From a virus, in the IMG/VR virus record IMGVR_UViG_3300024346_008124, positions 1 through 64,000 of that record: 64,000 nucleotides of DNA; one strand, given 5' to 3'. The notes beneath the pieces were generated by a model. It saw only the letters and a list, made by a program, of their open reading frames with translations, was not told the origin of the DNA and did not search any database. A program made the translations under genes and the position numbers. Positions 1-64,000 of this stretch are shown piece after piece (positions within the stretch are counted from its first letter, which is position 1; each line of letters starts with the position of its first letter).

Positions 1-2
1 TT

Positions 3-182
3 AAATACCATATAATGGATCTAGGCGCAAAAAATTATTTAACCAGCATAGCAACAACCGGAGGTGAAGCAGGGGGAGGCGGAAATGTAGAGACAACCAT
101 TTCGTATCAAAACGATTTCAGTGATATAGTTTTAGTTAAGGATACTCAGGTTAGGAATTTAATAAACGAAGAATTGTTCTAG
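3..182 (+). CDS. 3' end of a gene running in from the left edge (hypothetical, possibly virion protein)
   Basis: Open frame KYHIMDLGAKNYLTSIATTGGEAGGGGNVETTISYQNDF...EELF ending in TAG at 180-182; too short for the ORF track. Confidence 0.55.
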   Translation, partial: KYHIMDLGAKNYLTSIATTGGEAGGGGNVETTISYQNDFSDIVLVKDTQVRNLINEELF

Positions 183-197
183 CTAGTAAGGTTTTAA

Positions 198-857
198 ATG
201 AAAAGAAGAACTAAAAAACAGAGTAGCTCACCCCAAAAAGTAAAAACAATAGAAGCAAAAACGGAGAATCAAAAAGAGTATATAAGGTCCATAATAGAAA
301 ATGACGTTGTTTTTTGTAGCGGCCCTTCTGGATCGGGTAAGTCTTATATAGCCGCAGGAATAGCTTCTGAACATCTCCACAAGGGGGAAATAGATCAGGT
401 ATTGATAACGAGACCCCTTGTGTGTACCGGAAAAGAACTAGGAAGTCTTCCGGGAGACTTGTTAGACAAAATAGCCCCCTATCTTTTACCTATGCAAGAA
501 AACTTCAGGAACTTCTTGGGTCGGGCGTATTACGGGATGTACTATAATGAAGGAAGAATAAAATATCAACCATTAGAAGTTATGAGGGGGTCTACTTTTC
601 ATAATACATATATGATATTAGACGAAGCTCAAAACTGTACATTTGAACAAATAAAAATGTTTATAACCCGAATGGGTCAAGGGAGTAAAGTGCTGATAAA
701 CGGAGATACTAGGCAGTGCGATCTTTCTAAAAGCGGTCTTTGGGACTGCATAGAAAAGCTTGATGGTGTTGATGGCGTCGGAATCTCTACGCTAACAAGA
801 GAAGACATTCAAAGGAATGGTATTCTTGGAAGAATATTAACAGCTATGGAAAATTAG
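198..857 (+). CDS. phoH: PhoH-family ATPase
   Basis: AKTENQ, Walker A GPSGSGKS, ITRP, LGSLPGDL, EVMRGSTF, ILDEAQN, TRMG, NGDTRQCDL, DIQR motifs. Confidence 0.95.
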   Translation: MKRRTKKQSSSPQKVKTIEAKTENQKEYIRSIIENDVVFCSGPSGSGKSYIAAGIASEHLHKGEIDQVLITRPLVCTGKELGSLPGDLLDKIAPYLLPMQENFRNFLGRAYYGMYYNEGRIKYQPLEVMRGSTFHNTYMILDEAQNCTFEQIKMFITRMGQGSKVLINGDTRQCDLSKSGLWDCIEKLDGVDGVGISTLTREDIQRNGILGRILTAMEN

Positions 858-858
858 C

Positions 859-870
859 GTGTAATATTAG
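859..870 (+). promoter_or_regulatory. candidate phage promoter motif GTGTAATATTAG
   Basis: Lies in the only sizeable gap (858-917) of the + block; resembles GTGTATCTTATA upstream of the 36068 gene; strong SD (GGAGGA) just before ATG 918. Confidence 0.3.
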
Positions 871-917
871 CTTCTACCCTCTAGAATATAGAGTCAACTT
901 ACTATACGGAGGAACGA

Positions 918-1259
918 ATGCCACTTTATGATTTTGAATGCAAGCAGTGTAAATACTACGATGAGATTAGACAAGCTCATGACGCTCCATCTATATTGGA
1001 GTGTCCTTGTTGTAGTAAAAAGACTTTAAAAAAAGTTTTTATAAATCCGCCATCAATATCCATCAGGGGTGAGCCAAATACAATTGCTCAGTTAGCAGAT
1101 AAAAACACTAGAAATATGGGACACTACGAAAAGCAGGAGAAGTCTGCAAAAGATAATAAGAAGAACAACAGCGAAGCGCAGAAGAGAAGGAATATCAACA
1201 GAAAAATTAATGGTATGACGGATAAAGAAAAAGTCAAATGGATAAAAGAAGGTGATTGA
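918..1259 (+). CDS. FmdB-family zinc-ribbon protein
   Basis: MPLYDFECKQC...ECPCC pattern typical of FmdB/Zn-ribbon_8 proteins; good SD. Confidence 0.85.
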   Translation: MPLYDFECKQCKYYDEIRQAHDAPSILECPCCSKKTLKKVFINPPSISIRGEPNTIAQLADKNTRNMGHYEKQEKSAKDNKKNNSEAQKRRNINRKINGMTDKEKVKWIKEGD

Positions 1260-1504
1260 TGAATGAATTTGAAATATCGGACAATATAACAAATCGAAGA
1301 AGCTTCCCCCATCATGCTACCATAACGATGAAAATTGACATTAGAAAAATGTATGAAGATGGTAGTCTTGACGATCAAGTTATGGGTAATCGTTTATTGT
1401 CAAAATATGAAATTTCTAACAAGGCGCAGATTTGTATTTCTGGAACATCAGAAGCAGAATGCATAAGAAAATTAAAAAACAAATTGGAGAAATTAAATGA
1501 CTAG
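1256..1504 (+). CDS. hypothetical protein
   Basis: ORF overlapping both neighbours in an operon-like array. Confidence 0.65.
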   Translation: MMNEFEISDNITNRRSFPHHATITMKIDIRKMYEDGSLDDQVMGNRLLSKYEISNKAQICISGTSEAECIRKLKNKLEKLND

Positions 1505-1832
1505 AGGTGAAAAAGAAGATGTTTCTGATCTTAATTTACCGGAACCTCAAGAGGCCCAGAAATCATACTTTGGAAAACACGCAGATGTATCTTTGGATAC
1601 AAAAGAAGCTTTTGCATACGTCAGTACAGTTGACAATTCAAGTTCTCACTATATACTTTATGACAGGGCTGAAATAATTGATCCCTATAACGATAGATTT
1701 ACAAGATCGTCTTCTAAAACTAGGAGGTTTAAAAAGGTCTCAGAAACGTGTTTTAATTTTTATATGAAGTATTTAAAAACTAGAAATACTTTACATTTCA
1801 CAAGAGCTAGAAGATTAGTAATGGAGAAGTAA
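1497..1832 (+). CDS. hypothetical phage protein
   Basis: ORF with SD (GGAG), coupled to neighbours; C-terminal FKKVSETCFNFYMKYLKT. Confidence 0.75.
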   Translation: MTRGEKEDVSDLNLPEPQEAQKSYFGKHADVSLDTKEAFAYVSTVDNSSSHYILYDRAEIIDPYNDRFTRSSSKTRRFKKVSETCFNFYMKYLKTRNTLHFTRARRLVMEK

Positions 1833-1833
1833 A

Positions 1834-2187
1834 ATGAAGAAGGGTAGACTTTCAAAAAAAGAAAAAGAATATATTTCTAAAAACCACGACAGCATGAACA
1901 CTGCAAATATGGCAGATAAAATGGATAGGTCTGTTCACATGGTGGATAAATATGTTGAAAAACTAAGCCTTGAACCAGTAGTAAAAGACAAAATAGACAA
2001 GTCTGAAAAACCGGTAACAGAAATTATTTCCCCCGCGATAGATTCATCATCTCTTTACGTGAGAGATAGTAATAAGACCGCAACAATAATGACAGAAGCC
2101 GCTTCAGCCGCAGGAGACGAGAGTAGAAAAAAACCCTCTACTCCACAAAGGTATAAGTCGGTTATTCATAAAATAAAGGAAGGATAA
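1834..2187 (+). CDS. hypothetical protein, possible N-terminal HTH
   Basis: LSKKEKEYI...ANMADKMDRSVHMV resembles a small helix-turn-helix. Confidence 0.65.
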   Translation: MKKGRLSKKEKEYISKNHDSMNTANMADKMDRSVHMVDKYVEKLSLEPVVKDKIDKSEKPVTEIISPAIDSSSLYVRDSNKTATIMTEAASAAGDESRKKPSTPQRYKSVIHKIKEG

Positions 2188-2188
2188 A

Positions 2189-2704
2189 ATGATTTGTACA
2201 CATAGGGACGGATATATGAGATCATTAACAATGGAACAGTTGATGATTAGTTGGATTACTACGCTATCTAGTGGCGATAGAGTTTATGGAGATTACGAAA
2301 GACCAGAAATGCAAAATCCGTGGAGCAGGCTAACTGATCACTGCGCAGATAACAATGTGTTTCCTGTAAAAATAGAGCTTCATATGTTTGGCGCTCCTGC
2401 AAAGGTTTTCTTTGAAAATGAACAAGGGTTAGATGGTGTGTCTGTAATGCGAGGAATAGCAAAGGATCAAGCTATGGATGGTAGTCATTCTACGTCATTT
2501 CAGACATTAACTGTTTGTCTGTTAAAAGACGACTGCTCAGGTGTGGATGTCGCGAAATATAGCTGGCCCTACAATGAATTTGAAAAGTATAGATCTGTTA
2601 GGTCTGTAACAGAAGATAATATTAAGTATATGATATTTAAAAATGAATCAGAAAAAATCAAACATCCAGAAGTACAGAAGCATATCAACAAGGCAGCCCT
2701 GTAA
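2189..2704 (+). CDS. hypothetical protein
   Basis: 171-aa ORF with SD AAGGAAGG, 1 nt after the upstream stop. Confidence 0.75.
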   Translation: MICTHRDGYMRSLTMEQLMISWITTLSSGDRVYGDYERPEMQNPWSRLTDHCADNNVFPVKIELHMFGAPAKVFFENEQGLDGVSVMRGIAKDQAMDGSHSTSFQTLTVCLLKDDCSGVDVAKYSWPYNEFEKYRSVRSVTEDNIKYMIFKNESEKIKHPEVQKHINKAAL

Positions 2705-3128
2705 CGCAGCGCAATACTGTGCTGAATTAGTCTGCATCAGAAAAAGAGAGCGAGACAACAAGGGGAGTCTTGAGTTTAAGTTTTGGAATAAGTCACAAAA
2801 AGAAGAATATGAAACCCAAATCAGGTTAGCGTCTAAACTAATTAAAAAATACGGAGACAAATCTCTAGTATCTTATTTAAATGGCCCAAGTGGTAGAAAC
2901 GTTTACTCCTTGGGCTTTTTGCACAGTTCTAAAAAGTTTGTTTTAATCACTAAGTTTGTAGAAGCGGGCGTTGCAAAACGATCCGAAGAGGTTAAAATAG
3001 AAGCAGAGAAACCAAAAAAAGTTATAGAAATATCAGAAGATGTAGAGTACAAGCCAAGAACAAAGAAGAAAAAGAAAACATTAATGTCAAAACTTAGGGA
3101 TACCGATGGCAAAAAAGAAAACTCCTGA
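2643..3128 (+). CDS. hypothetical basic protein
   Basis: 161-aa ORF filling the gap before recA. Confidence 0.7.
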   Translation: MNQKKSNIQKYRSISTRQPCNAAQYCAELVCIRKRERDNKGSLEFKFWNKSQKEEYETQIRLASKLIKKYGDKSLVSYLNGPSGRNVYSLGFLHSSKKFVLITKFVEAGVAKRSEEVKIEAEKPKKVIEISEDVEYKPRTKKKKKTLMSKLRDTDGKKENS

Positions 3129-4188
3129 ATATTTGAAAAGTCAAATAAAAGAATACGGAAACATAATCAAAACAGGCACAGAGGTGCTTAAAGAAAAGAG
3201 CGACTACAAAGTAATTTCTATCAGTCCCGCTATTGATATAGCGCTAGGCGGTGGGGTTAGAGAGGGCTGTTGGGTTACTCTTACAGGCGATCCTAAAAGT
3301 GGTAAAACAACAACCGCTATGCAGATCGCTACCAACTGTCAAAAGGAGGGTAGACCAGTCATCTATCTAGATGCGGAAGGTCGTCTTAAAGATATGAATT
3401 TTCAGGTAAACGATTTCGACCCTGAGAAAATAGAGGTTATTGCACCAGAAGATAAACCTTTACCGGCAGAAGAGTTCTTAGAAATGGCCTACAAAATGAT
3501 GAGCCATCCAGACTATCAGGGAGCGATTCTGATAATTGATTCTATATCTTCTTTGATTCCCGCTAAAGAATTAGATGGAGACTTTAGTCCGGGGCGGGCG
3601 GGGCTACCAAAGATTTTGTCCATCTTTACAAAAAAGATTGGACAACTTCTACCAAGGCAACGAGGACTTGTTATTGCCATAACTCACTATATCGCAAACA
3701 CAGGGGGGTTTGGTAAGGCAAAACTTTCTGATGGCGGTAACAAAATTCAATATCAAGCAGATACTAGAATGGAAATTGCGGGTGGTGGTGAAAAAATCTC
3801 CGCAGTAAAACCTTGGGAAGATGCTAGCAAGAATAGAATTGGTCAAGTAGTAAACTGGAAAATTATTTGTTCTTCGATGGGACCGCCGGGAGGACAGGTG
3901 CAAAGCTATATTAGATATGGTCATGGTATCGACTCAACCCAAGAGGTTCTTCAGTTGTCGCTAGACTTGGGTTTTATTGACAGGTCTGGAGCTTGGTTCT
4001 CTTGCCCATTCTTAGAAACAAATAAAGAACTTGCTAAAGAGGTTGATCCAGATGTTGATGTAGAAGATGCTGAAAAACTTACTAAAGCTTTTAAGTTTCA
4101 GGGTCAAGACAAGGTTTATAGCTTTTTAAACAGAAACCCTAAACTAGTAAAGTCTCTAGAGTCGATGATAAAAGAGGTCTTGGCTTGA
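3106..4188 (+). CDS. recA: RecA/UvsX-like recombinase
   Basis: IDIALGGG, Walker A GDPKSGKTT, YLDAE (catalytic Glu), Walker B LIIDS, GGNKIQY, C-terminal GAWF. Confidence 0.92.
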   Translation: MAKKKTPEYLKSQIKEYGNIIKTGTEVLKEKSDYKVISISPAIDIALGGGVREGCWVTLTGDPKSGKTTTAMQIATNCQKEGRPVIYLDAEGRLKDMNFQVNDFDPEKIEVIAPEDKPLPAEEFLEMAYKMMSHPDYQGAILIIDSISSLIPAKELDGDFSPGRAGLPKILSIFTKKIGQLLPRQRGLVIAITHYIANTGGFGKAKLSDGGNKIQYQADTRMEIAGGGEKISAVKPWEDASKNRIGQVVNWKIICSSMGPPGGQVQSYIRYGHGIDSTQEVLQLSLDLGFIDRSGAWFSCPFLETNKELAKEVDPDVDVEDAEKLTKAFKFQGQDKVYSFLNRNPKLVKSLESMIKEVLA

Positions 4189-4580
4189 AAGTAATAGGCT
4201 TAGACAGCCGAGAGTACAAATGGAACCCTAAGTCTGGAGGTGGAAAGAGATCTAAACTCCACCAAAAGGCGAAGGGTCTGCTTGACTCTTGCTATCCGTA
4301 TGATAGAATACTAGAAGAGGTTAGTCTTCCGGGGACAAAAACCATAAGAAATAAAAACCTACGTGCTGACTTCTATATACCTAATAGAAATTTGGTTGTA
4401 GAAGTTCACGGCGAGCAGCACTTTCGTTTTAATGCTTTTCATTTTAAAGACAAGTTGTCATTTTTTAAATCGCAGGCAAGGGACAGAAATAAAGCAGACT
4501 GGTGTAAATTAAATGAAATACGGTTAGTTCAGTTAAACTACAACGAGGACATAGATGAGTGGCGAAACAAGATTGAATGA
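4185..4580 (+). CDS. PD-(D/E)xK endonuclease (Vsr/DUF559-like)
   Basis: EEVSLP...ADFYIP...VVEVHGEQH...RDRNKADWC. Confidence 0.8.
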   Translation: MKVIGLDSREYKWNPKSGGGKRSKLHQKAKGLLDSCYPYDRILEEVSLPGTKTIRNKNLRADFYIPNRNLVVEVHGEQHFRFNAFHFKDKLSFFKSQARDRNKADWCKLNEIRLVQLNYNEDIDEWRNKIE

Positions 4581-5016
4581 GTTTCTACAAGCGATTGAAG
4601 ATTGGAAAAGCTCTAAGTATTTAGCTACAGTAGACCCTCCAGAAGAAGCTTCTATCGCCCTAAACGCTAGTTCTGAGACGATGAAATCTTGGAGCGCAGA
4701 AGTATGTAACATATATTCTTTTAAGCTTTATGCTTACGCAGAGTATGTTGAAACAGAAAAGACTAGAGAAAAAAACACTTTAGAGTGGGCAGAGTCTTCT
4801 ATTTGGTTTATAATAGGTAGCGTAATGAATCAATACGGGGGTCAATATTCAAAATGGCAAGAAAAGTATTACTCTGCAATAAAAGAAAACCCTCTTGCAT
4901 CCGAGATACTAAAGATTAAAAACCATGCAGAGGCTAGAGTTAGAACACTAGAGGGTAAAAACAGTAGAGTTATTAAGATGGCAGAAATATTAGCAAATAT
5001 GGCTAGGAGAAAATAA
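4555..5016 (+). CDS. helical protein, possible UvsY-like recombination mediator
   Basis: 153 aa, all-helical/coiled-coil pattern, two genes downstream of recA; function inferred from size and context only. Confidence 0.45.
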   Translation: MSGETRLNEFLQAIEDWKSSKYLATVDPPEEASIALNASSETMKSWSAEVCNIYSFKLYAYAEYVETEKTREKNTLEWAESSIWFIIGSVMNQYGGQYSKWQEKYYSAIKENPLASEILKIKNHAEARVRTLEGKNSRVIKMAEILANMARRK

Positions 5017-5465
5017 TGAGCGAAGATATTATAAAAACGCTGGTAAGTATAATGACCCCAGAGCAAAAGGCTGAATTAATTAGCAAGCTCCAAGATCCAG
5101 ATTTACCTCTCGATAACACGGCGTATCAGCAAAAGGGAAAGCAGGTTATTTTAAAAGAACAGTCCAAGCCACCTAAAAGTACGGCAGTGGATGTGGATGA
5201 TTTTACAATGACAAACGATAAGGAAGGTCCAAACTCTACACAGGTGGAAGTTAAGAAAAGGGTTAACTTATTTAGCGATGATGGAACGGAGCATAAAGAC
5301 TCTTTAAACAAAACCCCAGAAGTAACCCCCACAGAAAGAAAAAGACAACCAGTAAAAAAAATACCACAAACATGTTCAGGATGCTCTTCCGTGGTGCAGG
5401 TTCACCCTACTCATAAAAGAGAAAACTTCATCTGTGACAAATGCTTGGGGTCAAGGTCTAGATGA
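5016..5465 (+). CDS. hypothetical protein with C-terminal zinc finger
   Basis: CSGC...CDKC at the C-terminus; overlaps the dnaB start. Confidence 0.7.
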   Translation: MSEDIIKTLVSIMTPEQKAELISKLQDPDLPLDNTAYQQKGKQVILKEQSKPPKSTAVDVDDFTMTNDKEGPNSTQVEVKKRVNLFSDDGTEHKDSLNKTPEVTPTERKRQPVKKIPQTCSGCSSVVQVHPTHKRENFICDKCLGSRSR

Positions 5466-6925
5466 CAAAGAAAAAGTTAGAAGATCTAGCGTCGGAAAGA
5501 GCCGTACTTGCGGCTCTTTGTCAATATGGATTAGATTGCTATCTAGAAATAGACTTTGTAGACGCTGATCATTTTACAAGTGACATGAATCAGCTTTTAT
5601 ATCACTGTATATATAAGTCTGTTTCAGAAAACTCTAAGGTAGAATTGGCATCTATACTTTCTGCCGCAAACAGTCTTGGGGTAAGTGAATCTATAAACAA
5701 CAAAGAAGAGATGTCGTTTATAAGGTCTTTGTTTAATTTTCCTATACATAAAGAAAATGCAAAGTCTCACGCTGTAAAGATAGCAAAACTTAAATTAGCA
5801 AGAGATTTAAAGAAAACACTCAAGGCTTGCGAAAAAGAGCTAGACGCTACTAATGGCGATGAAGATATAATGGATCTTATATCCAAAGTAGAAGCGCCTA
5901 TATTAGACGCTACTGCCGATATATATCAATCATCTAATAAGAAGACTGAAATTATTGGTGAAGATATTGATGATTATATTGAATACCTTTCTGAAAACGT
6001 ATCTGAAAACGTAGGAATACCAACAGGGTTTCCTAGGTATGATGCAGCGATTGGCGGTGGATTAAGAAGAAAGTGTGTTGATCTCGTCGCCGCACGTCCC
6101 AAGGTGGGTAAGTCCATGTTTGGAGACGCTGTAGCGATGAATGTTTCTAGGCTGGGCATTCCTGTGTTGATGCTAGATACAGAGATGAGCAAGGAAGACC
6201 ATCTTAACAGAATGCTTGCAAATCTTAGTGGTGTAGATATTAATAAGATTTCTACTGGTAAGTTTACAGAAAACCCGCTAGAAAAAGAAAAGGTTGAAAA
6301 AGCCGCGCAAGAACTCAAAGAAATACCGTATCACTATATAAGTATAGCTGGTCAGTCTTTTGAAAACATATTAGCGTTGATGAGGAAGTGGATTTATCAG
6401 CACGTTGGCTTTGACGAGTCGGGTGTTACTAATGACTGTCTTGTAGTTTATGATTATCTAAAGCTGATGGGGTCTGAAGGTATCAGTAGCTCAATGCAGG
6501 AATACCAAGTGCTTGGTTTTCAAATAACCCAGCTACATAACTTTATGGTTAAGTATGATGTACCCTGTTTGAGTTTTGTGCAGTTAAATAGAGATGGTAT
6601 AACCAAGGAGTCTACCGATGTGGTATCAGGCTCAGACAGGCTTATATGGCTTTGTACGAGTTTTTCTATATTTAAGATGAAGTCAGAAGAAGAGGTCGCG
6701 GAAGACAAGATAGAAAACGGAAACAGGAAACTGGTTCCGGTTGTGGCTAGACATGGCTGCGGTCTTGACGACGGTGACTATATTAGTATGAATATGTTTG
6801 GAAGTATTGGTAAATTAGCAGAAGGTCAAACCAGAAATGAGCTTCATAATAATGCAAGAGCAAGAGAAGAAGGTTTTGAAATAAATGAAGAAATTGACAC
6901 AGAATCAGATATTGACAGTGTGTGA
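5462..6925 (+). CDS. dnaB: replicative DNA helicase
   Basis: N-terminal SERAVL, GIPTGF, Walker A AARPKVGKS, DTEMS, VYDYL, VQLNR, ARHG arginine finger. Confidence 0.93.
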   Translation: MTKKKLEDLASERAVLAALCQYGLDCYLEIDFVDADHFTSDMNQLLYHCIYKSVSENSKVELASILSAANSLGVSESINNKEEMSFIRSLFNFPIHKENAKSHAVKIAKLKLARDLKKTLKACEKELDATNGDEDIMDLISKVEAPILDATADIYQSSNKKTEIIGEDIDDYIEYLSENVSENVGIPTGFPRYDAAIGGGLRRKCVDLVAARPKVGKSMFGDAVAMNVSRLGIPVLMLDTEMSKEDHLNRMLANLSGVDINKISTGKFTENPLEKEKVEKAAQELKEIPYHYISIAGQSFENILALMRKWIYQHVGFDESGVTNDCLVVYDYLKLMGSEGISSSMQEYQVLGFQITQLHNFMVKYDVPCLSFVQLNRDGITKESTDVVSGSDRLIWLCTSFSIFKMKSEEEVAEDKIENGNRKLVPVVARHGCGLDDGDYISMNMFGSIGKLAEGQTRNELHNNARAREEGFEINEEIDTESDIDSV

Positions 6926-7928
6926 TAAGCTGGCAGAGCATATTCCTGAGATTCTAGAACATTTTGATATTGAAGGATTAGAGTACCCAAATAGGTATTC
7001 GTTTCCATGTCCTATTCACGGCGGGGATAGTCCAGAGGGCTGTAGCGTATTTACAGACGGAGACTCTGCCGTTGGTAACTGGCGATGTTGGACAAATCAA
7101 TGCGAACAAGACTACCAAAGTAATATATTTGGATTTATAAGAGGAGTACTATCAAATAAAGATGGTAAAGACGTTTCCTTAAATGCAACGTATAACTTTT
7201 GTCTAGAGTTTCTTAAACTTGATGATTCGCAACTAGAAACCAAAGACCGTCAACCAAACAAAGAAGTTAAATTACTAGAAATATTTGAAAGAAAGATTGA
7301 AAGAAAACCCACTACAATATCTAGGGAACAGATACAGTCTACTATAAATATACCGGCAGAATACTATGTCAATAGAGGGTATAGAGAAGAAACCTTAAAA
7401 ACTTTTGATATAGGCACATGTTTTGCAGAAAATAAGCCAATGTCTGGAAGAGTTGTTGTTCCTATTTACGATGAAGACTATAACTATGTAGGGTGTGTTG
7501 GGAGGTCTATTAACGACGAACTAAAGCCTAAGTGGTTACACAGTAAAGGGTTTAAGAAAAACGTTCTTTATGGATTCAACATTGCTCAGAAATTCATGGG
7601 AAGCAAAGGCGTTCTTTTTATACTAGAAGGACAGGGCGATGTTTTAAGAATGTATGAAGCAGGATTTAAAAATTCAGTTGGTATTTTTGGTTCTAGTATA
7701 AGTGATGACCAGCTATTAACATTAGAAAAAAGCGGCGCTTTAAACTTGGTGATACTCACAGACTATGACGAAGCTGGAAAAAAAGCCGCGAGCCAAATTG
7801 TCAAAAAATGCGGAAGAAGATTTAATTACTACAGACCGCAAATTTCTAAAAAGGACATTGGTGAAATGACCACAGAACAAATTCATGAAGAACTTAACCC
7901 TCAATTGGAGAAGGATAACTTAATATGA
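6885..7928 (+). CDS. dnaG: DNA primase (Zn finger + TOPRIM)
   Basis: CPIH...C..C zinc domain, GRVVVPI, VGR, PKW, EGQGD and DYDEAG TOPRIM motifs. Confidence 0.92.
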   Translation: MKKLTQNQILTVCDKLAEHIPEILEHFDIEGLEYPNRYSFPCPIHGGDSPEGCSVFTDGDSAVGNWRCWTNQCEQDYQSNIFGFIRGVLSNKDGKDVSLNATYNFCLEFLKLDDSQLETKDRQPNKEVKLLEIFERKIERKPTTISREQIQSTINIPAEYYVNRGYREETLKTFDIGTCFAENKPMSGRVVVPIYDEDYNYVGCVGRSINDELKPKWLHSKGFKKNVLYGFNIAQKFMGSKGVLFILEGQGDVLRMYEAGFKNSVGIFGSSISDDQLLTLEKSGALNLVILTDYDEAGKKAASQIVKKCGRRFNYYRPQISKKDIGEMTTEQIHEELNPQLEKDNLI

Positions 7929-8815
7929 CCACTAGAATTTTAGCGTTTGCTGGCAATAAGCAGTCTGGTAAAACGACATGCAGTAATTTTATACACGGTT
8001 ATCAACTTAGATCTAATAATATAGTTAACGCATTTAATGTAACAGATAAAGGTGATCTTGTTGTTGATACAGAATTTATCGACTCTAAAGGAGAAAAGGA
8101 ACAGGGACACGCTTTACTAGACGTAAAAAGAATAGATCTGGAGTTTGCTGAATGGGCAGTGTATAATATGTGGCCCTATGTAAAAAGCTATTCTTTTGCA
8201 GACCCCCTTAAAAATATCGCAACAGAGTTATTCGATATTAAGGAAGAGAATATTAAGGGTACTGACATACAGAAGAATGCTAAAATACCTATCCTTTGGG
8301 AGTCCATGCCCGGAATCATAAGCTGTCCTAAGTTGGCTAAAAATCCTCAGATAAAAAAACTTATTGATGATGGAACCTTTATGTATCACAAAAAGGGGAA
8401 AATGACAGGCCGGGAATTCTTGCAGTTTTTTGGATCAGAAGTATGTAGAAAGATTTACGAAGAAATTTGGGTTTCTAGGCTGGTCAAAGATGTAGAGTCG
8501 GAGGGTTCGCTACTGGCGGTAGTTGATGATTGCCGGTATCCAAATGAAGCGGAGGCCATTCAGAATGCTGGCGGTAAAGTTATTAAATTAACAAGATCAA
8601 ACCATGAAGATTCTCATAAAAGCGAAAACGCATTTGATAAAGATTATGAATTCGATGCTGTTATTGATAATCAAAACATGTCTATACAAGAAGCTCACGT
8701 AGAACTTGTAAAGACTATTGAAGATTGGGGATGGTTAGGATCTCCGATACCAGAGATTCCAGAATCAGAACCCGTTCTTGTGGGCGGCATCCACCAATTT
8801 AGAGAGTCAGAATGA
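7925..8815 (+). CDS. deoxynucleoside monophosphate kinase
   Basis: FAGNKQSGKT P-loop, SFADPLK, REFLQFFG, DCRYPNE, HKSE: T4 gp1-type dNMP kinase motifs. Confidence 0.88.
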   Translation: MTTRILAFAGNKQSGKTTCSNFIHGYQLRSNNIVNAFNVTDKGDLVVDTEFIDSKGEKEQGHALLDVKRIDLEFAEWAVYNMWPYVKSYSFADPLKNIATELFDIKEENIKGTDIQKNAKIPILWESMPGIISCPKLAKNPQIKKLIDDGTFMYHKKGKMTGREFLQFFGSEVCRKIYEEIWVSRLVKDVESEGSLLAVVDDCRYPNEAEAIQNAGGKVIKLTRSNHEDSHKSENAFDKDYEFDAVIDNQNMSIQEAHVELVKTIEDWGWLGSPIPEIPESEPVLVGGIHQFRESE

Positions 8816-9834
8816 TAGTAACATATATAAGATCTTCCAGCTATGGAAATTACGATTTCTGTCAAATGCAGTATTTTATGACTTATGTATTAGGATACAG
8901 GTCGGAGTCGGGGAAAAAAGCGCAACTTGGTACGGCATGTCATAAGGTGATGGAATGTTTAGCGTCATGCACAAAAGAGCTACAGGACAACGCAGACAAA
9001 AAAGAGTTGTTAATTATAGACGATGCTATTGGTGAAGTTGAATTCACACCAAGAAAACTAAAGACTAAGAAGTTTGTCGCAGATCTTTTGAGTCGCAGTT
9101 ATGACCACTACGGGTCTACAGATAGCCATAAGTATTACCCTGCTGATTTTAAGTTTTGCGAAAAGCAAATTGATACAGCACTAACCTTTAACGATGGTCA
9201 ATTTGATCCAAGGAAAAGAGATATAGTTGACACAGAGCCAACTTTTGATATTGCTATAGAAGAAGACTGGGCTAAATATAAATATGAAATGCCGGACGGA
9301 ACAACCGTAGAAGGTAATCTAGCGATCAAAGGAACGATTGACTTAGTTACAAAAATAGACGATAATATAATTGAAGTCGTAGATTGGAAAACGGGACAAA
9401 GAAAGAATTGGGCAACAGGAGAAGTTAAAACTTATGAAAAACTTCTTGACGATGCACAGTTGTTGCTGTATAATTATGCTATATCAAAACTTTACCCGGA
9501 TTATGATCAAGCCATCATGTCTATCTTCTTCACTAGAGACGGTGGTCCTTTTAGTATGTGTTTTGATAAGAGGGATCAAGATAGATTTTTAGAAATGTTA
9601 AGAAAAAGATTTGAAGAGATTAAAGAGAACGTCAAACCAAGGCCGATTAGTTACAGTAGGAGGGATTTTAGATGTCAAAAACTTTGTCACTTCTACAAGA
9701 ACGATTGGCCGGGAACTAATACCACCATGTGCGAGCATGTGGAACAAAGGCTGCATACTATAGGCCACAAAGAAACAGTAAAAGAGTGTACTAATGAAGG
9801 TTTTAACATAGGATATTACGAGGCTCCGGGATAA
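8812..9834 (+). CDS. Cas4/RecB-like PD-(D/E)xK exonuclease
   Basis: N-terminal CQMQY and GTACH, GTIDL, DWKTG, QLLLY, C-terminal CQKLC...C cluster. Confidence 0.85.
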   Translation: MIVTYIRSSSYGNYDFCQMQYFMTYVLGYRSESGKKAQLGTACHKVMECLASCTKELQDNADKKELLIIDDAIGEVEFTPRKLKTKKFVADLLSRSYDHYGSTDSHKYYPADFKFCEKQIDTALTFNDGQFDPRKRDIVDTEPTFDIAIEEDWAKYKYEMPDGTTVEGNLAIKGTIDLVTKIDDNIIEVVDWKTGQRKNWATGEVKTYEKLLDDAQLLLYNYAISKLYPDYDQAIMSIFFTRDGGPFSMCFDKRDQDRFLEMLRKRFEEIKENVKPRPISYSRRDFRCQKLCHFYKNDWPGTNTTMCEHVEQRLHTIGHKETVKECTNEGFNIGYYEAPG

Positions 9835-10760
9835 TGGCAGAATTAATTGATTTAAATAACGAGTTTGATTTAGGTAACATGTTTACTCTAAAGGTTGCTA
9901 GAAAACTTAGCGATATTCTAGATAGTAGATATAGGATTATAGTAAAGTATGACGCGCAAGAACTTCCAGAATATGATGATGATAAGTTAAATATCTTAAT
10001 AGCAACCTCTAGAGAAAACCACCAAATTCCAGAAGGTTTTTTTAGAGAAGATGTATTCTTGATATTTCAAAACTATCATGCCCTTGACAGGTGGGATAAC
10101 TGCTTAGATACGCCGGTAACTTTTCCTATGCCACTAGGTCCATTTAACGATTGCTACCATGACATTGAGATAAAGCCTATATCGCAAAGAAAGTACGACT
10201 TTACTTTTGTGGGACAAATACCTCACACCGGCACTAGGGATTGTTTCAAGAGAGGCTTAGACAAGCTGGTGGAAGAGTCTGGAGATAAGTTTAAATACAA
10301 AATTGAATTTACAGATGGGTTTAGTAAGGGCTTAAAACCCAAAGAGTACATGGAGCTTTTAGCTGATTCTAAATTGTCGCTGTGTCCGGGGGGAGCATAC
10401 AGCATGGAGACATTTAGATTTTTTGAATCCACGCTAATGGGGGCCATTCCAATTGTTGATCGGCTACCTAAGTTTTGGTATTATGAGCAATCATCATTCT
10501 TTAAGGGCGCTTGGCACGATCTTGACAACACTCTATCAAAGTCTTTAAACTTTCTACAAAATTCTGGCTGTAGGGGTTTACTTGAAGGTTTAGCAGTGTA
10601 TAATAACGAAGTGATGGATGTAGACAATTTGGCCTTTAAAATGAAGTCTACAGTAAATCAAAGACATAAAAATCTAGAGCCTTCTAAAGAATACCTTAAT
10701 CAATTAAGAGAGTTTTTGAAAAATGAGTTGGATTCCGATCAACTGCAAAACGCACTTTAG
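9834..10760 (+). CDS. exostosin (GT47)-like glycosyltransferase
   Basis: YDFTFVG, EYMELLADSKLSLCPGG, ETFRFFESTLMGAIPIV. Confidence 0.8.
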   Translation: MAELIDLNNEFDLGNMFTLKVARKLSDILDSRYRIIVKYDAQELPEYDDDKLNILIATSRENHQIPEGFFREDVFLIFQNYHALDRWDNCLDTPVTFPMPLGPFNDCYHDIEIKPISQRKYDFTFVGQIPHTGTRDCFKRGLDKLVEESGDKFKYKIEFTDGFSKGLKPKEYMELLADSKLSLCPGGAYSMETFRFFESTLMGAIPIVDRLPKFWYYEQSSFFKGAWHDLDNTLSKSLNFLQNSGCRGLLEGLAVYNNEVMDVDNLAFKMKSTVNQRHKNLEPSKEYLNQLREFLKNELDSDQLQNAL

Positions 10761-12294
10761 TTTACAGCAGGGTTTTTGTAAAACAGATAAGCTGGCAAAA
10801 AGATGCGCTGAGTACGGCTACACCGCCTGCGGTATAGCCGATCTTGGCACTGTCTCTGGTGCTGTAGAGTTTCACCAAGAGTGTAAAAAGCAAGGCGTAA
10901 AACCCATCATTGGATGCGAGTTCGACGGGTTCATACTCTATGCAAAAAACAAAGATGGCTGGTTTGACTTGGTTAAATATGTATCAAATCAAAACGTAGA
11001 AGTTTTAAAAGAGATAGCAGAGAATGGCAACGTTCTATGTGTGACTCCAAAGAAAAATGGATTTGCTAAGATATTTAAGTCCAATCATATCAAAATAGAT
11101 TACGCTCAGGAGGCTATCTATTATGTAGATAAAGACGATGCAGATTGTCATAGAATTATGTTGTGTAGCAAGCTTAAAAAGACTCTTGCCAAACTAGAAG
11201 GCGTGGAGCATGAGTTCTCAGAATTTTTCGACGGAGACGATAGATGGTATCTACCAGATATGACAGACTTATCAGTAGGTCACGAAATTGAAAAAAGATG
11301 CGAAGAATATGAACTAACAGGACCGCCAATGCTGCCAGACTTTGATTGTCCAAAGGGGTTTGATCAAAACGAATACCTAAAAGAACTATGTCGTCATGGC
11401 TGGAAGAAGAAGTTAATTCCATCTAAGAAAGTCTATTTAGATGTAGACAAAGAAGAATATCTTGATAGAGTTAAAACAGAATTAGAAGTCATTTTTAAAG
11501 CTGGACTGTCTGGATATTTTTTGATTGTACAAGACATTGTAAACCATGTCAAAGATAAAGGATGGATCGCTGGACCCGGAAGAGGCTCTGCTGCTGGATG
11601 TTTAGTTTCTTATCTACTGGGAATTACAGAGGTAGACCCGATAGAGTACGGACTAATCTTTGAGAGGTTCTATAACGAAGGAAGAAATACAGATGATTAT
11701 ATTTCTTTGCCGGATATTGATGTAGACGTTCCTGCGGAGCATAGAGACGAAGTTATTGACTATATCAAGGAAAAGTATGGCGAGGAAAACGTTTCTCAAA
11801 TGATTACATTTGGCAGGCTGCAAGGAAGGTCTGCGTTAAAAGAAGTTTTAAGAATTAATGATGCTGTATCATTTTCCGAAATGAACGAGATAACGGATTG
11901 TATTCCAGACGAAGCGCTCATATCCGACCAATTAGAGTTGATGGATAAGGAAGATAGGTCTATCATAAGGTGGGCTTTAGAAAATGAATCAGAAGATCTA
12001 AAGGGTTGGTGTAAGATAGGCGAGGAAGGAAAGCTGGAAGGAGATCTAGCTAAGTTTTTTGAACAGGCTATTAATATTGAAGGTACAAATAAATCTCAGG
12101 GCAAACACCCCGCTGGTGTAATCATATCAAAGTTTAAACTTAAAGACGTATGTCCTATGGTGAAAGATGCTACTGGTAAAAACATAGTTGGATTTGAAAT
12201 GAACGATCTAGAGTCGCAAGGACATGTTAAATTTGACATTTTAGCCATTGATCTATTAAGTAAAATCATGGAAATAACAAACAAGGGAGAATAA
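10723..12294 (+). CDS. dnaE: DNA polymerase III alpha, N-terminal part (degenerate PHP + palm/thumb)
   Basis: KPIIGCE, GYFLIVQD, GPGRGSAAGCLVSYLLGITEVDP, LIFERF, PDIDVD, HPAGVII, KFDIL; ends right after the third catalytic Asp. Confidence 0.93.
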   Translation: MSWIPINCKTHFSLQQGFCKTDKLAKRCAEYGYTACGIADLGTVSGAVEFHQECKKQGVKPIIGCEFDGFILYAKNKDGWFDLVKYVSNQNVEVLKEIAENGNVLCVTPKKNGFAKIFKSNHIKIDYAQEAIYYVDKDDADCHRIMLCSKLKKTLAKLEGVEHEFSEFFDGDDRWYLPDMTDLSVGHEIEKRCEEYELTGPPMLPDFDCPKGFDQNEYLKELCRHGWKKKLIPSKKVYLDVDKEEYLDRVKTELEVIFKAGLSGYFLIVQDIVNHVKDKGWIAGPGRGSAAGCLVSYLLGITEVDPIEYGLIFERFYNEGRNTDDYISLPDIDVDVPAEHRDEVIDYIKEKYGEENVSQMITFGRLQGRSALKEVLRINDAVSFSEMNEITDCIPDEALISDQLELMDKEDRSIIRWALENESEDLKGWCKIGEEGKLEGDLAKFFEQAINIEGTNKSQGKHPAGVIISKFKLKDVCPMVKDATGKNIVGFEMNDLESQGHVKFDILAIDLLSKIMEITNKGE

Positions 12295-12295
12295 A

Positions 12296-12514
12296 ATGAA
12301 CGCTACAGCAGAAGATTATAAGTCCGTAATATTTTCTGGTTGCTCTATTGAATCAAACAAGGTTCATATTTGCAACCTAAGAAACTACAATAAAAGACTT
12401 GTTGCAGATAATGAATATCAAGTTTGGTCTGATAAACATAAAGAATACAAGCTATACAAAAACATAGATGACGCTGTTAATAAATTTATAGAACTAAAAG
12501 GAAAACGAGCATGA
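12296..12514 (+). CDS. small hypothetical protein between the dnaE halves
   Basis: 72-aa ORF with SD GGAG and ATGA overlap with the next gene. Confidence 0.7.
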   Translation: MNATAEDYKSVIFSGCSIESNKVHICNLRNYNKRLVADNEYQVWSDKHKEYKLYKNIDDAVNKFIELKGKRA

Positions 12515-13203
12515 ATTATAGAGACATAATAGTATTTGACTTTGAGACCGGTGGCAGGAATCCTTACACTTGTCAACCAACTCAGATTGCCGCTGTAGCG
12601 ATTCATGCTAGAAAGTTAGAACTCCAGCCGGGAGGAACCTTTAACAGCGAGATTAGGCCAATCATAGACGATGACAAGGCTATTAAGGCGGGCGTTGATC
12701 CGCTTGAAGAGGAAGCTCTAAAGATAACGAGAAAAACAAGAGATGAATTAGCCAAAGCACCACTGCCCAAAACTGTTTGGCGTAAATTCTCGCAGTTTTG
12801 TGACAAGTACAACTTTAAGAAAACAAGTTACTATGCCCCAATAGCTGCGGGTTATAATATCAATGGCTACGATATGCCTATCGTTGAACGCATGTGTCAA
12901 CAATACGGACCTACCCATGCAAAGAATGGAAGACAGGGAATCTTTAACCCTATCTATACAATTGATGTCATGCAACATATCTACTGCTGGTTTGAAAACA
13001 ATCAAGAAGTTAAAAAGTATAACATGGATTACATGCGCGACTACTTTGGTATGAGTCAAGCTAGCAAGGACAACGCTCACGATGCCTTGCAAGATGTAAA
13101 AGATACCGCTAATCTGATGATTAAATTTATGAAGTTACAAAGGACGTTGTTAAAGAAGGTAAAGTTTGAAAAGACATTTGCCAACGGGGAAATTTATGTT
13201 TGA
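12511..13203 (+). CDS. DEDDh 3'-5' exonuclease (DnaQ/epsilon-like)
   Basis: ExoI DFETGG, ExoII GYNINGYD, ExoIII HDALQD. Confidence 0.9.
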   Translation: MNYRDIIVFDFETGGRNPYTCQPTQIAAVAIHARKLELQPGGTFNSEIRPIIDDDKAIKAGVDPLEEEALKITRKTRDELAKAPLPKTVWRKFSQFCDKYNFKKTSYYAPIAAGYNINGYDMPIVERMCQQYGPTHAKNGRQGIFNPIYTIDVMQHIYCWFENNQEVKKYNMDYMRDYFGMSQASKDNAHDALQDVKDTANLMIKFMKLQRTLLKKVKFEKTFANGEIYV

Positions 13204-14734
13204 TATCAACGATTTTAACGATGATAATGTTTGGGATTTGATTTGCGAAGGACGTACCAAGGGTGTTTTTCAACTTGAGTCTAACCTCGGAAGGCACTGG
13301 GCTAAGAAGGTTAGTCCAAGGAGTATAAACGAATTAGCCGCTTTACTTAGTCTAATTAGGCCGGGGTGCTTGAAGGCGTATAAAGACGGTAAAAGCATGA
13401 CTCAGCATTATGCTGATAGAAAAGCTAATCTAGATCCCGTTGTTTACGAGCATGAATCTATTGAGCCTATCCTTAAAGAGACCTATGGAGTTCTTGTTTA
13501 CCAAGAGCAGTCTATGATGATGGCTCAAAAACTAGCTGGCTTTGATCTGAAAGAGGCTGATGGACTAAGGAAGGCTATCGGTAAAAAGAAGGCTGACTTG
13601 ATGGAGCAGGTTAAGAAGTCTTTTTTAGAGGGTGCGGAGAAACAGGGGATTGTAAACAAAGAAATTGCGGAAGAGATTTTCTCTTGGATCGAGAAGTCTA
13701 ACCGCTATGCCTTTAATAAGTCTCACGCCGTCTCTTATGCGATCAACGCATATTGGAGCGCTTACTGCAAAAACTATCGTATGCTTGACTTTTATACGTC
13801 CTACCTTAACAGGTCGGATAGGAAACCTAAGCCACAGATTGAAATCAAGCAACTTGTAATGGATGCGAAGTTTGAGGGTATAGATGTGTATCCACCAAGA
13901 CTCCAGCATATGCATACAAACTTTACAGATATTGATAATAAAATATACTTCGGTATGCGACATATCAAAAACGTAGGAACCAGAGAGTGCGAAAAGATAG
14001 AAGAACTTCTTTCACAAAAAGATATATCAAAATATACTTGGATGGATGTTCTTGTTAAGATTATTAATGGTTGCAAGCTTAACAAAAGGGCTGTGGTGTC
14101 TTTGATTTCCGTAGGAGCTTTCAACGGTGTCAATAATTCTAGGTATCGGCAAGAGATGCTGTATGAGTTTGACAGTTGGAAAAACCTTTCGGCCAGAGAG
14201 CAAAAGTATATAGAAGAAAATTACAATAGCAAAAACTCTCTTAGTGATAATATAGAGGGTTTGATTAATAATCTTAAAATAAGCTCAAGAAGAGTAGATA
14301 CCGTAAAAGATATTAAAAAGTCTTTAGATAACCCATTTTATGATCTCGCAGATAGCGCAGCAACTATTGCGGATCAAGAGTTTAAATTCCTTGGCTGTTC
14401 CATTACCTGCTCCAAAACAGACTATGCGATAAGTAGTCAAAATTTTATGTGCAAAGATGTGTCTAAAGGTGCTATAAAAGGGAAAGTAATGCTTGCTGTT
14501 CACATAAACTCTCTAAGAGAATACAAAACAAAGAAGGGGAAAACCCCCGGACAGCTAATGGCTTTTCTAGCAGTTGAAGATTCTAGTGGCGAGCTTGATT
14601 CTGTCACTGTTTTTCCAGAGGTTTACAAGGAACACAAAGACGTTCTTATCGAAGGTAATACCGTTTTAATAAACGGAGAGATATCAAAAAAAGACAACAC
14701 CTCTGTAATCATAAATAAAGCAAGTCAAATATAA
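13196..14734 (+). CDS. dnaE: DNA polymerase III alpha, C-terminal part (fingers, HhH, OB)
   Basis: TKGVFQLES, SLIRPG, ETYGVLVYQEQ, ADGLRKAIGKK, YAFNKSHAVSY, IKNVG, OB-fold MAFLAVED...VTVFP; ATG 13196 preceded by GGGGA is preferred over TTG 13166. Confidence 0.93.
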   Translation: MFDINDFNDDNVWDLICEGRTKGVFQLESNLGRHWAKKVSPRSINELAALLSLIRPGCLKAYKDGKSMTQHYADRKANLDPVVYEHESIEPILKETYGVLVYQEQSMMMAQKLAGFDLKEADGLRKAIGKKKADLMEQVKKSFLEGAEKQGIVNKEIAEEIFSWIEKSNRYAFNKSHAVSYAINAYWSAYCKNYRMLDFYTSYLNRSDRKPKPQIEIKQLVMDAKFEGIDVYPPRLQHMHTNFTDIDNKIYFGMRHIKNVGTRECEKIEELLSQKDISKYTWMDVLVKIINGCKLNKRAVVSLISVGAFNGVNNSRYRQEMLYEFDSWKNLSAREQKYIEENYNSKNSLSDNIEGLINNLKISSRRVDTVKDIKKSLDNPFYDLADSAATIADQEFKFLGCSITCSKTDYAISSQNFMCKDVSKGAIKGKVMLAVHINSLREYKTKKGKTPGQLMAFLAVEDSSGELDSVTVFPEVYKEHKDVLIEGNTVLINGEISKKDNTSVIINKASQI

Positions 14735-14756
14735 TAACAATAAACGAGTTATCTTA

Positions 14757-16403
14757 ATGAAGAAAAAAATACTTTTTTGCTCAGAAGCCTCTTGGTACGC
14801 AACAGGATATTCTGTGTACACCAAAGAAGTTTTATCTAGACTGTGTCAGATAGAGGATTTCGAGGTGGCCGAGCTAGGATGTTATGCAGAAAGTTCAGAC
14901 GCGCAGGATAAAAACATTCCTTGGAAATTTTATGGAAACAAACCTTCTCCAAACAGCCCTGAATTTGAGTCATATAAGAGCAACCCAAGCGCCCAGTTTG
15001 GAGAGCAGTCTTTTAATTCTGTGTTATTAGACTTTAAACCAGATATCGTAATGGATATTAGAGATTGGTGGATGATAGAATATCAGCAAAGATCTCCTTT
15101 CAGAGACTTTTTTCATTGGTCGATTATGCCTACTGTGGACGCAGAGCCGCAGGCTGACCAGTGGATTAATACGTATTCTTCTGCGGATTCCGTGTTTGCA
15201 TATTCTGAATTTGGTAGAGACACTATGCTTAAACAATGCGATAGTATAAAGTTTGTTGACATAGCATCGCCAGCGGCTAGCAATAGCTTTACACCAGCAC
15301 CGAATAAGCGCGACCATAAAATTAATATGGGCATTTCTCCAGACTCTTTCATTGTAGGAACGGTCATGAGAAACCAAAGAAGAAAGCTGTATCCAGATTT
15401 AATGGAGTCGTTTAGAAGATTTCTAGACCAAACCCAAGATCCAAACGCTTTCCTTTATTGTCACACATACTACCCAGATGTTGGTTGGGATCTACCTAAT
15501 CTAATTTATGAAAATGGGTTGTCTGGTAGAGTCTTGATGACATACAAGTGTAAATCCTGTAAAAATATATCTGTTGATTTCTTCAAGGATGCCGTTAGCG
15601 CCTGTGATAAATGTAAATCATTCTCCAATGCCATAGTGGGAATATCTAATCCCATAGACGAAAAAGAGCTTTCTGATATATACAATTGTTTTGATATTTA
15701 CGTTCAGTATGCTAATAGCGAAGGGTTCGGTATGCCCCAGCTAGAGGCTGCCAACTGCGGGCTACCCGTTATTTCTACTCACTACTCAGCTATGGAGTCT
15801 GTTGTTAAAAATATTGGTGGATATGGGGTTATACCTAAGCAATACTATGTAGAATGTGAAACAGGGTGCAAGAGGGCTATACCAGATAACGATTCGTTCG
15901 TTGGTCTTTTGACTCAGCTTCATAGTGAAAAAGATAAGTTAAAACAGTTAGGGTCTCAAGTTAGAGACAGAGCGTTAGAAAACTATAGCTGGGACAAGAC
16001 CGCCGATGCTTGGGCTAAACATTTTAACGCAGTAGAAAAAAAAGACCCAGCGACTACGTGGTATTCTCCGCTAAATGCGCCAGAGCCAGAAATAAACATG
16101 TTACAAAATCCAGAATCTATGGCGCATTCTGTAAATCATATATTTACTAATGTGTTACATAAGCCAGAATGGATAGGTGGTTATTTATGGAAGAGGGTTT
16201 TGAGAGACGTAACCTTCGGCTATAGGTGCGAAAACATGGATAAACAGTTCTATTTTAACGAATCTCATAAAAAAACCAACACTTCAAATGCTCCGTTCTG
16301 CCTAGAGGACGCATATAAAGAAATGATAAACTTTAGAAAGCAATTAAATAACTGGGAACACTCCAGAGTGCAACGTAACCAACAGGAGATGGAAAATAAA
16401 TGA
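14757..16403 (+). CDS. GT4 glycosyltransferase with zinc-ribbon insertion
   Basis: TGYS, VMRNQRRK, SEGFGMPQLEAANCGLPVI, YSWD; insert CKSC...CDKC. Confidence 0.9.
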   Translation: MKKKILFCSEASWYATGYSVYTKEVLSRLCQIEDFEVAELGCYAESSDAQDKNIPWKFYGNKPSPNSPEFESYKSNPSAQFGEQSFNSVLLDFKPDIVMDIRDWWMIEYQQRSPFRDFFHWSIMPTVDAEPQADQWINTYSSADSVFAYSEFGRDTMLKQCDSIKFVDIASPAASNSFTPAPNKRDHKINMGISPDSFIVGTVMRNQRRKLYPDLMESFRRFLDQTQDPNAFLYCHTYYPDVGWDLPNLIYENGLSGRVLMTYKCKSCKNISVDFFKDAVSACDKCKSFSNAIVGISNPIDEKELSDIYNCFDIYVQYANSEGFGMPQLEAANCGLPVISTHYSAMESVVKNIGGYGVIPKQYYVECETGCKRAIPDNDSFVGLLTQLHSEKDKLKQLGSQVRDRALENYSWDKTADAWAKHFNAVEKKDPATTWYSPLNAPEPEINMLQNPESMAHSVNHIFTNVLHKPEWIGGYLWKRVLRDVTFGYRCENMDKQFYFNESHKKTNTSNAPFCLEDAYKEMINFRKQLNNWEHSRVQRNQQEMENK

Positions 16404-17494
16404 AAGTCTTATATATAGGAAATTATAAAGACGGCACAGGTTGGGCGAACGCTTGTATAAATAATATATTGGCTTTAGACGCTGCGGGAATAGAGGTTGT
16501 TCCTAGAGCCATAACTTTTAACAAAGCAGACGGAGAGTGTCCAAAAAGAGTTTTAGAACTAGAGGGAAATTCTGAATCTGGTTGCGACACATGTATTCAA
16601 CATACGCTTCCCCATTTATACTCGTACAATTCTAAGTTTAAAAATATAGGATTTTTAGCTACAGAAACTAGTAACTTTATAGAAAGTTCTTGGCAGCATC
16701 ATGCGAATCTTATGGATGAGATATGGGTTCCTACCAAGTCTTGCAAGTCTGCCTGTGTTCATAGTGGTGTTAATAAACCTGTAAAAGTCGCGCCTCACTC
16801 CCTAGACCTCACGCCCTACCAGTCTGAAAAATATAGGCAAGACGGTCCAAAAGTTGATAATCTTGTAAACACATTCAATTTCGCCTTTGTCGGTGAATTT
16901 GTAGAAAGGAAAAACTTACAAGCAATAGCTAGAGCTTTTCATTCAGAATTTGATTACGACGAACCCGTAAATCTATATGTAAAAACTTCTGCGCAGTCGT
17001 TAGAATATGTTCAAAATTATTTCGAGCAAGTGAGAAATGGTTTAAAAATAAGAAAGAAATACAAAGAAGAAATTGTTATATGCGGAAGCTTACCAAAAGA
17101 AAACTACATATCAGTATTGTCTCAGTGCCACTCTTTTGTTATGCCTAGTCGCGGAGAGGGTTTTTGTATTCCAGCGCTAGAGGCGATGGCGATGGGCATT
17201 CCTGTAATCTACACAAAGGGAACAGGCATGGACGACTTCTGCTCAGGTTCTGCGGTAAAATCTTCAGAGGTTCCGTGCTTTGGCGCTATGTCAACACTAG
17301 ATTATTTATACACCTCTAATGAAAAATGGAGAGAGGTAGATATTGAAGACTTGATGGTATGTATGCGAAATGCATTTATGAGGTGGAAAACAAAGTGGGC
17401 TACAGAAGATAGTCACCAAGCCTTAAAGGGTGCTGAAAAATTTTCTCATAAAGAGGTAGGATTAAAATTAAAGGAGATACTAAATGACCGCTAG
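16400..17494 (+). CDS. GT4 glycosyltransferase
   Basis: TGWA, DEIWVP, ERKN, PSRGEGFCIPALEAMAMGIPVI. Confidence 0.9.
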   Translation: MKVLYIGNYKDGTGWANACINNILALDAAGIEVVPRAITFNKADGECPKRVLELEGNSESGCDTCIQHTLPHLYSYNSKFKNIGFLATETSNFIESSWQHHANLMDEIWVPTKSCKSACVHSGVNKPVKVAPHSLDLTPYQSEKYRQDGPKVDNLVNTFNFAFVGEFVERKNLQAIARAFHSEFDYDEPVNLYVKTSAQSLEYVQNYFEQVRNGLKIRKKYKEEIVICGSLPKENYISVLSQCHSFVMPSRGEGFCIPALEAMAMGIPVIYTKGTGMDDFCSGSAVKSSEVPCFGAMSTLDYLYTSNEKWREVDIEDLMVCMRNAFMRWKTKWATEDSHQALKGAEKFSHKEVGLKLKEILNDR

Positions 17495-18509
17495 TGCAAG
17501 CCAGAGAGCCATAAGATCAATAATGCGTAAATGTGATCCTGAAAGAAAGCTAAACATATTAACATTCGCCACGCACGAAAGATATGAAGAAAATCTTTGT
17601 AAAACTGGTCATAACTTTTATTCATTAGCGATTGGCAAGACTTGGGATACAGACTATGCTCCGGTTCCAGACAACTATCATATCATCAATACTATACCGG
17701 ACTACGTTGATTTTGATCTAATCTTGACACATACTTCATGTGACAGAATGTTTCAGGCACATCAACACTTAACCGGTTTAGATATTTCTAGCGGCAATAA
17801 AACAGGCATCCCCATTCTTAGGCATACCCATGTTCTTCCTGACGTTAGGTTTGACGTAGCTGCTCAGATTGCAGCGTTTCAACAGTATCCAAGAGACAAA
17901 GACTCATTTATATCTGAATACAACATGGGCGCTTGGGGTATGGTTAGCGGAACTTCTACTGGGGTTGTAGAACATGGCGTAAACACAGACTTTTGGAATG
18001 ATGGAAGGTTAAAAAGGGATGCCGTCTGCCTTTCTGTTGTGAATGATTGGCCCAATAGAGATTGGTGTTGCGGATTTAACCTTTGGAAGCAGACAGTTCA
18101 GGGTCTGCCTGTAAAAGTCTATGGTAAAAGTCCGGGGTTTTCTGAGCCTGCAAACTCTACAGAACACTTGAGAGAAATTTATCAATCTTCAAGAATATTC
18201 TATAATACCTCTTTACACTCCCCTGTTCCCAGTGTATTATTAGAAGCTATGGCTTGTGGTTGCGCTATTGTTTCTACCTCCAACTGCATGATACCAGAAA
18301 TAATCGAGAACGGCAAGAATGGACTAATTTCAAATGACCCCAAAGAACTGCGCAGCTTCTTAGAGCTTCTTCTTAAAGATGAAAACTTAGCAAAAGAACT
18401 AGGTGGCAACGCTAGAAAAACCATAGTTGAAAAATATAATCTCGAAAGATTTGTTGATAGCTGGAACAATCTACTACACTCTACAGTAAATGAATACAGG
18501 AACATATAA
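17484..18509 (+). CDS. GT4 glycosyltransferase
   Basis: HGVNTDFW, PSVLLEAMACGCAIVS, EIIENGKNG, NARKTIVEKY. Confidence 0.9.
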   Translation: MTASASQRAIRSIMRKCDPERKLNILTFATHERYEENLCKTGHNFYSLAIGKTWDTDYAPVPDNYHIINTIPDYVDFDLILTHTSCDRMFQAHQHLTGLDISSGNKTGIPILRHTHVLPDVRFDVAAQIAAFQQYPRDKDSFISEYNMGAWGMVSGTSTGVVEHGVNTDFWNDGRLKRDAVCLSVVNDWPNRDWCCGFNLWKQTVQGLPVKVYGKSPGFSEPANSTEHLREIYQSSRIFYNTSLHSPVPSVLLEAMACGCAIVSTSNCMIPEIIENGKNGLISNDPKELRSFLELLLKDENLAKELGGNARKTIVEKYNLERFVDSWNNLLHSTVNEYRNI

Positions 18510-18925
18510 TGAAAATTTATCTATCTACCAAACCGCCCTCAGACATGTCATTCAAACACTGCTCAAATCTAGCTGCGTTAGAGGGCATGGCTTTAGATGG
18601 CGAAGTAACGAGTCTAACAATAGATTGTTTTCTTTCTTCGTTTTCTTTTCAGGAAGTCAAAGAAGCGGTGCAAGAAATACTAAAAAAATGTAGAATGAAG
18701 TGTGAGGTTAATATTATAGAAATGGATTCTAATGTAATATTTAGGCTTTACACAAGGGGAGAGATACAGCTAGACTATTTAAACAACTTGTTTTTTAATA
18801 GTCCGAAAAAAAGCGTCCTTAATACAGACACTATACAGTCCTGCATTCCTGATAATTTTTCCATAGAAGAAAAGTCAATATCTAGCCAAGGATTTTCAAG
18901 CATTAAAATTAGGAGAGTAGTATGA
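18509..18925 (+). CDS. degenerate class I SAM-methyltransferase-like protein
   Basis: DGEVTSLTIDCFLSSF...VQEILKKCRMKCEVNIIEMD resembles the C-terminal half of Methyltransf_11; no SAM-binding GxG seen. Confidence 0.4.
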   Translation: MKIYLSTKPPSDMSFKHCSNLAALEGMALDGEVTSLTIDCFLSSFSFQEVKEAVQEILKKCRMKCEVNIIEMDSNVIFRLYTRGEIQLDYLNNLFFNSPKKSVLNTDTIQSCIPDNFSIEEKSISSQGFSSIKIRRVV

Positions 18926-19722
18926 AACCGGAAACACACTGTGAAGGATGCGTATTTGCCGTAGAAAGAGACGGTAAGCAATCAGGATGTCAATTATACA
19001 GATCTGAAAAACTGGGGATAAAAGATAACGATGAAGACTTCTATACGCTAGAAAGGTACTGCAACACCTTTCGCCCAGAAGAGTGGCTAACAACGCTATC
19101 TTTAAAAGACCACAAGAATAGACATCAAGTAGTACTAAAAGAAATAGTCTCTAGGGTTGGATTTTTTGTTGTTTTAGATACATCTAAAGAAAACGCCATA
19201 CAAGACCTGCAAATAACCATAGAGGACATAAAAAACCAAACACTGCACAGGGCTAGGTACGTGGTGGTTGTAACAGATAAAACTGAATACAATGAAGAAA
19301 TTCAAAAGATGCTCGTAGAGAATTTTGACCACGACAAAACACTGCATCACCTAATAAAAGTTTCTCACATACCAGAAAAAAAGATGCTTTTAATTGATGA
19401 ATGCTTTAAACACGCTAAAAACGGATGGGTTTATACCACAACTTCCGGGCAGCGGGTTGATCAAGAGTTGATAGAGAAAATAAACCAAAGAGTAAATATA
19501 GATATGAAAAGACTATCTATAGTAAAGCCATACGAAGGTTTTAATGGACTATTGTTTTCAACTCCGCTTTTTAAATTTTTAAACGGAAATAATAAAACCG
19601 CTTATGAAACAGAAGATGGCGAACTTGGATTTGACGATAGACCCTTTTTAGAAAAGGTTGAAGACATGAAAGACGAAACTGGCGAAACTCTTATTACTTG
19701 GGAGGAATTTAATGCTTCCTAA
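18922..19722 (+). CDS. hypothetical protein (Cys-rich N-terminus, possible degenerate GT-A fold)
   Basis: CEGC...C...C N-terminus; IEDIKNQT...YVVVV resembles GT2 strands. Confidence 0.5.
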   Translation: MKPETHCEGCVFAVERDGKQSGCQLYRSEKLGIKDNDEDFYTLERYCNTFRPEEWLTTLSLKDHKNRHQVVLKEIVSRVGFFVVLDTSKENAIQDLQITIEDIKNQTLHRARYVVVVTDKTEYNEEIQKMLVENFDHDKTLHHLIKVSHIPEKKMLLIDECFKHAKNGWVYTTTSGQRVDQELIEKINQRVNIDMKRLSIVKPYEGFNGLLFSTPLFKFLNGNNKTAYETEDGELGFDDRPFLEKVEDMKDETGETLITWEEFNAS

Positions 19723-20446
19723 AATTGCTATTATCTGTGCTAACTATAACTACGGACGGTTTATTATTGAAGGCATGGAAAGTATAAAAAAACAACACTA
19801 CAAAGGCGAGATAAGGCTTTACATTGTAGACGATGGGTCTTCTGACGATTCATGGGAAAAAATATCAGAATTTGCAGAGAAAGATCCTGACTTTGTTTTT
19901 GCTCAAAGAATACAAAACTCAGGCGCTAGTGTGGCCCGTAACACAGCGTTAGCTGCCGCTTGGGAATGGGCTGATATATTTGGCATCCTAGATGCTGATG
20001 ACTCCTATAAGCTGAACAAGGTTGAAAAACTAGTAGAAAAGCTAATGGAATACCCAGAAGTTGGCGTTGCTTATGGAGACTATGATATTCATAGAAACTA
20101 TAGCGATAAACACTATGTAAAATATGAAGCTAAAGACTCATATTGCAGACGAGGATTATCTCAAAGTTGCATGATCCATAGTAACGCGCTTATCAAAAAA
20201 GAGTATTTAGAAAAGGTTGTGCTTCCTAATGGAGAAATCTTTGATAGTAGATTACATGGTCCCGCTAGCCGGGGTTTTATAGGATGTACAGAAGACTACG
20301 ACCTATGGCTAAGGCTGTCTCATTACTGTGTGATCTGCCATGTGCCAGAGTCTCTTTCTATAGTAAACGAAAGTGGTCAAAATCAATCTATGAAAATGAC
20401 ACCGGAAATCTTTCAACAACAAGCTCAGATCTTAGGTAGTAGATAG
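19712..20446 (+). CDS. GT2 glycosyltransferase
   Basis: IICANYNYGRFI, IVDDGSSD, NSGASVARN, ILDADD, EDYDLWLR. Confidence 0.92.
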   Translation: MLPKIAIICANYNYGRFIIEGMESIKKQHYKGEIRLYIVDDGSSDDSWEKISEFAEKDPDFVFAQRIQNSGASVARNTALAAAWEWADIFGILDADDSYKLNKVEKLVEKLMEYPEVGVAYGDYDIHRNYSDKHYVKYEAKDSYCRRGLSQSCMIHSNALIKKEYLEKVVLPNGEIFDSRLHGPASRGFIGCTEDYDLWLRLSHYCVICHVPESLSIVNESGQNQSMKMTPEIFQQQAQILGSR

Positions 20447-21174
20447 TGGCAAGATTTACAAGAGAAATAACAACCAGAGTAAAAAGTAAAAATAACAAAG
20501 ACGATATGGCTGTTATAATACTTTCTGCCGGTGTTGGAAGTAGGATAAAATCAAACGAGCCTAGAAGCTTAATAAAAATAGGCAGCAAAACCCTAATAGA
20601 GCATCAGATAGATTTAATAAACAACAATTTAGTAAACCATGAAATTATTGGAGCATTTGGTTATGCTATAGAAAAAATTATAAAGAAGATACATGGAAAA
20701 ATAAGGGTTGTAGAAAATCAAGTTTATGAAGATACAAATAACTCAGAAAGTCTTAGGCTTGCTGTAAACAATACTAATAAAAATAATATAATGTTTTTTC
20801 ATGGGGACTTATATTTTAACGATTCTATATTTAAAAACATAGATTTTAAAAAATCTTTTTTAGTTATAGATAGAAAAGATATGATGAAATCTAAAGAGAT
20901 AGGGGTCACTATACAAAACAATAAAGCCACAATATTGTCATATGGACTTCCTACAAAGTGGTGTCAAACAGCATTTATCACAGGTAGGGAGTTGAAGATA
21001 TTAAGGAGTATTTTATCAAAACTTCAAGGCAGTCAGAAAAAAATGCTGTCTTTTGAGATAATAAATAAAATGATTTCTATGGGAGCGAATTTTGAATGTT
21101 ATGAACCAAACGATATGTCTATAGTAGAAATAGACTGCATAAAGGACTTAAAGAATGAAAATTTTAATCTGTAG
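20446..21174 (+). CDS. sugar/phosphocholine-type nucleotidyltransferase (LicC/NTP_transf_3-like)
   Basis: IILSAGVGSR, PRSLIKIG, NNSESL, HGDL, EID. Confidence 0.8.
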   Translation: MARFTREITTRVKSKNNKDDMAVIILSAGVGSRIKSNEPRSLIKIGSKTLIEHQIDLINNNLVNHEIIGAFGYAIEKIIKKIHGKIRVVENQVYEDTNNSESLRLAVNNTNKNNIMFFHGDLYFNDSIFKNIDFKKSFLVIDRKDMMKSKEIGVTIQNNKATILSYGLPTKWCQTAFITGRELKILRSILSKLQGSQKKMLSFEIINKMISMGANFECYEPNDMSIVEIDCIKDLKNENFNL

Positions 21175-22207
21175 CGATGGTCGTCACGCACACTACTTCC
21201 AAAGAATGGCTTGGGCAAACGCTTTCGCCGCCGTGGGGTATCAAGTTATGCTGTGGGACTGCAAGACCGTCCCGGCTTTTGACATATTTGATCAGTTTGA
21301 ACCCGATGTGTTTTTGGGGCAGGCTTATAACCTAGACGAAGCTTTAATAAAGTGTATATATGAAAGACCACACCTGAAGGTGGGTCTACGTGCTGGAGAC
21401 TGGGGAGACCAAGAAAAAGAAGTAGACAAGTCTAGGTACAACATTTTGTTCTGCTCCAAGAAAGAAAAAGAACTACTTAAAAAACTCAAAGACGAAACGG
21501 GAAAACCAGACTTTGTACATATTCATTATAATGATGCCGACATTAAAAGAACTCATAACTATTTTGAAACCATCGGAATCAAACCTGTGTCGTTGATGAT
21601 GTGTGCAGATACAGCGGTTTACGGAGACGCTCAGGTTGATCAAAGGCTAACATGTGATATAGGCTTTGTGGGTGGCTATTGGCCTTACAAGGGGCAAGTG
21701 ATTGACCGCTATCTTACTCCACTATTACATCCTCTTGACCGTTACAAGGTAAAAATATTTGGAAACCAGCCTTGGGGGGTAAATCAATACTGCGGACTCA
21801 TAGACGATGGCGATGTCAAAAACCTTTTTAAGTCTGCGAAGATATGTCCAAATCTTAGCGAGCCTCACGCACAGGTATACGGCATAGATGTAAATGAAAG
21901 AATATTTAAGATTCTATATGCGGGCGGCTTCTGTATTAGCGATAATGTAGAAGCATACAAGATGTTTGGTGATGGTATTGTAATTGCAGATTCTCCAGAT
22001 GACTTTAGAGATAAGATTGAATACTATGCAAGCACTGATAAAGGGACGATAGATAGATCTTTTATTATTAAAAATGGTCAGGATTTTGTTACCGAAAACC
22101 ATACTGGCTTTCATAGGATTTCAACAATCATGGAAGCTGTTGGATACAGCGATGTAGCTGGGGAGATTTTGAAAGCTTACAAGGATAAATTAAATGAGCA
22201 AAAGTAA
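21155..22207 (+). CDS. CgeB-like GT-B glycosyltransferase
   Basis: DIGFVG, SAKICPN, VNERIFKILYAGGFCISD, HT. Confidence 0.82.
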   Translation: MKILICSDGRHAHYFQRMAWANAFAAVGYQVMLWDCKTVPAFDIFDQFEPDVFLGQAYNLDEALIKCIYERPHLKVGLRAGDWGDQEKEVDKSRYNILFCSKKEKELLKKLKDETGKPDFVHIHYNDADIKRTHNYFETIGIKPVSLMMCADTAVYGDAQVDQRLTCDIGFVGGYWPYKGQVIDRYLTPLLHPLDRYKVKIFGNQPWGVNQYCGLIDDGDVKNLFKSAKICPNLSEPHAQVYGIDVNERIFKILYAGGFCISDNVEAYKMFGDGIVIADSPDDFRDKIEYYASTDKGTIDRSFIIKNGQDFVTENHTGFHRISTIMEAVGYSDVAGEILKAYKDKLNEQK

Positions 22208-23159
22208 AGTTATTATTACGGGCGGCAGTGGTTTTCTTGGTAAGGCTGTAAACAAAACACTAAAAGACAATTTGTTCTATGACGTTGTGTCTCTTGGTGG
22301 TAAAAGAGATTACGATCTAACAAACCAAAAACAGGTTGACTATCTATATAAAGAACATGAACCAGATATAATTGTTCATTTAGCGGCTAAGGTTGGGGGA
22401 ATAGGTGCCAACAAAGGTAATCCGGGCCTTTTTCTTTATGAAAATCTGGTCATGGGTATGAATCTTATAGAAACCGCCAGAAAGTATGGAAAGCTTAAAA
22501 AGTTTGTAATGATTGGAACGGTTTGTGCGTATCCTAAATTTACACCTGTGCCTTTTAAAGAAGAAGATCTTTGGAACGGATATCCAGAAGAAACTAACGC
22601 GCCATACGGAATCGCTAAAAAAACCCTAACGGAAATGCTAATTGCCTATAATGACCAGTACGGTCTTAACTGCACAAACTTAATTCCTGTCAATATGTAC
22701 GGACCCAATGATCATTTTGACCCCGCGATCAGTCATGTTATTCCCGCTATTATCTTAAAAATAGATAAAGCTATTGATAAAAAAGAAGGCGCTGTTGAGC
22801 TATGGGGTACTGGAAAAGCCAGTAGAGAGTTTCTATACATAAACGACTGTGCGGAAGCTATTAAAAAAGCAGTAGAAATAGACACTACCCCACATCCAAT
22901 AAACATAGGAACAGGCTCTGAGTGTACAATTAAAGACTTAGCCAATAAAATCGGAAGGATGATGAACTACGAAGGATACGTAGGATTTAATACAAATAGC
23001 CTAGACGGACAACCTAGGAGGTGTTTAGATACGTCTAAAGCAAGTAAGGTATTGGGATTTGAAGCTAAAACAGATCTTGATAGAGGGTTGCATGATACAA
23101 TAAGTTGGTACTACAAAAATAAGGAAAAGTTTGTTGATTACTTCGATCATATTCAGTAA
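22194..23159 (+). CDS. fcl: GDP-L-fucose synthase / ColC-like epimerase-reductase
   Basis: TGGSGFLG, HLAAKVGGIGAN, GTVCAYPK, YGIAK, NMYGP, SHVIPA, WGTGKASREFLY. Confidence 0.92.
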   Translation: MSKSKVIITGGSGFLGKAVNKTLKDNLFYDVVSLGGKRDYDLTNQKQVDYLYKEHEPDIIVHLAAKVGGIGANKGNPGLFLYENLVMGMNLIETARKYGKLKKFVMIGTVCAYPKFTPVPFKEEDLWNGYPEETNAPYGIAKKTLTEMLIAYNDQYGLNCTNLIPVNMYGPNDHFDPAISHVIPAIILKIDKAIDKKEGAVELWGTGKASREFLYINDCAEAIKKAVEIDTTPHPINIGTGSECTIKDLANKIGRMMNYEGYVGFNTNSLDGQPRRCLDTSKASKVLGFEAKTDLDRGLHDTISWYYKNKEKFVDYFDHIQ

Positions 23160-23991
23160 AAATAGGCCACTTCAGCTTGACCTATGTTTAAAGAGCATAA
23201 AAAAGAACTTCAAGCAATCTACTAAGAATATTGTTATTTGCAATAACGACGAAGAGTTTGATGAAGCTCATCACACTTTAAAAAGCGAGCATTCAGATGT
23301 TATGTTTTGGAATCAGTCGGACTCTTTATTTCATGACATAAATAGAATGGTTAAACTCCCGCTCAATGATTATATTTGCTTTTTTGTGGACGACTGTATC
23401 TGTTTTAACAAAGTGGATTTACCACAAGACATATTTAATATTCCAGAAATTTGTTGCTTTTCTTTGCGGTTGGGTAAAAATATTTCACAAAGGATGCACG
23501 ACAACAAGGCTTATCCAGATGAACCATATAGCCACGGGCTTGACTCAACCGAAAAATATATGTTTTGGAATAAAACCTCTTACTGCTACGGTTCGTATTG
23601 GTCTTATTCTCACTCTGTTGACGGACATATATTTAAAAAGTCAGATATGCAAAAAATAACGTCTGAACTATGGGAGTTGTCTGAGTTTAAAAACTGGAAA
23701 CAAACACCAAATGAATTTGAATCTGCTATACAGAGATTTTGGCCTTTAAGCCCGCCCGTAATGGTGTGTCCGGTAGAAAGTTGTGTAGTAAATAGCCCAA
23801 ATAACAAAGTTCAAAAAAGTCACGACAATAGATCTGGAGATGTTTTTGACTACGATGAAAAAAAACTGCTTGAAAAATACAATAGTGGTCTTAGAATAGA
23901 CATAGAAGAAACCTGCGCTTATTTAAGACTACCATTTAATAAGATTAAATCCCCCCATACAGAAATTGATATTTTAAAAGGCTTAAAATGA
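23131..23991 (+). CDS. GT-A fold putative glycosyltransferase
   Basis: IIFSKNRPLQL, FFVDD, SLRLG, SVDGHIF, PNEFE. Confidence 0.7.
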   Translation: MLITSIIFSKNRPLQLDLCLKSIKKNFKQSTKNIVICNNDEEFDEAHHTLKSEHSDVMFWNQSDSLFHDINRMVKLPLNDYICFFVDDCICFNKVDLPQDIFNIPEICCFSLRLGKNISQRMHDNKAYPDEPYSHGLDSTEKYMFWNKTSYCYGSYWSYSHSVDGHIFKKSDMQKITSELWELSEFKNWKQTPNEFESAIQRFWPLSPPVMVCPVESCVVNSPNNKVQKSHDNRSGDVFDYDEKKLLEKYNSGLRIDIEETCAYLRLPFNKIKSPHTEIDILKGLK

Positions 23992-24734
23992 ATTACGACT
24001 TAATTATACCGTGTCATCCTAAAGACTATTTTAAGTTAAAATATTGCATTAGTTCCTGTGTAGAATTTTTAAATCCCAAACCTCAAAACATTTACATAGT
24101 TTCTCCAAATGAATTTTCTTTTACATCCCCGTCCATACCTATACACTCTATCCAAGACGAGTTTGCGATAAGAACTGATATAAATGATATTAATTTTCAA
24201 AGAAAAAACTGGATATATCAACAATTCATAAAACTAGGACAGGACTTTACTAAAAATGATATGTATCTATGTGTTGATAGCGATCTCTTCTTTAATAAGC
24301 CTATAGAATTATTCGATGAAGACAAGCCCAAGTTCTTTATAAGCGATAGAGAACAGCACCACCAGCCCTACTTTAACTTCATGAAAATATCTCATGATTT
24401 AGATAGACAGGTAGATCATACTTTTATTAATGACTTTATGATGTTTGACAGAAGTGTTTGCCACGAAATTATTGGTAACGATCTAAGTAACTTGTCGCCA
24501 CTCCTAGGATTCTGTAATAAAAATCTTTCAGACGACTGCCTCCTTTCTGAGTTTGAACTATATGGAAACTATGTTTCTAAGCACTATCCTGATTTGTATG
24601 CAAAACAAAATACAAAAACAAAAATGTTCGGAAGACATGTAAATCAACCTTGGAACGAAAGCGAGATTGATCAATACGTAAAATATATGAAAGATACTGA
24701 CTACGACTTATTCACCATGCATACTTGGACATAA
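23988..24734 (+). CDS. GT-A fold putative glycosyltransferase (DUF6492-like)
   Basis: IPCHPKD, WIYQQFIKL, CVDSD (DxD), SEFELYG. Confidence 0.72.
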   Translation: MNYDLIIPCHPKDYFKLKYCISSCVEFLNPKPQNIYIVSPNEFSFTSPSIPIHSIQDEFAIRTDINDINFQRKNWIYQQFIKLGQDFTKNDMYLCVDSDLFFNKPIELFDEDKPKFFISDREQHHQPYFNFMKISHDLDRQVDHTFINDFMMFDRSVCHEIIGNDLSNLSPLLGFCNKNLSDDCLLSEFELYGNYVSKHYPDLYAKQNTKTKMFGRHVNQPWNESEIDQYVKYMKDTDYDLFTMHTWT

Positions 24735-24735
24735 T

Positions 24736-25587
24736 ATGAGAATTGTAAATACATTTATTTCTGAAACAAACGAAATACCTAAATATACAGAACACTCTCT
24801 TAGGCAAGCTAGGAAATTCAACCCTTCCATTCCTATAGATTTTATATCTCCGTCTCCCGCTGAATATTTTGAAGAATTAAACATTAACTGGATTAACCAG
24901 TCAGGTATAAATAGCGAAGAGCTAAAAAGATTTAAAGAGGTTTCTTGGTTTGACAGACACGGAACACCCAATACAACACATCCTAGCCCGGAAGGGTTTT
25001 GGCAAAAAACAGCAGAAAGAATATTTTACCTTCAGGCTTATATAAAACAAAATAACCTAAATGAAATATTTCACTTTGAAAATGACGTTTTGTTGTACGA
25101 TAGTATAAATGAAATACAAACTACAGATAAATTAACCGTAACACCAATGTCTAGTAGTCATACCACTTTCGCTTTTACTTTTATACCTACGGCAGAAGAG
25201 ATAACTAAACTTTGCTGCTTTTTTAATAACGCCCTTTCTTTCGGAGAGAACAATTTATTATCTTTAGGGTATGACCACATAAGCGAAATGTCTCTTTTAA
25301 ATATGTCACTTAAAAATAACTTGGTTAGCGTGTTTCCCGTCGTACCCGCAGAAGATCAAAAATACGTATTTGATCCGGGGTCGTATGGTCAGCACTTAGG
25401 AGGCACAAACAATGGACATGCAGAGGGGTTTATAGATCCGTCTCACGTCATAGGGGCATATATAAAAACGGGTAAAATAGAAACTAAATTTGAAGAATGT
25501 CCGTATGTAAAATTTAAATACTCAAAAGATTGGTGTAAGGTTTTTAATCTACATGTCCACAGTAAAAACTTAGAGAGGTTTGTATGA
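24736..25587 (+). CDS. putative glycosyltransferase (GT-A, END motif)
   Basis: SLRQAR, FWQKTAERIFYL, HFENDVL, SEM, FDPGSYGQHLGG, NLHVHSK. Confidence 0.65.
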   Translation: MRIVNTFISETNEIPKYTEHSLRQARKFNPSIPIDFISPSPAEYFEELNINWINQSGINSEELKRFKEVSWFDRHGTPNTTHPSPEGFWQKTAERIFYLQAYIKQNNLNEIFHFENDVLLYDSINEIQTTDKLTVTPMSSSHTTFAFTFIPTAEEITKLCCFFNNALSFGENNLLSLGYDHISEMSLLNMSLKNNLVSVFPVVPAEDQKYVFDPGSYGQHLGGTNNGHAEGFIDPSHVIGAYIKTGKIETKFEECPYVKFKYSKDWCKVFNLHVHSKNLERFV

Positions 25588-26339
25588 TTGAAGACTTTAT
25601 AAGCGGAGATAAGTTTAAACAATTTTGTGATTTTGATTTTAGAAATCCTAAATTTAGATCAGACAAAAAATCTTATGTTATATACTCCGATCTAGACCGC
25701 TATGTAGACGCTATAAGCTTTGCCTCTCAGCATAGGGATAGGAATTTTGTTCTTGTTTCTCATAATGGAGACAAGACCGTAAATCATACGGGTCTACCGT
25801 TAAATATAAAGGCTTGGTATACTCAAAACCTAAACTTTGCTCACGATAGAGTTTTCGCTCTGCCTATAGGATTAGAAAATCCCCAGTGGCACCCCGGTAA
25901 AATTCCTCAGATGCTACGTATGACAGAGTCTTCAAAGCGAGTGAGCAAGGGGTTTTGCCAATTTAATCCAGACACATATCCCAAAGAGAGAAAAGACCTA
26001 GTACAAGACCTACAAAACAACCAGATAGAGGTAGATTCATACGAATGTATAAACGGTGAAAAATTCTTTCAATACTTATTTAATTTGAAGATTTATAAAT
26101 ACTGCTTTTGTCCGCGAGGAAACGGAATTGACACACATAGAATTTGGGAAGCTTTATATATGGGGTGTGTGCCAGTTGTAAAAAGACATATAACGCATGA
26201 GTTTTATGGAGATAAACTTCCTATAATGTTTGTAGATGAATGGCAAGATTTTAAAGATGTTGAATTTAAAATAAGTAGTTTTCAAAACCCCATTTTAACA
26301 ATGAAATACTGGAAAAATAAAATATGTCAAAGCCTTTAA
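25584..26339 (+). CDS. exostosin (GT47)-like glycosyltransferase
   Basis: HNGD, LPIGLEN, YCFCPRGNGIDTHRIWEALYMGCVPVV. Confidence 0.82.
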   Translation: MIEDFISGDKFKQFCDFDFRNPKFRSDKKSYVIYSDLDRYVDAISFASQHRDRNFVLVSHNGDKTVNHTGLPLNIKAWYTQNLNFAHDRVFALPIGLENPQWHPGKIPQMLRMTESSKRVSKGFCQFNPDTYPKERKDLVQDLQNNQIEVDSYECINGEKFFQYLFNLKIYKYCFCPRGNGIDTHRIWEALYMGCVPVVKRHITHEFYGDKLPIMFVDEWQDFKDVEFKISSFQNPILTMKYWKNKICQSL

Positions 26340-27262
26340 CAATCGACTTCCGCAATATGTGGGGAGGATTCTTTAAGCACGACAACCTGATAACAAATAC
26401 CCTGTCGCTAGAATATGAAGTCTCTGTAGACGAGCAAAATCCAGACATAGTGGTTTGTCAGGTGTGTCCCAAGAGCCACGGCGCTCCCGATCCCCAATCG
26501 CTTACCCAGTCGTTAAAAGGTAAGTCTAAAATAATCTATTGGCTAGTAGAGTCTATAGATAGAACGGGAGATCCCGACTATTCAAGCTGTGACTTTTCTT
26601 TTTCTTCCTGTCAACACCAAGATCAGAGAAACGTAAGGGTTCCGCTTTGGTCTATGTATGTTAACTGGTTTAAAGACAAGCAAGAAAGCTATATAGAGGA
26701 AAGAAATCAATCATTTCTAGTTTCGCCAACCAAGCTATTGCAGGCAAGAGATCATTCTCAGAAGAATAAGTTTTGTTGTATATTGACAAATAACGACATG
26801 GGCATGAGAAAAGAGGTTTATCCAGCATTTATAGGGCTTGGGATAGAGAACGGATTGCTAGTAGAAAGTAGGGGGCGATACTTAACAAATATGCCAGCTA
26901 TATTAGATGGCGAAAAAGATAAGCTAGAATATATAGATGCATTTAAGTTTAACCTTTGCTACGATAACGGAGAGGCCGCCGGTTGGGTTACTGAAAAACT
27001 AATTCACCCAATATATCAGGGATCTATACCTATCTACTGGGGATGTAGTAACGTTGCTTCAGAGTTTAATCAGGATAGATTTATCCACGCAAGAAACTTT
27101 GACAATCTACAGTCTATGTGGGACAAAGTTATGGAAATAAACTATAATAGAGACTTATTCTTAGATATTCAGTCACAGCCCTGTTTTCCAAACAACACAA
27201 TTCCTGATTGCGCCAATCCAGAATTTTTGATAGAAGAATTTAAGAAAGTGGTGGAAGCATGA
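26324..27262 (+). CDS. GT10 alpha-1,3/4-fucosyltransferase-like
   Basis: DFSFS, RVPLW, KFC, KFNLCYDN...GWVTEKL...IPIYWG, FNQDRFI. Confidence 0.85.
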   Translation: MSKPLTIDFRNMWGGFFKHDNLITNTLSLEYEVSVDEQNPDIVVCQVCPKSHGAPDPQSLTQSLKGKSKIIYWLVESIDRTGDPDYSSCDFSFSSCQHQDQRNVRVPLWSMYVNWFKDKQESYIEERNQSFLVSPTKLLQARDHSQKNKFCCILTNNDMGMRKEVYPAFIGLGIENGLLVESRGRYLTNMPAILDGEKDKLEYIDAFKFNLCYDNGEAAGWVTEKLIHPIYQGSIPIYWGCSNVASEFNQDRFIHARNFDNLQSMWDKVMEINYNRDLFLDIQSQPCFPNNTIPDCANPEFLIEEFKKVVEA

Positions 27263-28419
27263 CAATAAAACTATGTTCTGACATAATAGACAAACAAGAT
27301 ATAAACAACTTGATATCTTGGCTAGAGACTATGCCGAGGCTGACAAAAGGCCAAAAAACGTTAGAGTTTGAACAGATGTTTTCTTCCTACGTTGGGTGTG
27401 AGCATTCTATTTTTTGCAACTCAGGGTCTTCTGCGAACCTACTCATCACTTCTGCTCTAATGCAAAGCGGCATGATGAAAAATGATAAAATTATAGTACC
27501 TCAAGTATCTTGGTCTACAACCGTGTTTCCGGCTATGCAGCTAGGTCTGAAGCCGATAATGTGTGATTGTAACCTTTCAAACCTAGGTATTGATCTAGAT
27601 CATTTTGAATGGCTGGTTAAAAACCATAAACCCGCCGCCGTTATATTGGTGCATGTCTTAGGGCTAGAATCAAATATAGAAAAGGTGACGCAAATATGTG
27701 AGGATCATAATGTTATACTAGTGGAGGATACTTGCGAAAGCTTGGGTTCTTCTGTAGCCGGAAAGAAACTTGGAAATTTTGGGCTAGCTAGTTCTTTTTC
27801 TTTTTACTTTGGGCATCATATATCAACAATTGAAGGAGGTATGGTTTGCACAAATGATAAAGAGTTTGCAGATATTATTAAAATGATAAGAAGTCATGGG
27901 TGGGATAGAGATTTAGATGAAGAGGCAAAACTTAAATACAAGAAACAGTACGGCGTTAAAGAGTTTGACTCTTTGTATAAGTTTTATTATCAGGGTTTTA
28001 ATCTTAGGTCTACTGATTTGCAGGCGGTCATTGGTATAAATCAAATGTCTAAAATAGACAACATATCAAACGTAAGACAAAGAAACTATAATCATTACCT
28101 AAAGTCTATAAAAAGTGAACTATGGAAACCTCACTCACGACAGGAGGTGGTTTCTAATATGGGATATCCATTAATTGTTGGAAATAGAGAGGATTTATCT
28201 AGCGCTTTAGACGATAATGGTGTAGAATGTAGACCACTAGTCTCTGGAAGCATGGGCGCTCAACCAGCTTGGAAAAAAGAGTACGGAGAACTGACTATGC
28301 AGAACGCATCTGTAGTAAATAACAATGGTATGTATGTCCCCAATCATCAAGACTTAACAATTCAAGATATTGACAAAGTTTGCAAAATAATTAACGACAC
28401 AGGAAATCCGCATGTCTGA
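27259..28419 (+). CDS. ColD-like GDP-4-keto-6-deoxymannose 3-dehydratase (DegT family, His instead of Lys)
   Basis: NSGSSANL, EDTCES, SFYFGHHISTIEGG, RSHGW; 386 aa, no RfbH-type Fe-S insertion seen. Confidence 0.8.
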   Translation: MTIKLCSDIIDKQDINNLISWLETMPRLTKGQKTLEFEQMFSSYVGCEHSIFCNSGSSANLLITSALMQSGMMKNDKIIVPQVSWSTTVFPAMQLGLKPIMCDCNLSNLGIDLDHFEWLVKNHKPAAVILVHVLGLESNIEKVTQICEDHNVILVEDTCESLGSSVAGKKLGNFGLASSFSFYFGHHISTIEGGMVCTNDKEFADIIKMIRSHGWDRDLDEEAKLKYKKQYGVKEFDSLYKFYYQGFNLRSTDLQAVIGINQMSKIDNISNVRQRNYNHYLKSIKSELWKPHSRQEVVSNMGYPLIVGNREDLSSALDDNGVECRPLVSGSMGAQPAWKKEYGELTMQNASVVNNNGMYVPNHQDLTIQDIDKVCKIINDTGNPHV

Positions 28420-29230
28420 AATAATCAATCTAATACCAAACAATCCAGATGTACACGTTTATTCTAGAGCCGTAGAGTTATTGTCTGAAAAGCTGGAAGA
28501 AGACTACTCTTTCATAATAAACGTCTGGGATCACGAAATGCCAAAAGATACTAAGTATCCTAAGATTCTTGTATCGACCTCTGATGAGGCTCATAAGATG
28601 CCTAGCCAAGCCTATGATGGCAGCTATGTGCATGTGTTTAAGCAATATCAACCCATGATAAACACAGACGACCCCCTTTCTATAATAACTTCTGACAAAG
28701 TTACCGCCATACCCTTGTGCGAGCTAGATGGTATAGAAGATAAACAAATACCAATCTTGGAAAGAGAATACGACTGGTCTTGGATGGGGCAATTTGACCC
28801 CTACAGAAGAGTAGAATTTAGGAATTCTATAACACAACTAGAAAAAAACGAAAAGTTAAAAAACAAAGTTTTGTGGTATGAGGGATGGAACAATGGAGAA
28901 TCTACAGAATCTTACTGTGACGTTTTAAATCAGACAAAGATTATGCCCGTTCCTCGCGGTTCAGGCAGTCTAGAGTCATTTAGATTTTTTGAAGCTGCTA
29001 GATGTGGCTGTATACCCGTTTGCACTCAGCAGCCTCATGTAGATTTTTATAACGTTGCTCCTTATTTTTCAATTTCTTCTTGGTCTCACTTTGGAGAATT
29101 TGTAGAAAACATGAAACAAAGACAAAGCGAGATGGAATACCTGTCTGAACAGGTTAAAAACTGGCACAAATACTTCTGCTCCCCTCAAGGGCTTGCCGAC
29201 TTTATGTACAAGAGGATTAAAAATGTATAA
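28412..29230 (+). CDS. exostosin (GT47)-like glycosyltransferase
   Basis: YDWSWMGQ, PRGSGSLESFRFFEAARCGCIPV; paralog of 9834-10760. Confidence 0.8.
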   Translation: MSEIINLIPNNPDVHVYSRAVELLSEKLEEDYSFIINVWDHEMPKDTKYPKILVSTSDEAHKMPSQAYDGSYVHVFKQYQPMINTDDPLSIITSDKVTAIPLCELDGIEDKQIPILEREYDWSWMGQFDPYRRVEFRNSITQLEKNEKLKNKVLWYEGWNNGESTESYCDVLNQTKIMPVPRGSGSLESFRFFEAARCGCIPVCTQQPHVDFYNVAPYFSISSWSHFGEFVENMKQRQSEMEYLSEQVKNWHKYFCSPQGLADFMYKRIKNV

Positions 29231-29903
29231 AACATATGTCATGCACTATAAGCCACTACGAGACAGAAAGGAATTTATACTAAAGCAACTGTCTTCAAAG
29301 GGTATAGAAAATTTTGAATTTATAACGGATTTTGATAAAGATGTTTTGACAGAAAAAATCATAGAAGATTACTACCTAGAAGATGAAGAAAAACACTTCA
29401 AAGAGTGCCAAGTCTCTATGAGACAAGGAGAAAAATACCAATTCCAAAAAATGAAGTACGCCAGCATATCCCTTTGTATAAAGCATGTTGAGGCTTTTGA
29501 AAAAACAAAACAGCAAGAAGAAGATTTCGCACTATTTCTAGAAGATGATTGTAGATTTCATCAAGATTCTACATCTTTAGAAGAAATAATATCAAAAGCG
29601 CCACAAGACTGGGATGCCATAGTAATAGGTGGCCCATTTAAACATGATATATGCCAATACAACTTCATAGTCGGAGATGACAATTCAGCCTACTTAAAAG
29701 CTAAACATCCCGCGACTAATACGACTAGTAGTATACTCTACAGAAAGTCTACAGCAGAAAAAATAATGCCGTATGTGAAACCCTTTTCACTACCTATTGA
29801 TTGGCAGCTTAACTTTGCTTTCTGGAAAGCTAAATTAAACGTGTATCACATTTATCCATATATATCCACACAGGGAGACTTTAAGAGTACCGCAAATGAT
29901 TAA
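29223..29903 (+). CDS. GT25 glycosyltransferase
   Basis: YVMH...DRK, SLCIKH, LFLEDD, LPIDW; ATG at 29223 preferred. Confidence 0.82.
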   Translation: MYKTYVMHYKPLRDRKEFILKQLSSKGIENFEFITDFDKDVLTEKIIEDYYLEDEEKHFKECQVSMRQGEKYQFQKMKYASISLCIKHVEAFEKTKQQEEDFALFLEDDCRFHQDSTSLEEIISKAPQDWDAIVIGGPFKHDICQYNFIVGDDNSAYLKAKHPATNTTSSILYRKSTAEKIMPYVKPFSLPIDWQLNFAFWKAKLNVYHIYPYISTQGDFKSTAND

Positions 29904-30729
29904 TGTTAAATATGTAGGAAGGCTTGGAAACAACATGTTTCAGTATTCTCTAGGTAGGATACTAGCAGAGTCTATGGGTTTGAGACTTAATTCACCGCCC
30001 ATTCCAGAGTTCTCCAGAACTTTTGAACTAGTAAACCCAGAGCGAATAGAACCCTATGAGCCAATTGTTTTTAATGACCACGTTTTAAGAATAAATGATG
30101 AGCCTGTATCTGTAGAAGATATAGTTAATCTGAAAGATAAAGCCGTATACCTCGATGGATGGTTTCAAAGATACGAATATTACAAGCCCTATAAACAAAA
30201 AATTAGAGAATGGCTGGACATAGAAGATATAGACGTAGGACAGACGGATAACGATGCGATTGTTCACTTACGTATGGGCGATTGTATAACGGGAGACTTA
30301 GCAAAAGACCCATATGTGATGCCTCATGGGTACTTTAACAAAGCTCTAGAGATTATGGATTTTGATAATCTTTTCATATGCTCAGATCCAGAGACTTTAA
30401 ATCATCCACTATTTAAAAAATACATGGAGAATTTTAAAGAATACTGTCCCACACTACTATGTGGAGATAAAATAGAAGATTTTAGAGCCATAAAATCGTT
30501 TGATAAAATAGTCATGTCTCAAAGTACATTTTCTTGGTGGGGTGCATTCTTATCAAACGCTTCTCAAATATTTGTTCCGGTTCCAGAGCCGGGACCGCAC
30601 ACCAACGAATGGAGCCTAGAGAGCAGAAACGTTGCCGTTTTTGTAGATGACGAAGATAGATACAGCTACTTAAAGCAGTATGGGACAGAGTGGAAACTAG
30701 TAAACCTTAAAGATATACCGGAGACATAA
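29896..30729 (+). CDS. GT11 alpha-1,2-fucosyl/colitosyltransferase-like
   Basis: GRLGNNMFQY, GWFQ, HLRMGD, STFSWWGAFL. Confidence 0.9.
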   Translation: MINVKYVGRLGNNMFQYSLGRILAESMGLRLNSPPIPEFSRTFELVNPERIEPYEPIVFNDHVLRINDEPVSVEDIVNLKDKAVYLDGWFQRYEYYKPYKQKIREWLDIEDIDVGQTDNDAIVHLRMGDCITGDLAKDPYVMPHGYFNKALEIMDFDNLFICSDPETLNHPLFKKYMENFKEYCPTLLCGDKIEDFRAIKSFDKIVMSQSTFSWWGAFLSNASQIFVPVPEPGPHTNEWSLESRNVAVFVDDEDRYSYLKQYGTEWKLVNLKDIPET

Positions 30730-30730
30730 A

Positions 30731-31306
30731 ATGGAAAACAATTTTTATAACAAAGAGTATTGGTACGATAATTCACAAGAGCATTCAGACGTAGATAACT
30801 ATGGAGAAAATTACTACGCTTACAAAATATATAAAAACTTAATACTAAAACTTAAAGACATACCAGATACAGGATATATTGTTCTACTAGGAACAAACAG
30901 ATGTGTATCGTTTAATTTACTATGTGACCACTTCGGAAAAGATAGGTGTATCGGTTTTGATATTCACAATCCCACAAATCACCCGCGCGTTAAAATTAAA
31001 GACTGCACAAAATTATCAGAACTAGACAATATACCCATAGCATTTTGCCACAACGACTTGGGAAGTTTTCCAAAAACTCCAAAATTAAAAATACATGGGC
31101 AAAATTGGGCTGCCGCAAATATAATTAATGGAGGATATTTTTTAGGAAGGAATAATTTAAATGCTGCTAAATTTAAATCAGAAGAGTTTATGAAAGACTT
31201 AGGATTTGAAAACAAGCAATTTAAGGATATTGTAAATGATTACGATATGACAGACTTTGAAGAATCTTGCATAGAGGGACACATGATCTCAAGGAGAACC
31301 GTATGA
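30731..31306 (+). CDS. hypothetical protein, possible SAM-methyltransferase-like fold
   Basis: IVLLGT...CIGFDI...INGGYF pattern; very AT-rich. Confidence 0.5.
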   Translation: MENNFYNKEYWYDNSQEHSDVDNYGENYYAYKIYKNLILKLKDIPDTGYIVLLGTNRCVSFNLLCDHFGKDRCIGFDIHNPTNHPRVKIKDCTKLSELDNIPIAFCHNDLGSFPKTPKLKIHGQNWAAANIINGGYFLGRNNLNAAKFKSEEFMKDLGFENKQFKDIVNDYDMTDFEESCIEGHMISRRTV

Positions 31307-31965
31307 GCATAATAAAAGACTACAATCTAGATAAATACAACTTCTGTGAAGAGGTAAAGAATATTTTTTATGTTGATGAATTAAAAAATCTACACATAGA
31401 AAGAAGCGATTTATTACCTCAAGATAAATTAAACTTTGACAATGAGACAAAAACAGACTTTCATTCCACCTTTTACGGGGGTTTAAAGTCTAAAAAAGGA
31501 AAGGCTATAAAAGATATTTACAATAGCTTCATTTCCGAGATTGTTGCACCTATGTTTAATAGAAGTTTCGTGTATCAGGCTTTTCCAAGCTTTAGGGTCC
31601 ACATACCCAACGACCAAGCTGTGCATAAATGGCACTATGATTCTGACGAAAACCACAACCACCCCGATTGGGAGATAAACTTTCAGCTAGCGCTTACTAA
31701 TATGTACGAAAGTAACGCTATGTGGATAGAATCGGTTCCGGGGCTTAGAGACTTTAAACCTTTGGAAATGAATCTTGGGCAATTCGCAATTTTTTATGGC
31801 AATCAGTGCGCTCATGGGAATAAGGAGAATACAACTGGTAACACAAGGGTTAGTATGGATTTTAGGGTTATCCCATATGAAAAATATGATGAATCTAAAG
31901 CAAAGAATTCCGCTACCGCAAATACAAAATTTGTTATTGGAGAATATTATAGGCTGTATAAATAA
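31303..31965 (+). CDS. 2OG-Fe(II) oxygenase (StrG-like)
   Basis: HYD facial-triad motif, distal HGN, RVSMDFR; ATG 31303 with AAGGAG SD. Confidence 0.78.
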   Translation: MSIIKDYNLDKYNFCEEVKNIFYVDELKNLHIERSDLLPQDKLNFDNETKTDFHSTFYGGLKSKKGKAIKDIYNSFISEIVAPMFNRSFVYQAFPSFRVHIPNDQAVHKWHYDSDENHNHPDWEINFQLALTNMYESNAMWIESVPGLRDFKPLEMNLGQFAIFYGNQCAHGNKENTTGNTRVSMDFRVIPYEKYDESKAKNSATANTKFVIGEYYRLYK

Positions 31966-32615
31966 TGTACACTAAAACACAAGATGTAATAGAACTACTA
32001 GAGAAGCAAGGTTACAGTATAAGTGACCCTTGGGATATCGTGGAAGCTTTTGAAGACAAGGTCGCAAAATACGCAGGCAGTAAGTATGCGGTAGCTACAG
32101 ACAGTTGTACCAATAGTATATTTCTATGCTTAAAGTATCTGCAAGCAACCGGCAAAGTGGAAGTCCCGAAGAAGACATATTTATCTGTACCTCAAAGTGT
32201 TATCCACGCAGGATGTGAGGTTGAATTTACTGATCTTGAGTGGTCTGGAGCCTATAGACTAAACCCATATCCAATTGTAGACAGCGCCACGAAGTTTACT
32301 AAAGGTATGTATATTGAAGATTCGTATCAATGTCTGTCTTTTCACATTAGAAAAATACTACCCATTGCTAAAGGTGGTATGATATTGACAAACGACAAGA
32401 GTGCTGTAGAGTGGCTTAAACTAGCAGAGTACGAAGGAAGAGATAGGCGTGTCCCTCACGACGAAATGCCGCCCCCAGCCATGCTGGGATGGAATATGTA
32501 CATGCCCCCTGAGCAGGCCGCTAGGGGCATAGAACTGTTTGAACAAGCTAAAGACTTTAACGAAGACTCTGGCGGTTCTTGGAAATATAAAGACATATCA
32601 CACTATAAATACTAA
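31965..32615 (+). CDS. short DegT/DnrJ-family PLP aminotransferase
   Basis: FEDKVAKYAG, DSCT, DSA, SFHIRKILPIAKGGMILT with the catalytic Lys; only 216 aa. Confidence 0.8.
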   Translation: MYTKTQDVIELLEKQGYSISDPWDIVEAFEDKVAKYAGSKYAVATDSCTNSIFLCLKYLQATGKVEVPKKTYLSVPQSVIHAGCEVEFTDLEWSGAYRLNPYPIVDSATKFTKGMYIEDSYQCLSFHIRKILPIAKGGMILTNDKSAVEWLKLAEYEGRDRRVPHDEMPPPAMLGWNMYMPPEQAARGIELFEQAKDFNEDSGGSWKYKDISHYKY

Positions 32616-32626
32616 TAGGAATTTTA

Positions 32627-33097
32627 ATGATAAATGTATCAGCTTTAATAGGAGACTTAGGACCATCACAAAAGTCTTTTTATCTAATAAAAGCCTTTAA
32701 CGAGCTTTCTAGAAATCCAAACCTATCCTGTACGGCTTTTGTTTTAAAGATATCGCCGCCATATACAAAACCTCTTTTTTCATGCTCCAGCGTTTCGTTT
32801 CTTTCTAACTATAACGGTGTATGTTTAGCCACTAACCTAGAAGAAGCTCAAATTCTTCTTAAATCAAACAACAATTCTAAAAAATATCTTTACCTGTGGG
32901 ATATGGAATGGATTAAAAGACCAATGAACTACTCTCAGGTCTGCGATATACTGCTAGATGATAGACTAAGTATTATATCAAGAAGCGACTCGCACTCCTG
33001 CATGATAGAAAACTACTGTAATAAACCTCCAATAGCCACCATACAAGATTGGAACCCGTCCCAAATTTTAGAAATACTGGAAAAAACCCATGCCTAA
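32627..33097 (+). CDS. stand-alone GT-B N-terminal-like domain protein
   Basis: CLATNLEEA...KKYLYLWDMEW resembles the WsaF-type N-terminal Rossmann half. Confidence 0.45.
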   Translation: MINVSALIGDLGPSQKSFYLIKAFNELSRNPNLSCTAFVLKISPPYTKPLFSCSSVSFLSNYNGVCLATNLEEAQILLKSNNNSKKYLYLWDMEWIKRPMNYSQVCDILLDDRLSIISRSDSHSCMIENYCNKPPIATIQDWNPSQILEILEKTHA

Positions 33098-33869
33098 TAT
33101 AGATGAATCTTACGTATTAAAAAAGTATCAAGATAATAGTAGCACATACTCCATAGCAAAAGAACTGAACACATATCCAAAAAAGATAGAAAGGATATTG
33201 AAAAAGAATGGAGTAACAATGAGAACCCGATCCGAGGCTCAGGCTAATGCTATAAAAACAGGACGAAGCAAACACCCAACAAAAGGAGAAAAGCGATCAG
33301 AAGAAGACAAGAACAAGATTAGCAGGGGTAAGGAATTAAGCTGGAAAAATACTTCTGACGAAGATAGAGAGAAGTTTTCAAAGCAAGCAAAGGACAGATG
33401 GGAAAAGATTCCGGCAGATAAGAAAAGAGAAATGATGGAGAAGGCTGGTCGCGCCCTTAGAATTGCGGCTATAGAAGGCTCCAAGGCCGAGAAGTTCTTA
33501 GAAAGAAAGCTTAACGAGATGGGCTATGATGTAGTGCTTCACAAGAAAGATCTTATTGAGGGCAATTTTGAAATTGACTTGTTTTTGCCTCAGTTAAACA
33601 CTATAATAGAGATAGATGGGCCACAACACTTTCTCCCAGTGTTTGGAGAAAAGAAGCTACAGGAAGTTATTAAGTTTGATTCTATCAAGAATGGACTTCT
33701 GGTTTCTAAGGGGTTTTGTGTTGTGAGAGTTAAATATCTTTGTAAGAATATGTCTCGCGCCGTAGAGAGAAGATTGTGGGATTTGGTATCGGAACAGGTT
33801 GGAAAACTACAGGAAAAGTTTCCTCCTAAGAATAAACGTTTCATTGAATTGGAGATAGGACATGAGTGA
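33090..33869 (+). CDS. HTH/NUMOD3-like + Vsr/DUF559-like endonuclease (homing-endonuclease-like)
   Basis: STYSIAKELNT HTH, GEKRSEEDKNKIS NUMOD3-like motif, GSKAE, EIDLFLP...IEIDGPQH. Confidence 0.78.
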   Translation: MPNIDESYVLKKYQDNSSTYSIAKELNTYPKKIERILKKNGVTMRTRSEAQANAIKTGRSKHPTKGEKRSEEDKNKISRGKELSWKNTSDEDREKFSKQAKDRWEKIPADKKREMMEKAGRALRIAAIEGSKAEKFLERKLNEMGYDVVLHKKDLIEGNFEIDLFLPQLNTIIEIDGPQHFLPVFGEKKLQEVIKFDSIKNGLLVSKGFCVVRVKYLCKNMSRAVERRLWDLVSEQVGKLQEKFPPKNKRFIELEIGHE

Positions 33870-34635
33870 TAATTTAAGTACAGATCTATTTGACAAAGAA
33901 GCACTTGAGAAAGAAAAGGACGCAGAAGCAACAGGCCCGGATATGACCATGCCCGCATATGGATGTGACGAGTGGCACGACTATGTCATGAGTAAGTTTC
34001 ACAAGTCGGAGATGTACAATGGAAACCCTCTCACCACCGGCCTGCGCAGAGTCGCAGAGGAACTACTGGGAGACATACTGGTGAGTAGACCAGTTCAAGT
34101 AATAGCGTCTGACGATCCCAACGGTCCCGGTAGGGCTACTGTTGTGTTTGAGGTCGTTATTGACTGGATGGGTTCAGGGCAGCTTAGAACTTATGGAGAT
34201 GCGGCTGACTGCTGGCATGGTAACTCAGATGACCTATTTTGCGCTCATCCCGCTGCCACGGCTAGCACCAAGGCAGAGGGAAGATGTTTGAGAAAGGCTC
34301 TTAAAGTACGCTGTGTGGCGGCAGAAGAGATCCCAAGAAACAAAGACGTTGTAGCTATCGTGCGGCAGTCTATCGCATCTAAGCCAACTACAGGAGAGTG
34401 GAACGAAGAAGATCCTATTAGCGTTCCTCAAGTTAATTTTATTGATGGGAAGTGTAAACAATTAGACATCGACGTTGTTGAATTTATCAACTCTGGAGAA
34501 GGAAGTTACAAGAACATAGGAGAAGTAAGTAAGAAAACAGCATCTAAGATGCTAGCGATATTGAACGACTATCAGAACAAAGCTAAACCTACCCCTGCTA
34601 AAATTGTAGGGTATAACTCAAACTGGAGAGAATGA
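33862..34635 (+). CDS. Rad52/Sak-like single-strand annealing protein
   Basis: GLRRVA, ATVVFEV, ATASTKAEGRCLRKAL helix; small C-terminal helical domain. Confidence 0.55.
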   Translation: MSDNLSTDLFDKEALEKEKDAEATGPDMTMPAYGCDEWHDYVMSKFHKSEMYNGNPLTTGLRRVAEELLGDILVSRPVQVIASDDPNGPGRATVVFEVVIDWMGSGQLRTYGDAADCWHGNSDDLFCAHPAATASTKAEGRCLRKALKVRCVAAEEIPRNKDVVAIVRQSIASKPTTGEWNEEDPISVPQVNFIDGKCKQLDIDVVEFINSGEGSYKNIGEVSKKTASKMLAILNDYQNKAKPTPAKIVGYNSNWRE

Positions 34636-34964
34636 TGAAGTTAAATTACAAGTTAGGAAACCTTAGCGTAGAATTTGAATGCGATACCCCTAAAGAGGTG
34701 TTTAATCAACTTTCTATTTTCCAAGAGGTTTTTGGAGAAACTAAATGCGGCAAATGCGGATCTGAAAATCTTAGATTTGTAGTTAGAGTCGTAGACGATA
34801 ACCCGTATTACGAAATTAGGTGCATGGACTGCGGCGCAAAACTAGCGTTTGGGGCCAATAAGAAAGGTGGCGGCCTGTTTCCAAGGAGAAAAGACGCTGA
34901 AGGAAACTGGCTTCCAGACAAAGGTTGGACTAAATGGAACGCTAAAACCAAGCAGGTAGAATAA
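34632..34964 (+). CDS. zinc-ribbon protein
   Basis: CGKC...CMDC and a Trp-rich basic tail. Confidence 0.75.
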   Translation: MMKLNYKLGNLSVEFECDTPKEVFNQLSIFQEVFGETKCGKCGSENLRFVVRVVDDNPYYEIRCMDCGAKLAFGANKKGGGLFPRRKDAEGNWLPDKGWTKWNAKTKQVE

Positions 34965-35018
34965 TTTAGGATTCACTTTATCGTTATGACTAGATCATAA
35001 TTCACAGTATAGTCCTAT

Positions 35019-35051
35019 AAAAAAACCCCGCCGTGATTGGCGGGGTTTTTT
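35019..35051. terminator. bidirectional rho-independent terminator
   Basis: AAAAAAA-CCCCGCC-gtgatt-GGCGGGG-TTTTTT between convergent gene blocks. Confidence 0.93.
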
Positions 35052-35075
35052 GTCTCTAGGTACAAGTGACAAACC

Positions 35076-36068
35076 CTACAGATACTCTAAAGCTACATAA
35101 AGACCAAATTGCTCCTTGGAGCCAATCGCAAGAGGACTAGCCGAAAGCGCAACACACCAAGTGTGGTGAGTATGAACCCCCGTGCCGCCAAATGTATACT
35201 TTTTACCATTTGTAGAATCTCCGTCCATCGTTCCGATTCCGGGATGGTAGATTGAGTTTTGCTTAGTGGAGTCTATGTATTGGGACCACTTAGGCCAAAC
35301 CAAACCGTAGTTAGTTCCGTCTGGAGTTCCCGCAGGCGAACCCGCGATTTCTTGAAGACCCTTTTGACCACTTCCGGGAGAGTCTAGCAAAGGAACAATA
35401 ATTCCCGTTCCACCGGCAGTTTCGTCGTCACCAACAGCAACTCCATTTCCAACTCTACTGTCGCCATTTACGACAGCGGCGGTATCTAGACCGTTGTAGA
35501 ACTTCGTACCAAGACTATTCTCATAGAAATTTTGAGCAGAAACTAATTGAGCGGGCCAAGGCTCTCCCCACCAAAAAGCGTCCCCACTTCCACAGTGATT
35601 TGAAGCCACTCCGTCAGCCCCTTGAGAAACCGGATTTGCTCCATTCCAGTTCACAACTTCCGCCACCTTTGTGTTCACGCCGCTGGCCGGGCTATTGATA
35701 TTAGTTCTATCGTAAATTCTTAGCTGGCAATTTTGGGTTTTTACAGGGGTCGTGTGACCAAACCTAATACCAAGAGTTGTTTGATAGCTCACTACACCAC
35801 TCAGGCCAACGTTGAAAGTTGAAGCGCCAGCACTGCCTACAACACACTGACCACTAGGAAATACAGAACTTCTGTATTTAACGTTGTTTGTCTGCCCCTT
35901 GGTTTCGCTACCGTCACCATTTGAAACAAACGTACCGTCTTGATATGCACCAATCTGCACAGAAGATCCAGCCGTTGCTCCAAAAAATCCGAGTCCAGAA
36001 CCCGATAAGGTTTCTGTATCTGGAACCATTTGGTTGCTGTAATTTACCTGAAAGTCTATAATCGCCAT
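35076..36068 (-). CDS. putative virion structural protein
   Basis: 330-aa Gly/Ser/Thr-rich beta protein, strong AAGGAG SD, last gene of the structural block. Confidence 0.7.
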   Translation of the reverse strand: MAIIDFQVNYSNQMVPDTETLSGSGLGFFGATAGSSVQIGAYQDGTFVSNGDGSETKGQTNNVKYRSSVFPSGQCVVGSAGASTFNVGLSGVVSYQTTLGIRFGHTTPVKTQNCQLRIYDRTNINSPASGVNTKVAEVVNWNGANPVSQGADGVASNHCGSGDAFWWGEPWPAQLVSAQNFYENSLGTKFYNGLDTAAVVNGDSRVGNGVAVGDDETAGGTGIIVPLLDSPGSGQKGLQEIAGSPAGTPDGTNYGLVWPKWSQYIDSTKQNSIYHPGIGTMDGDSTNGKKYTFGGTGVHTHHTWCVALSASPLAIGSKEQFGLYVALEYL

Positions 36069-36096
36069 TTGAAATTCTCCTTGATTAAGGTTTGTC

Positions 36097-36110
36097 TATA
36101 TAAGATACAC
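36097..36110 (-). promoter_or_regulatory. candidate late promoter GTGTATCTTATATA
   Basis: In the 56-nt gap upstream of the SD of the 36068 gene; shares GTGTA plus an AT-rich tail with 859-870. Confidence 0.35.
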
Positions 36111-36124
36111 AATTATTAGTAAAA

Positions 36125-36430
36125 TTAGGTTTTTTTCTTTCCGCAAGATTTGCATCCTCCAGATTGATTTTGGTTTAAAGCGCCCCATTTTCCGATAGGG
36201 CAAGACTCTGATGCCCAGCTAGTCTTTATACTAAGAAAACAGCCGCACTGACCACAAGAAGGATTATCTTGTGGAGGTAGTAAAAAATCACATCCAGCAC
36301 ACATTCTCATTCTATGCTGCTTGACATTTTCGGAAACATGCTCAAATCCTGAAGCGACGTGTTTAATAGATGCTCTTGTGAAATTTTCTGCTTTTTTAAT
36401 AAAGTTTGGAGGTTTGTTGTTTTCGTTCAT
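36125..36430 (-). CDS. Cys-rich small protein (DUF6171-like)
   Basis: RMRMCAGC...CGQCGCF...K...CPIGKW plus C-terminal CKSC. Confidence 0.75.
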   Translation of the reverse strand: MNENNKPPNFIKKAENFTRASIKHVASGFEHVSENVKQHRMRMCAGCDFLLPPQDNPSCGQCGCFLSIKTSWASESCPIGKWGALNQNQSGGCKSCGKKKT

Positions 36431-36440
36431 TTTATATATC

Positions 36441-39400
36441 CTAGTATGTATCTGTTATGTCGCCTATTATAAAGAAGTATTCATTCAATGGAACGGTTTT
36501 AATTGTTTTTATATATCCAAGCTGGGGAAATCTTACAGGACCGAATAACGATGCATCTCCCAAAGATCCCGAAAAACCTCTAGGTTCAAAAGATAGAACT
36601 TCAGAATTTTCATTTATCTTTTTATAGTTATCGCTTGTGCCAAATCCGGGCATTTCACTGCCTTCCGTAATTACAAACGGGGATTTGTACCCAAAAGACT
36701 TGTCGTTTTGATTTTCAGTAAAATCAAAAGACCCGACTTTAGGAAGCGTAGGAACAGAAGGTTTACCGTAACGGCGTTGCAAGGTGTAAATATCCATCCC
36801 TAAGCTAGCCTGCAACACCGATACAACATCCTCAATAAGCACAGACCTTTCTGGAATAAAGTTGCCACCCGGAGGAATTGGTAGTCCCTGCGAATATAAT
36901 CCACAAGCGCTACCAGAAACCGCCCTCCTAAAATTCTCTTTAGTTACCGTAGTATATCCTGCGTTACCATTAATTCCATTTAGATGCTCATACAACATAT
37001 TTGAAATTGTATCAAACTGAAGCGAAAATCCAAACCGCTCTTCAAAGAATCTTACCACGGTTTTTATAGTTTCTCTAAGGTTTTCTAAAAATATACCGCC
37101 ATTTTTATCTGCATAAAAACTTGAAACATACCCATCTTTCTGAACCCCATCAGGAGGATTACCCATCAAAGTGGGCCTAGCCTTATCTAACCCGGCAGGC
37201 CAATTAAAATATACAAGCCCTTCAATCTTGCTAACCAAAGTTAAAATGGAGGTATAGGTATTATCTGATTCTGGTATGGTATCTAAAATACTACCTATAT
37301 CAGAAATATCCTTGTCAGATAAAAATATACTATTGTGCCTGTTTCTCCACCCATCAAAACTATTTCCCTTCAAAATATCTCTACTATCAAGGCCAAATCT
37401 GAAAGGCTTGTACTCAAGAGATGTCGTTATGTGCGCCACAGGAGAGGCTTCATTATTAGCCAATTCCCAACCGCTTAGTAAGTTACAATAATCAAAAAAC
37501 AGACGAGGAAGTTTTTTACATTTGTCTATTTTAGACTTTTCAACTATTTTCCTATAGTAAAGTCTTGGTGTTGCTTGGTTGGTTTCTGTGACAATACCGA
37601 AGTATGTAATAACAGATCCGCAAGAACCTCTAGCGATATCTTCTAAAAAATATTCTCCACTAAATCTATCAGAGTCATTGGTCGTATATGTAGCATGATA
37701 AGCAAACGGCCCTGCTGTGTCTCCTTCTGCGACTTCTATATCTTGAGGAGGATCACCACTTATTCTTCCGTGTCCAGTAACAGAAGAGCAAGCCGGTCTT
37801 GCAATTTCAAAACTCTGCTCACTACAGAGATCGCACGACGGCTGAACTATTAAGGGTCTGATGTCAAACTCGTTTACATCACGATCAAACCCACCTTTAT
37901 CTTCAACAGATTCAAAATCAACATCAAAAGTTCTTACAATATTTGTAAAGGGCTGAGTAAAATAGCTAGCGTCATTTAATAAAACCTCAGCATCCACCGT
38001 TACCAATGACGCATCCGCGAATGTGTCATCGACTATTAAGCTAACTATCTTCGTAAGCTCAGTAAATCTTGGAATAAGAGCATCAGAAAATAAGCTAGAT
38101 GCAGGAGTTGTTGTTTGGTTGCAAGTCGTAGCAATTCCAAAATCCCATGTATTAACAAGACCTAGCCATTCATCTTTATTTTGAGCAGAAACTGCACCCT
38201 CTACCGTGTATCCGTTTTCACCCCCGTTATACCAAAAAAATGGATCATTTGGACCCGCTCTTTCAATTCTGTCAGACGTATATGTAGAAGAATATAAGCC
38301 CCCATCCAAGAATAATTTAACACCATCTCTTATCTCATACTCTCCGGTAGATTTCTTAAAAGTGAACCCCTGAGCAGATTCAAGTGGGCCAATGTTTTCT
38401 CCTTTTTGATTGATATAGAAATAAGAACCTTCTTCATATGTGACCGTAGAGACAATGCCCGCTAAGACCTGCCCTTCTTCAGCCTCTTCTCCTTCGCTAA
38501 CATACAACTGTTCAATCTGCCCCTTTACAGGAGATACAATGTTTTCAATAATGTCAACAGTTGCCAGCTTCTGGTTTTTAGAAAGTTCTTCGCCTATCGT
38601 TATATTTAGAGTAATTCTTCCGCTCACTTCAGAAACAACCTCCCTTGTGGTGCTTCCAACTTCACCAATCATAACAACATCGCCAGCCTTAACGATGTCC
38701 CCATTGTTAACTTTTATTTCTGTTATACTTCCTGCAAAAAAGTCCCATTTAATTTCTTCTACATCGGTAATTATTTCAAAAAGGTTGTCACCAGCATCTA
38801 CTAACTGACCTACAAAATTATCTTTGTTGTATATTTTTGAAACTGTTGCATCTTTGGGGGCAACAACAGACGTAAAAGAATGCCCTTCTTCTTCAGGGTC
38901 CAAAGGAACAGTTACATCAACTCCAATCTTGTACCAATATTTATCAACATCTGTATCTTTTATCAATGAAACTATTTGTTCTACATAGGGATGGTTCAGC
39001 TTGGTTTTATTTAAGAGCATGTTAACAACTGGTATATACTGTTGATATAGCAAGGTCGCATATTTATTTTGAATAGCCCACGTAGCTTGCGACATATCAA
39101 ACTTAGTAAAACCAAGATTATTAGATCTATCAGGAGATGTGTTATCGTCGAAATATCGCCTATAGAAAAGCATATCGTTTTCAAACTTTCCAGAGCAGCC
39201 GTCTTCTCCATCGCTAGCGTTTGCTCTGAATCTAAGGCCAGCACCAGCACTATAAAAAGGCAGGAAAGACGAATCTTCTCCCTGAACGGTCATTGAATAC
39301 TCGCTTTCGCCAGATGTTATTTCAGTCAAGAAAGCATTTATGATTTGAGAAGCTTTTCTTCCGTATCCTAAATCTAGACCACCATATGCTGCTCCAACAA

Positions 39401-42400
39401 TAAAATCTTTATGATTTTCTATATTGAAAGAATACGGATATGAAGCTCCCGTGCTTTTATCAACTTCAGAAAAAACATCTCCAGCTTCAGACCAGCTAAC
39501 CTCAGAAAGTGATATTTGGTGATTTTCTCCATATTTATTCTCAACGGAGTTGGCAGAAGTACCTATGATATCAAGAACCCTATTTTGACTTTCGCTAAAA
39601 AGACCGCCCGCATCAACATGATAAGTATCGCTACCCATTGAAAATATTCTTCTAGTTTCCTCAAGGGGTTTTTCAACACTAAGCGGGTTTTCAGGAGTTT
39701 TTTTACGAGTGACAATCTGCCACGTACTGTTGTATCCATCCTGAACACCCACAGCTTCATAAACCTTGATACTGGGATTTTCATTAGTTGGCCCTATTGT
39801 AATCGAGTTTGAGCCAATCCGGGTTGTGTGACCAAGCGGATTATTACCAGCATAGTCAACAGCGATATGAGGAATCCCAATTCTACCAGCGTCACAAAGA
39901 ATGATACTGCGGTCAATAGATATAACACCATCTTCGGGCAAGTCAAAATACTTATTTTCAACAGCGGGATATCTTGGTAATGTCGAAAAACATGCCGCAT
40001 ATACAATCTGTTGTTCGGGAATATAGGTCGCTAGAACAATATCCACACAACTTTCAAACTGAAAAGACCCTCCCCACTCCGCCGCTTCTCTTTCGTGATT
40101 TAAAATAGTAACGCATCCATAATCAGCGCGAGATAGCTTAGAACGATCTCCAACGTCCCAGTCGCTTTCTAAAAGCTTCCATTCAAAATTATGTTCCATA
40201 GCAAGACACTCTTTAGGACAGCTATCGTTTATGTCTTCTCTTGCAAGCTTTAAAGGATAAAATTCGTGTTGTCTTAGCTTAAATCTAAACTTGGCAGCAC
40301 TAAATTTTCCATAATGAGGAACGGCGTCGTATGCATGTATTTCATTAGGAGAAAATAACTCTAGATCCGAATCTACATCTACTAGAGCGCTCCCGGACTC
40401 TATGGCGCAACCCCTAATATAAAGACTAGTTAAATAATTGTTTCTAGAAAAACCTCCTCCGGGAGAAATTGACCCAAATCGGTCCACGGGCAGGATGGGC
40501 GGTCTGTATTTTTTATCCACGTTCATAACTGATTTATTAAAAACATATCCCCCTACAGCGCTAGACACAAGCTTTTTAGGGTCACATGTAACACCTTGGA
40601 GCGTACCTTGCCGAAGTCCGCTACTGGTGTTAAAAACCGGAAAACTGGTTCTTATGCAATATTGATCGTCTATGTCAGTAATCCAACAGCTATGATCCCC
40701 AAAACAATCAGGAGATTTGTATTGACCGAATGATGTTTGATTGTGGGGAAGTCCCGCAAGGGGATAATCAAATCCAAAACTTGGACGATTAGAAGCTGCT
40801 AAAAACTCTCTTACAATATAGTCCTTACCCATAAACGTAGAAGAGCCTTCAAGCACTCTGTATTTCAATCTGTAAATATACTTTGCTTGGTCAGACGTAG
40901 GCTTAAAAGTATAACTCCAATGTGTTCTTTCGGAGTGGCCGTTTCCCTCATTTAAAACAAAGTCTCTGGGGCTGGTTAAGAGTTTACTTTTAGAGTTTGA
41001 AACTAAGCCTGTAGCGTAAGATCCCAACTTTTCATCTGGCAATATGTCAACACCTATTGGACCTATATCAACAAGAGGTAGCCCAACCACTTTAGGATCT
41101 ATAACATCAAGATTAACCACATCTCCAAAGTCGCCAGCGGTGGCCCTTCCTGTTGGGGGCGAGTTGTATTGTTGCATCAGGGCTATATGGTGGATGTTAG
41201 TAAAATTCTCGTAATTTGCAACAAGTTCTAGATCTCTATCGTAAGAAAGTTCATAAAGAACCTGCAAATAAGTTTCAGCAACTCCTGATTTTAAATTGCT
41301 TGTTTTGGGTTTAAATAATTCAAGCTCTATTTTTCCACCAGAAACAAAATAGTTTGGCCCAGATAAAAATGAATCAAAATCAAATCTAGTGTCCATAAAT
41401 GATTTTTTAGAAACATATTCCCCATCTTCTGTTCTGGTATAAAGAGTCCTCCATTCTTCAAAATTAGAGGAATTTAGTAAAAAATTAGGACGTAAAATCT
41501 CGTTACAGGCAGTGTCTTCAGAACGCGGAGTTGTTTCAAGATCAAAAGAAATGTATTCTGCTTCAAGCCTGCTGTCACCTCCCATAAAACGATTAAAAGT
41601 TTGAGTTTTTGGAGGCGGTTCTTTGGCAGCAGATCTCACTTTTGATTCGCACCCAGACAGTGTTATCTGTTCTTCTATTCTTTCTGTTTTATATTCTCCA
41701 CCGTTCATTGGATTTTCTGGATCGGTAGGAATAAATGTTGTTTTTGTTTCTTTAAAAAACTGAGGAGCATTATATAAATCCGCACCACTTATTCTTCTAA
41801 GCTCAATAAGAGCCTGATTGCAAATAAAATCGCCCGTCCCGACGTTTGGACAATCTATCAATAGAACATAAGAACCATTAGAATCAATTTTGCCGTAAGG
41901 TATTTGTACATCTTTTCCATAACCGTCATTATTAACATTGGCCGTGCTTCCCGAACTAATTGCTGAAACTTGCATTGAGTTATATGCTGTATATGGAAAT
42001 GTTTTTAAAGATCTAAAAGCACCACCTTCAAACTGATCCTCATGATCATCTCTTAAATTTACATCCTGTTCTCTATATTCTATTTTCGCAATTCCGTCTA
42101 TAGTAGAAAACCCCGTATATACACGATCAATATCTGGATCATCAATTTTTTCAGATATTTCTGCTCCATTAAACACTTTATCAATAACAGTTGTTTCATA
42201 TTCAAACATACCATTGCCAAACACTGCGTCAAACTCTTCTACACTGTTTGGCATTGACTCATCTTCTGCCAGCTTATAAATATCAACCCCTATTCCATCT
42301 GTTTCTAAATTTTCAGACCTTTCTTCAAAACTACTTGGAAGAAAAGAGGCGGGAACAATACGGCTAAAGTCTACTTCTGACAAATCTTCAATATCTTCAG

Positions 42401-42863
42401 AACAAGATTTTATAATCTCACCAAATTCAAAAATATCTCCGCTCGGATCATACGAGTAATCGAAAGCCTCTGGCCTAAAGTATATACTGTCTATAAAATT
42501 ATGACCAAAAGAATTTACCTTGCCCCAGTCGTAAACGTCATCTATTTCAAAACGAAGCGCAACTTTTCTTTTTGTAGTATACTCAATTCTATATATGTAC
42601 CGCCTACTACCCTTTTGGAAAAAGTATGAATCTTCACCTTTAAGGTTGTAAAATTTTCCAGTATCATCCTGAAAAGAAAAAGTTTCTTCTTTTATAAGTT
42701 TTTCTGGCTCTCTTTGGCTTGGTCTCCAGCTATTAACGGACCTATGCACCTTGGCCTCGACTTCTACAAAGCTTTTCATTTCTGAATTAATATAGCGATC
42801 CACATCAAAAAACACGGTTTCTTGATCACAGTTAAGCTTACCACAACAACAATTAGTTCCCAT
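36441..42863 (-). CDS. giant putative tail/virion protein with biotinyl/lipoyl-like (barrel-sandwich hybrid) modules
   Basis: 2140 aa; starts MGTNCCCG; four hybrid half-motifs such as IVSPVKGQIEQLYVSEGEEAEEGQVL. Confidence 0.75.
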   Translation of the reverse strand: MGTNCCCGKLNCDQETVFFDVDRYINSEMKSFVEVEAKVHRSVNSWRPSQREPEKLIKEETFSFQDDTGKFYNLKGEDSYFFQKGSRRYIYRIEYTTKRKVALRFEIDDVYDWGKVNSFGHNFIDSIYFRPEAFDYSYDPSGDIFEFGEIIKSCSEDIEDLSEVDFSRIVPASFLPSSFEERSENLETDGIGVDIYKLAEDESMPNSVEEFDAVFGNGMFEYETTVIDKVFNGAEISEKIDDPDIDRVYTGFSTIDGIAKIEYREQDVNLRDDHEDQFEGGAFRSLKTFPYTAYNSMQVSAISSGSTANVNNDGYGKDVQIPYGKIDSNGSYVLLIDCPNVGTGDFICNQALIELRRISGADLYNAPQFFKETKTTFIPTDPENPMNGGEYKTERIEEQITLSGCESKVRSAAKEPPPKTQTFNRFMGGDSRLEAEYISFDLETTPRSEDTACNEILRPNFLLNSSNFEEWRTLYTRTEDGEYVSKKSFMDTRFDFDSFLSGPNYFVSGGKIELELFKPKTSNLKSGVAETYLQVLYELSYDRDLELVANYENFTNIHHIALMQQYNSPPTGRATAGDFGDVVNLDVIDPKVVGLPLVDIGPIGVDILPDEKLGSYATGLVSNSKSKLLTSPRDFVLNEGNGHSERTHWSYTFKPTSDQAKYIYRLKYRVLEGSSTFMGKDYIVREFLAASNRPSFGFDYPLAGLPHNQTSFGQYKSPDCFGDHSCWITDIDDQYCIRTSFPVFNTSSGLRQGTLQGVTCDPKKLVSSAVGGYVFNKSVMNVDKKYRPPILPVDRFGSISPGGGFSRNNYLTSLYIRGCAIESGSALVDVDSDLELFSPNEIHAYDAVPHYGKFSAAKFRFKLRQHEFYPLKLAREDINDSCPKECLAMEHNFEWKLLESDWDVGDRSKLSRADYGCVTILNHEREAAEWGGSFQFESCVDIVLATYIPEQQIVYAACFSTLPRYPAVENKYFDLPEDGVISIDRSIILCDAGRIGIPHIAVDYAGNNPLGHTTRIGSNSITIGPTNENPSIKVYEAVGVQDGYNSTWQIVTRKKTPENPLSVEKPLEETRRIFSMGSDTYHVDAGGLFSESQNRVLDIIGTSANSVENKYGENHQISLSEVSWSEAGDVFSEVDKSTGASYPYSFNIENHKDFIVGAAYGGLDLGYGRKASQIINAFLTEITSGESEYSMTVQGEDSSFLPFYSAGAGLRFRANASDGEDGCSGKFENDMLFYRRYFDDNTSPDRSNNLGFTKFDMSQATWAIQNKYATLLYQQYIPVVNMLLNKTKLNHPYVEQIVSLIKDTDVDKYWYKIGVDVTVPLDPEEEGHSFTSVVAPKDATVSKIYNKDNFVGQLVDAGDNLFEIITDVEEIKWDFFAGSITEIKVNNGDIVKAGDVVMIGEVGSTTREVVSEVSGRITLNITIGEELSKNQKLATVDIIENIVSPVKGQIEQLYVSEGEEAEEGQVLAGIVSTVTYEEGSYFYINQKGENIGPLESAQGFTFKKSTGEYEIRDGVKLFLDGGLYSSTYTSDRIERAGPNDPFFWYNGGENGYTVEGAVSAQNKDEWLGLVNTWDFGIATTCNQTTTPASSLFSDALIPRFTELTKIVSLIVDDTFADASLVTVDAEVLLNDASYFTQPFTNIVRTFDVDFESVEDKGGFDRDVNEFDIRPLIVQPSCDLCSEQSFEIARPACSSVTGHGRISGDPPQDIEVAEGDTAGPFAYHATYTTNDSDRFSGEYFLEDIARGSCGSVITYFGIVTETNQATPRLYYRKIVEKSKIDKCKKLPRLFFDYCNLLSGWELANNEASPVAHITTSLEYKPFRFGLDSRDILKGNSFDGWRNRHNSIFLSDKDISDIGSILDTIPESDNTYTSILTLVSKIEGLVYFNWPAGLDKARPTLMGNPPDGVQKDGYVSSFYADKNGGIFLENLRETIKTVVRFFEERFGFSLQFDTISNMLYEHLNGINGNAGYTTVTKENFRRAVSGSACGLYSQGLPIPPGGNFIPERSVLIEDVVSVLQASLGMDIYTLQRRYGKPSVPTLPKVGSFDFTENQNDKSFGYKSPFVITEGSEMPGFGTSDNYKKINENSEVLSFEPRGFSGSLGDASLFGPVRFPQLGYIKTIKTVPLNEYFFIIGDITDTY

Positions 42864-42866
42864 TTA

Positions 42867-45800
42867 TTACTCCGTACAGCTAACCCAAAGTGGTGTCCAT
42901 TCATAATTTAATCTAGCGACTACAATAAATACATTTGCCCCAGCCGTTGCGGTCAAGTTAACATCTCTATTGTAACAGGTTATAATTTCTCCTAAGTCTT
43001 CAAGCGCTCCTTCGCCCTTCTCTTCTCCTGTTTTTCTTAACACGTTGACAGTGAAATTACTTGGCGACAGCACAGAAGGCGCGGCAGTTATGTCTGTAGC
43101 AAGAGTTCCGCATAATATTTCTGGGCCGCCTGACCAAACCTTTCTTTCTTTATCCCACAAAAATCTTATAGGGCCACTTTTCATAAGCTTAGGATTTGTT
43201 TGAAAGTTTGGATCATGACTTCTAAGATCTCCATCAATATTAGGAACAGGATTATATGCTATATCCCATCCCCAACCTTGACCAGTCATAGGTAACTTAT
43301 AAGCCATATACCTTACTCTATTAACTGACTTTCTTTCTGACTCTTCCATCTTTTCAGGATTAAGATCCGACGTAGGATCGTCATCAATAGCAGAAACAAT
43401 AGCGCTGTCATGATTGTTATTCATCATTTCACTGCCGTCATCTCCATGCACCGCTGTTGAAAATACAGGATCTGCTTCTTCCCCAGAAGGCAAAACGCCA
43501 CCAACAGGCTCATCTGTAACTTCTACTTTTTCTAAAGATGACATTTCTTCATTTTCTGAATCTTTATTTTTTCTTGTTTCAACCGGAACCATTTTGGCGT
43601 CTTCTGAATTTCCCGCCATTCTGTTAAATTTCTCAGGATTATTCGCGGCCTGAGCAGCAGCGTCACTAATATTTATACTAGATACTTCTGACGTTCCAGC
43701 GAAATTTCCTCCGGGTGGAAATATTTGAGCGAGACTAAAACCCATGTTAGGACGATTTTGCCTTTTAGCCAACTGCTCCATTCTAGACTCCTGCTTTATA
43801 GGAAGGAATGGTCTTTTTGTTATCTTGTCTCGCTCTCTTTTTGCAAGCTCTAGGCTGGCTTTGTTGATTCTTGAAATTCTATCAACATTATATTTAGCTA
43901 GCTTACCAAACTGAGGGGTCCAAGTGTTAAATTTATAAGTAGTTTTAAAGCCGCTAGTGTCAATTGTAAACGACATATCTGTAACATAAGGGCCGCCTCC
44001 CGCAAATCTTTCTGCTATATTGTAAGCAGGAAACTCTGCTAATTCTACATATCCAGTTTCTGAAGCCGCCAATGCCGCAGTGCCAACTTGAGCAAGAGAT
44101 TCGCCAGCCTCGTTCATACCAGCTACAGAACCAAAGGTTTCTGGCACAAGACTTTCTTCAGATATCACCTCGGACTTACCAGCCAAGCTTCCGCCACGCC
44201 ACGGACCCCAAACATATCTATTACTTTGTTGAGAAACACCAAAAGAAAAAGGAGGAACCACCTTGGGGGGAATTGCTATTTGGGTATTAGGCTTTCCGGG
44301 TCCAATATAATTTTCTGGCGGAATATCAATGTCAAAAAATCGCTTGGCTAACACCGTCAAACCAAAATCTGGTGTAGTGATATCATCATATTCTTTTATT
44401 TGTTGCCCAGCGTTCATAACGACAAAAGGCTTATCTCCTGCCCCAAAATTAAAAAAGTAAGCGCTTTTTTCTATACTACATCCCGCACTAGCCACCCCTT
44501 GCCCAATGTTGTCAAGCCTGTCAAAATTCTGAGTAAACATATTTCCAGTATAGCCAGCATACTGACTACCCAAAACACTAAAGTCTCTGTTACCGCTATA
44601 ACTCCACTCTACATAAGTCTTAGTCCTTCCTGAGCTATCAAAGAAAGCAACATCACTAAACCTATTAGCGGGATCAAAAGAAGAATCCAGAGCCTCCCAA
44701 GAGGTTTCGTATTTTTGATCTTCTGTTATAAATCTAAGATTATTGTCAATACCCCCCGGTTCTTCCGGCATACGTAAAGCAAACATTTTTCCATAAAAGC
44801 TGCTTGCAACGTTCTGTACAGCCGCCCAAATTTTCTCAGTGTAATCTTTAGCCTCTCTTGCATAACTGTTAGCGAAGTCTGTATCGTACCCCTTTTTAGC
44901 GGTGGTCAAAGATGTAGACGCTAAACTCATAGCGCCCCTGTTACCAGCGGCCAAAGCCCGCAAAGTTCCTTCATCAATATCTATATCAACACACCAAGGG
45001 TCGTCTTCGTATTTCCCATTTGCAACAGACTCAAAAACTTTAAACGTTTGCCAAGAGTCTCTACCTCCGGTAGCCATCCTTAATTCAAAAACCGTAGCCT
45101 CGTAGCTAGAAAAATAACTAAAAGGATCTACCCATACAGGGATCTTGTTATCGTCTAAATAGCTCAATCCAGTAGGGTTCATTTGAAAATCAAACATATA
45201 TTTACTATCTTGCTTTTTTGCCCAGATAGGATAGCTGTTTGTATCAGTACGTCTTGTCACAAGCCTGCTTGCAGGGCCGCCCAAAACTATTTTTTGAGTA
45301 GTGTCGTCTGTCAATTCTTCACCAATAGAAGAACTCATAAGAACGCCCCCGGACTTAAAGCTCTCAACTAATGAACGAACGACTCCGCCCGTGGGAGGTT
45401 GCCCCTTATCTATGCTTTTAACCTTTATTATAGGGTCTATTAGTTCAAAACCTCCCTGAACAGGATTACCGTCTTCGTCTACTATAGTTTCAGGATCTTT
45501 TGCGACGACTGTGATAAAATAGTCATGCTGAACCAAGTCGCCAACGTCAGATATAAGGCTGTTTATACTTTGAGAAACGCCAGAAAACCTATAGTATTCT
45601 GGAGCTATTGCGGATATTTCACTTAAATCTATCTTATAATATTCTTGAGGACCAAAAGCGCATTTATGGGCAAAGCTAGCGCCTTCATTTTCGTCAGGAC
45701 ACGATAACTTTTCTAAAGTTCTCAATAGCTTGTTGGCCGGAAATCCTACGCTATTTGAGTCCGAGCCTCCAAAATTTCCACGAACACCGTCTTCTCTGGT

Positions 45801-47126
45801 AAAGCTATAATTTTCAAAATGCCCCAGAGCATTATAAACATTGTTAACTTCTGTTGTTATATTGGGGTTTACGCTAGAGGGTCTAAACCTATTGTATTTT
45901 TCTCCAAAGTCAAAATTATATTCTGTGCCTTCAAAACTATCCATTATAACATGAACGCCGTCTAACAATTTAGCGGGAGACTCTAGCAGCACCTTGTAGG
46001 TCTTCCCTCCCGTGGTGTTTGAATAAGTCCACCTAGTGAAGATTCCTCCGAAATAAAATCCGGCATACTGAAAAAAGCAAGCAGTCCCCACCGGAGGCGG
46101 TTTCCAAGTAAGATCATTATTAGGATCTTCCACTAAAACCAAATCGCAAGTACTACTATTTCCACCCCACCCCACAGAAGAACTAACGCTTTGAACAGAG
46201 CATCCAAACATTTCAGGAGCTTTAAGTGGACCGCTAATCCTTTCATGCACAGGATAAACAACGATTTTGACAAGTGTTTCTGGATTCCAGTTATTTATAT
46301 CGTCAGGAACGAAAGTAATGGTAACATTTTCTGATTTTTTAAGCTCTGTGCCTTCCGGGGGATTAAATTGAAAAGAACCCACTATCTCCTGACCTCCGTT
46401 CTTCGCTTTAACCCCAACTCCCCCCGTAGCCTCGTCAAAATCTAATTTTTGAGGAAACTCTTCAAAACGTCCTTTTGGAAGAAGTATTTTTTCGTAAAGA
46501 CCGTTTTTAAAAATAGGACATTCAATTACAGCATCGCCCTTTAAGACTTTAAATTCGACCTCTAGTAGAACTTCTTCTTGCGTTATATTTCCGTCTGCAT
46601 CTCTCACTTCGGAAAGGGGAAGACTTTTATAGTTATCTTCATCACTGGGAGTAAAAGTAGCCGTGACCTTTTGAGAAACGTCTGCCGCATTTAATTCCGT
46701 ATCTAAAGCGGGCGTATAAACAAAAGTTCCCTCAGTGCTGGCTATTGCGTTAAGCTGTTCAGTAGACAGTGTCGGACCATCCCCCTCGCTATCCAATCCA
46801 TAAGTTATATCGGGGGGATTGTTCCAAACTACTAGGGGCGTAGCTTTTTCTACAGTCAAAGAAGCTGTCCCGGCTATATCAGATCCCAAAGCGCTATCTT
46901 CTGGGTCAAACGTAGCAGTTAAAGTATAGCTTCCAGCGCCTAGCTTTAACCCAGTCGTCAGGCTGCCACTAGCCGTGCCAGAGTATGTATAAACATATGT
47001 TCCGTCAGGAGAATAATCGTCACCATCAGCATCTTGATATATAGCGCGAGCAGAAAATATTGACTCCTCAATAGTTTCTCCATAGACTATGATACCGACA
47101 TTTGATTCCCATTTTATTTCAGGCAC
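42867..47126 (-). CDS. putative baseplate hub/tail protein with N-terminal Ig-like repeats
   Basis: 1419 aa; KATPLVVWNNPPDITYG...TFTPSD repeats, then hub-like SVSSSVGWGG...LVED and C-terminal VTDMSFTI...TTYKF. Confidence 0.7.
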   Translation of the reverse strand: MPEIKWESNVGIIVYGETIEESIFSARAIYQDADGDDYSPDGTYVYTYSGTASGSLTTGLKLGAGSYTLTATFDPEDSALGSDIAGTASLTVEKATPLVVWNNPPDITYGLDSEGDGPTLSTEQLNAIASTEGTFVYTPALDTELNAADVSQKVTATFTPSDEDNYKSLPLSEVRDADGNITQEEVLLEVEFKVLKGDAVIECPIFKNGLYEKILLPKGRFEEFPQKLDFDEATGGVGVKAKNGGQEIVGSFQFNPPEGTELKKSENVTITFVPDDINNWNPETLVKIVVYPVHERISGPLKAPEMFGCSVQSVSSSVGWGGNSSTCDLVLVEDPNNDLTWKPPPVGTACFFQYAGFYFGGIFTRWTYSNTTGGKTYKVLLESPAKLLDGVHVIMDSFEGTEYNFDFGEKYNRFRPSSVNPNITTEVNNVYNALGHFENYSFTREDGVRGNFGGSDSNSVGFPANKLLRTLEKLSCPDENEGASFAHKCAFGPQEYYKIDLSEISAIAPEYYRFSGVSQSINSLISDVGDLVQHDYFITVVAKDPETIVDEDGNPVQGGFELIDPIIKVKSIDKGQPPTGGVVRSLVESFKSGGVLMSSSIGEELTDDTTQKIVLGGPASRLVTRRTDTNSYPIWAKKQDSKYMFDFQMNPTGLSYLDDNKIPVWVDPFSYFSSYEATVFELRMATGGRDSWQTFKVFESVANGKYEDDPWCVDIDIDEGTLRALAAGNRGAMSLASTSLTTAKKGYDTDFANSYAREAKDYTEKIWAAVQNVASSFYGKMFALRMPEEPGGIDNNLRFITEDQKYETSWEALDSSFDPANRFSDVAFFDSSGRTKTYVEWSYSGNRDFSVLGSQYAGYTGNMFTQNFDRLDNIGQGVASAGCSIEKSAYFFNFGAGDKPFVVMNAGQQIKEYDDITTPDFGLTVLAKRFFDIDIPPENYIGPGKPNTQIAIPPKVVPPFSFGVSQQSNRYVWGPWRGGSLAGKSEVISEESLVPETFGSVAGMNEAGESLAQVGTAALAASETGYVELAEFPAYNIAERFAGGGPYVTDMSFTIDTSGFKTTYKFNTWTPQFGKLAKYNVDRISRINKASLELAKRERDKITKRPFLPIKQESRMEQLAKRQNRPNMGFSLAQIFPPGGNFAGTSEVSSINISDAAAQAANNPEKFNRMAGNSEDAKMVPVETRKNKDSENEEMSSLEKVEVTDEPVGGVLPSGEEADPVFSTAVHGDDGSEMMNNNHDSAIVSAIDDDPTSDLNPEKMEESERKSVNRVRYMAYKLPMTGQGWGWDIAYNPVPNIDGDLRSHDPNFQTNPKLMKSGPIRFLWDKERKVWSGGPEILCGTLATDITAAPSVLSPSNFTVNVLRKTGEEKGEGALEDLGEIITCYNRDVNLTATAGANVFIVVARLNYEWTPLWVSCTE

Positions 47127-48739
47127 TATACATCTCCATTAAATTCCCAAGTTTCTGATTTATTGTACGATCTTGTCTGCGGGTTCCAAGACTCTGTAGA
47201 AGAAGTTAGGAAAGCATTTCCAATAGGTCTATAGGGGGCTATAGCCACTGAGCCATCCGGTTTACCCAACCCTCTTTCCATAACTGCATCAACAGTAATT
47301 GTTCTATTACTAACTTGCGTAGTTCCTATATCTTGAATTATTGGGCCAGCCGCTCTTCCTATGACCTGTAGAGAAGCTATTAATTTTTGCTCGCCCCTGT
47401 CGTTGCCGTAGTTTATCGAGACCCCTTCTGTGACGGCACCCGGAATTTTAGGCAGGTCGAAGTCATTAAAAGACACGCTATATGTTATAGTGCCTGAAAC
47501 CTTATTATGACCTATACTTTCGCTAAGTTTACGGCTTGTATTAAGATTAAATTTCCCTCCAGAATCTTTATAAACTTCATCAGCTAAATTCGGCAATAAC
47601 ATCCTAACTGCATTAAAGCCTGACGCAGCACCCGCATACTTATCTATTTTTGTGTTAGAAGATTCTAGAGTATTTAACCCTTGAAACGTAGCGCTTACCG
47701 AAACAGTCGCACCCTGTCCATCGGGAGTATTTTCAAAATTAAAATCTAAGCTGTGAGTAGACCTAAATTCATCTTGAGACAACACCCAAGTGTCTGTTAC
47801 GCTATAGCTCCCCACATTCTGATCAGAAGAAACGGACCTAACATGATTATACCCTCTGTATTTTATATCTCCGCTCTTCAAATTAAAACCAAGCTCATCC
47901 GGCTTTCCGGGCATATTCATTTCTATAGGAAGAAACTTACTACTAAAGAAAGTTTCATCACCCATTAAATCTTCTGCTATTTCCACTCTAGGATCTACGG
48001 CAAGATCAAGCCTACTCTTGACCCATAAAACAGCCTGCCTAAAAGCCTCGCCGTCTGTGGCGATAGATCCAGATTGATACTTCTTTAAACCCGTAGCAGA
48101 AACAGTGTGGCTAAGAGTGTATGTTTTATGAAGATTGTCATTTGTGGAATTGGGGCTATCCGCCTTATAAAAAAATCCGTCTGCCTCGGCAAGTTCCCAA
48201 CTTTCATCCACAGAAGATAATTTATAGCTAGGCTTAACTGGTCTACCTGTAGAGCCGGTATTAGTATTATTAGAATCATCTTCATAAGCCTCAAAAACAA
48301 ACGAATATTCTAGAGTTTGAACACCAGCACTTTCTTCACTTTGCTCCGGTAAGTCAACGCTCATAAGTTTAGCGTCATCAAAAACCATAACGTTAGAAAG
48401 ACCGCCATAAGGACTTATTTCAAGTTTACCAGTACCCTGATTAGGAAAACTCTCTCTTAATAGCTGCATAGAAGTTAAAGCTTCGCCCATCACACGGCTT
48501 TGCCTTTGACCTTTTACAGTTATATCCTGAGCGCTATCTGTAGACTGTATAATAGCCGTTCCCGTTACACTTATAGAGAATTTAGTACCCATATATGTGC
48601 CGTCACCAGTAGAAAGATTTTCCCTAGCGATAGAATACCTAGGCATTGGACCTATAAGGCCACCCGCACCTGCTGGCATCCCAGAAACGCCACCGATAAC
48701 AATCTCTCTTGAATCTTGATTAGATGTATAAAGTATCAT
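47126..48739 (-). CDS. putative tail/baseplate protein
   Basis: 537-aa beta-rich ORF coupled to neighbours, downstream of the tape measure gene. Confidence 0.65.
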   Translation of the reverse strand: MILYTSNQDSREIVIGGVSGMPAGAGGLIGPMPRYSIARENLSTGDGTYMGTKFSISVTGTAIIQSTDSAQDITVKGQRQSRVMGEALTSMQLLRESFPNQGTGKLEISPYGGLSNVMVFDDAKLMSVDLPEQSEESAGVQTLEYSFVFEAYEDDSNNTNTGSTGRPVKPSYKLSSVDESWELAEADGFFYKADSPNSTNDNLHKTYTLSHTVSATGLKKYQSGSIATDGEAFRQAVLWVKSRLDLAVDPRVEIAEDLMGDETFFSSKFLPIEMNMPGKPDELGFNLKSGDIKYRGYNHVRSVSSDQNVGSYSVTDTWVLSQDEFRSTHSLDFNFENTPDGQGATVSVSATFQGLNTLESSNTKIDKYAGAASGFNAVRMLLPNLADEVYKDSGGKFNLNTSRKLSESIGHNKVSGTITYSVSFNDFDLPKIPGAVTEGVSINYGNDRGEQKLIASLQVIGRAAGPIIQDIGTTQVSNRTITVDAVMERGLGKPDGSVAIAPYRPIGNAFLTSSTESWNPQTRSYNKSETWEFNGDV

Positions 48740-51700
48740 TCCGAAAATCCTCTTGTAAAGATATTTAAATTATTACTTTCTGGGGTCTTTGTTACAAGGT
48801 TCATCCCGCTATTATGAATATTAGCACCGTCAACATAAAGATCTTGAACCCCAGAAGATATTCTGCTATCTATGAATAAGCTAGCAGCGTTTGCAACCGG
48901 CCTCTGTATAAATATAGGAACTACACCACTTTGTATAGTATTACTAGAGATGGTTAGAGAAACTTCTTGATTAACCTTAGTAAACACATTCCCTGTATTA
49001 TTCCCATTCATCACCATAGTTATAGAGCCACTCTCTATAAACGACCCATTATCGCTAACGACAGGAACAAGGGTTTTAACTACCATAGAAACAGCGTTGA
49101 CTCCACTGGCGCTATCTGGAGCATTTAGATAAAAGCCTACATCGCTAGCAAAGGTGTTCTCAAACATGCCGGATATAGATAAAGACGCCTCGTTCTGATA
49201 CAATAAAGATCCGGGCGTATAGTTAGACCCTTCCGGTATTGTCTGTAGGAATAGGGGCGATAGGCTATCCGAGTTAATCTCTTTACCAACAAACAAAGTG
49301 GTATTATTTATATCTGAAACATTTATAGAACCTTGAACAAAAGTTGAAACATTTCCGATATTAGATGCGGCGCTAGGTATAGTTATCAGTGATGCATTAT
49401 TGTTAAGCTCTCGATTCCTAACAAACAGATTAGCCTGACCATCAAAATTACTAACGATACCGTCAATATTGAGAGTAAAATAAGGATTGTCAACCGTTTC
49501 TGTACTTAAACTCATGGTTTTAAAGAAAGATAAATTATTGACAAACAACGGAGACAGCCCGCTGTTAGGAACTCTTGGAGAAAGCATGGTAAGCGGAGCT
49601 AAACCGCTTGGCCCAAAGCCTAAATTATAAAGCGAAGTAGAGCCACTACTAGAAAACGGACCCTTTATAAACAAAGTCCCATTAGGAGATCTATCCAAGT
49701 TGACAACTGAAATCTTCTGCACCCTTATGGACTTATTAGCAACGTCAGAAGCAGATCCTGAATTTAGCTTTAAGGAAAACTCTCTAACAACCAAAAGCTT
49801 GTCTTGTGATCTAGCCTTGAATTTTTTTATAGAAACTATTCTAGACCAGCGATAAATATTATCTTCAGAAAAACCGCTTAATCCACCAGCATCGTAAGGG
49901 TTTATTTCAGACTTAATAGAGCTAGGGACAAAACTCAAAATACCATCAGAATTTTCATAACTAAGACCAAACACAGAATTATTTCTAAGATTATAAATAG
50001 TACTGTCGTTTTGATATTTACTAAATCCTAAGTCTATATCCTGAGATAGTGTAGCATCAGACCAAGACAAAACATCTTCTTTTCCTAGTATCACAACATT
50101 AGAACCAAAACTGTCGCCAGAAGATATATTAGACCCGTCAGGAAGCGATACATCGGAAGCAGAATAACTCTTAACCAAACTAGGAGTGGAAGATATATCA
50201 AACGAATACACTTTGCCCGCATTAACAATCTCCGCTCCGTCTCCTCCCGGCTCAGAAACAACCAGAACACCTTCACTGTAATCAAAATCATAACCGAAGA
50301 GAGCAGACTGCCCAGTGGAAAGTTGACCACCCCTGTATGAAGACAGATTGGAAAGAATGTTATCAGACGTAAAGCCCTTTGAGTATACAGCGCCATGATA
50401 AGCCCAAGACTGGCTTGCAGCAGACCTCTTGTATATATATACAGCGCCCATAGCATTAGGCGTATGAGAATCTTCTAAAGTATTAAACATGTATGGGTCA
50501 AATAACGTTGCGCCAACAAGCATAATCTTATTACTTGTATTATGCTCATCAAAGATCTTTACAGGATAACCAAATCCTGTTTTTCTCTGTTCTTGAACCA
50601 CATAAGCGGCATTAGTAGCATAATATGAGGAATCTGAAAGATCAGAAAACTTAACAACTCTCTCAGAAGTAGAGTAATCATCGCTAGCTAAAGATCTCCA
50701 TACCTCACCACCAGAACCTTGAGAAATGCCCCTTCTGTCAAAGTAAAGATCCTGATAATCAAAAGCCACATTATAACCAGAGTTTTGCTTGTCTGTATCT
50801 TCTCCCGTTTCCTGAAAAATTAAGAAGCTATAGTCTTTACTACTGCTAAACCCGGTTTCAAGGTCTTGATATCCGGTAATTCTAAAAATAGTTATTACAT
50901 TGAAAGTGGTAGAATAAACGGTTAGATCTTTTCTGTAGTCAACCCTAATCCTGAAAGATATGGCGCATTTATTGTTTAAAGACAATTTAAGATCGTTTAC
51001 AGAGATTTGACTATTTTCTAATACAATATCAGACTTAGCAAACTCTTTGTCGTGAATGCTTTTTACTTGCTCGTAAAGATCGTTCCTTAATTCATAAAAT
51101 GCATCTAATACACCACCGGTGGGTTCATTGGCTTGGGCAGCAGAGTCCGCAGGATAAAATCTTATAATTCCATTTTTATTTTTTTCTCCCTGTTGGCTAA
51201 CGCTTCCGTCTTCATTGACGGTATACATATCCAACTGAATACTTTTACCAATTATACAAGCCTTTGCCAAGTAATCATCATTTAAATCATAGGCTTCATT
51301 TTTAATAGTAGAGTTGCCCGCTCCTACCGCGTCCTGCCTGTTGTTATCTTCGTAAAATGGCTTGATTAAATTTTGCCCACCCAAGGTAGAGTTTACCAAA
51401 GCCGGATCTCTAGACTCTAACCCATCTACAATCACAGGAGATCTAAGGGCGGCAGACATAAACCAAAGACCGTCTTTAGAGGAACGATCATACCGCATTC
51501 TGTTTTTAGTATAAAGACCTTGATTGATAGGGTTGCACACTACGGAGTTTGATTCATATGTTCTACCAGATAAAGTTTTTGATATAACATCCTCTTTACC
51601 TTCTCCAAAAATACCACCCCTGTCAAACAACTCACTAGAAAGTGAAGCTGCAACCGTAGTATTCGTGTCTCTATTAGAATTAGCAGTATCTAATAACCCT

Positions 51701-54700
51701 TCATTGTAAAGAGTCGCTTGACCCGAAGCGAATTGCTGCGACTTTATGAAAAGATCAGAAAAATTTTCATGTACATCAAATTGATCGCCAGTAAACAAGT
51801 TAAACCCTTGAACTCCAGAAGCTTTAGAAGCTATGCTTAGGTTCATAACGCCAGTTGCTTCAGGATGTTTTACAATAAACAGCGGCATTGCACCACTATT
51901 TATAGGATTCATGGTCAAAGTTGTAAATTTATTCTCTGGAACAGAAGCTACCGTATAAAGATTGGAGAAACCATCATCAAAGAACATACCAGACGAACTT
52001 AGAGTAGCGCCCTTACTAATGTTTGCGTGAGACTGAATGTTTAATGGGATCGTTCCTGTATTTAAAATAGGACCAACCGTAAACAAGTTGCCAGAAGCCG
52101 TAACGGGAGGGGCGATGGTCAGAGTGATATCGCCAGTTACATCTGGAGCGTCAGTAAACAGAGTGGCAACCGCAGAGGGAGCGATTTCAAAAGTAAAAAG
52201 CGACATATCCTTGTTATCTAACAAAGCCCTCAAGAAAAGATCCTTGCCTCTTTTGAACCCATGCACACCCGTCCAAAGTGACGCAGCATTATTAAGCTCA
52301 GTAAAACCCGTCACCACAAGATCTACATCGCCATTATCAATCTCATGAACCTTTGGAATAGCAAGGTCAATATAGCCTTTTTCTGTAGGATTAGAATTTA
52401 TAAAAAGACTTAAATATTCTGGAGACTGAAAATCAAATCCACCAAACAAAGTATTTGAATCATAAAAACTTTCTCCTATCACATAACCAGTAGGAGGGCT
52501 TACGTATTCTAAGTTACCAGTGTCAGAATCTAAATATATATTTGAGCTTGTACCTCTGTAAGAATTAAACACACTCTCAGTATTCACAACCTGTAAAGAC
52601 TTAGAAAATGAACCATCTTTAACGCTAGAAGAATCTGAAGAAGCAAAAGATTCACCAATAGCAATTATAGGGTTAAACTTTTTAAGACTCGTACTTCCAA
52701 ATCTTTTGTCGTTAAACCCATAAGCAAGTTCTTTACCTTCAAATCTATCCCTGTTAGCTTCTGGCACAGGAACTAATTTATTAGCGCCAAACTGAGAATA
52801 AATTTTAACCTCGCCACCATCTACATATACTTCTCTAACACTGTCTCTTTCTTCTTCGTCGTATCTGAAAACGGCTATCTTGTGGAAAGCGTTTCTATAT
52901 CTTCTGCTAACAAGTCTTTTCTTAGAAATTGAAGCATCTAAATTTCTAACCTTAGCCCTAAGCTCATAATTGAGTTGATTTAACCCCAGATCTGTATACT
53001 CTACCTCTGCACCATTCGCCGTTTCTTTATAAAAGTTTACATCAAAAGCATATGGGTATCTGGCATCTGGAAAGTTTCTTCCATTTGCATCTGCCGCATG
53101 TATATATCTAATTGGCCCAACATCAAAATTTAAAGAAGGCTCTTCATGTTGAGTTTGACCCGTAGTAATATCAAAACTTTCAACGTTTGTCAATACAAAC
53201 CCTACTGCCAAAGTGTAAGTTATATTTTCAGCACCTTCGTAAATATTAGCCGTATCATTAAAGCTTCCAGCTACAGTAGTGGGCCTGTCATTTGCGGCAT
53301 CTTTTACCAAGCCACCCTTTATTACAAAATCCCTAATATCTTGAGCAGATAATGTAACAGAGTATCCAGTTGAGTTAGCTTCCGGTAAGAATATTTTAGC
53401 GTATGGCAAAACGTGTTTTCTTTCTTGCGCAGAAAGATGCTGATATACATCAGGAGCTATCCAAGCGGGATCACCAGCATCACCGCCGCCTCTTGATCCA
53501 GCGGTAAGATCATAATATTCTCCAAGGTTTATATTTCCACCGTAAAGATATCCAAGCGTTTGCCTTTCTGGAAACTCCATAGTTCCTGTTTTGATGAACG
53601 AACCCGGAAGTCTACCGTAGAAAAACAAATCCTGAGCGCCACCTCTGTAATAACCGGGATACATGTCTGAATAGTATTCGTTATCTGGACCAGCGTCCCA
53701 TCTCGGCCTACTCCAAAGTCCGTTTTCGTATCTAGGATAAGTTGTTGATCCGCTTCCATTTGTGGCTGGACCGTTTTCTATAACTGTAGACCTAGGGTCT
53801 TTACTATACAAAACCAATCTCGGAATTATATTGTTGGTGTCCTCACTATTTGAGTTGGTTTCAAAGGCGCTGAATATATCTTCTTCCAATATATCAAAAT
53901 TAATTGTTACATCTTCAACCATATCCAAACTATCCAGAGGCAGATTAAAGAAAAGCAATGGAGTTTTATTAGTTCTAAACTCAGATACGTCCCCACCAGA
54001 ATTTGCACAGTCATATTCTGTGGTGGATTGAGGAATATAGTTGTAGCTAAGTGAGGTAGTAGATTTTAACTTCTTAATAGACGTATCTTCACTAACTCCT
54101 AGATAAATAGGAACCCTAGCGCTGTATGGCTCTGAGATAGAAAGTGAATCATTTTGAGAATAATCTCTATCAAAAACCGAATACTCTAAAACATCTTTAA
54201 GTATTATCTTTTTGCCCGCTAAGTCGTACCTATTAGTAAGATCAATATCCCACGCAGAAGTTGACAACGAGTTGTTGTCGTGATTAAAACCATTCTTAAT
54301 AGGTATTAAGTAAGGTAATAAATATTGTGCGCTTTTGAAATACTCAGAATAATAATCTTCCCTAGAGTCATCTATAGCTGGAAGAATTTTTTGAGATTCC
54401 TCAAAAGTAGAAACATTTCTCAACATTTCATAAACAAAGAGTTGATCTATAAAATGTCCATCTAAACCAGAAACTCCAGCTATTAAATTACCACCTTCGT
54501 CTGTTTGACTTAACGCATTACTTACAAACAACTTATCTTGATATTTAAAATCTAAACCAAAACCTTCTCCTACGTAAGTGGCGCTAGATACAGTTTCATC
54601 TAATTTTTCTAAATCAAACGGTTTTGATATTGACTTTGAGGGCTTGAACTTTCCATCAAAAGTAAACAAATGAATGATAGAGTTACCTTCTGCAAGATTT

Positions 54701-57700
54701 TGCTCACTCCAAACTATATAGTCATCATTCCAAATAATTTTACTACAAGACAACTCAGAAGAAGTTATAACTTCTGCCATCCCCGTCCCGCCAGCGGTTC
54801 CGGGCATGAGCTTACTGTACTCTATTTCAAAGTCAGTTCCGGGCTTAGAGTTTTTAAATATCGCCTCGCCAGTAGCAAACCTTCCGCCCCTAGAACCGCC
54901 AGAGTTAAATGGCATGTAATCAACATTACGATAAACGTTAGAGCTATCTTTGTATAAAAAGTGAGCAGTAATTTGTCCTAGTTCGCTAGTAGTTTCTTCG
55001 ACTGTTAAATTAGCGTTTGACGCAAGCACTGGCTGTTCAGCCGCATTAGTCATATCTACTTGAGATTTACTTCTTGAGGCAGAAAGAATAACTGTCTTGG
55101 GGCTTGCTGCTGGGTAGGTAGTTGGATCTAAATCGCCCAAGTCTAGAGAGATATCATTTTTTATTGCTACAGACTTACCAAAACTATCAACCCAAGGAAA
55201 TACTGCCCAGTATTGAATTACAGATGGATCTCCAAACAAGTCATCGTTTGGATCTCCAAATCGGTCAATCATTTTTAAACCAGAACCTTCTCCAAATCTT
55301 GTTAAAACACTTTCTCCAAAAAAAGAAGTAGAAGGAATGGTTTTTCTATCAGTCACTAGGTTTCTGTCTAAGACATTATTAAAATTAGAACCGCCCGCAC
55401 TTTCTTGTCTAGAATATCTATTGGCTATATTTTGACCATCCCAATGAACAAGCAGGCTTCTCAACCAGTATCTAGAAGAAAGCCTCTTAGTGCCACCGGA
55501 ATTTCTTGCTAAAGTTCCTAAAGTTTCATTAAAATCAGAAATATTAGCGAAGCTCACAGCTACAGAATTTCCCTCGTCACTTATACCCATAGCCGGATCT
55601 TGATAAAATCTGTAATTACGCACTCTATACAAAGATTCAAAAGTACTCCAAGGATTATATTCTATGCCAACAGTATCATTCTTTCCGTAGTTGGATATAG
55701 AGTTACCGCCACCAAACACAGTATCTTCATGTGCTATATCACTAATCTTACCATATTGATCTATTGTGATTGATATTAAGTGAGTTCTGCCGTATGGTAG
55801 ATAGTAAGGTAGTACCTTTGGCTTAAACGTTTGTTGTAACTCTGAGCCATTCCATCGCATAGAAGGTTTTTCAAAAAGCTGCTCTTGAGGTATTTGCCCA
55901 AACAAATCCACAGAAACATCAGAGCCTCTTTCTCCTACTGCCAAGGTATAAACCTTACTAGTGCCAGAATTATGAGAAAATTTTAAATCCATACTAGAAC
56001 CAAATCTCATTCCGGGGTATGGAGATCGTATGTCTTCACCCTCTTTGGAAGCGTCTGGTAAAACAAAATGAGACAAATCATCTTGACAATTGTATGGAAA
56101 AAAGTCCTGCATACCCCTTTTGGGATCGTCTATAGGTGTTGTATAGCTTTCAGAAAAAACAACAGGGATATTATCTTCTAAGTCTTTACCTAAATTAGTA
56201 TTGACCCAACTTCCAAGCGGGCCGATTCCCGCGCGGGCAAATTGAGAATCACCAAGACCATCCGAGCCGTAATTGGAAAATTTTCCCATTTCTAAATTTA
56301 TAGTTTTAGAAGTCTCTTTGCCAGTATAATTATTTTTCCTAGATAGTGTACCTTCACTAGAAGCCGGGCTAGAGCTTTCAAAAAACGATTTTATTCTTTT
56401 GCTAGTAAAGAACGAGTCTTTTGGAGCTAAGAAGTTAGTAGAAAGTCTGTCGGTATGAGAATAGCCATTTCTTCCCGTAGGAGAAAACATCGTGCCATAA
56501 TAATCCCAAGACTGTCCCAGCGAACCAAAATTGTTGGATATACAGGTCCAAACAACACCATCTGTTGTTTTTAAGTTGAGTGTAGAAGTAGGCTCTCGAA
56601 AAAACTGATCATCATAAATTTCAAAGGTGTTGTCATCCACTCTTTTAATAAACTTATTACCATTTAAAGGATGTATGTCAGCAACGCCGTTTTGACCACC
56701 ATCAAATACAGCAGAGGAAATTTTAATAACATCGTTTGTGTTTAGATTATGACCCGTAGAGCTTGCAGAGTTATCAACTAAGGAAGATATTATACCCCTT
56801 TTCCTAGCGTAGATATCAACCTTTCCACACTTGCGGACTGGCTGAAACTTCATAATTTTTACTTCATGTACTTCAAGACTTTTTGATCTAACACCATTTT
56901 CCGCTCCGTCTGTAGTGTTTTTAAAAGTCTCAAAATCATCAAAAATTCCGTCAAAGGTTTCGTTCTGCCCCCAGTTGTCTTGTATAGAAAACTGAATACC
57001 AACTTTTACAGATTCTTTTATTAGTCTTTTACCGTTTATAGTCCTGATATTCTCAGGTTGACCAATCACTAAATAATAGTAACCAACAATTCTATCGTTT
57101 AGAAATTTTAAATCTTGATCGCCTTCAAATTGCTCATTTATAGCACGATTGAAGCCGGTAACTTCAGGATAGCCAGCCTGCTTCCAATCTCTAAAGTTTT
57201 TTAATTTACAATTAGTGATTCTGGGACTAGGATTAGTTTGACCGATCTTTCTTACTGGATCATAAAATTCAATATCTTTAGAATTTAAATAATCCCTTTT
57301 TATTGTTTCTGTTTGCCCGCTTGAGTTTTTAGCAGTAAATTCAGCACCACCTTCTACAGCACCACCAAACATAAAGTACATATTTTTAGGTAGCTTACTT
57401 TCTCCAGTGCCGTTTTTCGCAAGTGTTACCTTTACTATTGCGCTTGAGTATGAATCGAAATCGGAAGTAAAGTTATGTGCATCCGGCTCATCGGTAAAAG
57501 ATTCCGAATCCGTACTGTAAACTTTATCAAAATCAAAATGCAGGGCTTGGGTTTCAAAACCTAAAGTTCCAACCCTTCTAATTGAGGTTATAACGGCATC
57601 ATCACCGGCCTCAGTACCACTGCCCCCGCCGCCGCTCGGTACATAACCGTTGTAAGTCTCACTACTCACATTTAGGAAACCTATAGAGCAGCCGCCGCTA

Positions 57701-58617
57701 GCCATGTAGGAATCTGAAGCGTAAGACAACAATATAGCATCTGTACAATCTTTTCCAGCAGAGCTAGAAGGGGTAAGATCAAAAACGAAAAAACCGCTGT
57801 AAGTTTCACTACCTCCCCCGGAAAAACAATAATGAGTTCCCGTTACAGGAATACTGACCTGCGTGTTTGCACAACCTCCACCAGTACAAGAACAAGCGTT
57901 CTGAACCTTGGTTCCAGTTATAGTACCTCCCCAGCCGCCATCGTTTGGTACAACTGCGTTTAGCGTCCAAGTCGAGGTTGAGGGGGTGTATGTTACTGTG
58001 ATGTCTCCAGTAGGACTAGATCCTTCAAAGTTTGAGGCCCACGATCCGCTTGATGTCCAACTAGCAGTCCCCGTTCCGTCATCAGTACCAGTCCCCGGAT
58101 CTTTTCCGCCCGCTCCGGGGGCAAACTGCTCTACGTTAAAAAATTGCCTCAAAGCCTGTGGGCGATCTCTTCGTCCGTCTGTAGATGGTCCAGCAAGCAC
58201 TATATCTTTTCTGTGGATGTCTGTATATTCATCCTGAGCAACAAACGCTATATCATCTAGAATTTTAATATCGTTAGGAGTCCAAGTATCAGTAAACTCT
58301 ACTTTTCTTCTACCGCCCGCTATGTCTGTAGCAAACCCTAGCGAATCATCTGCATTAACTCTCGATCTTGAGGGAATCTGCTCCATAGTGCTAAATTTTA
58401 AAGATGTAGGCTGGGAGTCATCAAACCTAGCAAAGTTTTTAGCTTCTATAGAATTGGCAATACTTTCCCAATTGGTAAAGTGTTCTATGCCTTGGGCGGT
58501 AGTTTTAATCCCTAAAGGCATAGCTTTATTCTGACCATCTTTAACTCCATCCGAATCGGACTTCATAAATAAAGATGTTCCTTGCTGATTTTTATTTGAT
58601 TTAAAATAATCTTGCAT
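48736..58617 (-). CDS. giant putative tail/adhesin protein with FG-GAP-like propeller blades and beta-repeat arrays
   Basis: 3293 aa; FG-type blades (RFGSSMDL, SFGKSVAI, FGYDFD...NAGKVY, GAVYIY); tandem xxLF/Y repeats. Confidence 0.75.
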   Translation of the reverse strand: MQDYFKSNKNQQGTSLFMKSDSDGVKDGQNKAMPLGIKTTAQGIEHFTNWESIANSIEAKNFARFDDSQPTSLKFSTMEQIPSRSRVNADDSLGFATDIAGGRRKVEFTDTWTPNDIKILDDIAFVAQDEYTDIHRKDIVLAGPSTDGRRDRPQALRQFFNVEQFAPGAGGKDPGTGTDDGTGTASWTSSGSWASNFEGSSPTGDITVTYTPSTSTWTLNAVVPNDGGWGGTITGTKVQNACSCTGGGCANTQVSIPVTGTHYCFSGGGSETYSGFFVFDLTPSSSAGKDCTDAILLSYASDSYMASGGCSIGFLNVSSETYNGYVPSGGGGSGTEAGDDAVITSIRRVGTLGFETQALHFDFDKVYSTDSESFTDEPDAHNFTSDFDSYSSAIVKVTLAKNGTGESKLPKNMYFMFGGAVEGGAEFTAKNSSGQTETIKRDYLNSKDIEFYDPVRKIGQTNPSPRITNCKLKNFRDWKQAGYPEVTGFNRAINEQFEGDQDLKFLNDRIVGYYYLVIGQPENIRTINGKRLIKESVKVGIQFSIQDNWGQNETFDGIFDDFETFKNTTDGAENGVRSKSLEVHEVKIMKFQPVRKCGKVDIYARKRGIISSLVDNSASSTGHNLNTNDVIKISSAVFDGGQNGVADIHPLNGNKFIKRVDDNTFEIYDDQFFREPTSTLNLKTTDGVVWTCISNNFGSLGQSWDYYGTMFSPTGRNGYSHTDRLSTNFLAPKDSFFTSKRIKSFFESSSPASSEGTLSRKNNYTGKETSKTINLEMGKFSNYGSDGLGDSQFARAGIGPLGSWVNTNLGKDLEDNIPVVFSESYTTPIDDPKRGMQDFFPYNCQDDLSHFVLPDASKEGEDIRSPYPGMRFGSSMDLKFSHNSGTSKVYTLAVGERGSDVSVDLFGQIPQEQLFEKPSMRWNGSELQQTFKPKVLPYYLPYGRTHLISITIDQYGKISDIAHEDTVFGGGNSISNYGKNDTVGIEYNPWSTFESLYRVRNYRFYQDPAMGISDEGNSVAVSFANISDFNETLGTLARNSGGTKRLSSRYWLRSLLVHWDGQNIANRYSRQESAGGSNFNNVLDRNLVTDRKTIPSTSFFGESVLTRFGEGSGLKMIDRFGDPNDDLFGDPSVIQYWAVFPWVDSFGKSVAIKNDISLDLGDLDPTTYPAASPKTVILSASRSKSQVDMTNAAEQPVLASNANLTVEETTSELGQITAHFLYKDSSNVYRNVDYMPFNSGGSRGGRFATGEAIFKNSKPGTDFEIEYSKLMPGTAGGTGMAEVITSSELSCSKIIWNDDYIVWSEQNLAEGNSIIHLFTFDGKFKPSKSISKPFDLEKLDETVSSATYVGEGFGLDFKYQDKLFVSNALSQTDEGGNLIAGVSGLDGHFIDQLFVYEMLRNVSTFEESQKILPAIDDSREDYYSEYFKSAQYLLPYLIPIKNGFNHDNNSLSTSAWDIDLTNRYDLAGKKIILKDVLEYSVFDRDYSQNDSLSISEPYSARVPIYLGVSEDTSIKKLKSTTSLSYNYIPQSTTEYDCANSGGDVSEFRTNKTPLLFFNLPLDSLDMVEDVTINFDILEEDIFSAFETNSNSEDTNNIIPRLVLYSKDPRSTVIENGPATNGSGSTTYPRYENGLWSRPRWDAGPDNEYYSDMYPGYYRGGAQDLFFYGRLPGSFIKTGTMEFPERQTLGYLYGGNINLGEYYDLTAGSRGGGDAGDPAWIAPDVYQHLSAQERKHVLPYAKIFLPEANSTGYSVTLSAQDIRDFVIKGGLVKDAANDRPTTVAGSFNDTANIYEGAENITYTLAVGFVLTNVESFDITTGQTQHEEPSLNFDVGPIRYIHAADANGRNFPDARYPYAFDVNFYKETANGAEVEYTDLGLNQLNYELRAKVRNLDASISKKRLVSRRYRNAFHKIAVFRYDEEERDSVREVYVDGGEVKIYSQFGANKLVPVPEANRDRFEGKELAYGFNDKRFGSTSLKKFNPIIAIGESFASSDSSSVKDGSFSKSLQVVNTESVFNSYRGTSSNIYLDSDTGNLEYVSPPTGYVIGESFYDSNTLFGGFDFQSPEYLSLFINSNPTEKGYIDLAIPKVHEIDNGDVDLVVTGFTELNNAASLWTGVHGFKRGKDLFLRALLDNKDMSLFTFEIAPSAVATLFTDAPDVTGDITLTIAPPVTASGNLFTVGPILNTGTIPLNIQSHANISKGATLSSSGMFFDDGFSNLYTVASVPENKFTTLTMNPINSGAMPLFIVKHPEATGVMNLSIASKASGVQGFNLFTGDQFDVHENFSDLFIKSQQFASGQATLYNEGLLDTANSNRDTNTTVAASLSSELFDRGGIFGEGKEDVISKTLSGRTYESNSVVCNPINQGLYTKNRMRYDRSSKDGLWFMSAALRSPVIVDGLESRDPALVNSTLGGQNLIKPFYEDNNRQDAVGAGNSTIKNEAYDLNDDYLAKACIIGKSIQLDMYTVNEDGSVSQQGEKNKNGIIRFYPADSAAQANEPTGGVLDAFYELRNDLYEQVKSIHDKEFAKSDIVLENSQISVNDLKLSLNNKCAISFRIRVDYRKDLTVYSTTFNVITIFRITGYQDLETGFSSSKDYSFLIFQETGEDTDKQNSGYNVAFDYQDLYFDRRGISQGSGGEVWRSLASDDYSTSERVVKFSDLSDSSYYATNAAYVVQEQRKTGFGYPVKIFDEHNTSNKIMLVGATLFDPYMFNTLEDSHTPNAMGAVYIYKRSAASQSWAYHGAVYSKGFTSDNILSNLSSYRGGQLSTGQSALFGYDFDYSEGVLVVSEPGGDGAEIVNAGKVYSFDISSTPSLVKSYSASDVSLPDGSNISSGDSFGSNVVILGKEDVLSWSDATLSQDIDLGFSKYQNDSTIYNLRNNSVFGLSYENSDGILSFVPSSIKSEINPYDAGGLSGFSEDNIYRWSRIVSIKKFKARSQDKLLVVREFSLKLNSGSASDVANKSIRVQKISVVNLDRSPNGTLFIKGPFSSSGSTSLYNLGFGPSGLAPLTMLSPRVPNSGLSPLFVNNLSFFKTMSLSTETVDNPYFTLNIDGIVSNFDGQANLFVRNRELNNNASLITIPSAASNIGNVSTFVQGSINVSDINNTTLFVGKEINSDSLSPLFLQTIPEGSNYTPGSLLYQNEASLSISGMFENTFASDVGFYLNAPDSASGVNAVSMVVKTLVPVVSDNGSFIESGSITMVMNGNNTGNVFTKVNQEVSLTISSNTIQSGVVPIFIQRPVANAASLFIDSRISSGVQDLYVDGANIHNSGMNLVTKTPESNNLNIFTRGFSE

Positions 58618-58628
58618 TTTATATCCTA

Positions 58629-61600
58629 TTAAGGTCTAGCCTCTGGGTTATCTAAAGCTTTCTTTACTTCATCTGCTACTAGTCCACCAATACTATCGGT
58701 TATTTGTTGAGCTATTGCACCACCATCTACGCCGGGAAGATTAATTTGACCATCAACTGTGACAGTATGCTGCATTTCAAAAAATCCAAATCTTTCATTT
58801 AAACTTTCTAAGTTGGTAGAAAGCTTTGTTATGGATGCTGTAATTTTGTCAAAGGTTTGAGAAATTTGTGTTAAATCTATTCCCCCTGTGGCACTTCCTC
58901 CATCTTGAAGATACTGAGTACCTCCAACCATACCCCCTTTATTAAATCCTTTAACCTGACCGCGATTTAACGCCTTCATAGTGCCTACGCCGTGCTGTCT
59001 TACGGCTCCCGCACTCATTACAAACTCGCCCGGAGTTAACATAGCAGGAACTGTATCGCCGCCAGAAATACCTCCACCAGCAGCCCTAAACCTTGCCCCA
59101 CCTCTGAATTGTTGCTGTTGTTGGTACTTCATGAATTTTTGATACTGCTGGAACTGCTGGAACTGCTGCATGGCTTGTGGAGAACCCATCATATTGGGGT
59201 TGTTTTTAAATGCCTGCGTTATACCTCTTCCCGTTCCAGCGCCCGCGCCGCCCGATGGCGTAAAGTTTTGAGACTTTGCGAATCTTTGCGCTGCTGCTGG
59301 GCCATTTGTTCTTAAAATTCTTTCGTATCTTGCTTGATTAGCTTGTTGGTCTGTTGTGCCGGATAATCCAGATTTTACTCCAGAAAGCCTTGCTGTTTTT
59401 CTACTGGCCGCCGTACTTGTATTTCTTTTTGCATCTTTTCTGGCTTTAAAAGCGTCTCTGTTTGTTTTTAATCTAGCGTTTTTAGCTGCCGCAACAGCAT
59501 CGTCTAATGCGGAAGCGCCGCCTAAAGCGTCCGTATATGGATTAATATCGTCAGAACCATAAATAGTGGTAGCAGCCGTGGCAGCCGTGCTTTGAAAAGG
59601 GTCTTTAGGTTTTGGAGCGGCTTGCGCGTAAGTCGTTCCATATTTTGTCATCCGCTCGCGTTCTCTATACTGCTCGTAAGTTTCGTTTTTATTGATAAGA
59701 CCAGCGTTTTTAGCAGCCCTAAAGTGCTTAGGAGAAAGAGCGCCAGTTCCTTCGTCCTTGGGCAAGGCTCCTAAAGCGTCTGTGCTTTGTCTAGTAGCCA
59801 TTGGAGAAACTCTAAACTGATTAGAAACATTAGGCATATTAGCTGCCGCTGAAAATCTATCAAAAACCGGATCGCTTGGTTGGTTTAGTATTTTCTTACG
59901 GTTTGGATCTATGGCGCCGGAACCCAATTTGCTATAGGTTTCAAATTCGCTACTAGAATCCGGCCTAGATACACCACCACGAAATTCGTCTCCAGCCTTT
60001 GCAGCTTTCACGAAAGACCCTCCATCTTTCAGAATTTGTTGGTTGTAAGCATCTGCCGCTTCCCGTCCTTCATTACCTAGAATTTCAAAGTATTTAATTT
60101 GCTCTTTAGTCAAACCCTCACGATCTGCTTCTGATACCTTACGCCTACTTCCATCACTAAGATAACTAACCCCACTATTTATAGCAGCTAAAGTATCAGT
60201 ACCTATCGCATCAACAGCCGACTTTCTAATAACAAACTCGCCCGGAGTCAACATGGCCGGAACTGTATCTGTTCCTTTTGGTTGGAATATGCTGCCGCCA
60301 TTAGCTCTGTAAATCAAACCGCCTCTAGCTCTACCTTGAGGCTCAACAAGGGCTGGAGCAACATTTGCAGGATCAAGCCCCTGTTGGGCAGCCTGCATCA
60401 CTCCGCTGAGTTTATTAATTTCAAACGCTAAAAGCTCATTAGAATCAATAAGTTGTTGTTCTTTTGTCGTGGCAGTGGCGAGTTGTTCTGCTATTCTAGG
60501 ATCAAGACCCATTTGAATAGCATCTCTAAACACCAATTCTTGTTTTATTTCTTTACCAGTAAATCCGCCCAAAAGCTCAACATCTCCAAGCTTGTCAAGG
60601 AAGCCTACAGTAGCAGACCTTTGCTCTTCTGTTTGGTTTTGTAGTGTACCGCTAGCAAAAGCTTTTCTTACACCAGTAGCCGCTTCCACAAGCGCTTTTC
60701 TTGTATCTTGACCACCAACAACAAACTCTTCTACAACAGCAGTAACAGCTTCTCTTTTTGCTCTTTCTTTTTCTATAGCCTCTGCGTTGCGCTCCATTTC
60801 GGCAAACATATCATCTACTCTGCCGCTTTGGTCTGCAAGTCTTTCTAGTTCTTTATTTACAGCAGCAAGTTGTTTCAAAGTTTCAGACTGTTCTTTGGCG
60901 AGACCGGTTCTTAGTTTATCGTCTGTAGTTCCTCGTATTTTTGTTCCTTGCTGTTGAGATAAAGCGGATAGCCTTTGTCTTTCTCCTGTCAAGCCACCAA
61001 TATCACCAGCAGCCACCCCTACGCCAGCAGCAGTCAAATTGCCCTGAGCTTGTTGAACTCTTCTTGCTTCTTTAGCACTTCTATCTTGAACAGCAGCGTC
61101 ACGACCAAGAGATTGATTAATAATATTTCTAGCTCTTATCTCTCTGTCAATAGCCTGTTCTTGTTGTTGGAATACAGCGTTTCTAAATTTAATTTCTTCT
61201 CCATACTGTCTTTTTACTTCATTTAAGTAAGACGTATATGCATTAAGATATTCTTGGTTACCTTTTGTTATTTCATCCGTTATTTTTTTGTTGGCTTCTG
61301 CTGATGCTTGTATTGGTTTTAATATATTATCTAATTCTTGTTGAGTTATTCCGCCCGCAGAAGCTTTTGCTATACCCCTTATTATATCCTCTTGCACCTT
61401 TTCTGGTAGGAAGCTTAGATCGGGCAGCGCGCTTCCAAACTGATCTTCCATAATATCCATAAGGCTATCAATATCTGTGCCAGCGGCGCGAGACACATCT
61501 ACACTAGACCTGTTTAAAAGCCCAGTATCGGGAGCTTCAAAAACCTTTAAAGCTTCCGCAACTTGAATTTGTGTATCTATAGCCTTTTGCGCCTGATCGC

Positions 61601-64000
61601 GCTCACCGGGATCTGAAATTCCAGAAATTGCCCCCTGAGCATCAGCGCTAAACTGGTTAAGATCAGTGGTCGCAGTAACAGCCTGCAATTTAGTAGCAGT
61701 CAATTTACTACCCTTTCCTTGAGCTATACCTGCTTGATCTTCAATACCTAGCCTGTCATCTATGAAGCCTTTCGTTCTGTCTGAAAAAGCCTGTAAAGCT
61801 TCGGCAGCTTCAAATAATCGCGTTCTTAAAGCTTCGGCAGCTTGAGCGGCAGCAATGTCTGCATCTCTTCTTTTTATAGCACTATTAACAGCCTCTTTTT
61901 CGCCATTTTCAATATTTCCTATTAATTTATTTCTTCCCTCTATTTCTCTATCTATAGCTTCTTGTAATTGATCCCGATCTTTCTGATCAGTAGATTCGTT
62001 CAGCTGCGATTTTAACTTAGCTTCTCTTAATATAGACTCATTTCGTATAGCAGATGTAGAAGCCTCTATCGCCTTTAAATAATCTTGATTAACCTTGAGG
62101 CCAGAACTACTAAGATCATCAAAGCTAGTTACACTAGTGTCACTAACATCTATGTTTTGCCGAGCTTCACCGAGCGTTTTAATAGACTCTGCTGTATTTT
62201 TTGCCGCTGATTCCAGTGCTAAATTTAAATTTTTTAGCGAGGTTTGCAAAGCTAGTCTAAGCGTAGGCGGAATCAGTTCTAAATCTGAATCGTTTAGATT
62301 CATAAGACGTTCTATATCTAGAATGGGATTTCCTTTACTATCCGTACTCCTATCTCCGGAAGCCTTGAGAAAAGATGGATCTATGTCCCTATTGAGAAGA
62401 TTACCCTGAGCTTCCTTTGACGCCTTTAAGATATTGCTAAATAAATCATCAAACTGTTCTTGACCGCCGGGACTTCTGTTTGTAAAATCTTTTTGAGCTT
62501 GCAGTCTTTGAGAAACCCTTTCTTCTGGAGTTAAAGATTCCGCTAAGTCAATATCATTAAGACTACTTTCAAAACTCTTTAAAGACATAACCAAACTTTG
62601 TTGCGCTAAAAGTTGATAATTTAAAGCTTCGGTATTTTTTACTACCTGTGCTTCAAACGCCGCTGCAACTTCTGGATCATTTTGATAATCTGCAACAGCC
62701 TGTGCTACAAAATATGCATCTAAAGCAGGAGCAAAGGTTTTAAGCATGAAACTGCTACCGTCTTTGGCCGCCTGCTTTTCTCCCCGTGTTGCACCAGTCA
62801 TATCCATAGCGGACGAAGCAAAACTACCGGGAAGCATACTAGCAAACGGAAGCGCCATTCCTGACATAAATTGTCTAGATTCTTCTTCTTTTCGTTCCTG
62901 ATTAGCAATATTTTTAAGTATAGCAGATAAGCCTTCTCCAGTTTCTTGAAATGTTTCTATAAATTTTTGAGCAGCTTTTCCAAAATTATCTGCTTCTGCC
63001 TTCGCTCTAGCTGAAAAATAATACATAGCAATAGCAAAAGTGGCAGCTATGGCAACCACAGCCAAAAGACCAGCCGCAAGAGCGGCAGCCGCAATAGCAA
63101 GCGGACCCATCGCGGCAGTGACGAGAGAACTAGCACCAGCCTCTGCTGTATCTGCACCAGCGCTTAAAATAGAAGCCCCCGATTCAGTAATCGCGCTACC
63201 TATTTGACTTACAAGAGCCGCCCCCATAAACACAAAACTAGCACCCACATCAACTAAAGTTCCAGTAATACCACCCACAACAGCGACCATAGTGGTGGTT
63301 TGAGTGATAGCCGTTTTTGTAGCCTCGTTCAGCCCAGACATTTGAGAAGTAACGCTGCCTACCATAGCGCCTAGAAAGAGCAAGCTTTGCGCTGATCCGG
63401 CAGCACTCTGAACAGCAGAAGCTCCTCTACTCACCCTTTGAGCGCCCCCTTGTAATGCTCCACCCACCCTTTGGCCGCGAGTCATAGCTGAACGATTTAT
63501 CGCTGCTTGTTCTTTATCTCTAGCGGCATTGGATTCTCTTATTTCTTGAGCTTCTTTATCTAGCTGAATAGCGACATCTTTTATGTCCACATCCATTTTT
63601 TTCAGATCGCCATCTGTTCTTTTGACTGTTGTATCGGCTTTTTTAAACGTAGCTTCAAGCTGTTTAGCAATCTGATTTAATTTGGCTAATATTTTTTCAA
63701 AAACGCCCATTTGCTTTGTGGCAGCCTGTAGGCTTTTTGAGTCGATCATACCAGATCCGGCCAAGGCTTGTGTTGGAGAATATCTAGCCCCACCCGCGAG
63801 AGGTCCGTTGCCATAAAAATCTCTACCGGTAGTAACAACACCACCGGCGGCATAACCTTTTACGCCTTGCTCATTCATTCTTTTTAGATTGCCGTAGCCA
63901 ATACTTTTTGATGCGCTTTTATTAAATACAAACTCGCCGGGAGTTAACATGGCAGGAACAGTATCAGAACCAGAGATACCGCCACCTTTATTCAAACCTG
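58629..64000 (-). CDS. tail tape measure protein (5'-truncated by the window edge)
   Basis: Long Ala/Gln-rich helical protein with hydrophobic segments and three DTVPAMLTPGEFV motifs; frame is open to the window end, so TTG 63995 is not the true start. Confidence 0.88.
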   Translation of the reverse strand, partial: GLNKGGGISGSDTVPAMLTPGEFVFNKSASKSIGYGNLKRMNEQGVKGYAAGGVVTTGRDFYGNGPLAGGARYSPTQALAGSGMIDSKSLQAATKQMGVFEKILAKLNQIAKQLEATFKKADTTVKRTDGDLKKMDVDIKDVAIQLDKEAQEIRESNAARDKEQAAINRSAMTRGQRVGGALQGGAQRVSRGASAVQSAAGSAQSLLFLGAMVGSVTSQMSGLNEATKTAITQTTTMVAVVGGITGTLVDVGASFVFMGAALVSQIGSAITESGASILSAGADTAEAGASSLVTAAMGPLAIAAAALAAGLLAVVAIAATFAIAMYYFSARAKAEADNFGKAAQKFIETFQETGEGLSAILKNIANQERKEEESRQFMSGMALPFASMLPGSFASSAMDMTGATRGEKQAAKDGSSFMLKTFAPALDAYFVAQAVADYQNDPEVAAAFEAQVVKNTEALNYQLLAQQSLVMSLKSFESSLNDIDLAESLTPEERVSQRLQAQKDFTNRSPGGQEQFDDLFSNILKASKEAQGNLLNRDIDPSFLKASGDRSTDSKGNPILDIERLMNLNDSDLELIPPTLRLALQTSLKNLNLALESAAKNTAESIKTLGEARQNIDVSDTSVTSFDDLSSSGLKVNQDYLKAIEASTSAIRNESILREAKLKSQLNESTDQKDRDQLQEAIDREIEGRNKLIGNIENGEKEAVNSAIKRRDADIAAAQAAEALRTRLFEAAEALQAFSDRTKGFIDDRLGIEDQAGIAQGKGSKLTATKLQAVTATTDLNQFSADAQGAISGISDPGERDQAQKAIDTQIQVAEALKVFEAPDTGLLNRSSVDVSRAAGTDIDSLMDIMEDQFGSALPDLSFLPEKVQEDIIRGIAKASAGGITQQELDNILKPIQASAEANKKITDEITKGNQEYLNAYTSYLNEVKRQYGEEIKFRNAVFQQQEQAIDREIRARNIINQSLGRDAAVQDRSAKEARRVQQAQGNLTAAGVGVAAGDIGGLTGERQRLSALSQQQGTKIRGTTDDKLRTGLAKEQSETLKQLAAVNKELERLADQSGRVDDMFAEMERNAEAIEKERAKREAVTAVVEEFVVGGQDTRKALVEAATGVRKAFASGTLQNQTEEQRSATVGFLDKLGDVELLGGFTGKEIKQELVFRDAIQMGLDPRIAEQLATATTKEQQLIDSNELLAFEINKLSGVMQAAQQGLDPANVAPALVEPQGRARGGLIYRANGGSIFQPKGTDTVPAMLTPGEFVIRKSAVDAIGTDTLAAINSGVSYLSDGSRRKVSEADREGLTKEQIKYFEILGNEGREAADAYNQQILKDGGSFVKAAKAGDEFRGGVSRPDSSSEFETYSKLGSGAIDPNRKKILNQPSDPVFDRFSAAANMPNVSNQFRVSPMATRQSTDALGALPKDEGTGALSPKHFRAAKNAGLINKNETYEQYRERERMTKYGTTYAQAAPKPKDPFQSTAATAATTIYGSDDINPYTDALGGASALDDAVAAAKNARLKTNRDAFKARKDAKRNTSTAASRKTARLSGVKSGLSGTTDQQANQARYERILRTNGPAAAQRFAKSQNFTPSGGAGAGTGRGITQAFKNNPNMMGSPQAMQQFQQFQQYQKFMKYQQQQQFRGGARFRAAGGGISGGDTVPAMLTPGEFVMSAGAVRQHGVGTMKALNRGQVKGFNKGGMVGGTQYLQDGGSATGGIDLTQISQTFDKITASITKLSTNLESLNERFGFFEMQHTVTVDGQINLPGVDGGAIAQQITDSIGGLVADEVKKALDNPEARP
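59019..59057 (-). repeat. tape-measure motif, copy 3 (DTVPAMLTPGEFV)
   Basis: 39-nt near-identical copy of 60231-60269 and 63927-63965. Confidence 0.9.
60231..60269 (-). repeat. tape-measure motif, copy 2 (DTVPAMLTPGEFV)
   Basis: Identical peptide, synonymous differences only. Confidence 0.9.
63927..63965 (-). repeat. tape-measure motif, copy 1 (DTVPAMLTPGEFV)
   Basis: Identical peptide, synonymous differences only. Confidence 0.9.

Follow-up and report, generated by a model that had tools for sequence, protein, structure and literature searches.

A glycosyltransferase-rich island with a conserved core and a mosaic cassette in an uncultured marine tailed phage, and virion proteins as its putative acceptor

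Which molecule would a tailed phage decorate with the products of an ~18-kb run of sugar genes placed beside its DNA polymerase? The run occupies positions 14757–33097 of the window (the whole analysed stretch of 64,000 nucleotides) and comprises 22 ORFs without interruption, every junction being an overlap of 1–40 nt or a gap of 1–11 nt; all features given below lie on the + strand. Its source is an uncultured marine tailed phage frequent in ocean metagenomes, represented here by a partial metagenomic contig of 79,097 bp without terminal repeats, while the whole genome is about 150 kb long. The initial sequence-only reading described some 20 genes, about 13 of them glycosyltransferase (GT)-like, between DNA polymerase and annealase in a genome with a tape measure gene. 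The unbroken run stands, with 12 GTs supported (three GT4, GT2, CgeB-like, GT10, GT11, GT25, two GT47/RXYLT1-like and two GT-A folds) and a further two to four possible, and so does the tape measure gene (PF10145, E 7.7e-30). The left neighbour encodes the C-terminal portion of DnaE, which is split here (13166–14734; Pfam DNA_pol3_finger, E 3.6e-44, and HHH_6), and the first GT4 gene lies directly 3′ of it in all eight relatives with downstream sequence. The annealase was not confirmed: the gene bordering the cassette on the right (33090–33869), kept in relatives at 51–94%, is homing-endonuclease-like (PHROG 559 ‘HNH endonuclease’, E 3.3e-11; PHROG 3339 ‘homing endonuclease’, E 1.7e-5; Pfam DUF559, E 0.001), and for the conserved protein at 33862 no family was found. 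The island itself is divided into a conserved core of ten genes (14757–23991) and a mosaic cassette (23988–32615).

A chimeric assembly, or a false join between host DNA and a phage contig, comes to mind because the contig is partial and metagenomic and because the right third of the cassette (29896–31965) is without homologue among the fetched loci. Against it, the region of 14–34 kb is tiled at no less than 99% identity by contigs from four unrelated sequencing runs, among them one of 10,431 bp covering 23136–33566 and one of 4,854 bp crossing the DnaE/GT4 junction, and contigs of independent runs from different studies cross both junctions and cover the cassette in full. The ten-gene core follows DnaE in about 60 independent viral contigs, and GC content is uniform (0.34–0.39 in the island versus 0.35–0.39 in the replication genes). 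Contiguity and synteny, which the sequence-only reading had left for verification, are thus both established; the misjoin, refuted by the spanning contigs and the synteny, retains practically no probability, and the island is genuine phage DNA.

Core gene 1 (14757–16403; GT4, Pfam Glycos_transf_1, E 5.6e-10) carries a four-Cys insert and a C-terminal extension; C265/C268/C283/C286 and E322...E330 are invariant in 28 homologues, and identity across 51 loci is 39–77%. It is followed by two further GT4 genes, namely gene 2 (16400–17494; Glyco_trans_1_4, E 2.6e-14), kept in relatives with an identity correlated to that of DnaE-C (r = 0.95), and gene 3 (17484–18509; Glycos_transf_1, E 6.6e-17), whose closest solved structures are BshA-type, PglA and TarM GT4 enzymes. 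The small conserved protein of gene 4 (18509–18925; 27–62% identity in 34 loci) found no match in Pfam, NCBIfam and PDB searches and by eye may resemble the C-terminal half of a methyltransferase. Genes 5 (18922–19722) and 10 (23131–23991, the last of the core) have no Pfam match and are assigned to the GT-A fold from AlphaFold2 models (pLDDT 92.5 and 92.9) and Foldseek. The former, with an N-terminal four-Cys module (C7, C10, C23 and C47 invariant), matches heparosan synthase, SunS/ThuS, SpsA and TarS (E 3.5e-6 to 1e-5), and the latter is GnT-I/SpsA/TarP-like (1fo8, E 9e-7; D87 and D88 invariant in 33 homologues). Three unclassified GT-A enzymes had been proposed; these two hold, and the cassette proteins at 23988 and 24736 are possible members only. 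The GT2 enzyme of gene 6 (19712–20446; Glycos_transf_2, E 1.2e-23) is soluble (maximum KD19 0.96) and, unlike GtrB, misses the C-terminal membrane helices. Gene 7 (20446–21174; NTP_transf_3, E 1.3e-7) encodes a MobA/IspD/GlmU-like sugar-phosphate nucleotidyltransferase, which in NCBIfam gave only sub-threshold matches to cytidylyl- and uridylyltransferases. Gene 8 (21155–22207; Glyco_trans_1_2, PF13524, E 1.6e-16), a CgeB-like GT-B, is present in 61 viral loci at 37–91% identity, and metagenomes contain no fewer than 662 clusters of it (90% identity). Gene 9 (22194–23159; Epimerase, E 6.6e-55) is a GDP-L-fucose synthase-like epimerase/reductase of Fcl/ColC type, its match to NCBIfam GDPFucSynFcl (E 6e-81, 272 bits) staying below the cut-off of 500.

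The cassette opens with a possible GT-A-like, DUF6492-like protein (23988–24734; sub-threshold DUF6492, E 0.0019), common to seven related loci at 55–60%, and with a possible nucleotide-diphospho-sugar transferase (24736–25587), for which nothing was found in Pfam or PHROG and the protein atlas gave a lead only: virus-dominated clusters whose closest named families are PF03407, GT8 and DUF6492 at 0.90–0.91. Two A075L/GT114-like GTs, both sub-threshold in Pfam, are located at 25584–26339 (Exostosin_GT47, E 4.7e-7; RXYLT1_C, E 6.5e-6) and 28412–29230 (RXYLT1_C, E 2.8e-5; GT47, E 1.1e-3). Between them lie a GT10 of the alpha-1,3-fucosyltransferase family (26324–27262; Glyco_transf_10, E 3.4e-10; FucT_N, E 3.2e-6) and a ColD-type GDP-4-keto-6-deoxymannose 3-dehydratase (27259–28419; DegT, E 1.3e-72), and close homologues of this GT10 (53–67%) occur only in loci also carrying a ColD homologue. 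The closest solved structure of the dehydratase is E. coli O55 ColD (2gms, E 1.6e-62), and a His stands at the PLP-lysine position of aminotransferases, aligned with the position that is mutated in the ColD variant chain 3b8x. The claimed GT25 gene (29193–29903) is a weak match (Glyco_transf_25, E 1.5e-4, 22.2 bits versus the Pfam cut-off of 24), common to eight relatives at 33–49%, and the GT11 gene of the alpha-1,2-fucosyl/colitosyltransferase family (29896–30729; Glyco_transf_11, E 1.7e-7) is almost confined to the present genome among the fetched loci. Two ORFs without family follow, 30731–31306 (no match in Pfam, NCBIfam, PHROGs and all fetched loci) and 31267–31965 (none in Pfam, PHROGs and all fetched loci). 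A short DegT-like protein of 216 aa (31965–32615; DegT, E 1.9e-20, N-terminal part of the profile only) has stand-alone homologues of 201 aa in two relatives, whereas in another its counterpart is the C-terminal portion of a protein of 452 aa. The right end is marked by a conserved small protein (32627–33097; 15 homologues, 30–66% identity, 12 invariant residues), for which Pfam, PHROG and PDB searches returned nothing. The announced nucleotide-sugar and tailoring enzymes were identified by profile matches: the nucleotidyltransferase (20446), the Fcl-like (22194) and ColD-like (27259) enzymes and, in addition, the short DegT-like protein (31965).

The two parts differ in their history. Identities of core genes follow that of DnaE-C (r = 0.77–0.96, 34–51 loci), catalytic-type motifs are invariant, and of the 30 population SNPs listed within the island 21 leave the protein unchanged; for these reasons the core appears to be ancestral and under selection. 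Since the core transferase family was met in only 2 of 185,579 species genomes, both times on small MAG contigs with conflicting taxonomy, the module was not recently borrowed from a host. The cassette is missing in near relatives and partly common to distant ones, cassette proteins across loci (n = 405) form 121 clusters, and the cassettes are rich in tailoring enzymes, including in relatives methyl-, sulfo-, formyl- and acetyltransferases and nonulosonic-acid genes (NeuB). Such diversification would fit a surface-exposed product.

None of the island proteins reaches a Kyte-Doolittle value of 1.6 over 19 residues or has a signal-peptide-like N-terminus. PF02397, PF00953, PF01943 and PF04932 were absent from the contig and from four large relatives, the positive controls having matched; priming transferase, flippase and polymerase/ligase were found neither in the contig nor in the two of these relatives that are near-complete (148 kb, 98–100% complete), and the complete 148-kb relative encodes no protein with more than three hydrophobic segments. 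The reported absence of flippase, Wzy-type polymerase, priming transferase and multi-pass protein is therefore upheld, and no membrane or export partner appeared elsewhere in the contig or the two near-complete relatives. A cytoplasmic pathway agrees with soluble enzymes and a partly own supply of activated sugars, but the missing membrane parts exclude host-surface glycans less than was claimed, because LOS/LPS-core and wall-teichoic-acid transferases, which work as soluble or peripheral enzymes, need no phage exporter: host machinery exports their products.

Judging by homology of enzyme types, with activities and flux conjectured, the phage would make or divert sugar donors, namely GDP-L-fucose via the Fcl-like enzyme, a colitose-type GDP-3,6-dideoxyhexose via ColD and one NDP- or CMP-activated unit via the nucleotidyltransferase. 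Seven conserved GTs (three GT4, GT2, CgeB-like and two GT-A) would build an inner glycan on an acceptor presumably itself conserved across the lineage, and the swappable cassette, here with two A075L-like, GT10, GT25-like and GT11 enzymes, would add a strain-specific outer part. The acceptor would most likely be one or several virion proteins, fibres or capsid decoration, and we give roughly even chances to a cytoplasmic glycan coat laid on the phage’s own virion proteins. Beyond the window, the late operon contains a sulfotransferase (PF13469, E 1.5e-20) and a GT9-like gene directly 3′ of a YadA/UspA1-like fibre gene; the same two genes occur together in four more viral contigs, with a homologous fibre nearby in three of the four, and thus, on these four loci only, the pair travels with the fibre gene. 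Each of the four larger relatives examined encodes a GDP-mannose dehydratase (Gmd) at another place in its genome, and in the complete one it adjoins, on the virion-gene strand, a protein that by eye resembles a ClpP-type prohead protease. The main island sits in the early/replication operon, outside the structural genes, which counts against a virion-protein acceptor; virion proteins are not enriched in N-x-S/T, and no protein-initiating enzyme (GT41-type N-glycosyltransferase, oligosaccharyltransferase) was recognisable. The head genes of this phage are not contained in the partial contig.

Soluble GTs might instead act at the inner membrane face on lipid-linked intermediates of the host (lipid A-core/LOS, undecaprenyl-linked O-units or teichoic acid), displayed afterwards via MsbA, Wzx, ABC exporters and ligase, and such remodelling could block superinfection or re-adsorption of progeny during a long marine infection cycle. 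GT25, GT9, GT10 and GT11 are classic LOS/LPS enzymes, and the GT25-like, GT10, GT11 and GT9-like proteins and the ColD pathway found here are typical of LOS/O-antigen synthesis; being soluble or peripheral, such GTs would do without a phage exporter, the island and early/replication genes form one transcription unit, and cassette diversity recalls O-antigen loci. Yet the seven-GT core co-diverges with the polymerase in relatives down to 36% DnaE identity, suggesting a constant acceptor while hosts presumably change, and the priming transferase, flippase and polymerase/ligase missing even in complete relatives, the near-absence of the core family from species genomes and the lack of an integrase in the contig likewise make remodelling of the host envelope rather unlikely.

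Another cytoplasmic acceptor (a protein of the host or a non-structural one of the phage, a lipid or other small molecule), or release as a free oligosaccharide serving for instance as decoy, osmolyte or matrix, seems decidedly unlikely. The sequence does not fix the acceptor, the conserved proteins at 18509, 32627 and 33862 could be carriers or adaptors, and among the solved structures related to the GT-A proteins are peptide S-glycosyltransferases and teichoic-acid transferases; nevertheless, we know of no precedent for so large a phage investment in a non-virion product, and the fibre-gene linkage of the late-operon pair points to the particle. DNA, named by the sequence-only reading as the alternative acceptor, is highly improbable, even though T4 and MT/5mYOX/GT clusters glycosylate modified bases of phage DNA, a hypermodification that here would evade restriction, and the island lies directly behind the polymerase with a T4 gp1-like dNMP kinase upstream. 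Phage GTs related to LPS/teichoic-acid enzymes are able to attach mono- to trisaccharides to 5hmC (bioRxiv 10.1101/2023.12.21.572611). However, the thymidylate-synthase-like hydroxymethylase is missing in the complete relative and occurs in one of five large relatives, and the search for TET/JBP gave no match, a weak negative as the control genomes lack this family. At least 12 GTs with fucose/colitose, sulfo-, methyltransferases and NeuB exceed any known DNA glycan, and even-depth assembly from ordinary metagenome libraries weakly argues in the same direction.

The reading that virion proteins are glycosylated is favoured because of homology to A075L, the fibre-linked pair and the core co-diverging with replication genes. 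PBCV-1 encodes GMD and a GDP-fucose synthase, as the present phage lineage encodes Gmd and Fcl. Beyond the two GT47-like genes noticed at first, an outlying third copy resides in the replication module (9834–10760; sub-threshold Exostosin_GT47, E 6e-8, and RXYLT1_C, E 5e-7) and is 71–78% identical in nine related loci. By profile comparison all three are homologous to this chlorovirus capsid-glycan enzyme: the alignment of their family (28412 as first sequence) matched PBCV-1 A075L/GT114 structures with E 3.2e-36 over about 215 residues, mainly in the donor-binding half; no position could be assigned to the catalytic base. The two cassette genes are in this way supported as GTs in spite of Pfam scores below cut-off. 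The A075L protein acts in the cytosol as a beta-xylosyltransferase, joining xylose to fucose in the core of the Vp54 capsid N-glycan (PMC11571054). Were virion proteins indeed the acceptor, progeny of the present phage would exit the cell with a glycan coat. Such coats are carried by chlorovirus capsids and mimivirus fibrils, and the particle of this marine phage would be comparable to them.

The island at window positions 14757-33097 (plus strand) is a phage-intrinsic, contiguous operon of soluble glycan-assembly enzymes that comes without phage-encoded export machinery. It belongs to the first 64 kb of a single viral contig of 79,097 bp devoid of terminal repeats, for which the CheckV completeness of 13% was disregarded as being at odds with a complete relative of 148 kb (G001). 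Positions 198-34964 make up one co-directional block on the plus strand, opened by the replication module left of the island, which comprises PhoH, RecA, DnaB, Toprim primase, a T4 gp1-like dNMP kinase, a PD-(D/E)XK nuclease and a split DnaE. The latter is encoded by two genes with a DEDD exonuclease gene in between (10723-14734), the N-terminal one supplying PHP and the catalytic core and the C-terminal one (DnaE-C, the left border of the island) supplying fingers, HhH and OB; this three-gene order is kept in relatives, and in G001 the C-terminal part is apparently split once more (272 and 392 aa). The island itself is filled by 22 ORFs, neighbours of which either overlap by 1-40 nt or are separated by no more than 11 nt. 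From 35076 onward the late module occupies the minus strand and encodes a tape measure protein of 2,620 aa (PF10145, E 7.7e-30), giant ORFs of 3,293, 1,419 and 2,140 aa and, right of the window, genes of the tail and neck, a YadA/UspA1-like fibre and a protein with a ConA-like lectin domain. The 2,140-aa and 3,293-aa ORFs (36441-42863 and 48736-58617, both on the minus strand) are part of the tail-tip module and have no homologue in G001 at E 1e-5, where giant ORFs of 2,022 and 2,461 aa are found at other places in the genome; the 2,140-aa protein carries a lipoyl/HlyD/M23-like barrel segment around residues 1330-1470.

Contiguity of the island with the phage genes is seen in contigs from four independent runs of four studies, none of the runs flagged as a possible source of the studied contig, which tile 14001-34000 at no less than 99% identity; one of them (10.4 kb) spans the entire cassette at 23988-32615 together with the right border, and another crosses the DnaE/GT4 junction. 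The cassette-bearing stretch of 23.5-33.4 kb recurs near-verbatim in marine, seawater and brine runs, which number at least 11 and come from at least nine studies, with no RNA run among those listed. Anchoring by DnaE-C yielded nine IMG/VR contigs, and a GT4 gene lies directly 3' of the polymerase in all eight that have downstream sequence, while anchoring by the CgeB-like gene yielded 61 loci. The idea that the island is an assembly chimera is refuted by the spanning of junction and cassette in independent runs, and, given also the synteny of relatives and the GC content uniform across island and replication genes, its probability is practically nil.

Among the island products (designated here by the start coordinate of the gene), Pfam recognizes three GT4 transferases, one GT2 (19712), one CgeB-like Glyco_trans_1_2, GT10 and GT11, and more weakly a GT25 and two sub-threshold exostosin/RXYLT1-like proteins. 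For two further proteins without family match, 18922 and 23131, structure prediction based on alignments of 30 and 33 homologues gave confident GT-A folds (pLDDT 92.5 and 92.9), one of them having an invariant DD motif and the other an N-terminal four-cysteine module. Profile searches against PDB sequences gave nothing significant for 18509, 18922, 23131, 32627 and 33862, so that the fold assignment of 18922 and 23131 comes entirely from structure prediction, and Foldseek against viral models returned generic GT-A matches only. 23988 (DUF6492, E 0.002) and 24736 (a protein-atlas lead) are possible additional transferases; 30731 and 31267 received no information from any library searched. Thus the translationally coupled run of glycosyltransferases described in the sequence-only reading stands, with 12 supported members in place of about 13, the family calls including the weak GT25. 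The tape measure gene was likewise correctly recognized there, whereas the "annealase" to the right of the island found no support in family and profile searches: the gene at 33090-33869 on the plus strand is homing-endonuclease-like (PHROG 559, E 3.3e-11) and is 51-94% identical in relatives.

Supply of activated sugars is represented in the island by an NTP_transf_3 nucleotidyltransferase, an Fcl-like epimerase/reductase, a ColD-type 3-dehydratase and a short DegT-like protein. The Fcl-like protein 22194 (NCBIfam E 6e-81, under the equivalog cut-off) is the single product of Fcl/ColC type; its gene is part of the core and is present also in relatives without ColD. The closest solved relative of the ColD-type enzyme 27259 is E. 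coli O55 ColD (2gms, E 1.6e-62); where the PLP lysine would be, the phage enzyme has His, and alignment to 2gms reveals His-His in both the phage enzyme and wild-type ColD, the variant chain 3b8x differing at the first. Close GT10 homologues were found only where ColD occurs, which suggests a linked sub-module. The DegT-like protein (31965-32615, 216 aa) keeps the region around the PLP lysine and lacks the C-terminal domain; since this short form recurs in relatives (201 aa, or fused to another domain in a 452-aa protein of locus L066), it is not simply a broken gene. GDP-mannose 4,6-dehydratase (Gmd) is absent from the studied partial contig and present in all four larger relatives examined, which together with the Fcl-like gene points to a lineage encoding the full route from GDP-mannose to GDP-fucose; Gmd of the studied phage would be in the missing half of its genome. 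In G001 Gmd adjoins, on the virion-gene strand, a protein resembling by eye alone a ClpP-type prohead protease. Gmd of the relatives forms two matching halves within one open frame of 726 aa, and their RecA homologue has 700 aa versus 360 aa in the studied phage; the extra lengths of both proteins (G005:C1:2098-4218 and G001 87423-89525) look like insertions into conserved genes, inteins or similar.

Comparison of the locus in related phages divides the island into two parts. The ten core genes (14757-23991) keep the same order in about 60 loci at identities going down to 37-45%, and these identities correlate with that of DnaE-C (r = 0.77-0.96), indicating that the core is ancestral to the lineage and vertically inherited. 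Motif residues of the core transferases are invariant, and 21 of the 30 listed population SNPs within the island are synonymous. The region 23988-32615 is mosaic, being occupied by unrelated genes in the nearest relatives, defined on the left by 92% DnaE-C identity and on the right by locus L014 with 91-94% in flanking genes; three loci with 58% DnaE-C identity (L064, L065 and L067) have seven cassette genes in common with it at 35-67%. The cassette extends over 8.6 kb here and 2.7-7.4 kb in relatives with both borders captured. Clustering of the 405 cassette proteins from 55 loci gave 121 clusters, in which tailoring and sugar enzymes abound: methyltransferases (FkbM and others), sulfotransferases, formyltransferases, acetyltransferases and FdtA-type isomerases, with 4,6-dehydratases, CMP-sugar synthetases and NeuB also frequent. 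The right border consists of the conserved small protein 32627 followed by the conserved homing-endonuclease-like gene 33090, which may promote cassette exchange during co-infection.

A link to a characterized viral enzyme was obtained for three paralogues, 9834, 25584 and 28412. The profile built from them and their relatives (A9) matches the PBCV-1 A075L structures 8q8i, 8avq and 8asa (E 3.2e-36, 128.8 bits), with profile positions 63-278 aligned to chain residues 62-279, i.e., about 215 residues. By this profile match the three proteins are homologous over the GT-B core to A075L, the founder of CAZy family GT114, which is reported mainly in viruses and bacteria (PMC11571054). A075L is a cytosolic, metal-independent beta-xylosyltransferase of the N-glycan of the chlorovirus capsid protein Vp54, to whose conserved core it contributes the xylose on L-fucose (PMC11571054). 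In the A9 family one arginine (profile position about 203) is invariant in 22 of 22 sequences and another (about 149) is present in 15 of 22, and around positions 73-76 no well-conserved acid is seen in this profile-level comparison; the A075L residues of interest are the catalytic base Asp73 and Arg158/Arg208. If the island product coats the virion, the A075L link offers a concrete biochemical entry point, open to test.

Another glycosylation-related locus resides in the late operon beyond the window, on the minus strand (L001:14875-19294, contig 73974-78393), where the YadA/UspA1-like repeat fibre (878 aa) directly precedes two enzyme genes, one GT9-like and one for a PAPS-type sulfotransferase (PF13469, E 1.5e-20). 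For the GT9-like gene neither PDB nor Pfam gave a match, and its label is only a protein-atlas lead: in one neighbouring cluster, 11% of members carry GT9. The pair recurs in four further viral contigs (L100-L103), in three of them with a homologous fibre nearby and in two with a GT25-like gene inserted. In E. coli, adhesin and heptosyltransferase genes are paired as aah-aidA and tibC-tibA, which the phage arrangement recalls, though only as an analogy. N-x-S/T sequons are not enriched in virion proteins beyond z = 2.3. At the place taken by the sulfotransferase/GT9-like pair in the studied phage, G001 (141701-142999, minus strand, within L090-L097) encodes a 432-aa protein of Ser/Thr/Ala/Leu-rich repeats of ~20 aa, many with N-x-T; it is a candidate glycan acceptor.

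What the island builds has to be judged against the absence of export genes, in which the sequence-only reading was borne out. The Kyte-Doolittle maximum over 19 residues does not exceed 1.49 in any island protein, which is under the usual membrane threshold, and no signal-like N-terminus occurs. Families of initiating phosphoglycosyl transferases (WbaP/PglC, PF02397, and WecA, PF00953) are absent from the contig and four large relatives (G000-G003 and G005), having matched 9 and 12 of 14 control genomes, and Wzx (PF01943) and Wzy/WaaL (PF04932) are absent from the same set with positive controls matched. No protein of G001 exceeds three hydrophobic segments, and the absence of an ABC2-type exporter is based on this hydrophobicity scan alone. 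As for gtrABC, there is no membrane protein in or around the island, GT2 is a soluble protein of 244 aa, and no integrase is seen in the contig. The missing membrane proteins had been taken to speak against host-surface glycans; that argument is not decisive, as host exporters could display the product, and remodelling of host LOS, LPS or teichoic acid by this way is a serious rival, though on balance an unlikely one. The earlier alternative of DNA as acceptor, hypermodified by island transferases as in phage clusters of T4 type or MT/5mYOX/GT type, lost ground and is now highly improbable. Two families of enzymes that create the reactive base were looked for. The thymidylate-synthase-like family PF00303, to which a hydroxymethylase-type gene would belong, is missing in G001 and four of five large relatives and present in the remaining one, and the TET/JBP search (PF12851) gave no match, a weak negative as the control genomes lack the family too.

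Virion glycosylation is the best reading of the island, and we give it an even chance. It is favoured by three points: an acceptor that is presumably constant, which suits a phage protein more than structures of the host envelope; the kinship with A075L; and, indirectly, the late genes linked to the fibre. A glycan on some other cytoplasmic acceptor appears quite improbable. Core enzymes would build a constant inner glycan on an acceptor staying unchanged as the lineage diverges, and cassette enzymes would add strain-specific outer sugars; in the studied phage GT10 and GT11 would probably transfer fucose and a sugar of colitose type. A broader version of the virion reading is put forward tentatively, at somewhat below an even chance: a globally abundant lineage of ~150-kb marine tailed phages may perform glycosylation of giant-virus scale, in which a vertical seven-transferase core and the GDP-fucose pathway coat fibres or capsid, an exchangeable cassette with a homing-endonuclease-like border gene switches the outer glycan (fucose/colitose here; in other strains, sugars that are sulfated, methylated or N-acylated, or nonulosonic acids), and GT114 ancestry is common with chloroviruses. 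Virion "glycotypes" would then be a major, unrecognized axis of marine phage diversity.

The glycan system is a lineage-wide core and not an accessory island, and the lineage is common in ocean metagenomes. Public metagenomes contain no fewer than 662 clusters (90% identity) of the CgeB-like core enzyme, the longest contigs measuring about 159 kb. Within 185,579 species genomes its occurrence is confined to two small contigs of MAGs with discordant taxonomy (L098 and L099), which implies that the module is phage-specific. These two MAGs are labelled Candidatus Nitrosopelagicus (an archaeon) and Flavobacteriales, and the contigs are probably mis-binned phage DNA unfit for host assignment. Near-identity DNA search with 10-34.9 kb against 50,697 phage records gave no match, and the best DnaE protein relatives among isolates are about 30-35% identical, hence no cultured relative exists. 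G001, complete with 148,313 bp and terminal repeats, has the same layout and encodes ribonucleotide reductase; its nine tRNA genes include an array of eight (L092:3771-19891, i.e., G001 43.8-59.9 kb), and the studied 79-kb contig has none. With its sugar-nucleotide enzymes and 12 or more transferases, the island takes about 12% of a ~150-kb genome. If its product coats the virion, phage particles in the sea would carry strain-specific glycans with possible effects on adsorption, on adhesion to marine gels, on decay and grazing, and on evasion of defence, and the island would be a rich source of soluble rare-sugar enzymes.

No paper on the phage lineage or the island was found in the literature; newly added here are the GT114 homology, the read-level contiguity, direct searches for export-gene families and the fibre-linked gene pair. 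Among cellular systems, O-antigen and LOS outer-core clusters with colitose (E. coli O55) resemble the island in ColD, the Fcl/ColC-type reductase, GT10/GT11/GT25 and hypervariable content; unlike them and phage gtrABC, it has no WecA/WbaP, Wzx, Wzy/WaaL or GtrA/GtrC-type membrane protein, and in further distinction from gtrABC its GT2 lacks the membrane helices of GtrB and the phage shows no sign of lysogeny. Spore-crust systems of Bacillus (CgeB, SpsA) offer a functional analogy, as they put their glycans on a protein particle within the mother cell, which lyses later; the CgeB-family and SpsA-like folds of the phage are alike at family or fold level only, and the Bacillus system is one of cellular sporulation. 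That viruses glycosylate their own particles is established knowledge in the case of giant viruses and, with only a handful of enzymes involved, of a few mycobacteriophages. The latter are the nearest precedent among phages, though their systems are much smaller and located elsewhere in the genome: such actinobacteriophages reportedly have few transferases each, adjoining structural genes, whereas here at least 12 transferases and sugar-nucleotide enzymes sit in a replication operon conserved across the whole lineage, and of the glycan genes only the GT9-like/sulfotransferase pair lies in the late operon. In the account of Freeman et al. 2023, as cited within PMC12619734, Che8, Corndog and Myrna glycosylate capsid and tail-tube proteins in the cytoplasm by their own transferases. 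In Megavirinae (Mimivirus, Moumouvirus, Megavirus, Tupanvirus), fibril glycosylation is encoded by clusters of 6-33 genes that bring transferases together with pathways for nucleotide sugars; they make rare bacterial-type sugars and have a clade-specific composition (PMC10117803). The phage similarly clusters both gene types with a toolbox differing between relatives, but, in contrast to these viruses of amoebae, has a fixed 10-gene core and a hypervariable cassette with a homing-endonuclease-like border; the likeness seen is one of organization. Together with Megavirinae clusters, the closest system is the Vp54 machinery of PBCV-1 (A075L = GT114, A064R, A111/114R, GMD A118R and GMER A295L). 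Both rely on virus-encoded soluble or cytosolic transferases and GDP-fucose supply (Gmd plus Fcl in the phage lineage), the phage glycan being probably fucose-containing too, as suggested by Fcl, GT10 and GT11 genes, and three phage genes are directly homologous to A075L (E 3.2e-36; PMC11571054). PBCV-1 is a giant virus of algae with scattered genes, whereas the tailed bacteriophage keeps its genes in one operon dominated by GT4 and CgeB-like enzymes, and among chlorovirus transferases the homology shown is that to A075L.

What the first reader, a model, noticed from the sequence alone, without database searches (positions are those of the whole stretch)
22194..30729. Possible phage GDP-colitose/fucose pathway with a Lewis-antigen-like transferase set
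Seen: the DegT-family enzyme at 27259 has GHHISTIEGG, with His where aminotransferases have the Schiff-base Lys, and a ColD-like length. An Fcl-family reductase, GT10, GT11 and GT25 lie nearby. Established: ColD plus the Fcl homolog ColC make GDP-L-colitose (3-deoxy-L-fucose); GT11 includes alpha-1,2-fucosyl- and colitosyltransferases; GT10, GT11 and GT25 are the families Helicobacter uses for Lewis antigens. Inference: the phage makes a fucose- or colitose-capped, Lewis-like glycan. The upstream enzyme Gmd is not in this window, so it must come from the host or from elsewhere in the genome.
Basis: partly seen in the sequence, partly recalled or inferred. Interest (0 to 1): 0.8.

Follow-up and report, generated by a model that had tools for sequence, protein, structure and literature searches.

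The report
Phage GDP-colitose-type sugar genes
An uncultured marine phage carries, inside a roughly 20-gene block of soluble sugar-transferring enzymes, two intact enzymes that most likely turn a GDP-mannose-derived intermediate into the rare 3,6-dideoxy sugar colitose; the chemistry is known from bacteria, and the same kind of gene is common but unrecognised in environmental and cultured phages.

Summary
The 386-aa DegT-family protein (27259-28419) has FGHHISTIEGG, with His at the catalytic position. An Fcl-family reductase, a GT10 and a GT11 lie nearby. The GT25 match is below Pfam's cut-off.

The dehydratase is ColD-like by sequence (E 1.6e-62), by fold (the top nine PDB hits are ColD) and by its lack of RfbH's Fe-S cysteines. 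In trees it falls in a marine/viral clade beside canonical ColD. Grouping it with RfbH is rejected (AU p 0.017). The reductase is intact, scores like ColC rather than Fcl (272 bits; ColC 304, Fcl 551), and belongs to a third clade whose context-known members all neighbour a ColD-like gene.

gmd is absent from the 79-kb record, but two collinear relatives carry it beside the terminase, beyond our contig's end. In this lineage colD is coupled (ATGA overlap) to the GT10-like gene, which is the best candidate transferase for the sugar.

The "Lewis-like" reading is untested and rests on three of about 15 transferase-like genes. The glycan's target is unknown. Cyanophage gmd/fcl/GT10/GT11/GT25 clusters are already published. 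At least 581 IMG/VR contigs and cultured cyanophages carry ColD-like genes. This scan has noted such cassettes before on other DNA (230 notes).

The parts
27259..28419 (+). ColD-type PMP-dependent NDP-4-keto-6-deoxyhexose 3-dehydratase (386 aa). Most likely a GDP-4-keto-6-deoxy-D-mannose 3-dehydratase.
   Evidence: Pfam DegT 245 bits. Motif FGHHISTIEGG. PDB ColD 215 bits vs E1 141 vs PerA 136. Tree and AU test. Residues. Fold TM 0.84-0.87 to ColD.
22194..23159 (+). Fcl-family extended-SDR 3,5-epimerase/4-reductase (321 aa). Candidate GDP-L-colitose synthase (ColC-like function); may also be able to make GDP-L-fucose.
   Evidence: NCBIfam Fcl model 272 bits (cut-off 500; E. coli ColC 304, E. 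coli Fcl 551). T107/C109/Y136/K140/H179 kept. Robust third clade 98/94, whose 5 context-known members are all next to a ColD-like gene.
26324..27262 (+). GT10-like (alpha-1,3-fucosyltransferase family) glycosyltransferase. Its stop codon overlaps the colD start (ATGA). Best candidate colitosyl/fucosyl transferase.
   Evidence: Pfam GT10 C-terminal 40.3 bits and FucT_N 27.9 bits, both above cut-off. H. pylori FucT 2nzw E 1e-16 with motif FNLCYDNGEAAGWVTEK. Adjacent to colD in 15/17 same-lineage IMG/VR loci and 15 metagenome loci, including after relocation beside phoH. ATGA overlap.
29896..30729 (+). GT11-like (alpha-1,2-fucosyl/colitosyl-transferase family) glycosyltransferase.
   Evidence: Pfam GT11 31.2 bits (cut-off 23.9). 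Motifs HLRMGD and STFSWWGAFL. 24% identity, E 7e-9, full-length alignment to the E. coli O55 O-antigen GT11. In relative G311 its homolog lies beside gmd.
29193..29903 (+). GT25-like protein (weak assignment).
   Evidence: Pfam GT25 22.2 bits, below the 24-bit cut-off, E 1.5e-4.
25584..26339 (+). GT47/RXYLT1-like putative glycosyltransferase, paralog of 28412-29230 and 9834-10760.
   Evidence: Pfam Exostosin_GT47 29.8 bits and RXYLT1_C 26.1 bits, both just below cut-off.
28412..29230 (+). GT47/RXYLT1-like putative glycosyltransferase, directly downstream of colD (8-nt overlap).
   Evidence: Pfam RXYLT1_C 24.1 bits, Exostosin 18.8 bits, sub-threshold. Syntenic in relatives.
23131..25587 (+). 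Three ORFs of unknown or weakly assigned function (23131-23991, 23988-24734, 24736-25587). Probably further GT-A-type transferases.
   Evidence: No Pfam hit, or DUF6492 at 17.8 bits. Atlas: virus-dominated hypothetical clusters with weak GT2/GT8/DUF6492 leads. Conserved in synteny.
14757..22207 (+). Upstream half of the same co-oriented, overlapping gene block: GT4 x3 (14757-18509), unknown (18509-18925), weak GT2-like (18922-19722), GT2 (19712-20446), MobA/IspD-like nucleotidyltransferase (20446-21174), GT4-like (21155-22207).
   Evidence: Pfam hits. No transmembrane segments.
30731..33097 (+). Tail of the block: two unknown ORFs (30731-31965), a short 216-aa DegT-like protein that keeps the Lys (31965-32615), and an unknown 156-aa ORF (32627-33097).
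   Evidence: Pfam DegT 73.8 bits in two stretches. Lys retained in 'IRK' aligned to the Per Lys. Homologs of 29896-32615 sit next to gmd in G311.

Best explanation
The window is part of an uncultured marine tailed phage (lineage genome at least 147 kb). Downstream of its replication genes it carries one tightly packed, same-strand block of about 25 soluble proteins (14.7-33 kb) that builds a glycan. Within the block, the 27259-28419 product is a ColD-type, PMP-dependent 3-dehydratase. It would form a Schiff base between PMP and GDP-4-keto-6-deoxy-D-mannose, use the active-site His (in place of the aminotransferase Lys) to expel the C3 hydroxyl, release GDP-4-keto-3,6-dideoxy-D-mannose, and be recharged by glutamate without an Fe-S partner. 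The 22194-23159 product, an intact Fcl-family epimerase/reductase of a ColD-associated clade, would then epimerise C5 and reduce C4 to give GDP-L-colitose. The substrate comes from Gmd acting on host GDP-mannose. Gmd is probably phage-encoded off this contig (next to the terminase, as in two collinear relatives), otherwise it is the host's. The GT10-like enzyme, translationally coupled to colD, is the most likely transferase for the new sugar, with the GT11-like enzyme as a second candidate. Shown here: family, fold, catalytic residues, phylogeny, gene linkage. Inferred: substrate, product, donor use. The acceptor is unknown. I lean slightly to phage structural proteins (about 45%) over the host envelope (about 40%).
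For: Dehydratase: ColD is the best solved relative by sequence (215 bits vs 141 for E1 and 136 for PerA) and by fold (ranks 1-9 all ColD, TM 0.84-0.87; GDP-perosamine synthase next, E1 at rank 33; model pLDDT 83). The catalytic His is present in 37/37 clade members. Arg219, Asn248, Arg250, Arg331 and Asn371 of ColD are kept, and 70 of 109 near-invariant ColD positions are identical. At 38 positions that discriminate ColD from RfbH, the phage matches ColD at 18 and RfbH at 5. Four of the 5 RfbH-invariant Cys are absent. Trees: His-dehydratases vs aminotransferases 100/99; RfbH excluded 99/95; AU test rejects phage clade + RfbH (delta lnL 32, p 0.017). GDP-sugar context: in 63 more distant viral loci, gmd lies within 10 kb in 51 (adjacent in 33) and an Fcl-like gene in 48. 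The same triad occurs in Woesearchaeota, Reichenbachiella and Pelagibacteraceae genomes and in cultured Synechococcus phage ACG-2014f, where gp209 is Gmd at 559 bits. Reductase: catalytic residues intact; ColC-range score on the Fcl model; third clade at 98/94 with 5/5 context-known members next to ColD. gmd in relatives G311 and G313, which are collinear with this record. GT10-colD coupling.
Against: No enzyme of this dehydratase clade or this reductase clade has been characterised. Identity to E. coli ColD is only about 33%, and the sister relation to canonical ColD is weakly supported (80/45). Ser187, which contributes to ColD's reaction specificity, is Gly here, although the literature says this site is not conserved among dehydratases. 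gmd is not on this record, and none of 17 same-lineage loci has it within 10 kb. The gmd of the relatives scores just under the curated cut-off (398 vs 415) or carries an insertion. The reductase lies 4.1 kb from colD and keeps both epimerisation residues, so it could equally make GDP-fucose; residue diagnostics for Fcl vs ColC are undecided (3 vs 2). GT10 enzymes are known as fucosyltransferases, and I know of none shown to transfer colitose. The AU groups were named after a first tree had been seen, so the p-value is somewhat optimistic.
Confidence: 0.6

Rival explanations
1. Fucose, or both sugars. The reductase works mainly as an ordinary GDP-L-fucose synthase on Gmd's product and GT10/GT11 are true fucosyltransferases. 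The ColD-like enzyme only diverts part of the pool, so the phage glycan carries fucose with or without colitose.
For: The reductase keeps every Fcl catalytic residue, including Cys109/His179. It aligns better to E. coli Fcl (201 bits, 36%) than to E. coli ColC (159 bits, 32%). In ACG-2014f, Reichenbachiella and others, the ColD-adjacent reductase sits among true Fcl. GT10 and GT11 are fucosyltransferase families. Cyanophage gmd/fcl/fucosyltransferase sets are published (PMC9602691).
Against: It scores 272 bits on the Fcl equivalog model, in the ColC range and far below true Fcl at 414-551. Its clade is separate from the Fcl equivalogs (98/94 and 100/92) and its context-known members are all next to ColD. 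colD is translationally coupled to GT10 and moves with it, which argues that the ColD product feeds that transferase.
Confidence: 0.25
2. A different deoxy sugar. The His-type enzyme is a 3-dehydratase (or a related PMP enzyme) for another NDP-4-keto-6-deoxyhexose, or its product is finished by another enzyme to a 3,6-dideoxyhexose other than L-colitose.
For: It belongs to an uncharacterised clade at about 33% identity to ColD, with Gly for Ser187. Public annotation calls cultured-phage relatives 'CDP-4-keto-6-deoxy-D-glucose-3-dehydrase'. The block also holds a MobA/IspD-like nucleotidyltransferase and a short DegT-like protein of unknown role.
Against: It has no E1/SpnQ-type Fe-S cysteines and no E3-like reductase in the block. 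ColD's Arg219 is kept where RfbH has Cys. The nearest folds are the two GDP-4-keto-6-deoxymannose enzymes, ColD and GDP-perosamine synthase. gmd, not a CDP- or dTDP-glucose dehydratase, is the recurrent neighbour in the clade. The 'CDP' names are automatic KO-style labels.
Confidence: 0.12
3. Host-surface remodelling. The block does not decorate the phage. Instead it rebuilds a host lipid-linked glycan (O-antigen, LOS or capsule) during infection, using host initiating, flipping and ligating enzymes, for example to block superinfection or to stop progeny from sticking to debris.
For: This is the usual reading of cyanophage 'LPS/cell-wall modification' clusters (PMC9602691, PMC12801897). Bacterial O-antigen transferases are also soluble or peripheral, so the lack of membrane proteins does not exclude it. 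The block is co-oriented with the replication genes rather than the structural genes.
Against: No initiating phosphoglycosyltransferase, flippase, polymerase, ligase or exporter is found among the 25 proteins. A sulfotransferase lies inside the structural operon next to a fibre-like and a lectin-domain protein, and in relatives gmd lies next to the terminase. The idea has never been shown for any of these phages.
Confidence: 0.4

Closest known systems
GDP-L-colitose pathway of E. coli O55/O111 (Gmd, ColD = WbdK with PDB 2gms/3b8x/2r0t/3gr9, ColC = WbdJ, and a GT11 colitosyltransferase)
   Same: Same enzyme families and the same predicted chemistry. A His-type, Fe-S-free, about 388-aa PMP dehydratase with ColD's Arg219/Asn248/Arg250/Arg331, plus an Fcl-family epimerase/reductase and a GT11 in the same gene block. 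Relatives of the phage enzyme are flanked by gmd just as in bacteria.
   Different: Both phage enzymes lie in sister clades, not in the characterised clades (about 33% identity; Gly for Ser187). The genes are dispersed: the reductase is 4 kb upstream and gmd is off-contig, beside the terminase in relatives. colD is coupled to a GT10 rather than a GT11. There is no wzx/wzy/O-antigen machinery. It is carried by a virus.
'LPS / cell-wall modification' gene clusters of T4-like cyanophages (P-SSM2, S-SSM7, S-SCSM1, S-SCSM2R, ACG-2014f)
   Same: Phage-borne runs of many glycosyltransferases (including GT10, GT11, GT25, GT2, GT4) with gmd, fcl-type and DegT-type genes and a sulfotransferase. ACG-2014f has a contiguous Gmd / Fcl-like / His-type ColD-like triad.
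   Different: Unrelated phage lineage (DnaE-type split polymerase; TerL at most 27% identical to any cultured phage). The published accounts read these genes as fucose/LPS genes or generic aminotransferases and do not mention a 3-dehydratase or colitose. The gene order is different and the GT10-colD pair is specific to this lineage.
CDP-6-deoxy-L-threo-D-glycero-4-hexulose 3-dehydrase E1 (RfbH/AscC; PDB 3bcx)
   Same: His in place of the Schiff-base Lys, C3 deoxygenation of an NDP-4-keto-6-deoxyhexose, and the same fold.
   Different: E1 is about 437 aa, binds a [2Fe-2S] cluster through cysteines that the phage protein lacks, and needs the E3 reductase. Trees and the AU test separate it from the phage clade.
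Virion glycosylation in mycobacteriophages and virus-encoded glycosylation in chloroviruses and mimiviruses
   Same: Virus-encoded soluble transferases (and, in giant viruses, sugar-nucleotide pathways for rare sugars) that could act on structural proteins in the cytoplasm.
   Different: No evidence here that virion proteins are the acceptor. Those systems are not known (from my own knowledge and the literature searches here) to use 3,6-dideoxyhexoses.

Membership tests
ColD (GDP-4-keto-6-deoxy-D-mannose 3-dehydratase) | Fold-type I (DegT/aspartate-aminotransferase-like) PLP/PMP enzyme of about 390 aa | tested here: met
   Pfam DegT 245 bits over residues 12-378. 386 aa. AlphaFold model pLDDT 83, TM 0.84-0.87 to ColD chains.
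ColD (GDP-4-keto-6-deoxy-D-mannose 3-dehydratase) | Catalytic His (His188) in place of the Schiff-base Lys | tested here: met
   FGHHISTIEGG. The first His aligns with His188. His in 37/37 clade members, Lys in 8/9 aminotransferases.
ColD (GDP-4-keto-6-deoxy-D-mannose 3-dehydratase) | No [2Fe-2S] cysteine motif (this distinguishes ColD from E1 and SpnQ; PMC8987622) | tested here: met
   Four of 5 RfbH-invariant Cys columns are non-Cys (T, R, L, Y/L), as in ColD. The fifth Cys is shared with ColD.
ColD (GDP-4-keto-6-deoxy-D-mannose 3-dehydratase) | Falls inside the clade of characterised ColD orthologs | tested here: not met
   Separate marine/viral clade (98/98) beside canonical ColD (100/100). 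The sister link is only 80/45. RfbH is excluded at 99/95, AU p 0.017.
ColD (GDP-4-keto-6-deoxy-D-mannose 3-dehydratase) | Ser187 next to the catalytic His (S187N/H188K converts ColD to an aminotransferase) | tested here: not met
   Gly in the phage and in 35/37 clade members, Ala in RfbH. The literature notes that Ser187 is not conserved among characterised dehydratases.
ColD (GDP-4-keto-6-deoxy-D-mannose 3-dehydratase) | Genomic association with gmd (the source of the GDP-4-keto-6-deoxymannose substrate) | tested here: inconclusive
   Absent from the 79-kb record and from within 10 kb in 17 lineage loci. Present elsewhere in 2 collinear relatives. Within 10 kb in 51/63 more distant viral loci and adjacent in 4 cellular genomes.
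ColD (GDP-4-keto-6-deoxy-D-mannose 3-dehydratase) | Catalytic activity: C3 deoxygenation with glutamate-driven PMP regeneration | not testable with these tools
   Needs an enzyme assay.
ColC (GDP-L-colitose synthase) / Fcl (GDP-L-fucose synthase) | Extended SDR with the Ser/Thr-Tyr-Lys triad and the Cys109/His179 epimerisation pair (E. coli Fcl numbering, recalled from the literature) | tested here: met
   T107, C109, Y136, K140 and H179 are all present. They are invariant in all three clades, so they do not discriminate ColC from Fcl.
Fcl (GDP-L-fucose synthase equivalog, NCBIfam NF047922) | Score at or above the curated equivalog cut-off (500 bits) | tested here: not met
   272 bits. E. coli Fcl 551, other true Fcl 414-533, E. 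coli ColC 304.
ColC (GDP-L-colitose synthase) | Falls inside the clade of E. coli ColC and its ColD-adjacent orthologs | tested here: not met
   Third clade (98/94), distinct from canonical ColC (100/100) and from the Fcl equivalogs (100/92).
ColC (GDP-L-colitose synthase) | Gene linked to colD | tested here: met
   Same block, 4.1 kb upstream. Same spacing in 9/17 lineage loci, and directly adjacent in L113. The 5 clade members with known context are all next to ColD.
GT10 (alpha-1,3/4-fucosyltransferases) | Pfam GT10 domains above cut-off and the alpha-1,3-FucT motif (F-x-L-x-F-E-N ... Y-x-T-E-K) | tested here: met
   40.3 and 27.9 bits, both above cut-off. FNLCYDNGEAAGWVTEK vs H. pylori FNLCFENTQGYGYVTEK: TEK kept, E to D, Y to W. 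Donor specificity not testable.
GT11 (alpha-1,2-fucosyl/colitosyl-transferases) | Pfam GT11 above cut-off and the HxRRGD and SxFSWW motifs (motifs recalled from the literature) | tested here: met
   31.2 bits. HLRMGD (second Arg replaced by Met) and STFSWWGAFL. Full-length alignment to the E. coli O55 GT11, E 7e-9.
GT25 | Pfam GT25 above the gathering cut-off | tested here: inconclusive
   22.2 bits against a 24-bit cut-off, E 1.5e-4.
Lewis-antigen-type glycan system (Helicobacter-like) | Gal-GlcNAc backbone made by a GT25 galactosyltransferase and capped by GT10/GT11 deoxyhexosyl transfer | not testable with these tools
   Family co-occurrence only. GT25 is sub-threshold and the acceptor and linkages are unknown.

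The most novel reading that the evidence does not exclude
The GT10-like enzyme that is translationally coupled to colD is a colitosyltransferase, which would be the first GT10 shown to use GDP-colitose. The all-soluble block of about 20 genes, together with the sulfotransferase in the structural operon, builds a colitose-bearing and possibly sulfated glycan on the phage's own giant structural or fibre proteins. That would be a bacteriophage virion-glycosylation system using a 3,6-dideoxyhexose.
Probability: 0.2. Interest if true: 0.75.

Novelty: new variant of a known kind. Interest (0 to 1): 0.45.

Why it matters
Colitose and other 3,6-dideoxyhexoses are regarded as rare bacterial O-antigen sugars. 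If this reading is right, they are also made under the direction of many marine and freshwater phages: at least 581 IMG/VR contigs, plus cultured cyanophages whose genes are labelled only "aminotransferase/epimerase" or given a CDP-sugar name. That would correct a widespread annotation. It would define two uncharacterised enzyme clades (a ColD sister and a ColC-like reductase) that are easy to test in vitro. It would also point to a candidate new donor specificity in family GT10. Finally, it sharpens an open question, namely what lytic phages build with their large transferase blocks (host surface, virion or something else), because a distinctive sugar such as colitose can be traced chemically.

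Tried and rejected
- The long metagenome contigs (146.6 kb, 105.8 kb) could not be searched whole. IMG/VR copies were used instead.
RfbH references were reached through a Glaciecola genome handle.
- The ColD structural paper PMC2533848 is not held. The GDP-contact residues therefore rest on conservation analysis and my memory, not on the paper.
- I rejected the idea that 31965-32615 and 32627-33097 are halves of a split DegT gene. Their homologs lie 68 kb apart in G311, and the first is a conserved stand-alone short protein.
- I rejected the 'megaphage of about 600 kb' reading from CheckV's 13%. Collinear relatives are rated 54-72% complete at 83-106 kb, and a 146.6-kb contig exists.
- Residue diagnostics for Fcl versus ColC were undecided (3 vs 2 of 6).
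- For the DNA-glycosylation rival, no thymidylate-synthase-family hydroxymethylase was found in this record or four relatives. These are fragments, so this is a weak negative.
- No ManC-type nucleotidyltransferase was found in the same records.
- Promoter and terminator scans were at chance level (67 vs 62.7 +/- 8.3; 16 vs 12.4 +/- 3.1). No tRNAs.
- Megablast of the block against GenBank phages found nothing.
- No complex-prediction job was sent, because no binding claim is made.
- Genome G049 was flagged unpublished.

Full report
WHAT THE DNA IS. The window is the first 64 kb of a 79,097-b IMG/VR virus record. Genes 1-14.7 kb (+) are replication genes: PhoH, a RecA-like protein, DnaB, primase, dNMP kinase, a PD-(D/E)XK nuclease, and a DnaE split around an exonuclease gene. 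Genes 14.7-34.6 kb (+) are sugar enzymes. From 35 kb on, the minus strand carries giant structural ORFs of up to 3,293 aa. CheckV's 13% completeness is doubtful. Collinear relatives are rated 54-72% complete at 83-106 kb, and a 146.6-kb contig of the lineage exists. There is no close cultured relative: TerL of a relative is at most 27% identical to anything in the GenBank phage collection, and megablast of the block finds nothing.

THE OBSERVATION. The DegT-family protein (386 aa) reads FGHHISTIEGG. In the HMMER alignment to E. coli ColD, the first His falls on catalytic His188, which is the residue changed in the H188N structure 3b8x. GT10 and GT11 pass Pfam's cut-offs. GT25 does not (22.2 vs 24 bits). 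The three families are a selection. The block also holds four GT4, one or two GT2, three GT47/RXYLT1-like proteins, a MobA/IspD-like nucleotidyltransferase, several virus-specific unknowns with weak GT-A leads, and a short DegT-like protein.

IS THE DEHYDRATASE A ColD? I took reference sequences from annotated genomes rather than from memory. ColD and ColC came from E. coli O55:H7 and O111, Per from O157:H7, and ArnB and WecE from the same genomes. A further 29 ColD orthologs came from species genomes. Five RfbH proteins that pass NCBIfam's equivalog cut-off were also used.
- In an 86-row tree and a 50-row tree with bootstraps, the His-type dehydratases separate from the aminotransferases (100/99).
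- RfbH splits off first (99/95 for the remainder).
- Canonical ColD (100/100) and a marine/viral clade holding the phage protein (98/98) are neighbours, but that sister link is weak (80/45).
- Forcing the phage clade together with RfbH costs 32 log-likelihood units (AU p 0.017). The groups were named after the first tree, so this p-value is somewhat optimistic.
- Of 109 near-invariant ColD positions, 70 are identical in the phage protein. Arg219 is Arg in 37/37 clade members, where RfbH has one of its Fe-S cysteines. Asn248, Arg250, Arg331 and Asn371 are kept. Ser187 is Gly.
- At 38 positions that discriminate ColD from RfbH, the phage sides with ColD at 18, with RfbH at 5 and with neither at 15. 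Four of five RfbH-invariant cysteines are missing.
- An AlphaFold model (pLDDT 83) has ColD chains as its nine best PDB matches (TM 0.84-0.87). GDP-perosamine synthase, the other enzyme that uses GDP-4-keto-6-deoxymannose, comes next. E1 is at rank 33.
- The review PMC8987622 confirms the established points: His-for-Lys marks 3-dehydratases, and ColD, unlike E1 and SpnQ, has no Fe-S cluster and recycles PMP with glutamate. A preprint notes that Ser187 is not conserved among characterised dehydratases.
Conclusion: it works like ColD, but it is a member of an uncharacterised sister clade.

WHICH NUCLEOTIDE SUGAR? Gene context across the clade points to GDP. In 63 IMG/VR loci with 47-54% identical enzymes, gmd lies within 10 kb in 51 (adjacent in 33) and an Fcl-like gene in 48. 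A Woesearchaeota MAG has the order gmd, colD-like, fcl-like. Reichenbachiella, Pelagibacteraceae and Glaciecola genomes have gmd beside the gene. The cultured Synechococcus phage ACG-2014f has Gmd (559 bits), an Fcl-like gene and a His-type ColD-like gene in a row, annotated only as epimerases and an aminotransferase.

THE REDUCTASE. It keeps the SDR triad and the Cys/His epimerisation pair, but so do Fcl and ColC, so these residues do not discriminate. On the Fcl equivalog model it scores 272 bits. E. coli ColC scores 304, another ColC 302, E. coli Fcl 551, and other true Fcl 414-533. Trees give three robust groups: Fcl equivalogs (100/92), canonical ColC (100/100, all ColD-adjacent), and a third clade (98/94). 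The third clade holds the phage protein, its metagenomic relatives, four viral reductases next to ColD, and the Woesearchaeota reductase that follows gmd and colD. The reductase tree therefore mirrors the dehydratase tree, which is what a co-evolving enzyme pair would give. A fucose-synthase activity is not excluded.

WHERE IS gmd? It is not in the record and not within 10 kb of colD in any of 17 same-lineage loci. However, two relatives that are collinear with this record over about 70 kb (in reverse orientation) carry a gmd in the order sigma-70-like gene / unknown / gmd / ... / large terminase / portal-sized gene. G313 has a 332-aa gmd (Pfam 384 bits; TIGR01472 398 bits, just under the 415 cut-off). 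G311 has a 388-aa form with an insertion. By synteny this region lies beyond the 3' end of our record. In G311 the homologs of our GT11, the two unknown ORFs and the short DegT-like gene sit next to that gmd, which links them to Gmd's product. No ManC-type gene was found in five records, so GDP-mannose should come from the host.

THE TRANSFERASES. In this lineage the GT10-like gene always lies directly upstream of colD, 3-15 nt apart in 15 of 17 IMG/VR loci. It is also directly upstream in the 15 lineage metagenome loci that extend far enough upstream, some of which are the same contigs. This holds even where the pair has moved next to phoH, away from the rest of the block. Here the GT10 stop and the colD start overlap as ATGA. 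The protein's best solved relative is H. pylori alpha-1,3-fucosyltransferase (E 1e-16), with the family motif largely intact. The GT11-like protein carries HLRMGD and STFSWWGAFL, and aligns over its full length with the E. coli O55 O-antigen GT11 (24% identity, E 7e-9). From my own knowledge, that E. coli enzyme is the colitosyltransferase WbgN. I infer that GT10 is the likeliest user of the ColD-pathway sugar and that GT11 is a second candidate. Donor specificity cannot be tested here.

THE TARGET. None of the 25 block proteins has a hydrophobic segment, and no initiating phosphoglycosyltransferase, flippase, polymerase, ligase or exporter is present. A PAPS-type sulfotransferase lies in the structural operon, beside a fibre-like protein and a ConA-like lectin-domain protein (record 73,974-74,786). 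This leans towards decoration of phage proteins. Bacterial O-antigen transferases are also soluble, though, so remodelling of a host lipid-linked glycan remains nearly as likely. DNA glycosylation has no support, since no hydroxymethylase was found.

COMPARISON WITH WHAT IS KNOWN. The chemistry is that of the bacterial colitose pathway. Phage glycan clusters with gmd, fcl, GT10, GT11, GT25 and DegT-type genes are published for cyanophages and are read there as cell-wall/LPS modification (PMC9602691, PMC12801897). S-CAM7 and S-H68 relatives are annotated as CDP-sugar 3-dehydratases. A full-text search for colitose and phage returned only papers on O-antigens as receptors, and none on viral synthesis. 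At least 581 IMG/VR contigs encode relatives. Earlier notes of this scan describe the same kind of cassette on other DNA (230 notes in at least 180 genomes). My tests agree with their general reading.

WHAT IS PARTICULAR HERE. The pathway is dispersed, the GT10-colD pair is coupled, and the reductase belongs to a third clade. The 'Lewis-like' idea remains an untested analogy.

Noticed in passing
window 31965-32615 (+): A 216-aa stand-alone DegT-like protein. It keeps the Schiff-base Lys ('IRK') and the cofactor Asp, but lacks about 50 residues of the large domain and the whole C-terminal domain. It is 81% identical in relative G311, where it sits beside gmd and the GT11 homolog. It may be a partner subunit or a novel small PLP protein (compare the Ser4/Ser5 hetero-oligomer, PMC11726168).
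   Followed up: partly
window 10723-14734 (+): A DnaE-type polymerase split into two ORFs (PHP plus catalytic core; fingers plus HhH plus OB), with a DEDDh/RNase T-type exonuclease gene between them. The same layout is conserved in G311 and G313.
   Followed up: partly
G000 record 73974-74786 (-), i.e. L281:9974-10786, beyond the window: A PAPS-type sulfotransferase (Pfam 74.8 bits) inside the structural operon, next to an 878-aa fibre-like protein and a ConA-like lectin-domain protein. The neighbouring 298-aa ORF has no Pfam match, so the earlier 'GT9-like' note is not confirmed.
   Followed up: partly
window 9834-10760, 25584-26339, 28412-29230 (+): Three paralogous proteins with sub-threshold matches to the mainly eukaryotic Exostosin GT47 / RXYLT1 C-terminal domains. 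One of them sits in the replication module, between the nuclease and DnaE.
   Followed up: no
window 33090-33869 (+): An HNH/homing-endonuclease-like gene (PHROG 559, DUF559) at the end of the glyco block. It is conserved in the same place in relatives (51-92% identity), so it is not a recent mobile insertion.
   Followed up: partly
L117, L119, L134 and L190-L195 (related contigs): In one sub-lineage the GT10-colD gene pair lies between phoH and the replication genes instead of in the glyco block. The two genes moved as a unit.
   Followed up: partly
L274:6171-7337 (relative G311): The gmd of G311 is 388 aa and matches the Gmd model in two stretches (1-208, 206-340) within one open frame, so it carries an insertion of roughly 50 residues.
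   Followed up: no
window 34001-36000: GC content jumps to 0.457 (against a background of about 0.37-0.39) where the plus-strand and minus-strand gene sets converge. No tRNA is found there.
   Followed up: no
window 20446-21174 (+): A MobA/IspD-like nucleotidyltransferase (NTP_transf_3, 32 bits) within the block. This hints at a second activated-sugar or alditol-phosphate donor made by the phage.
   Followed up: no
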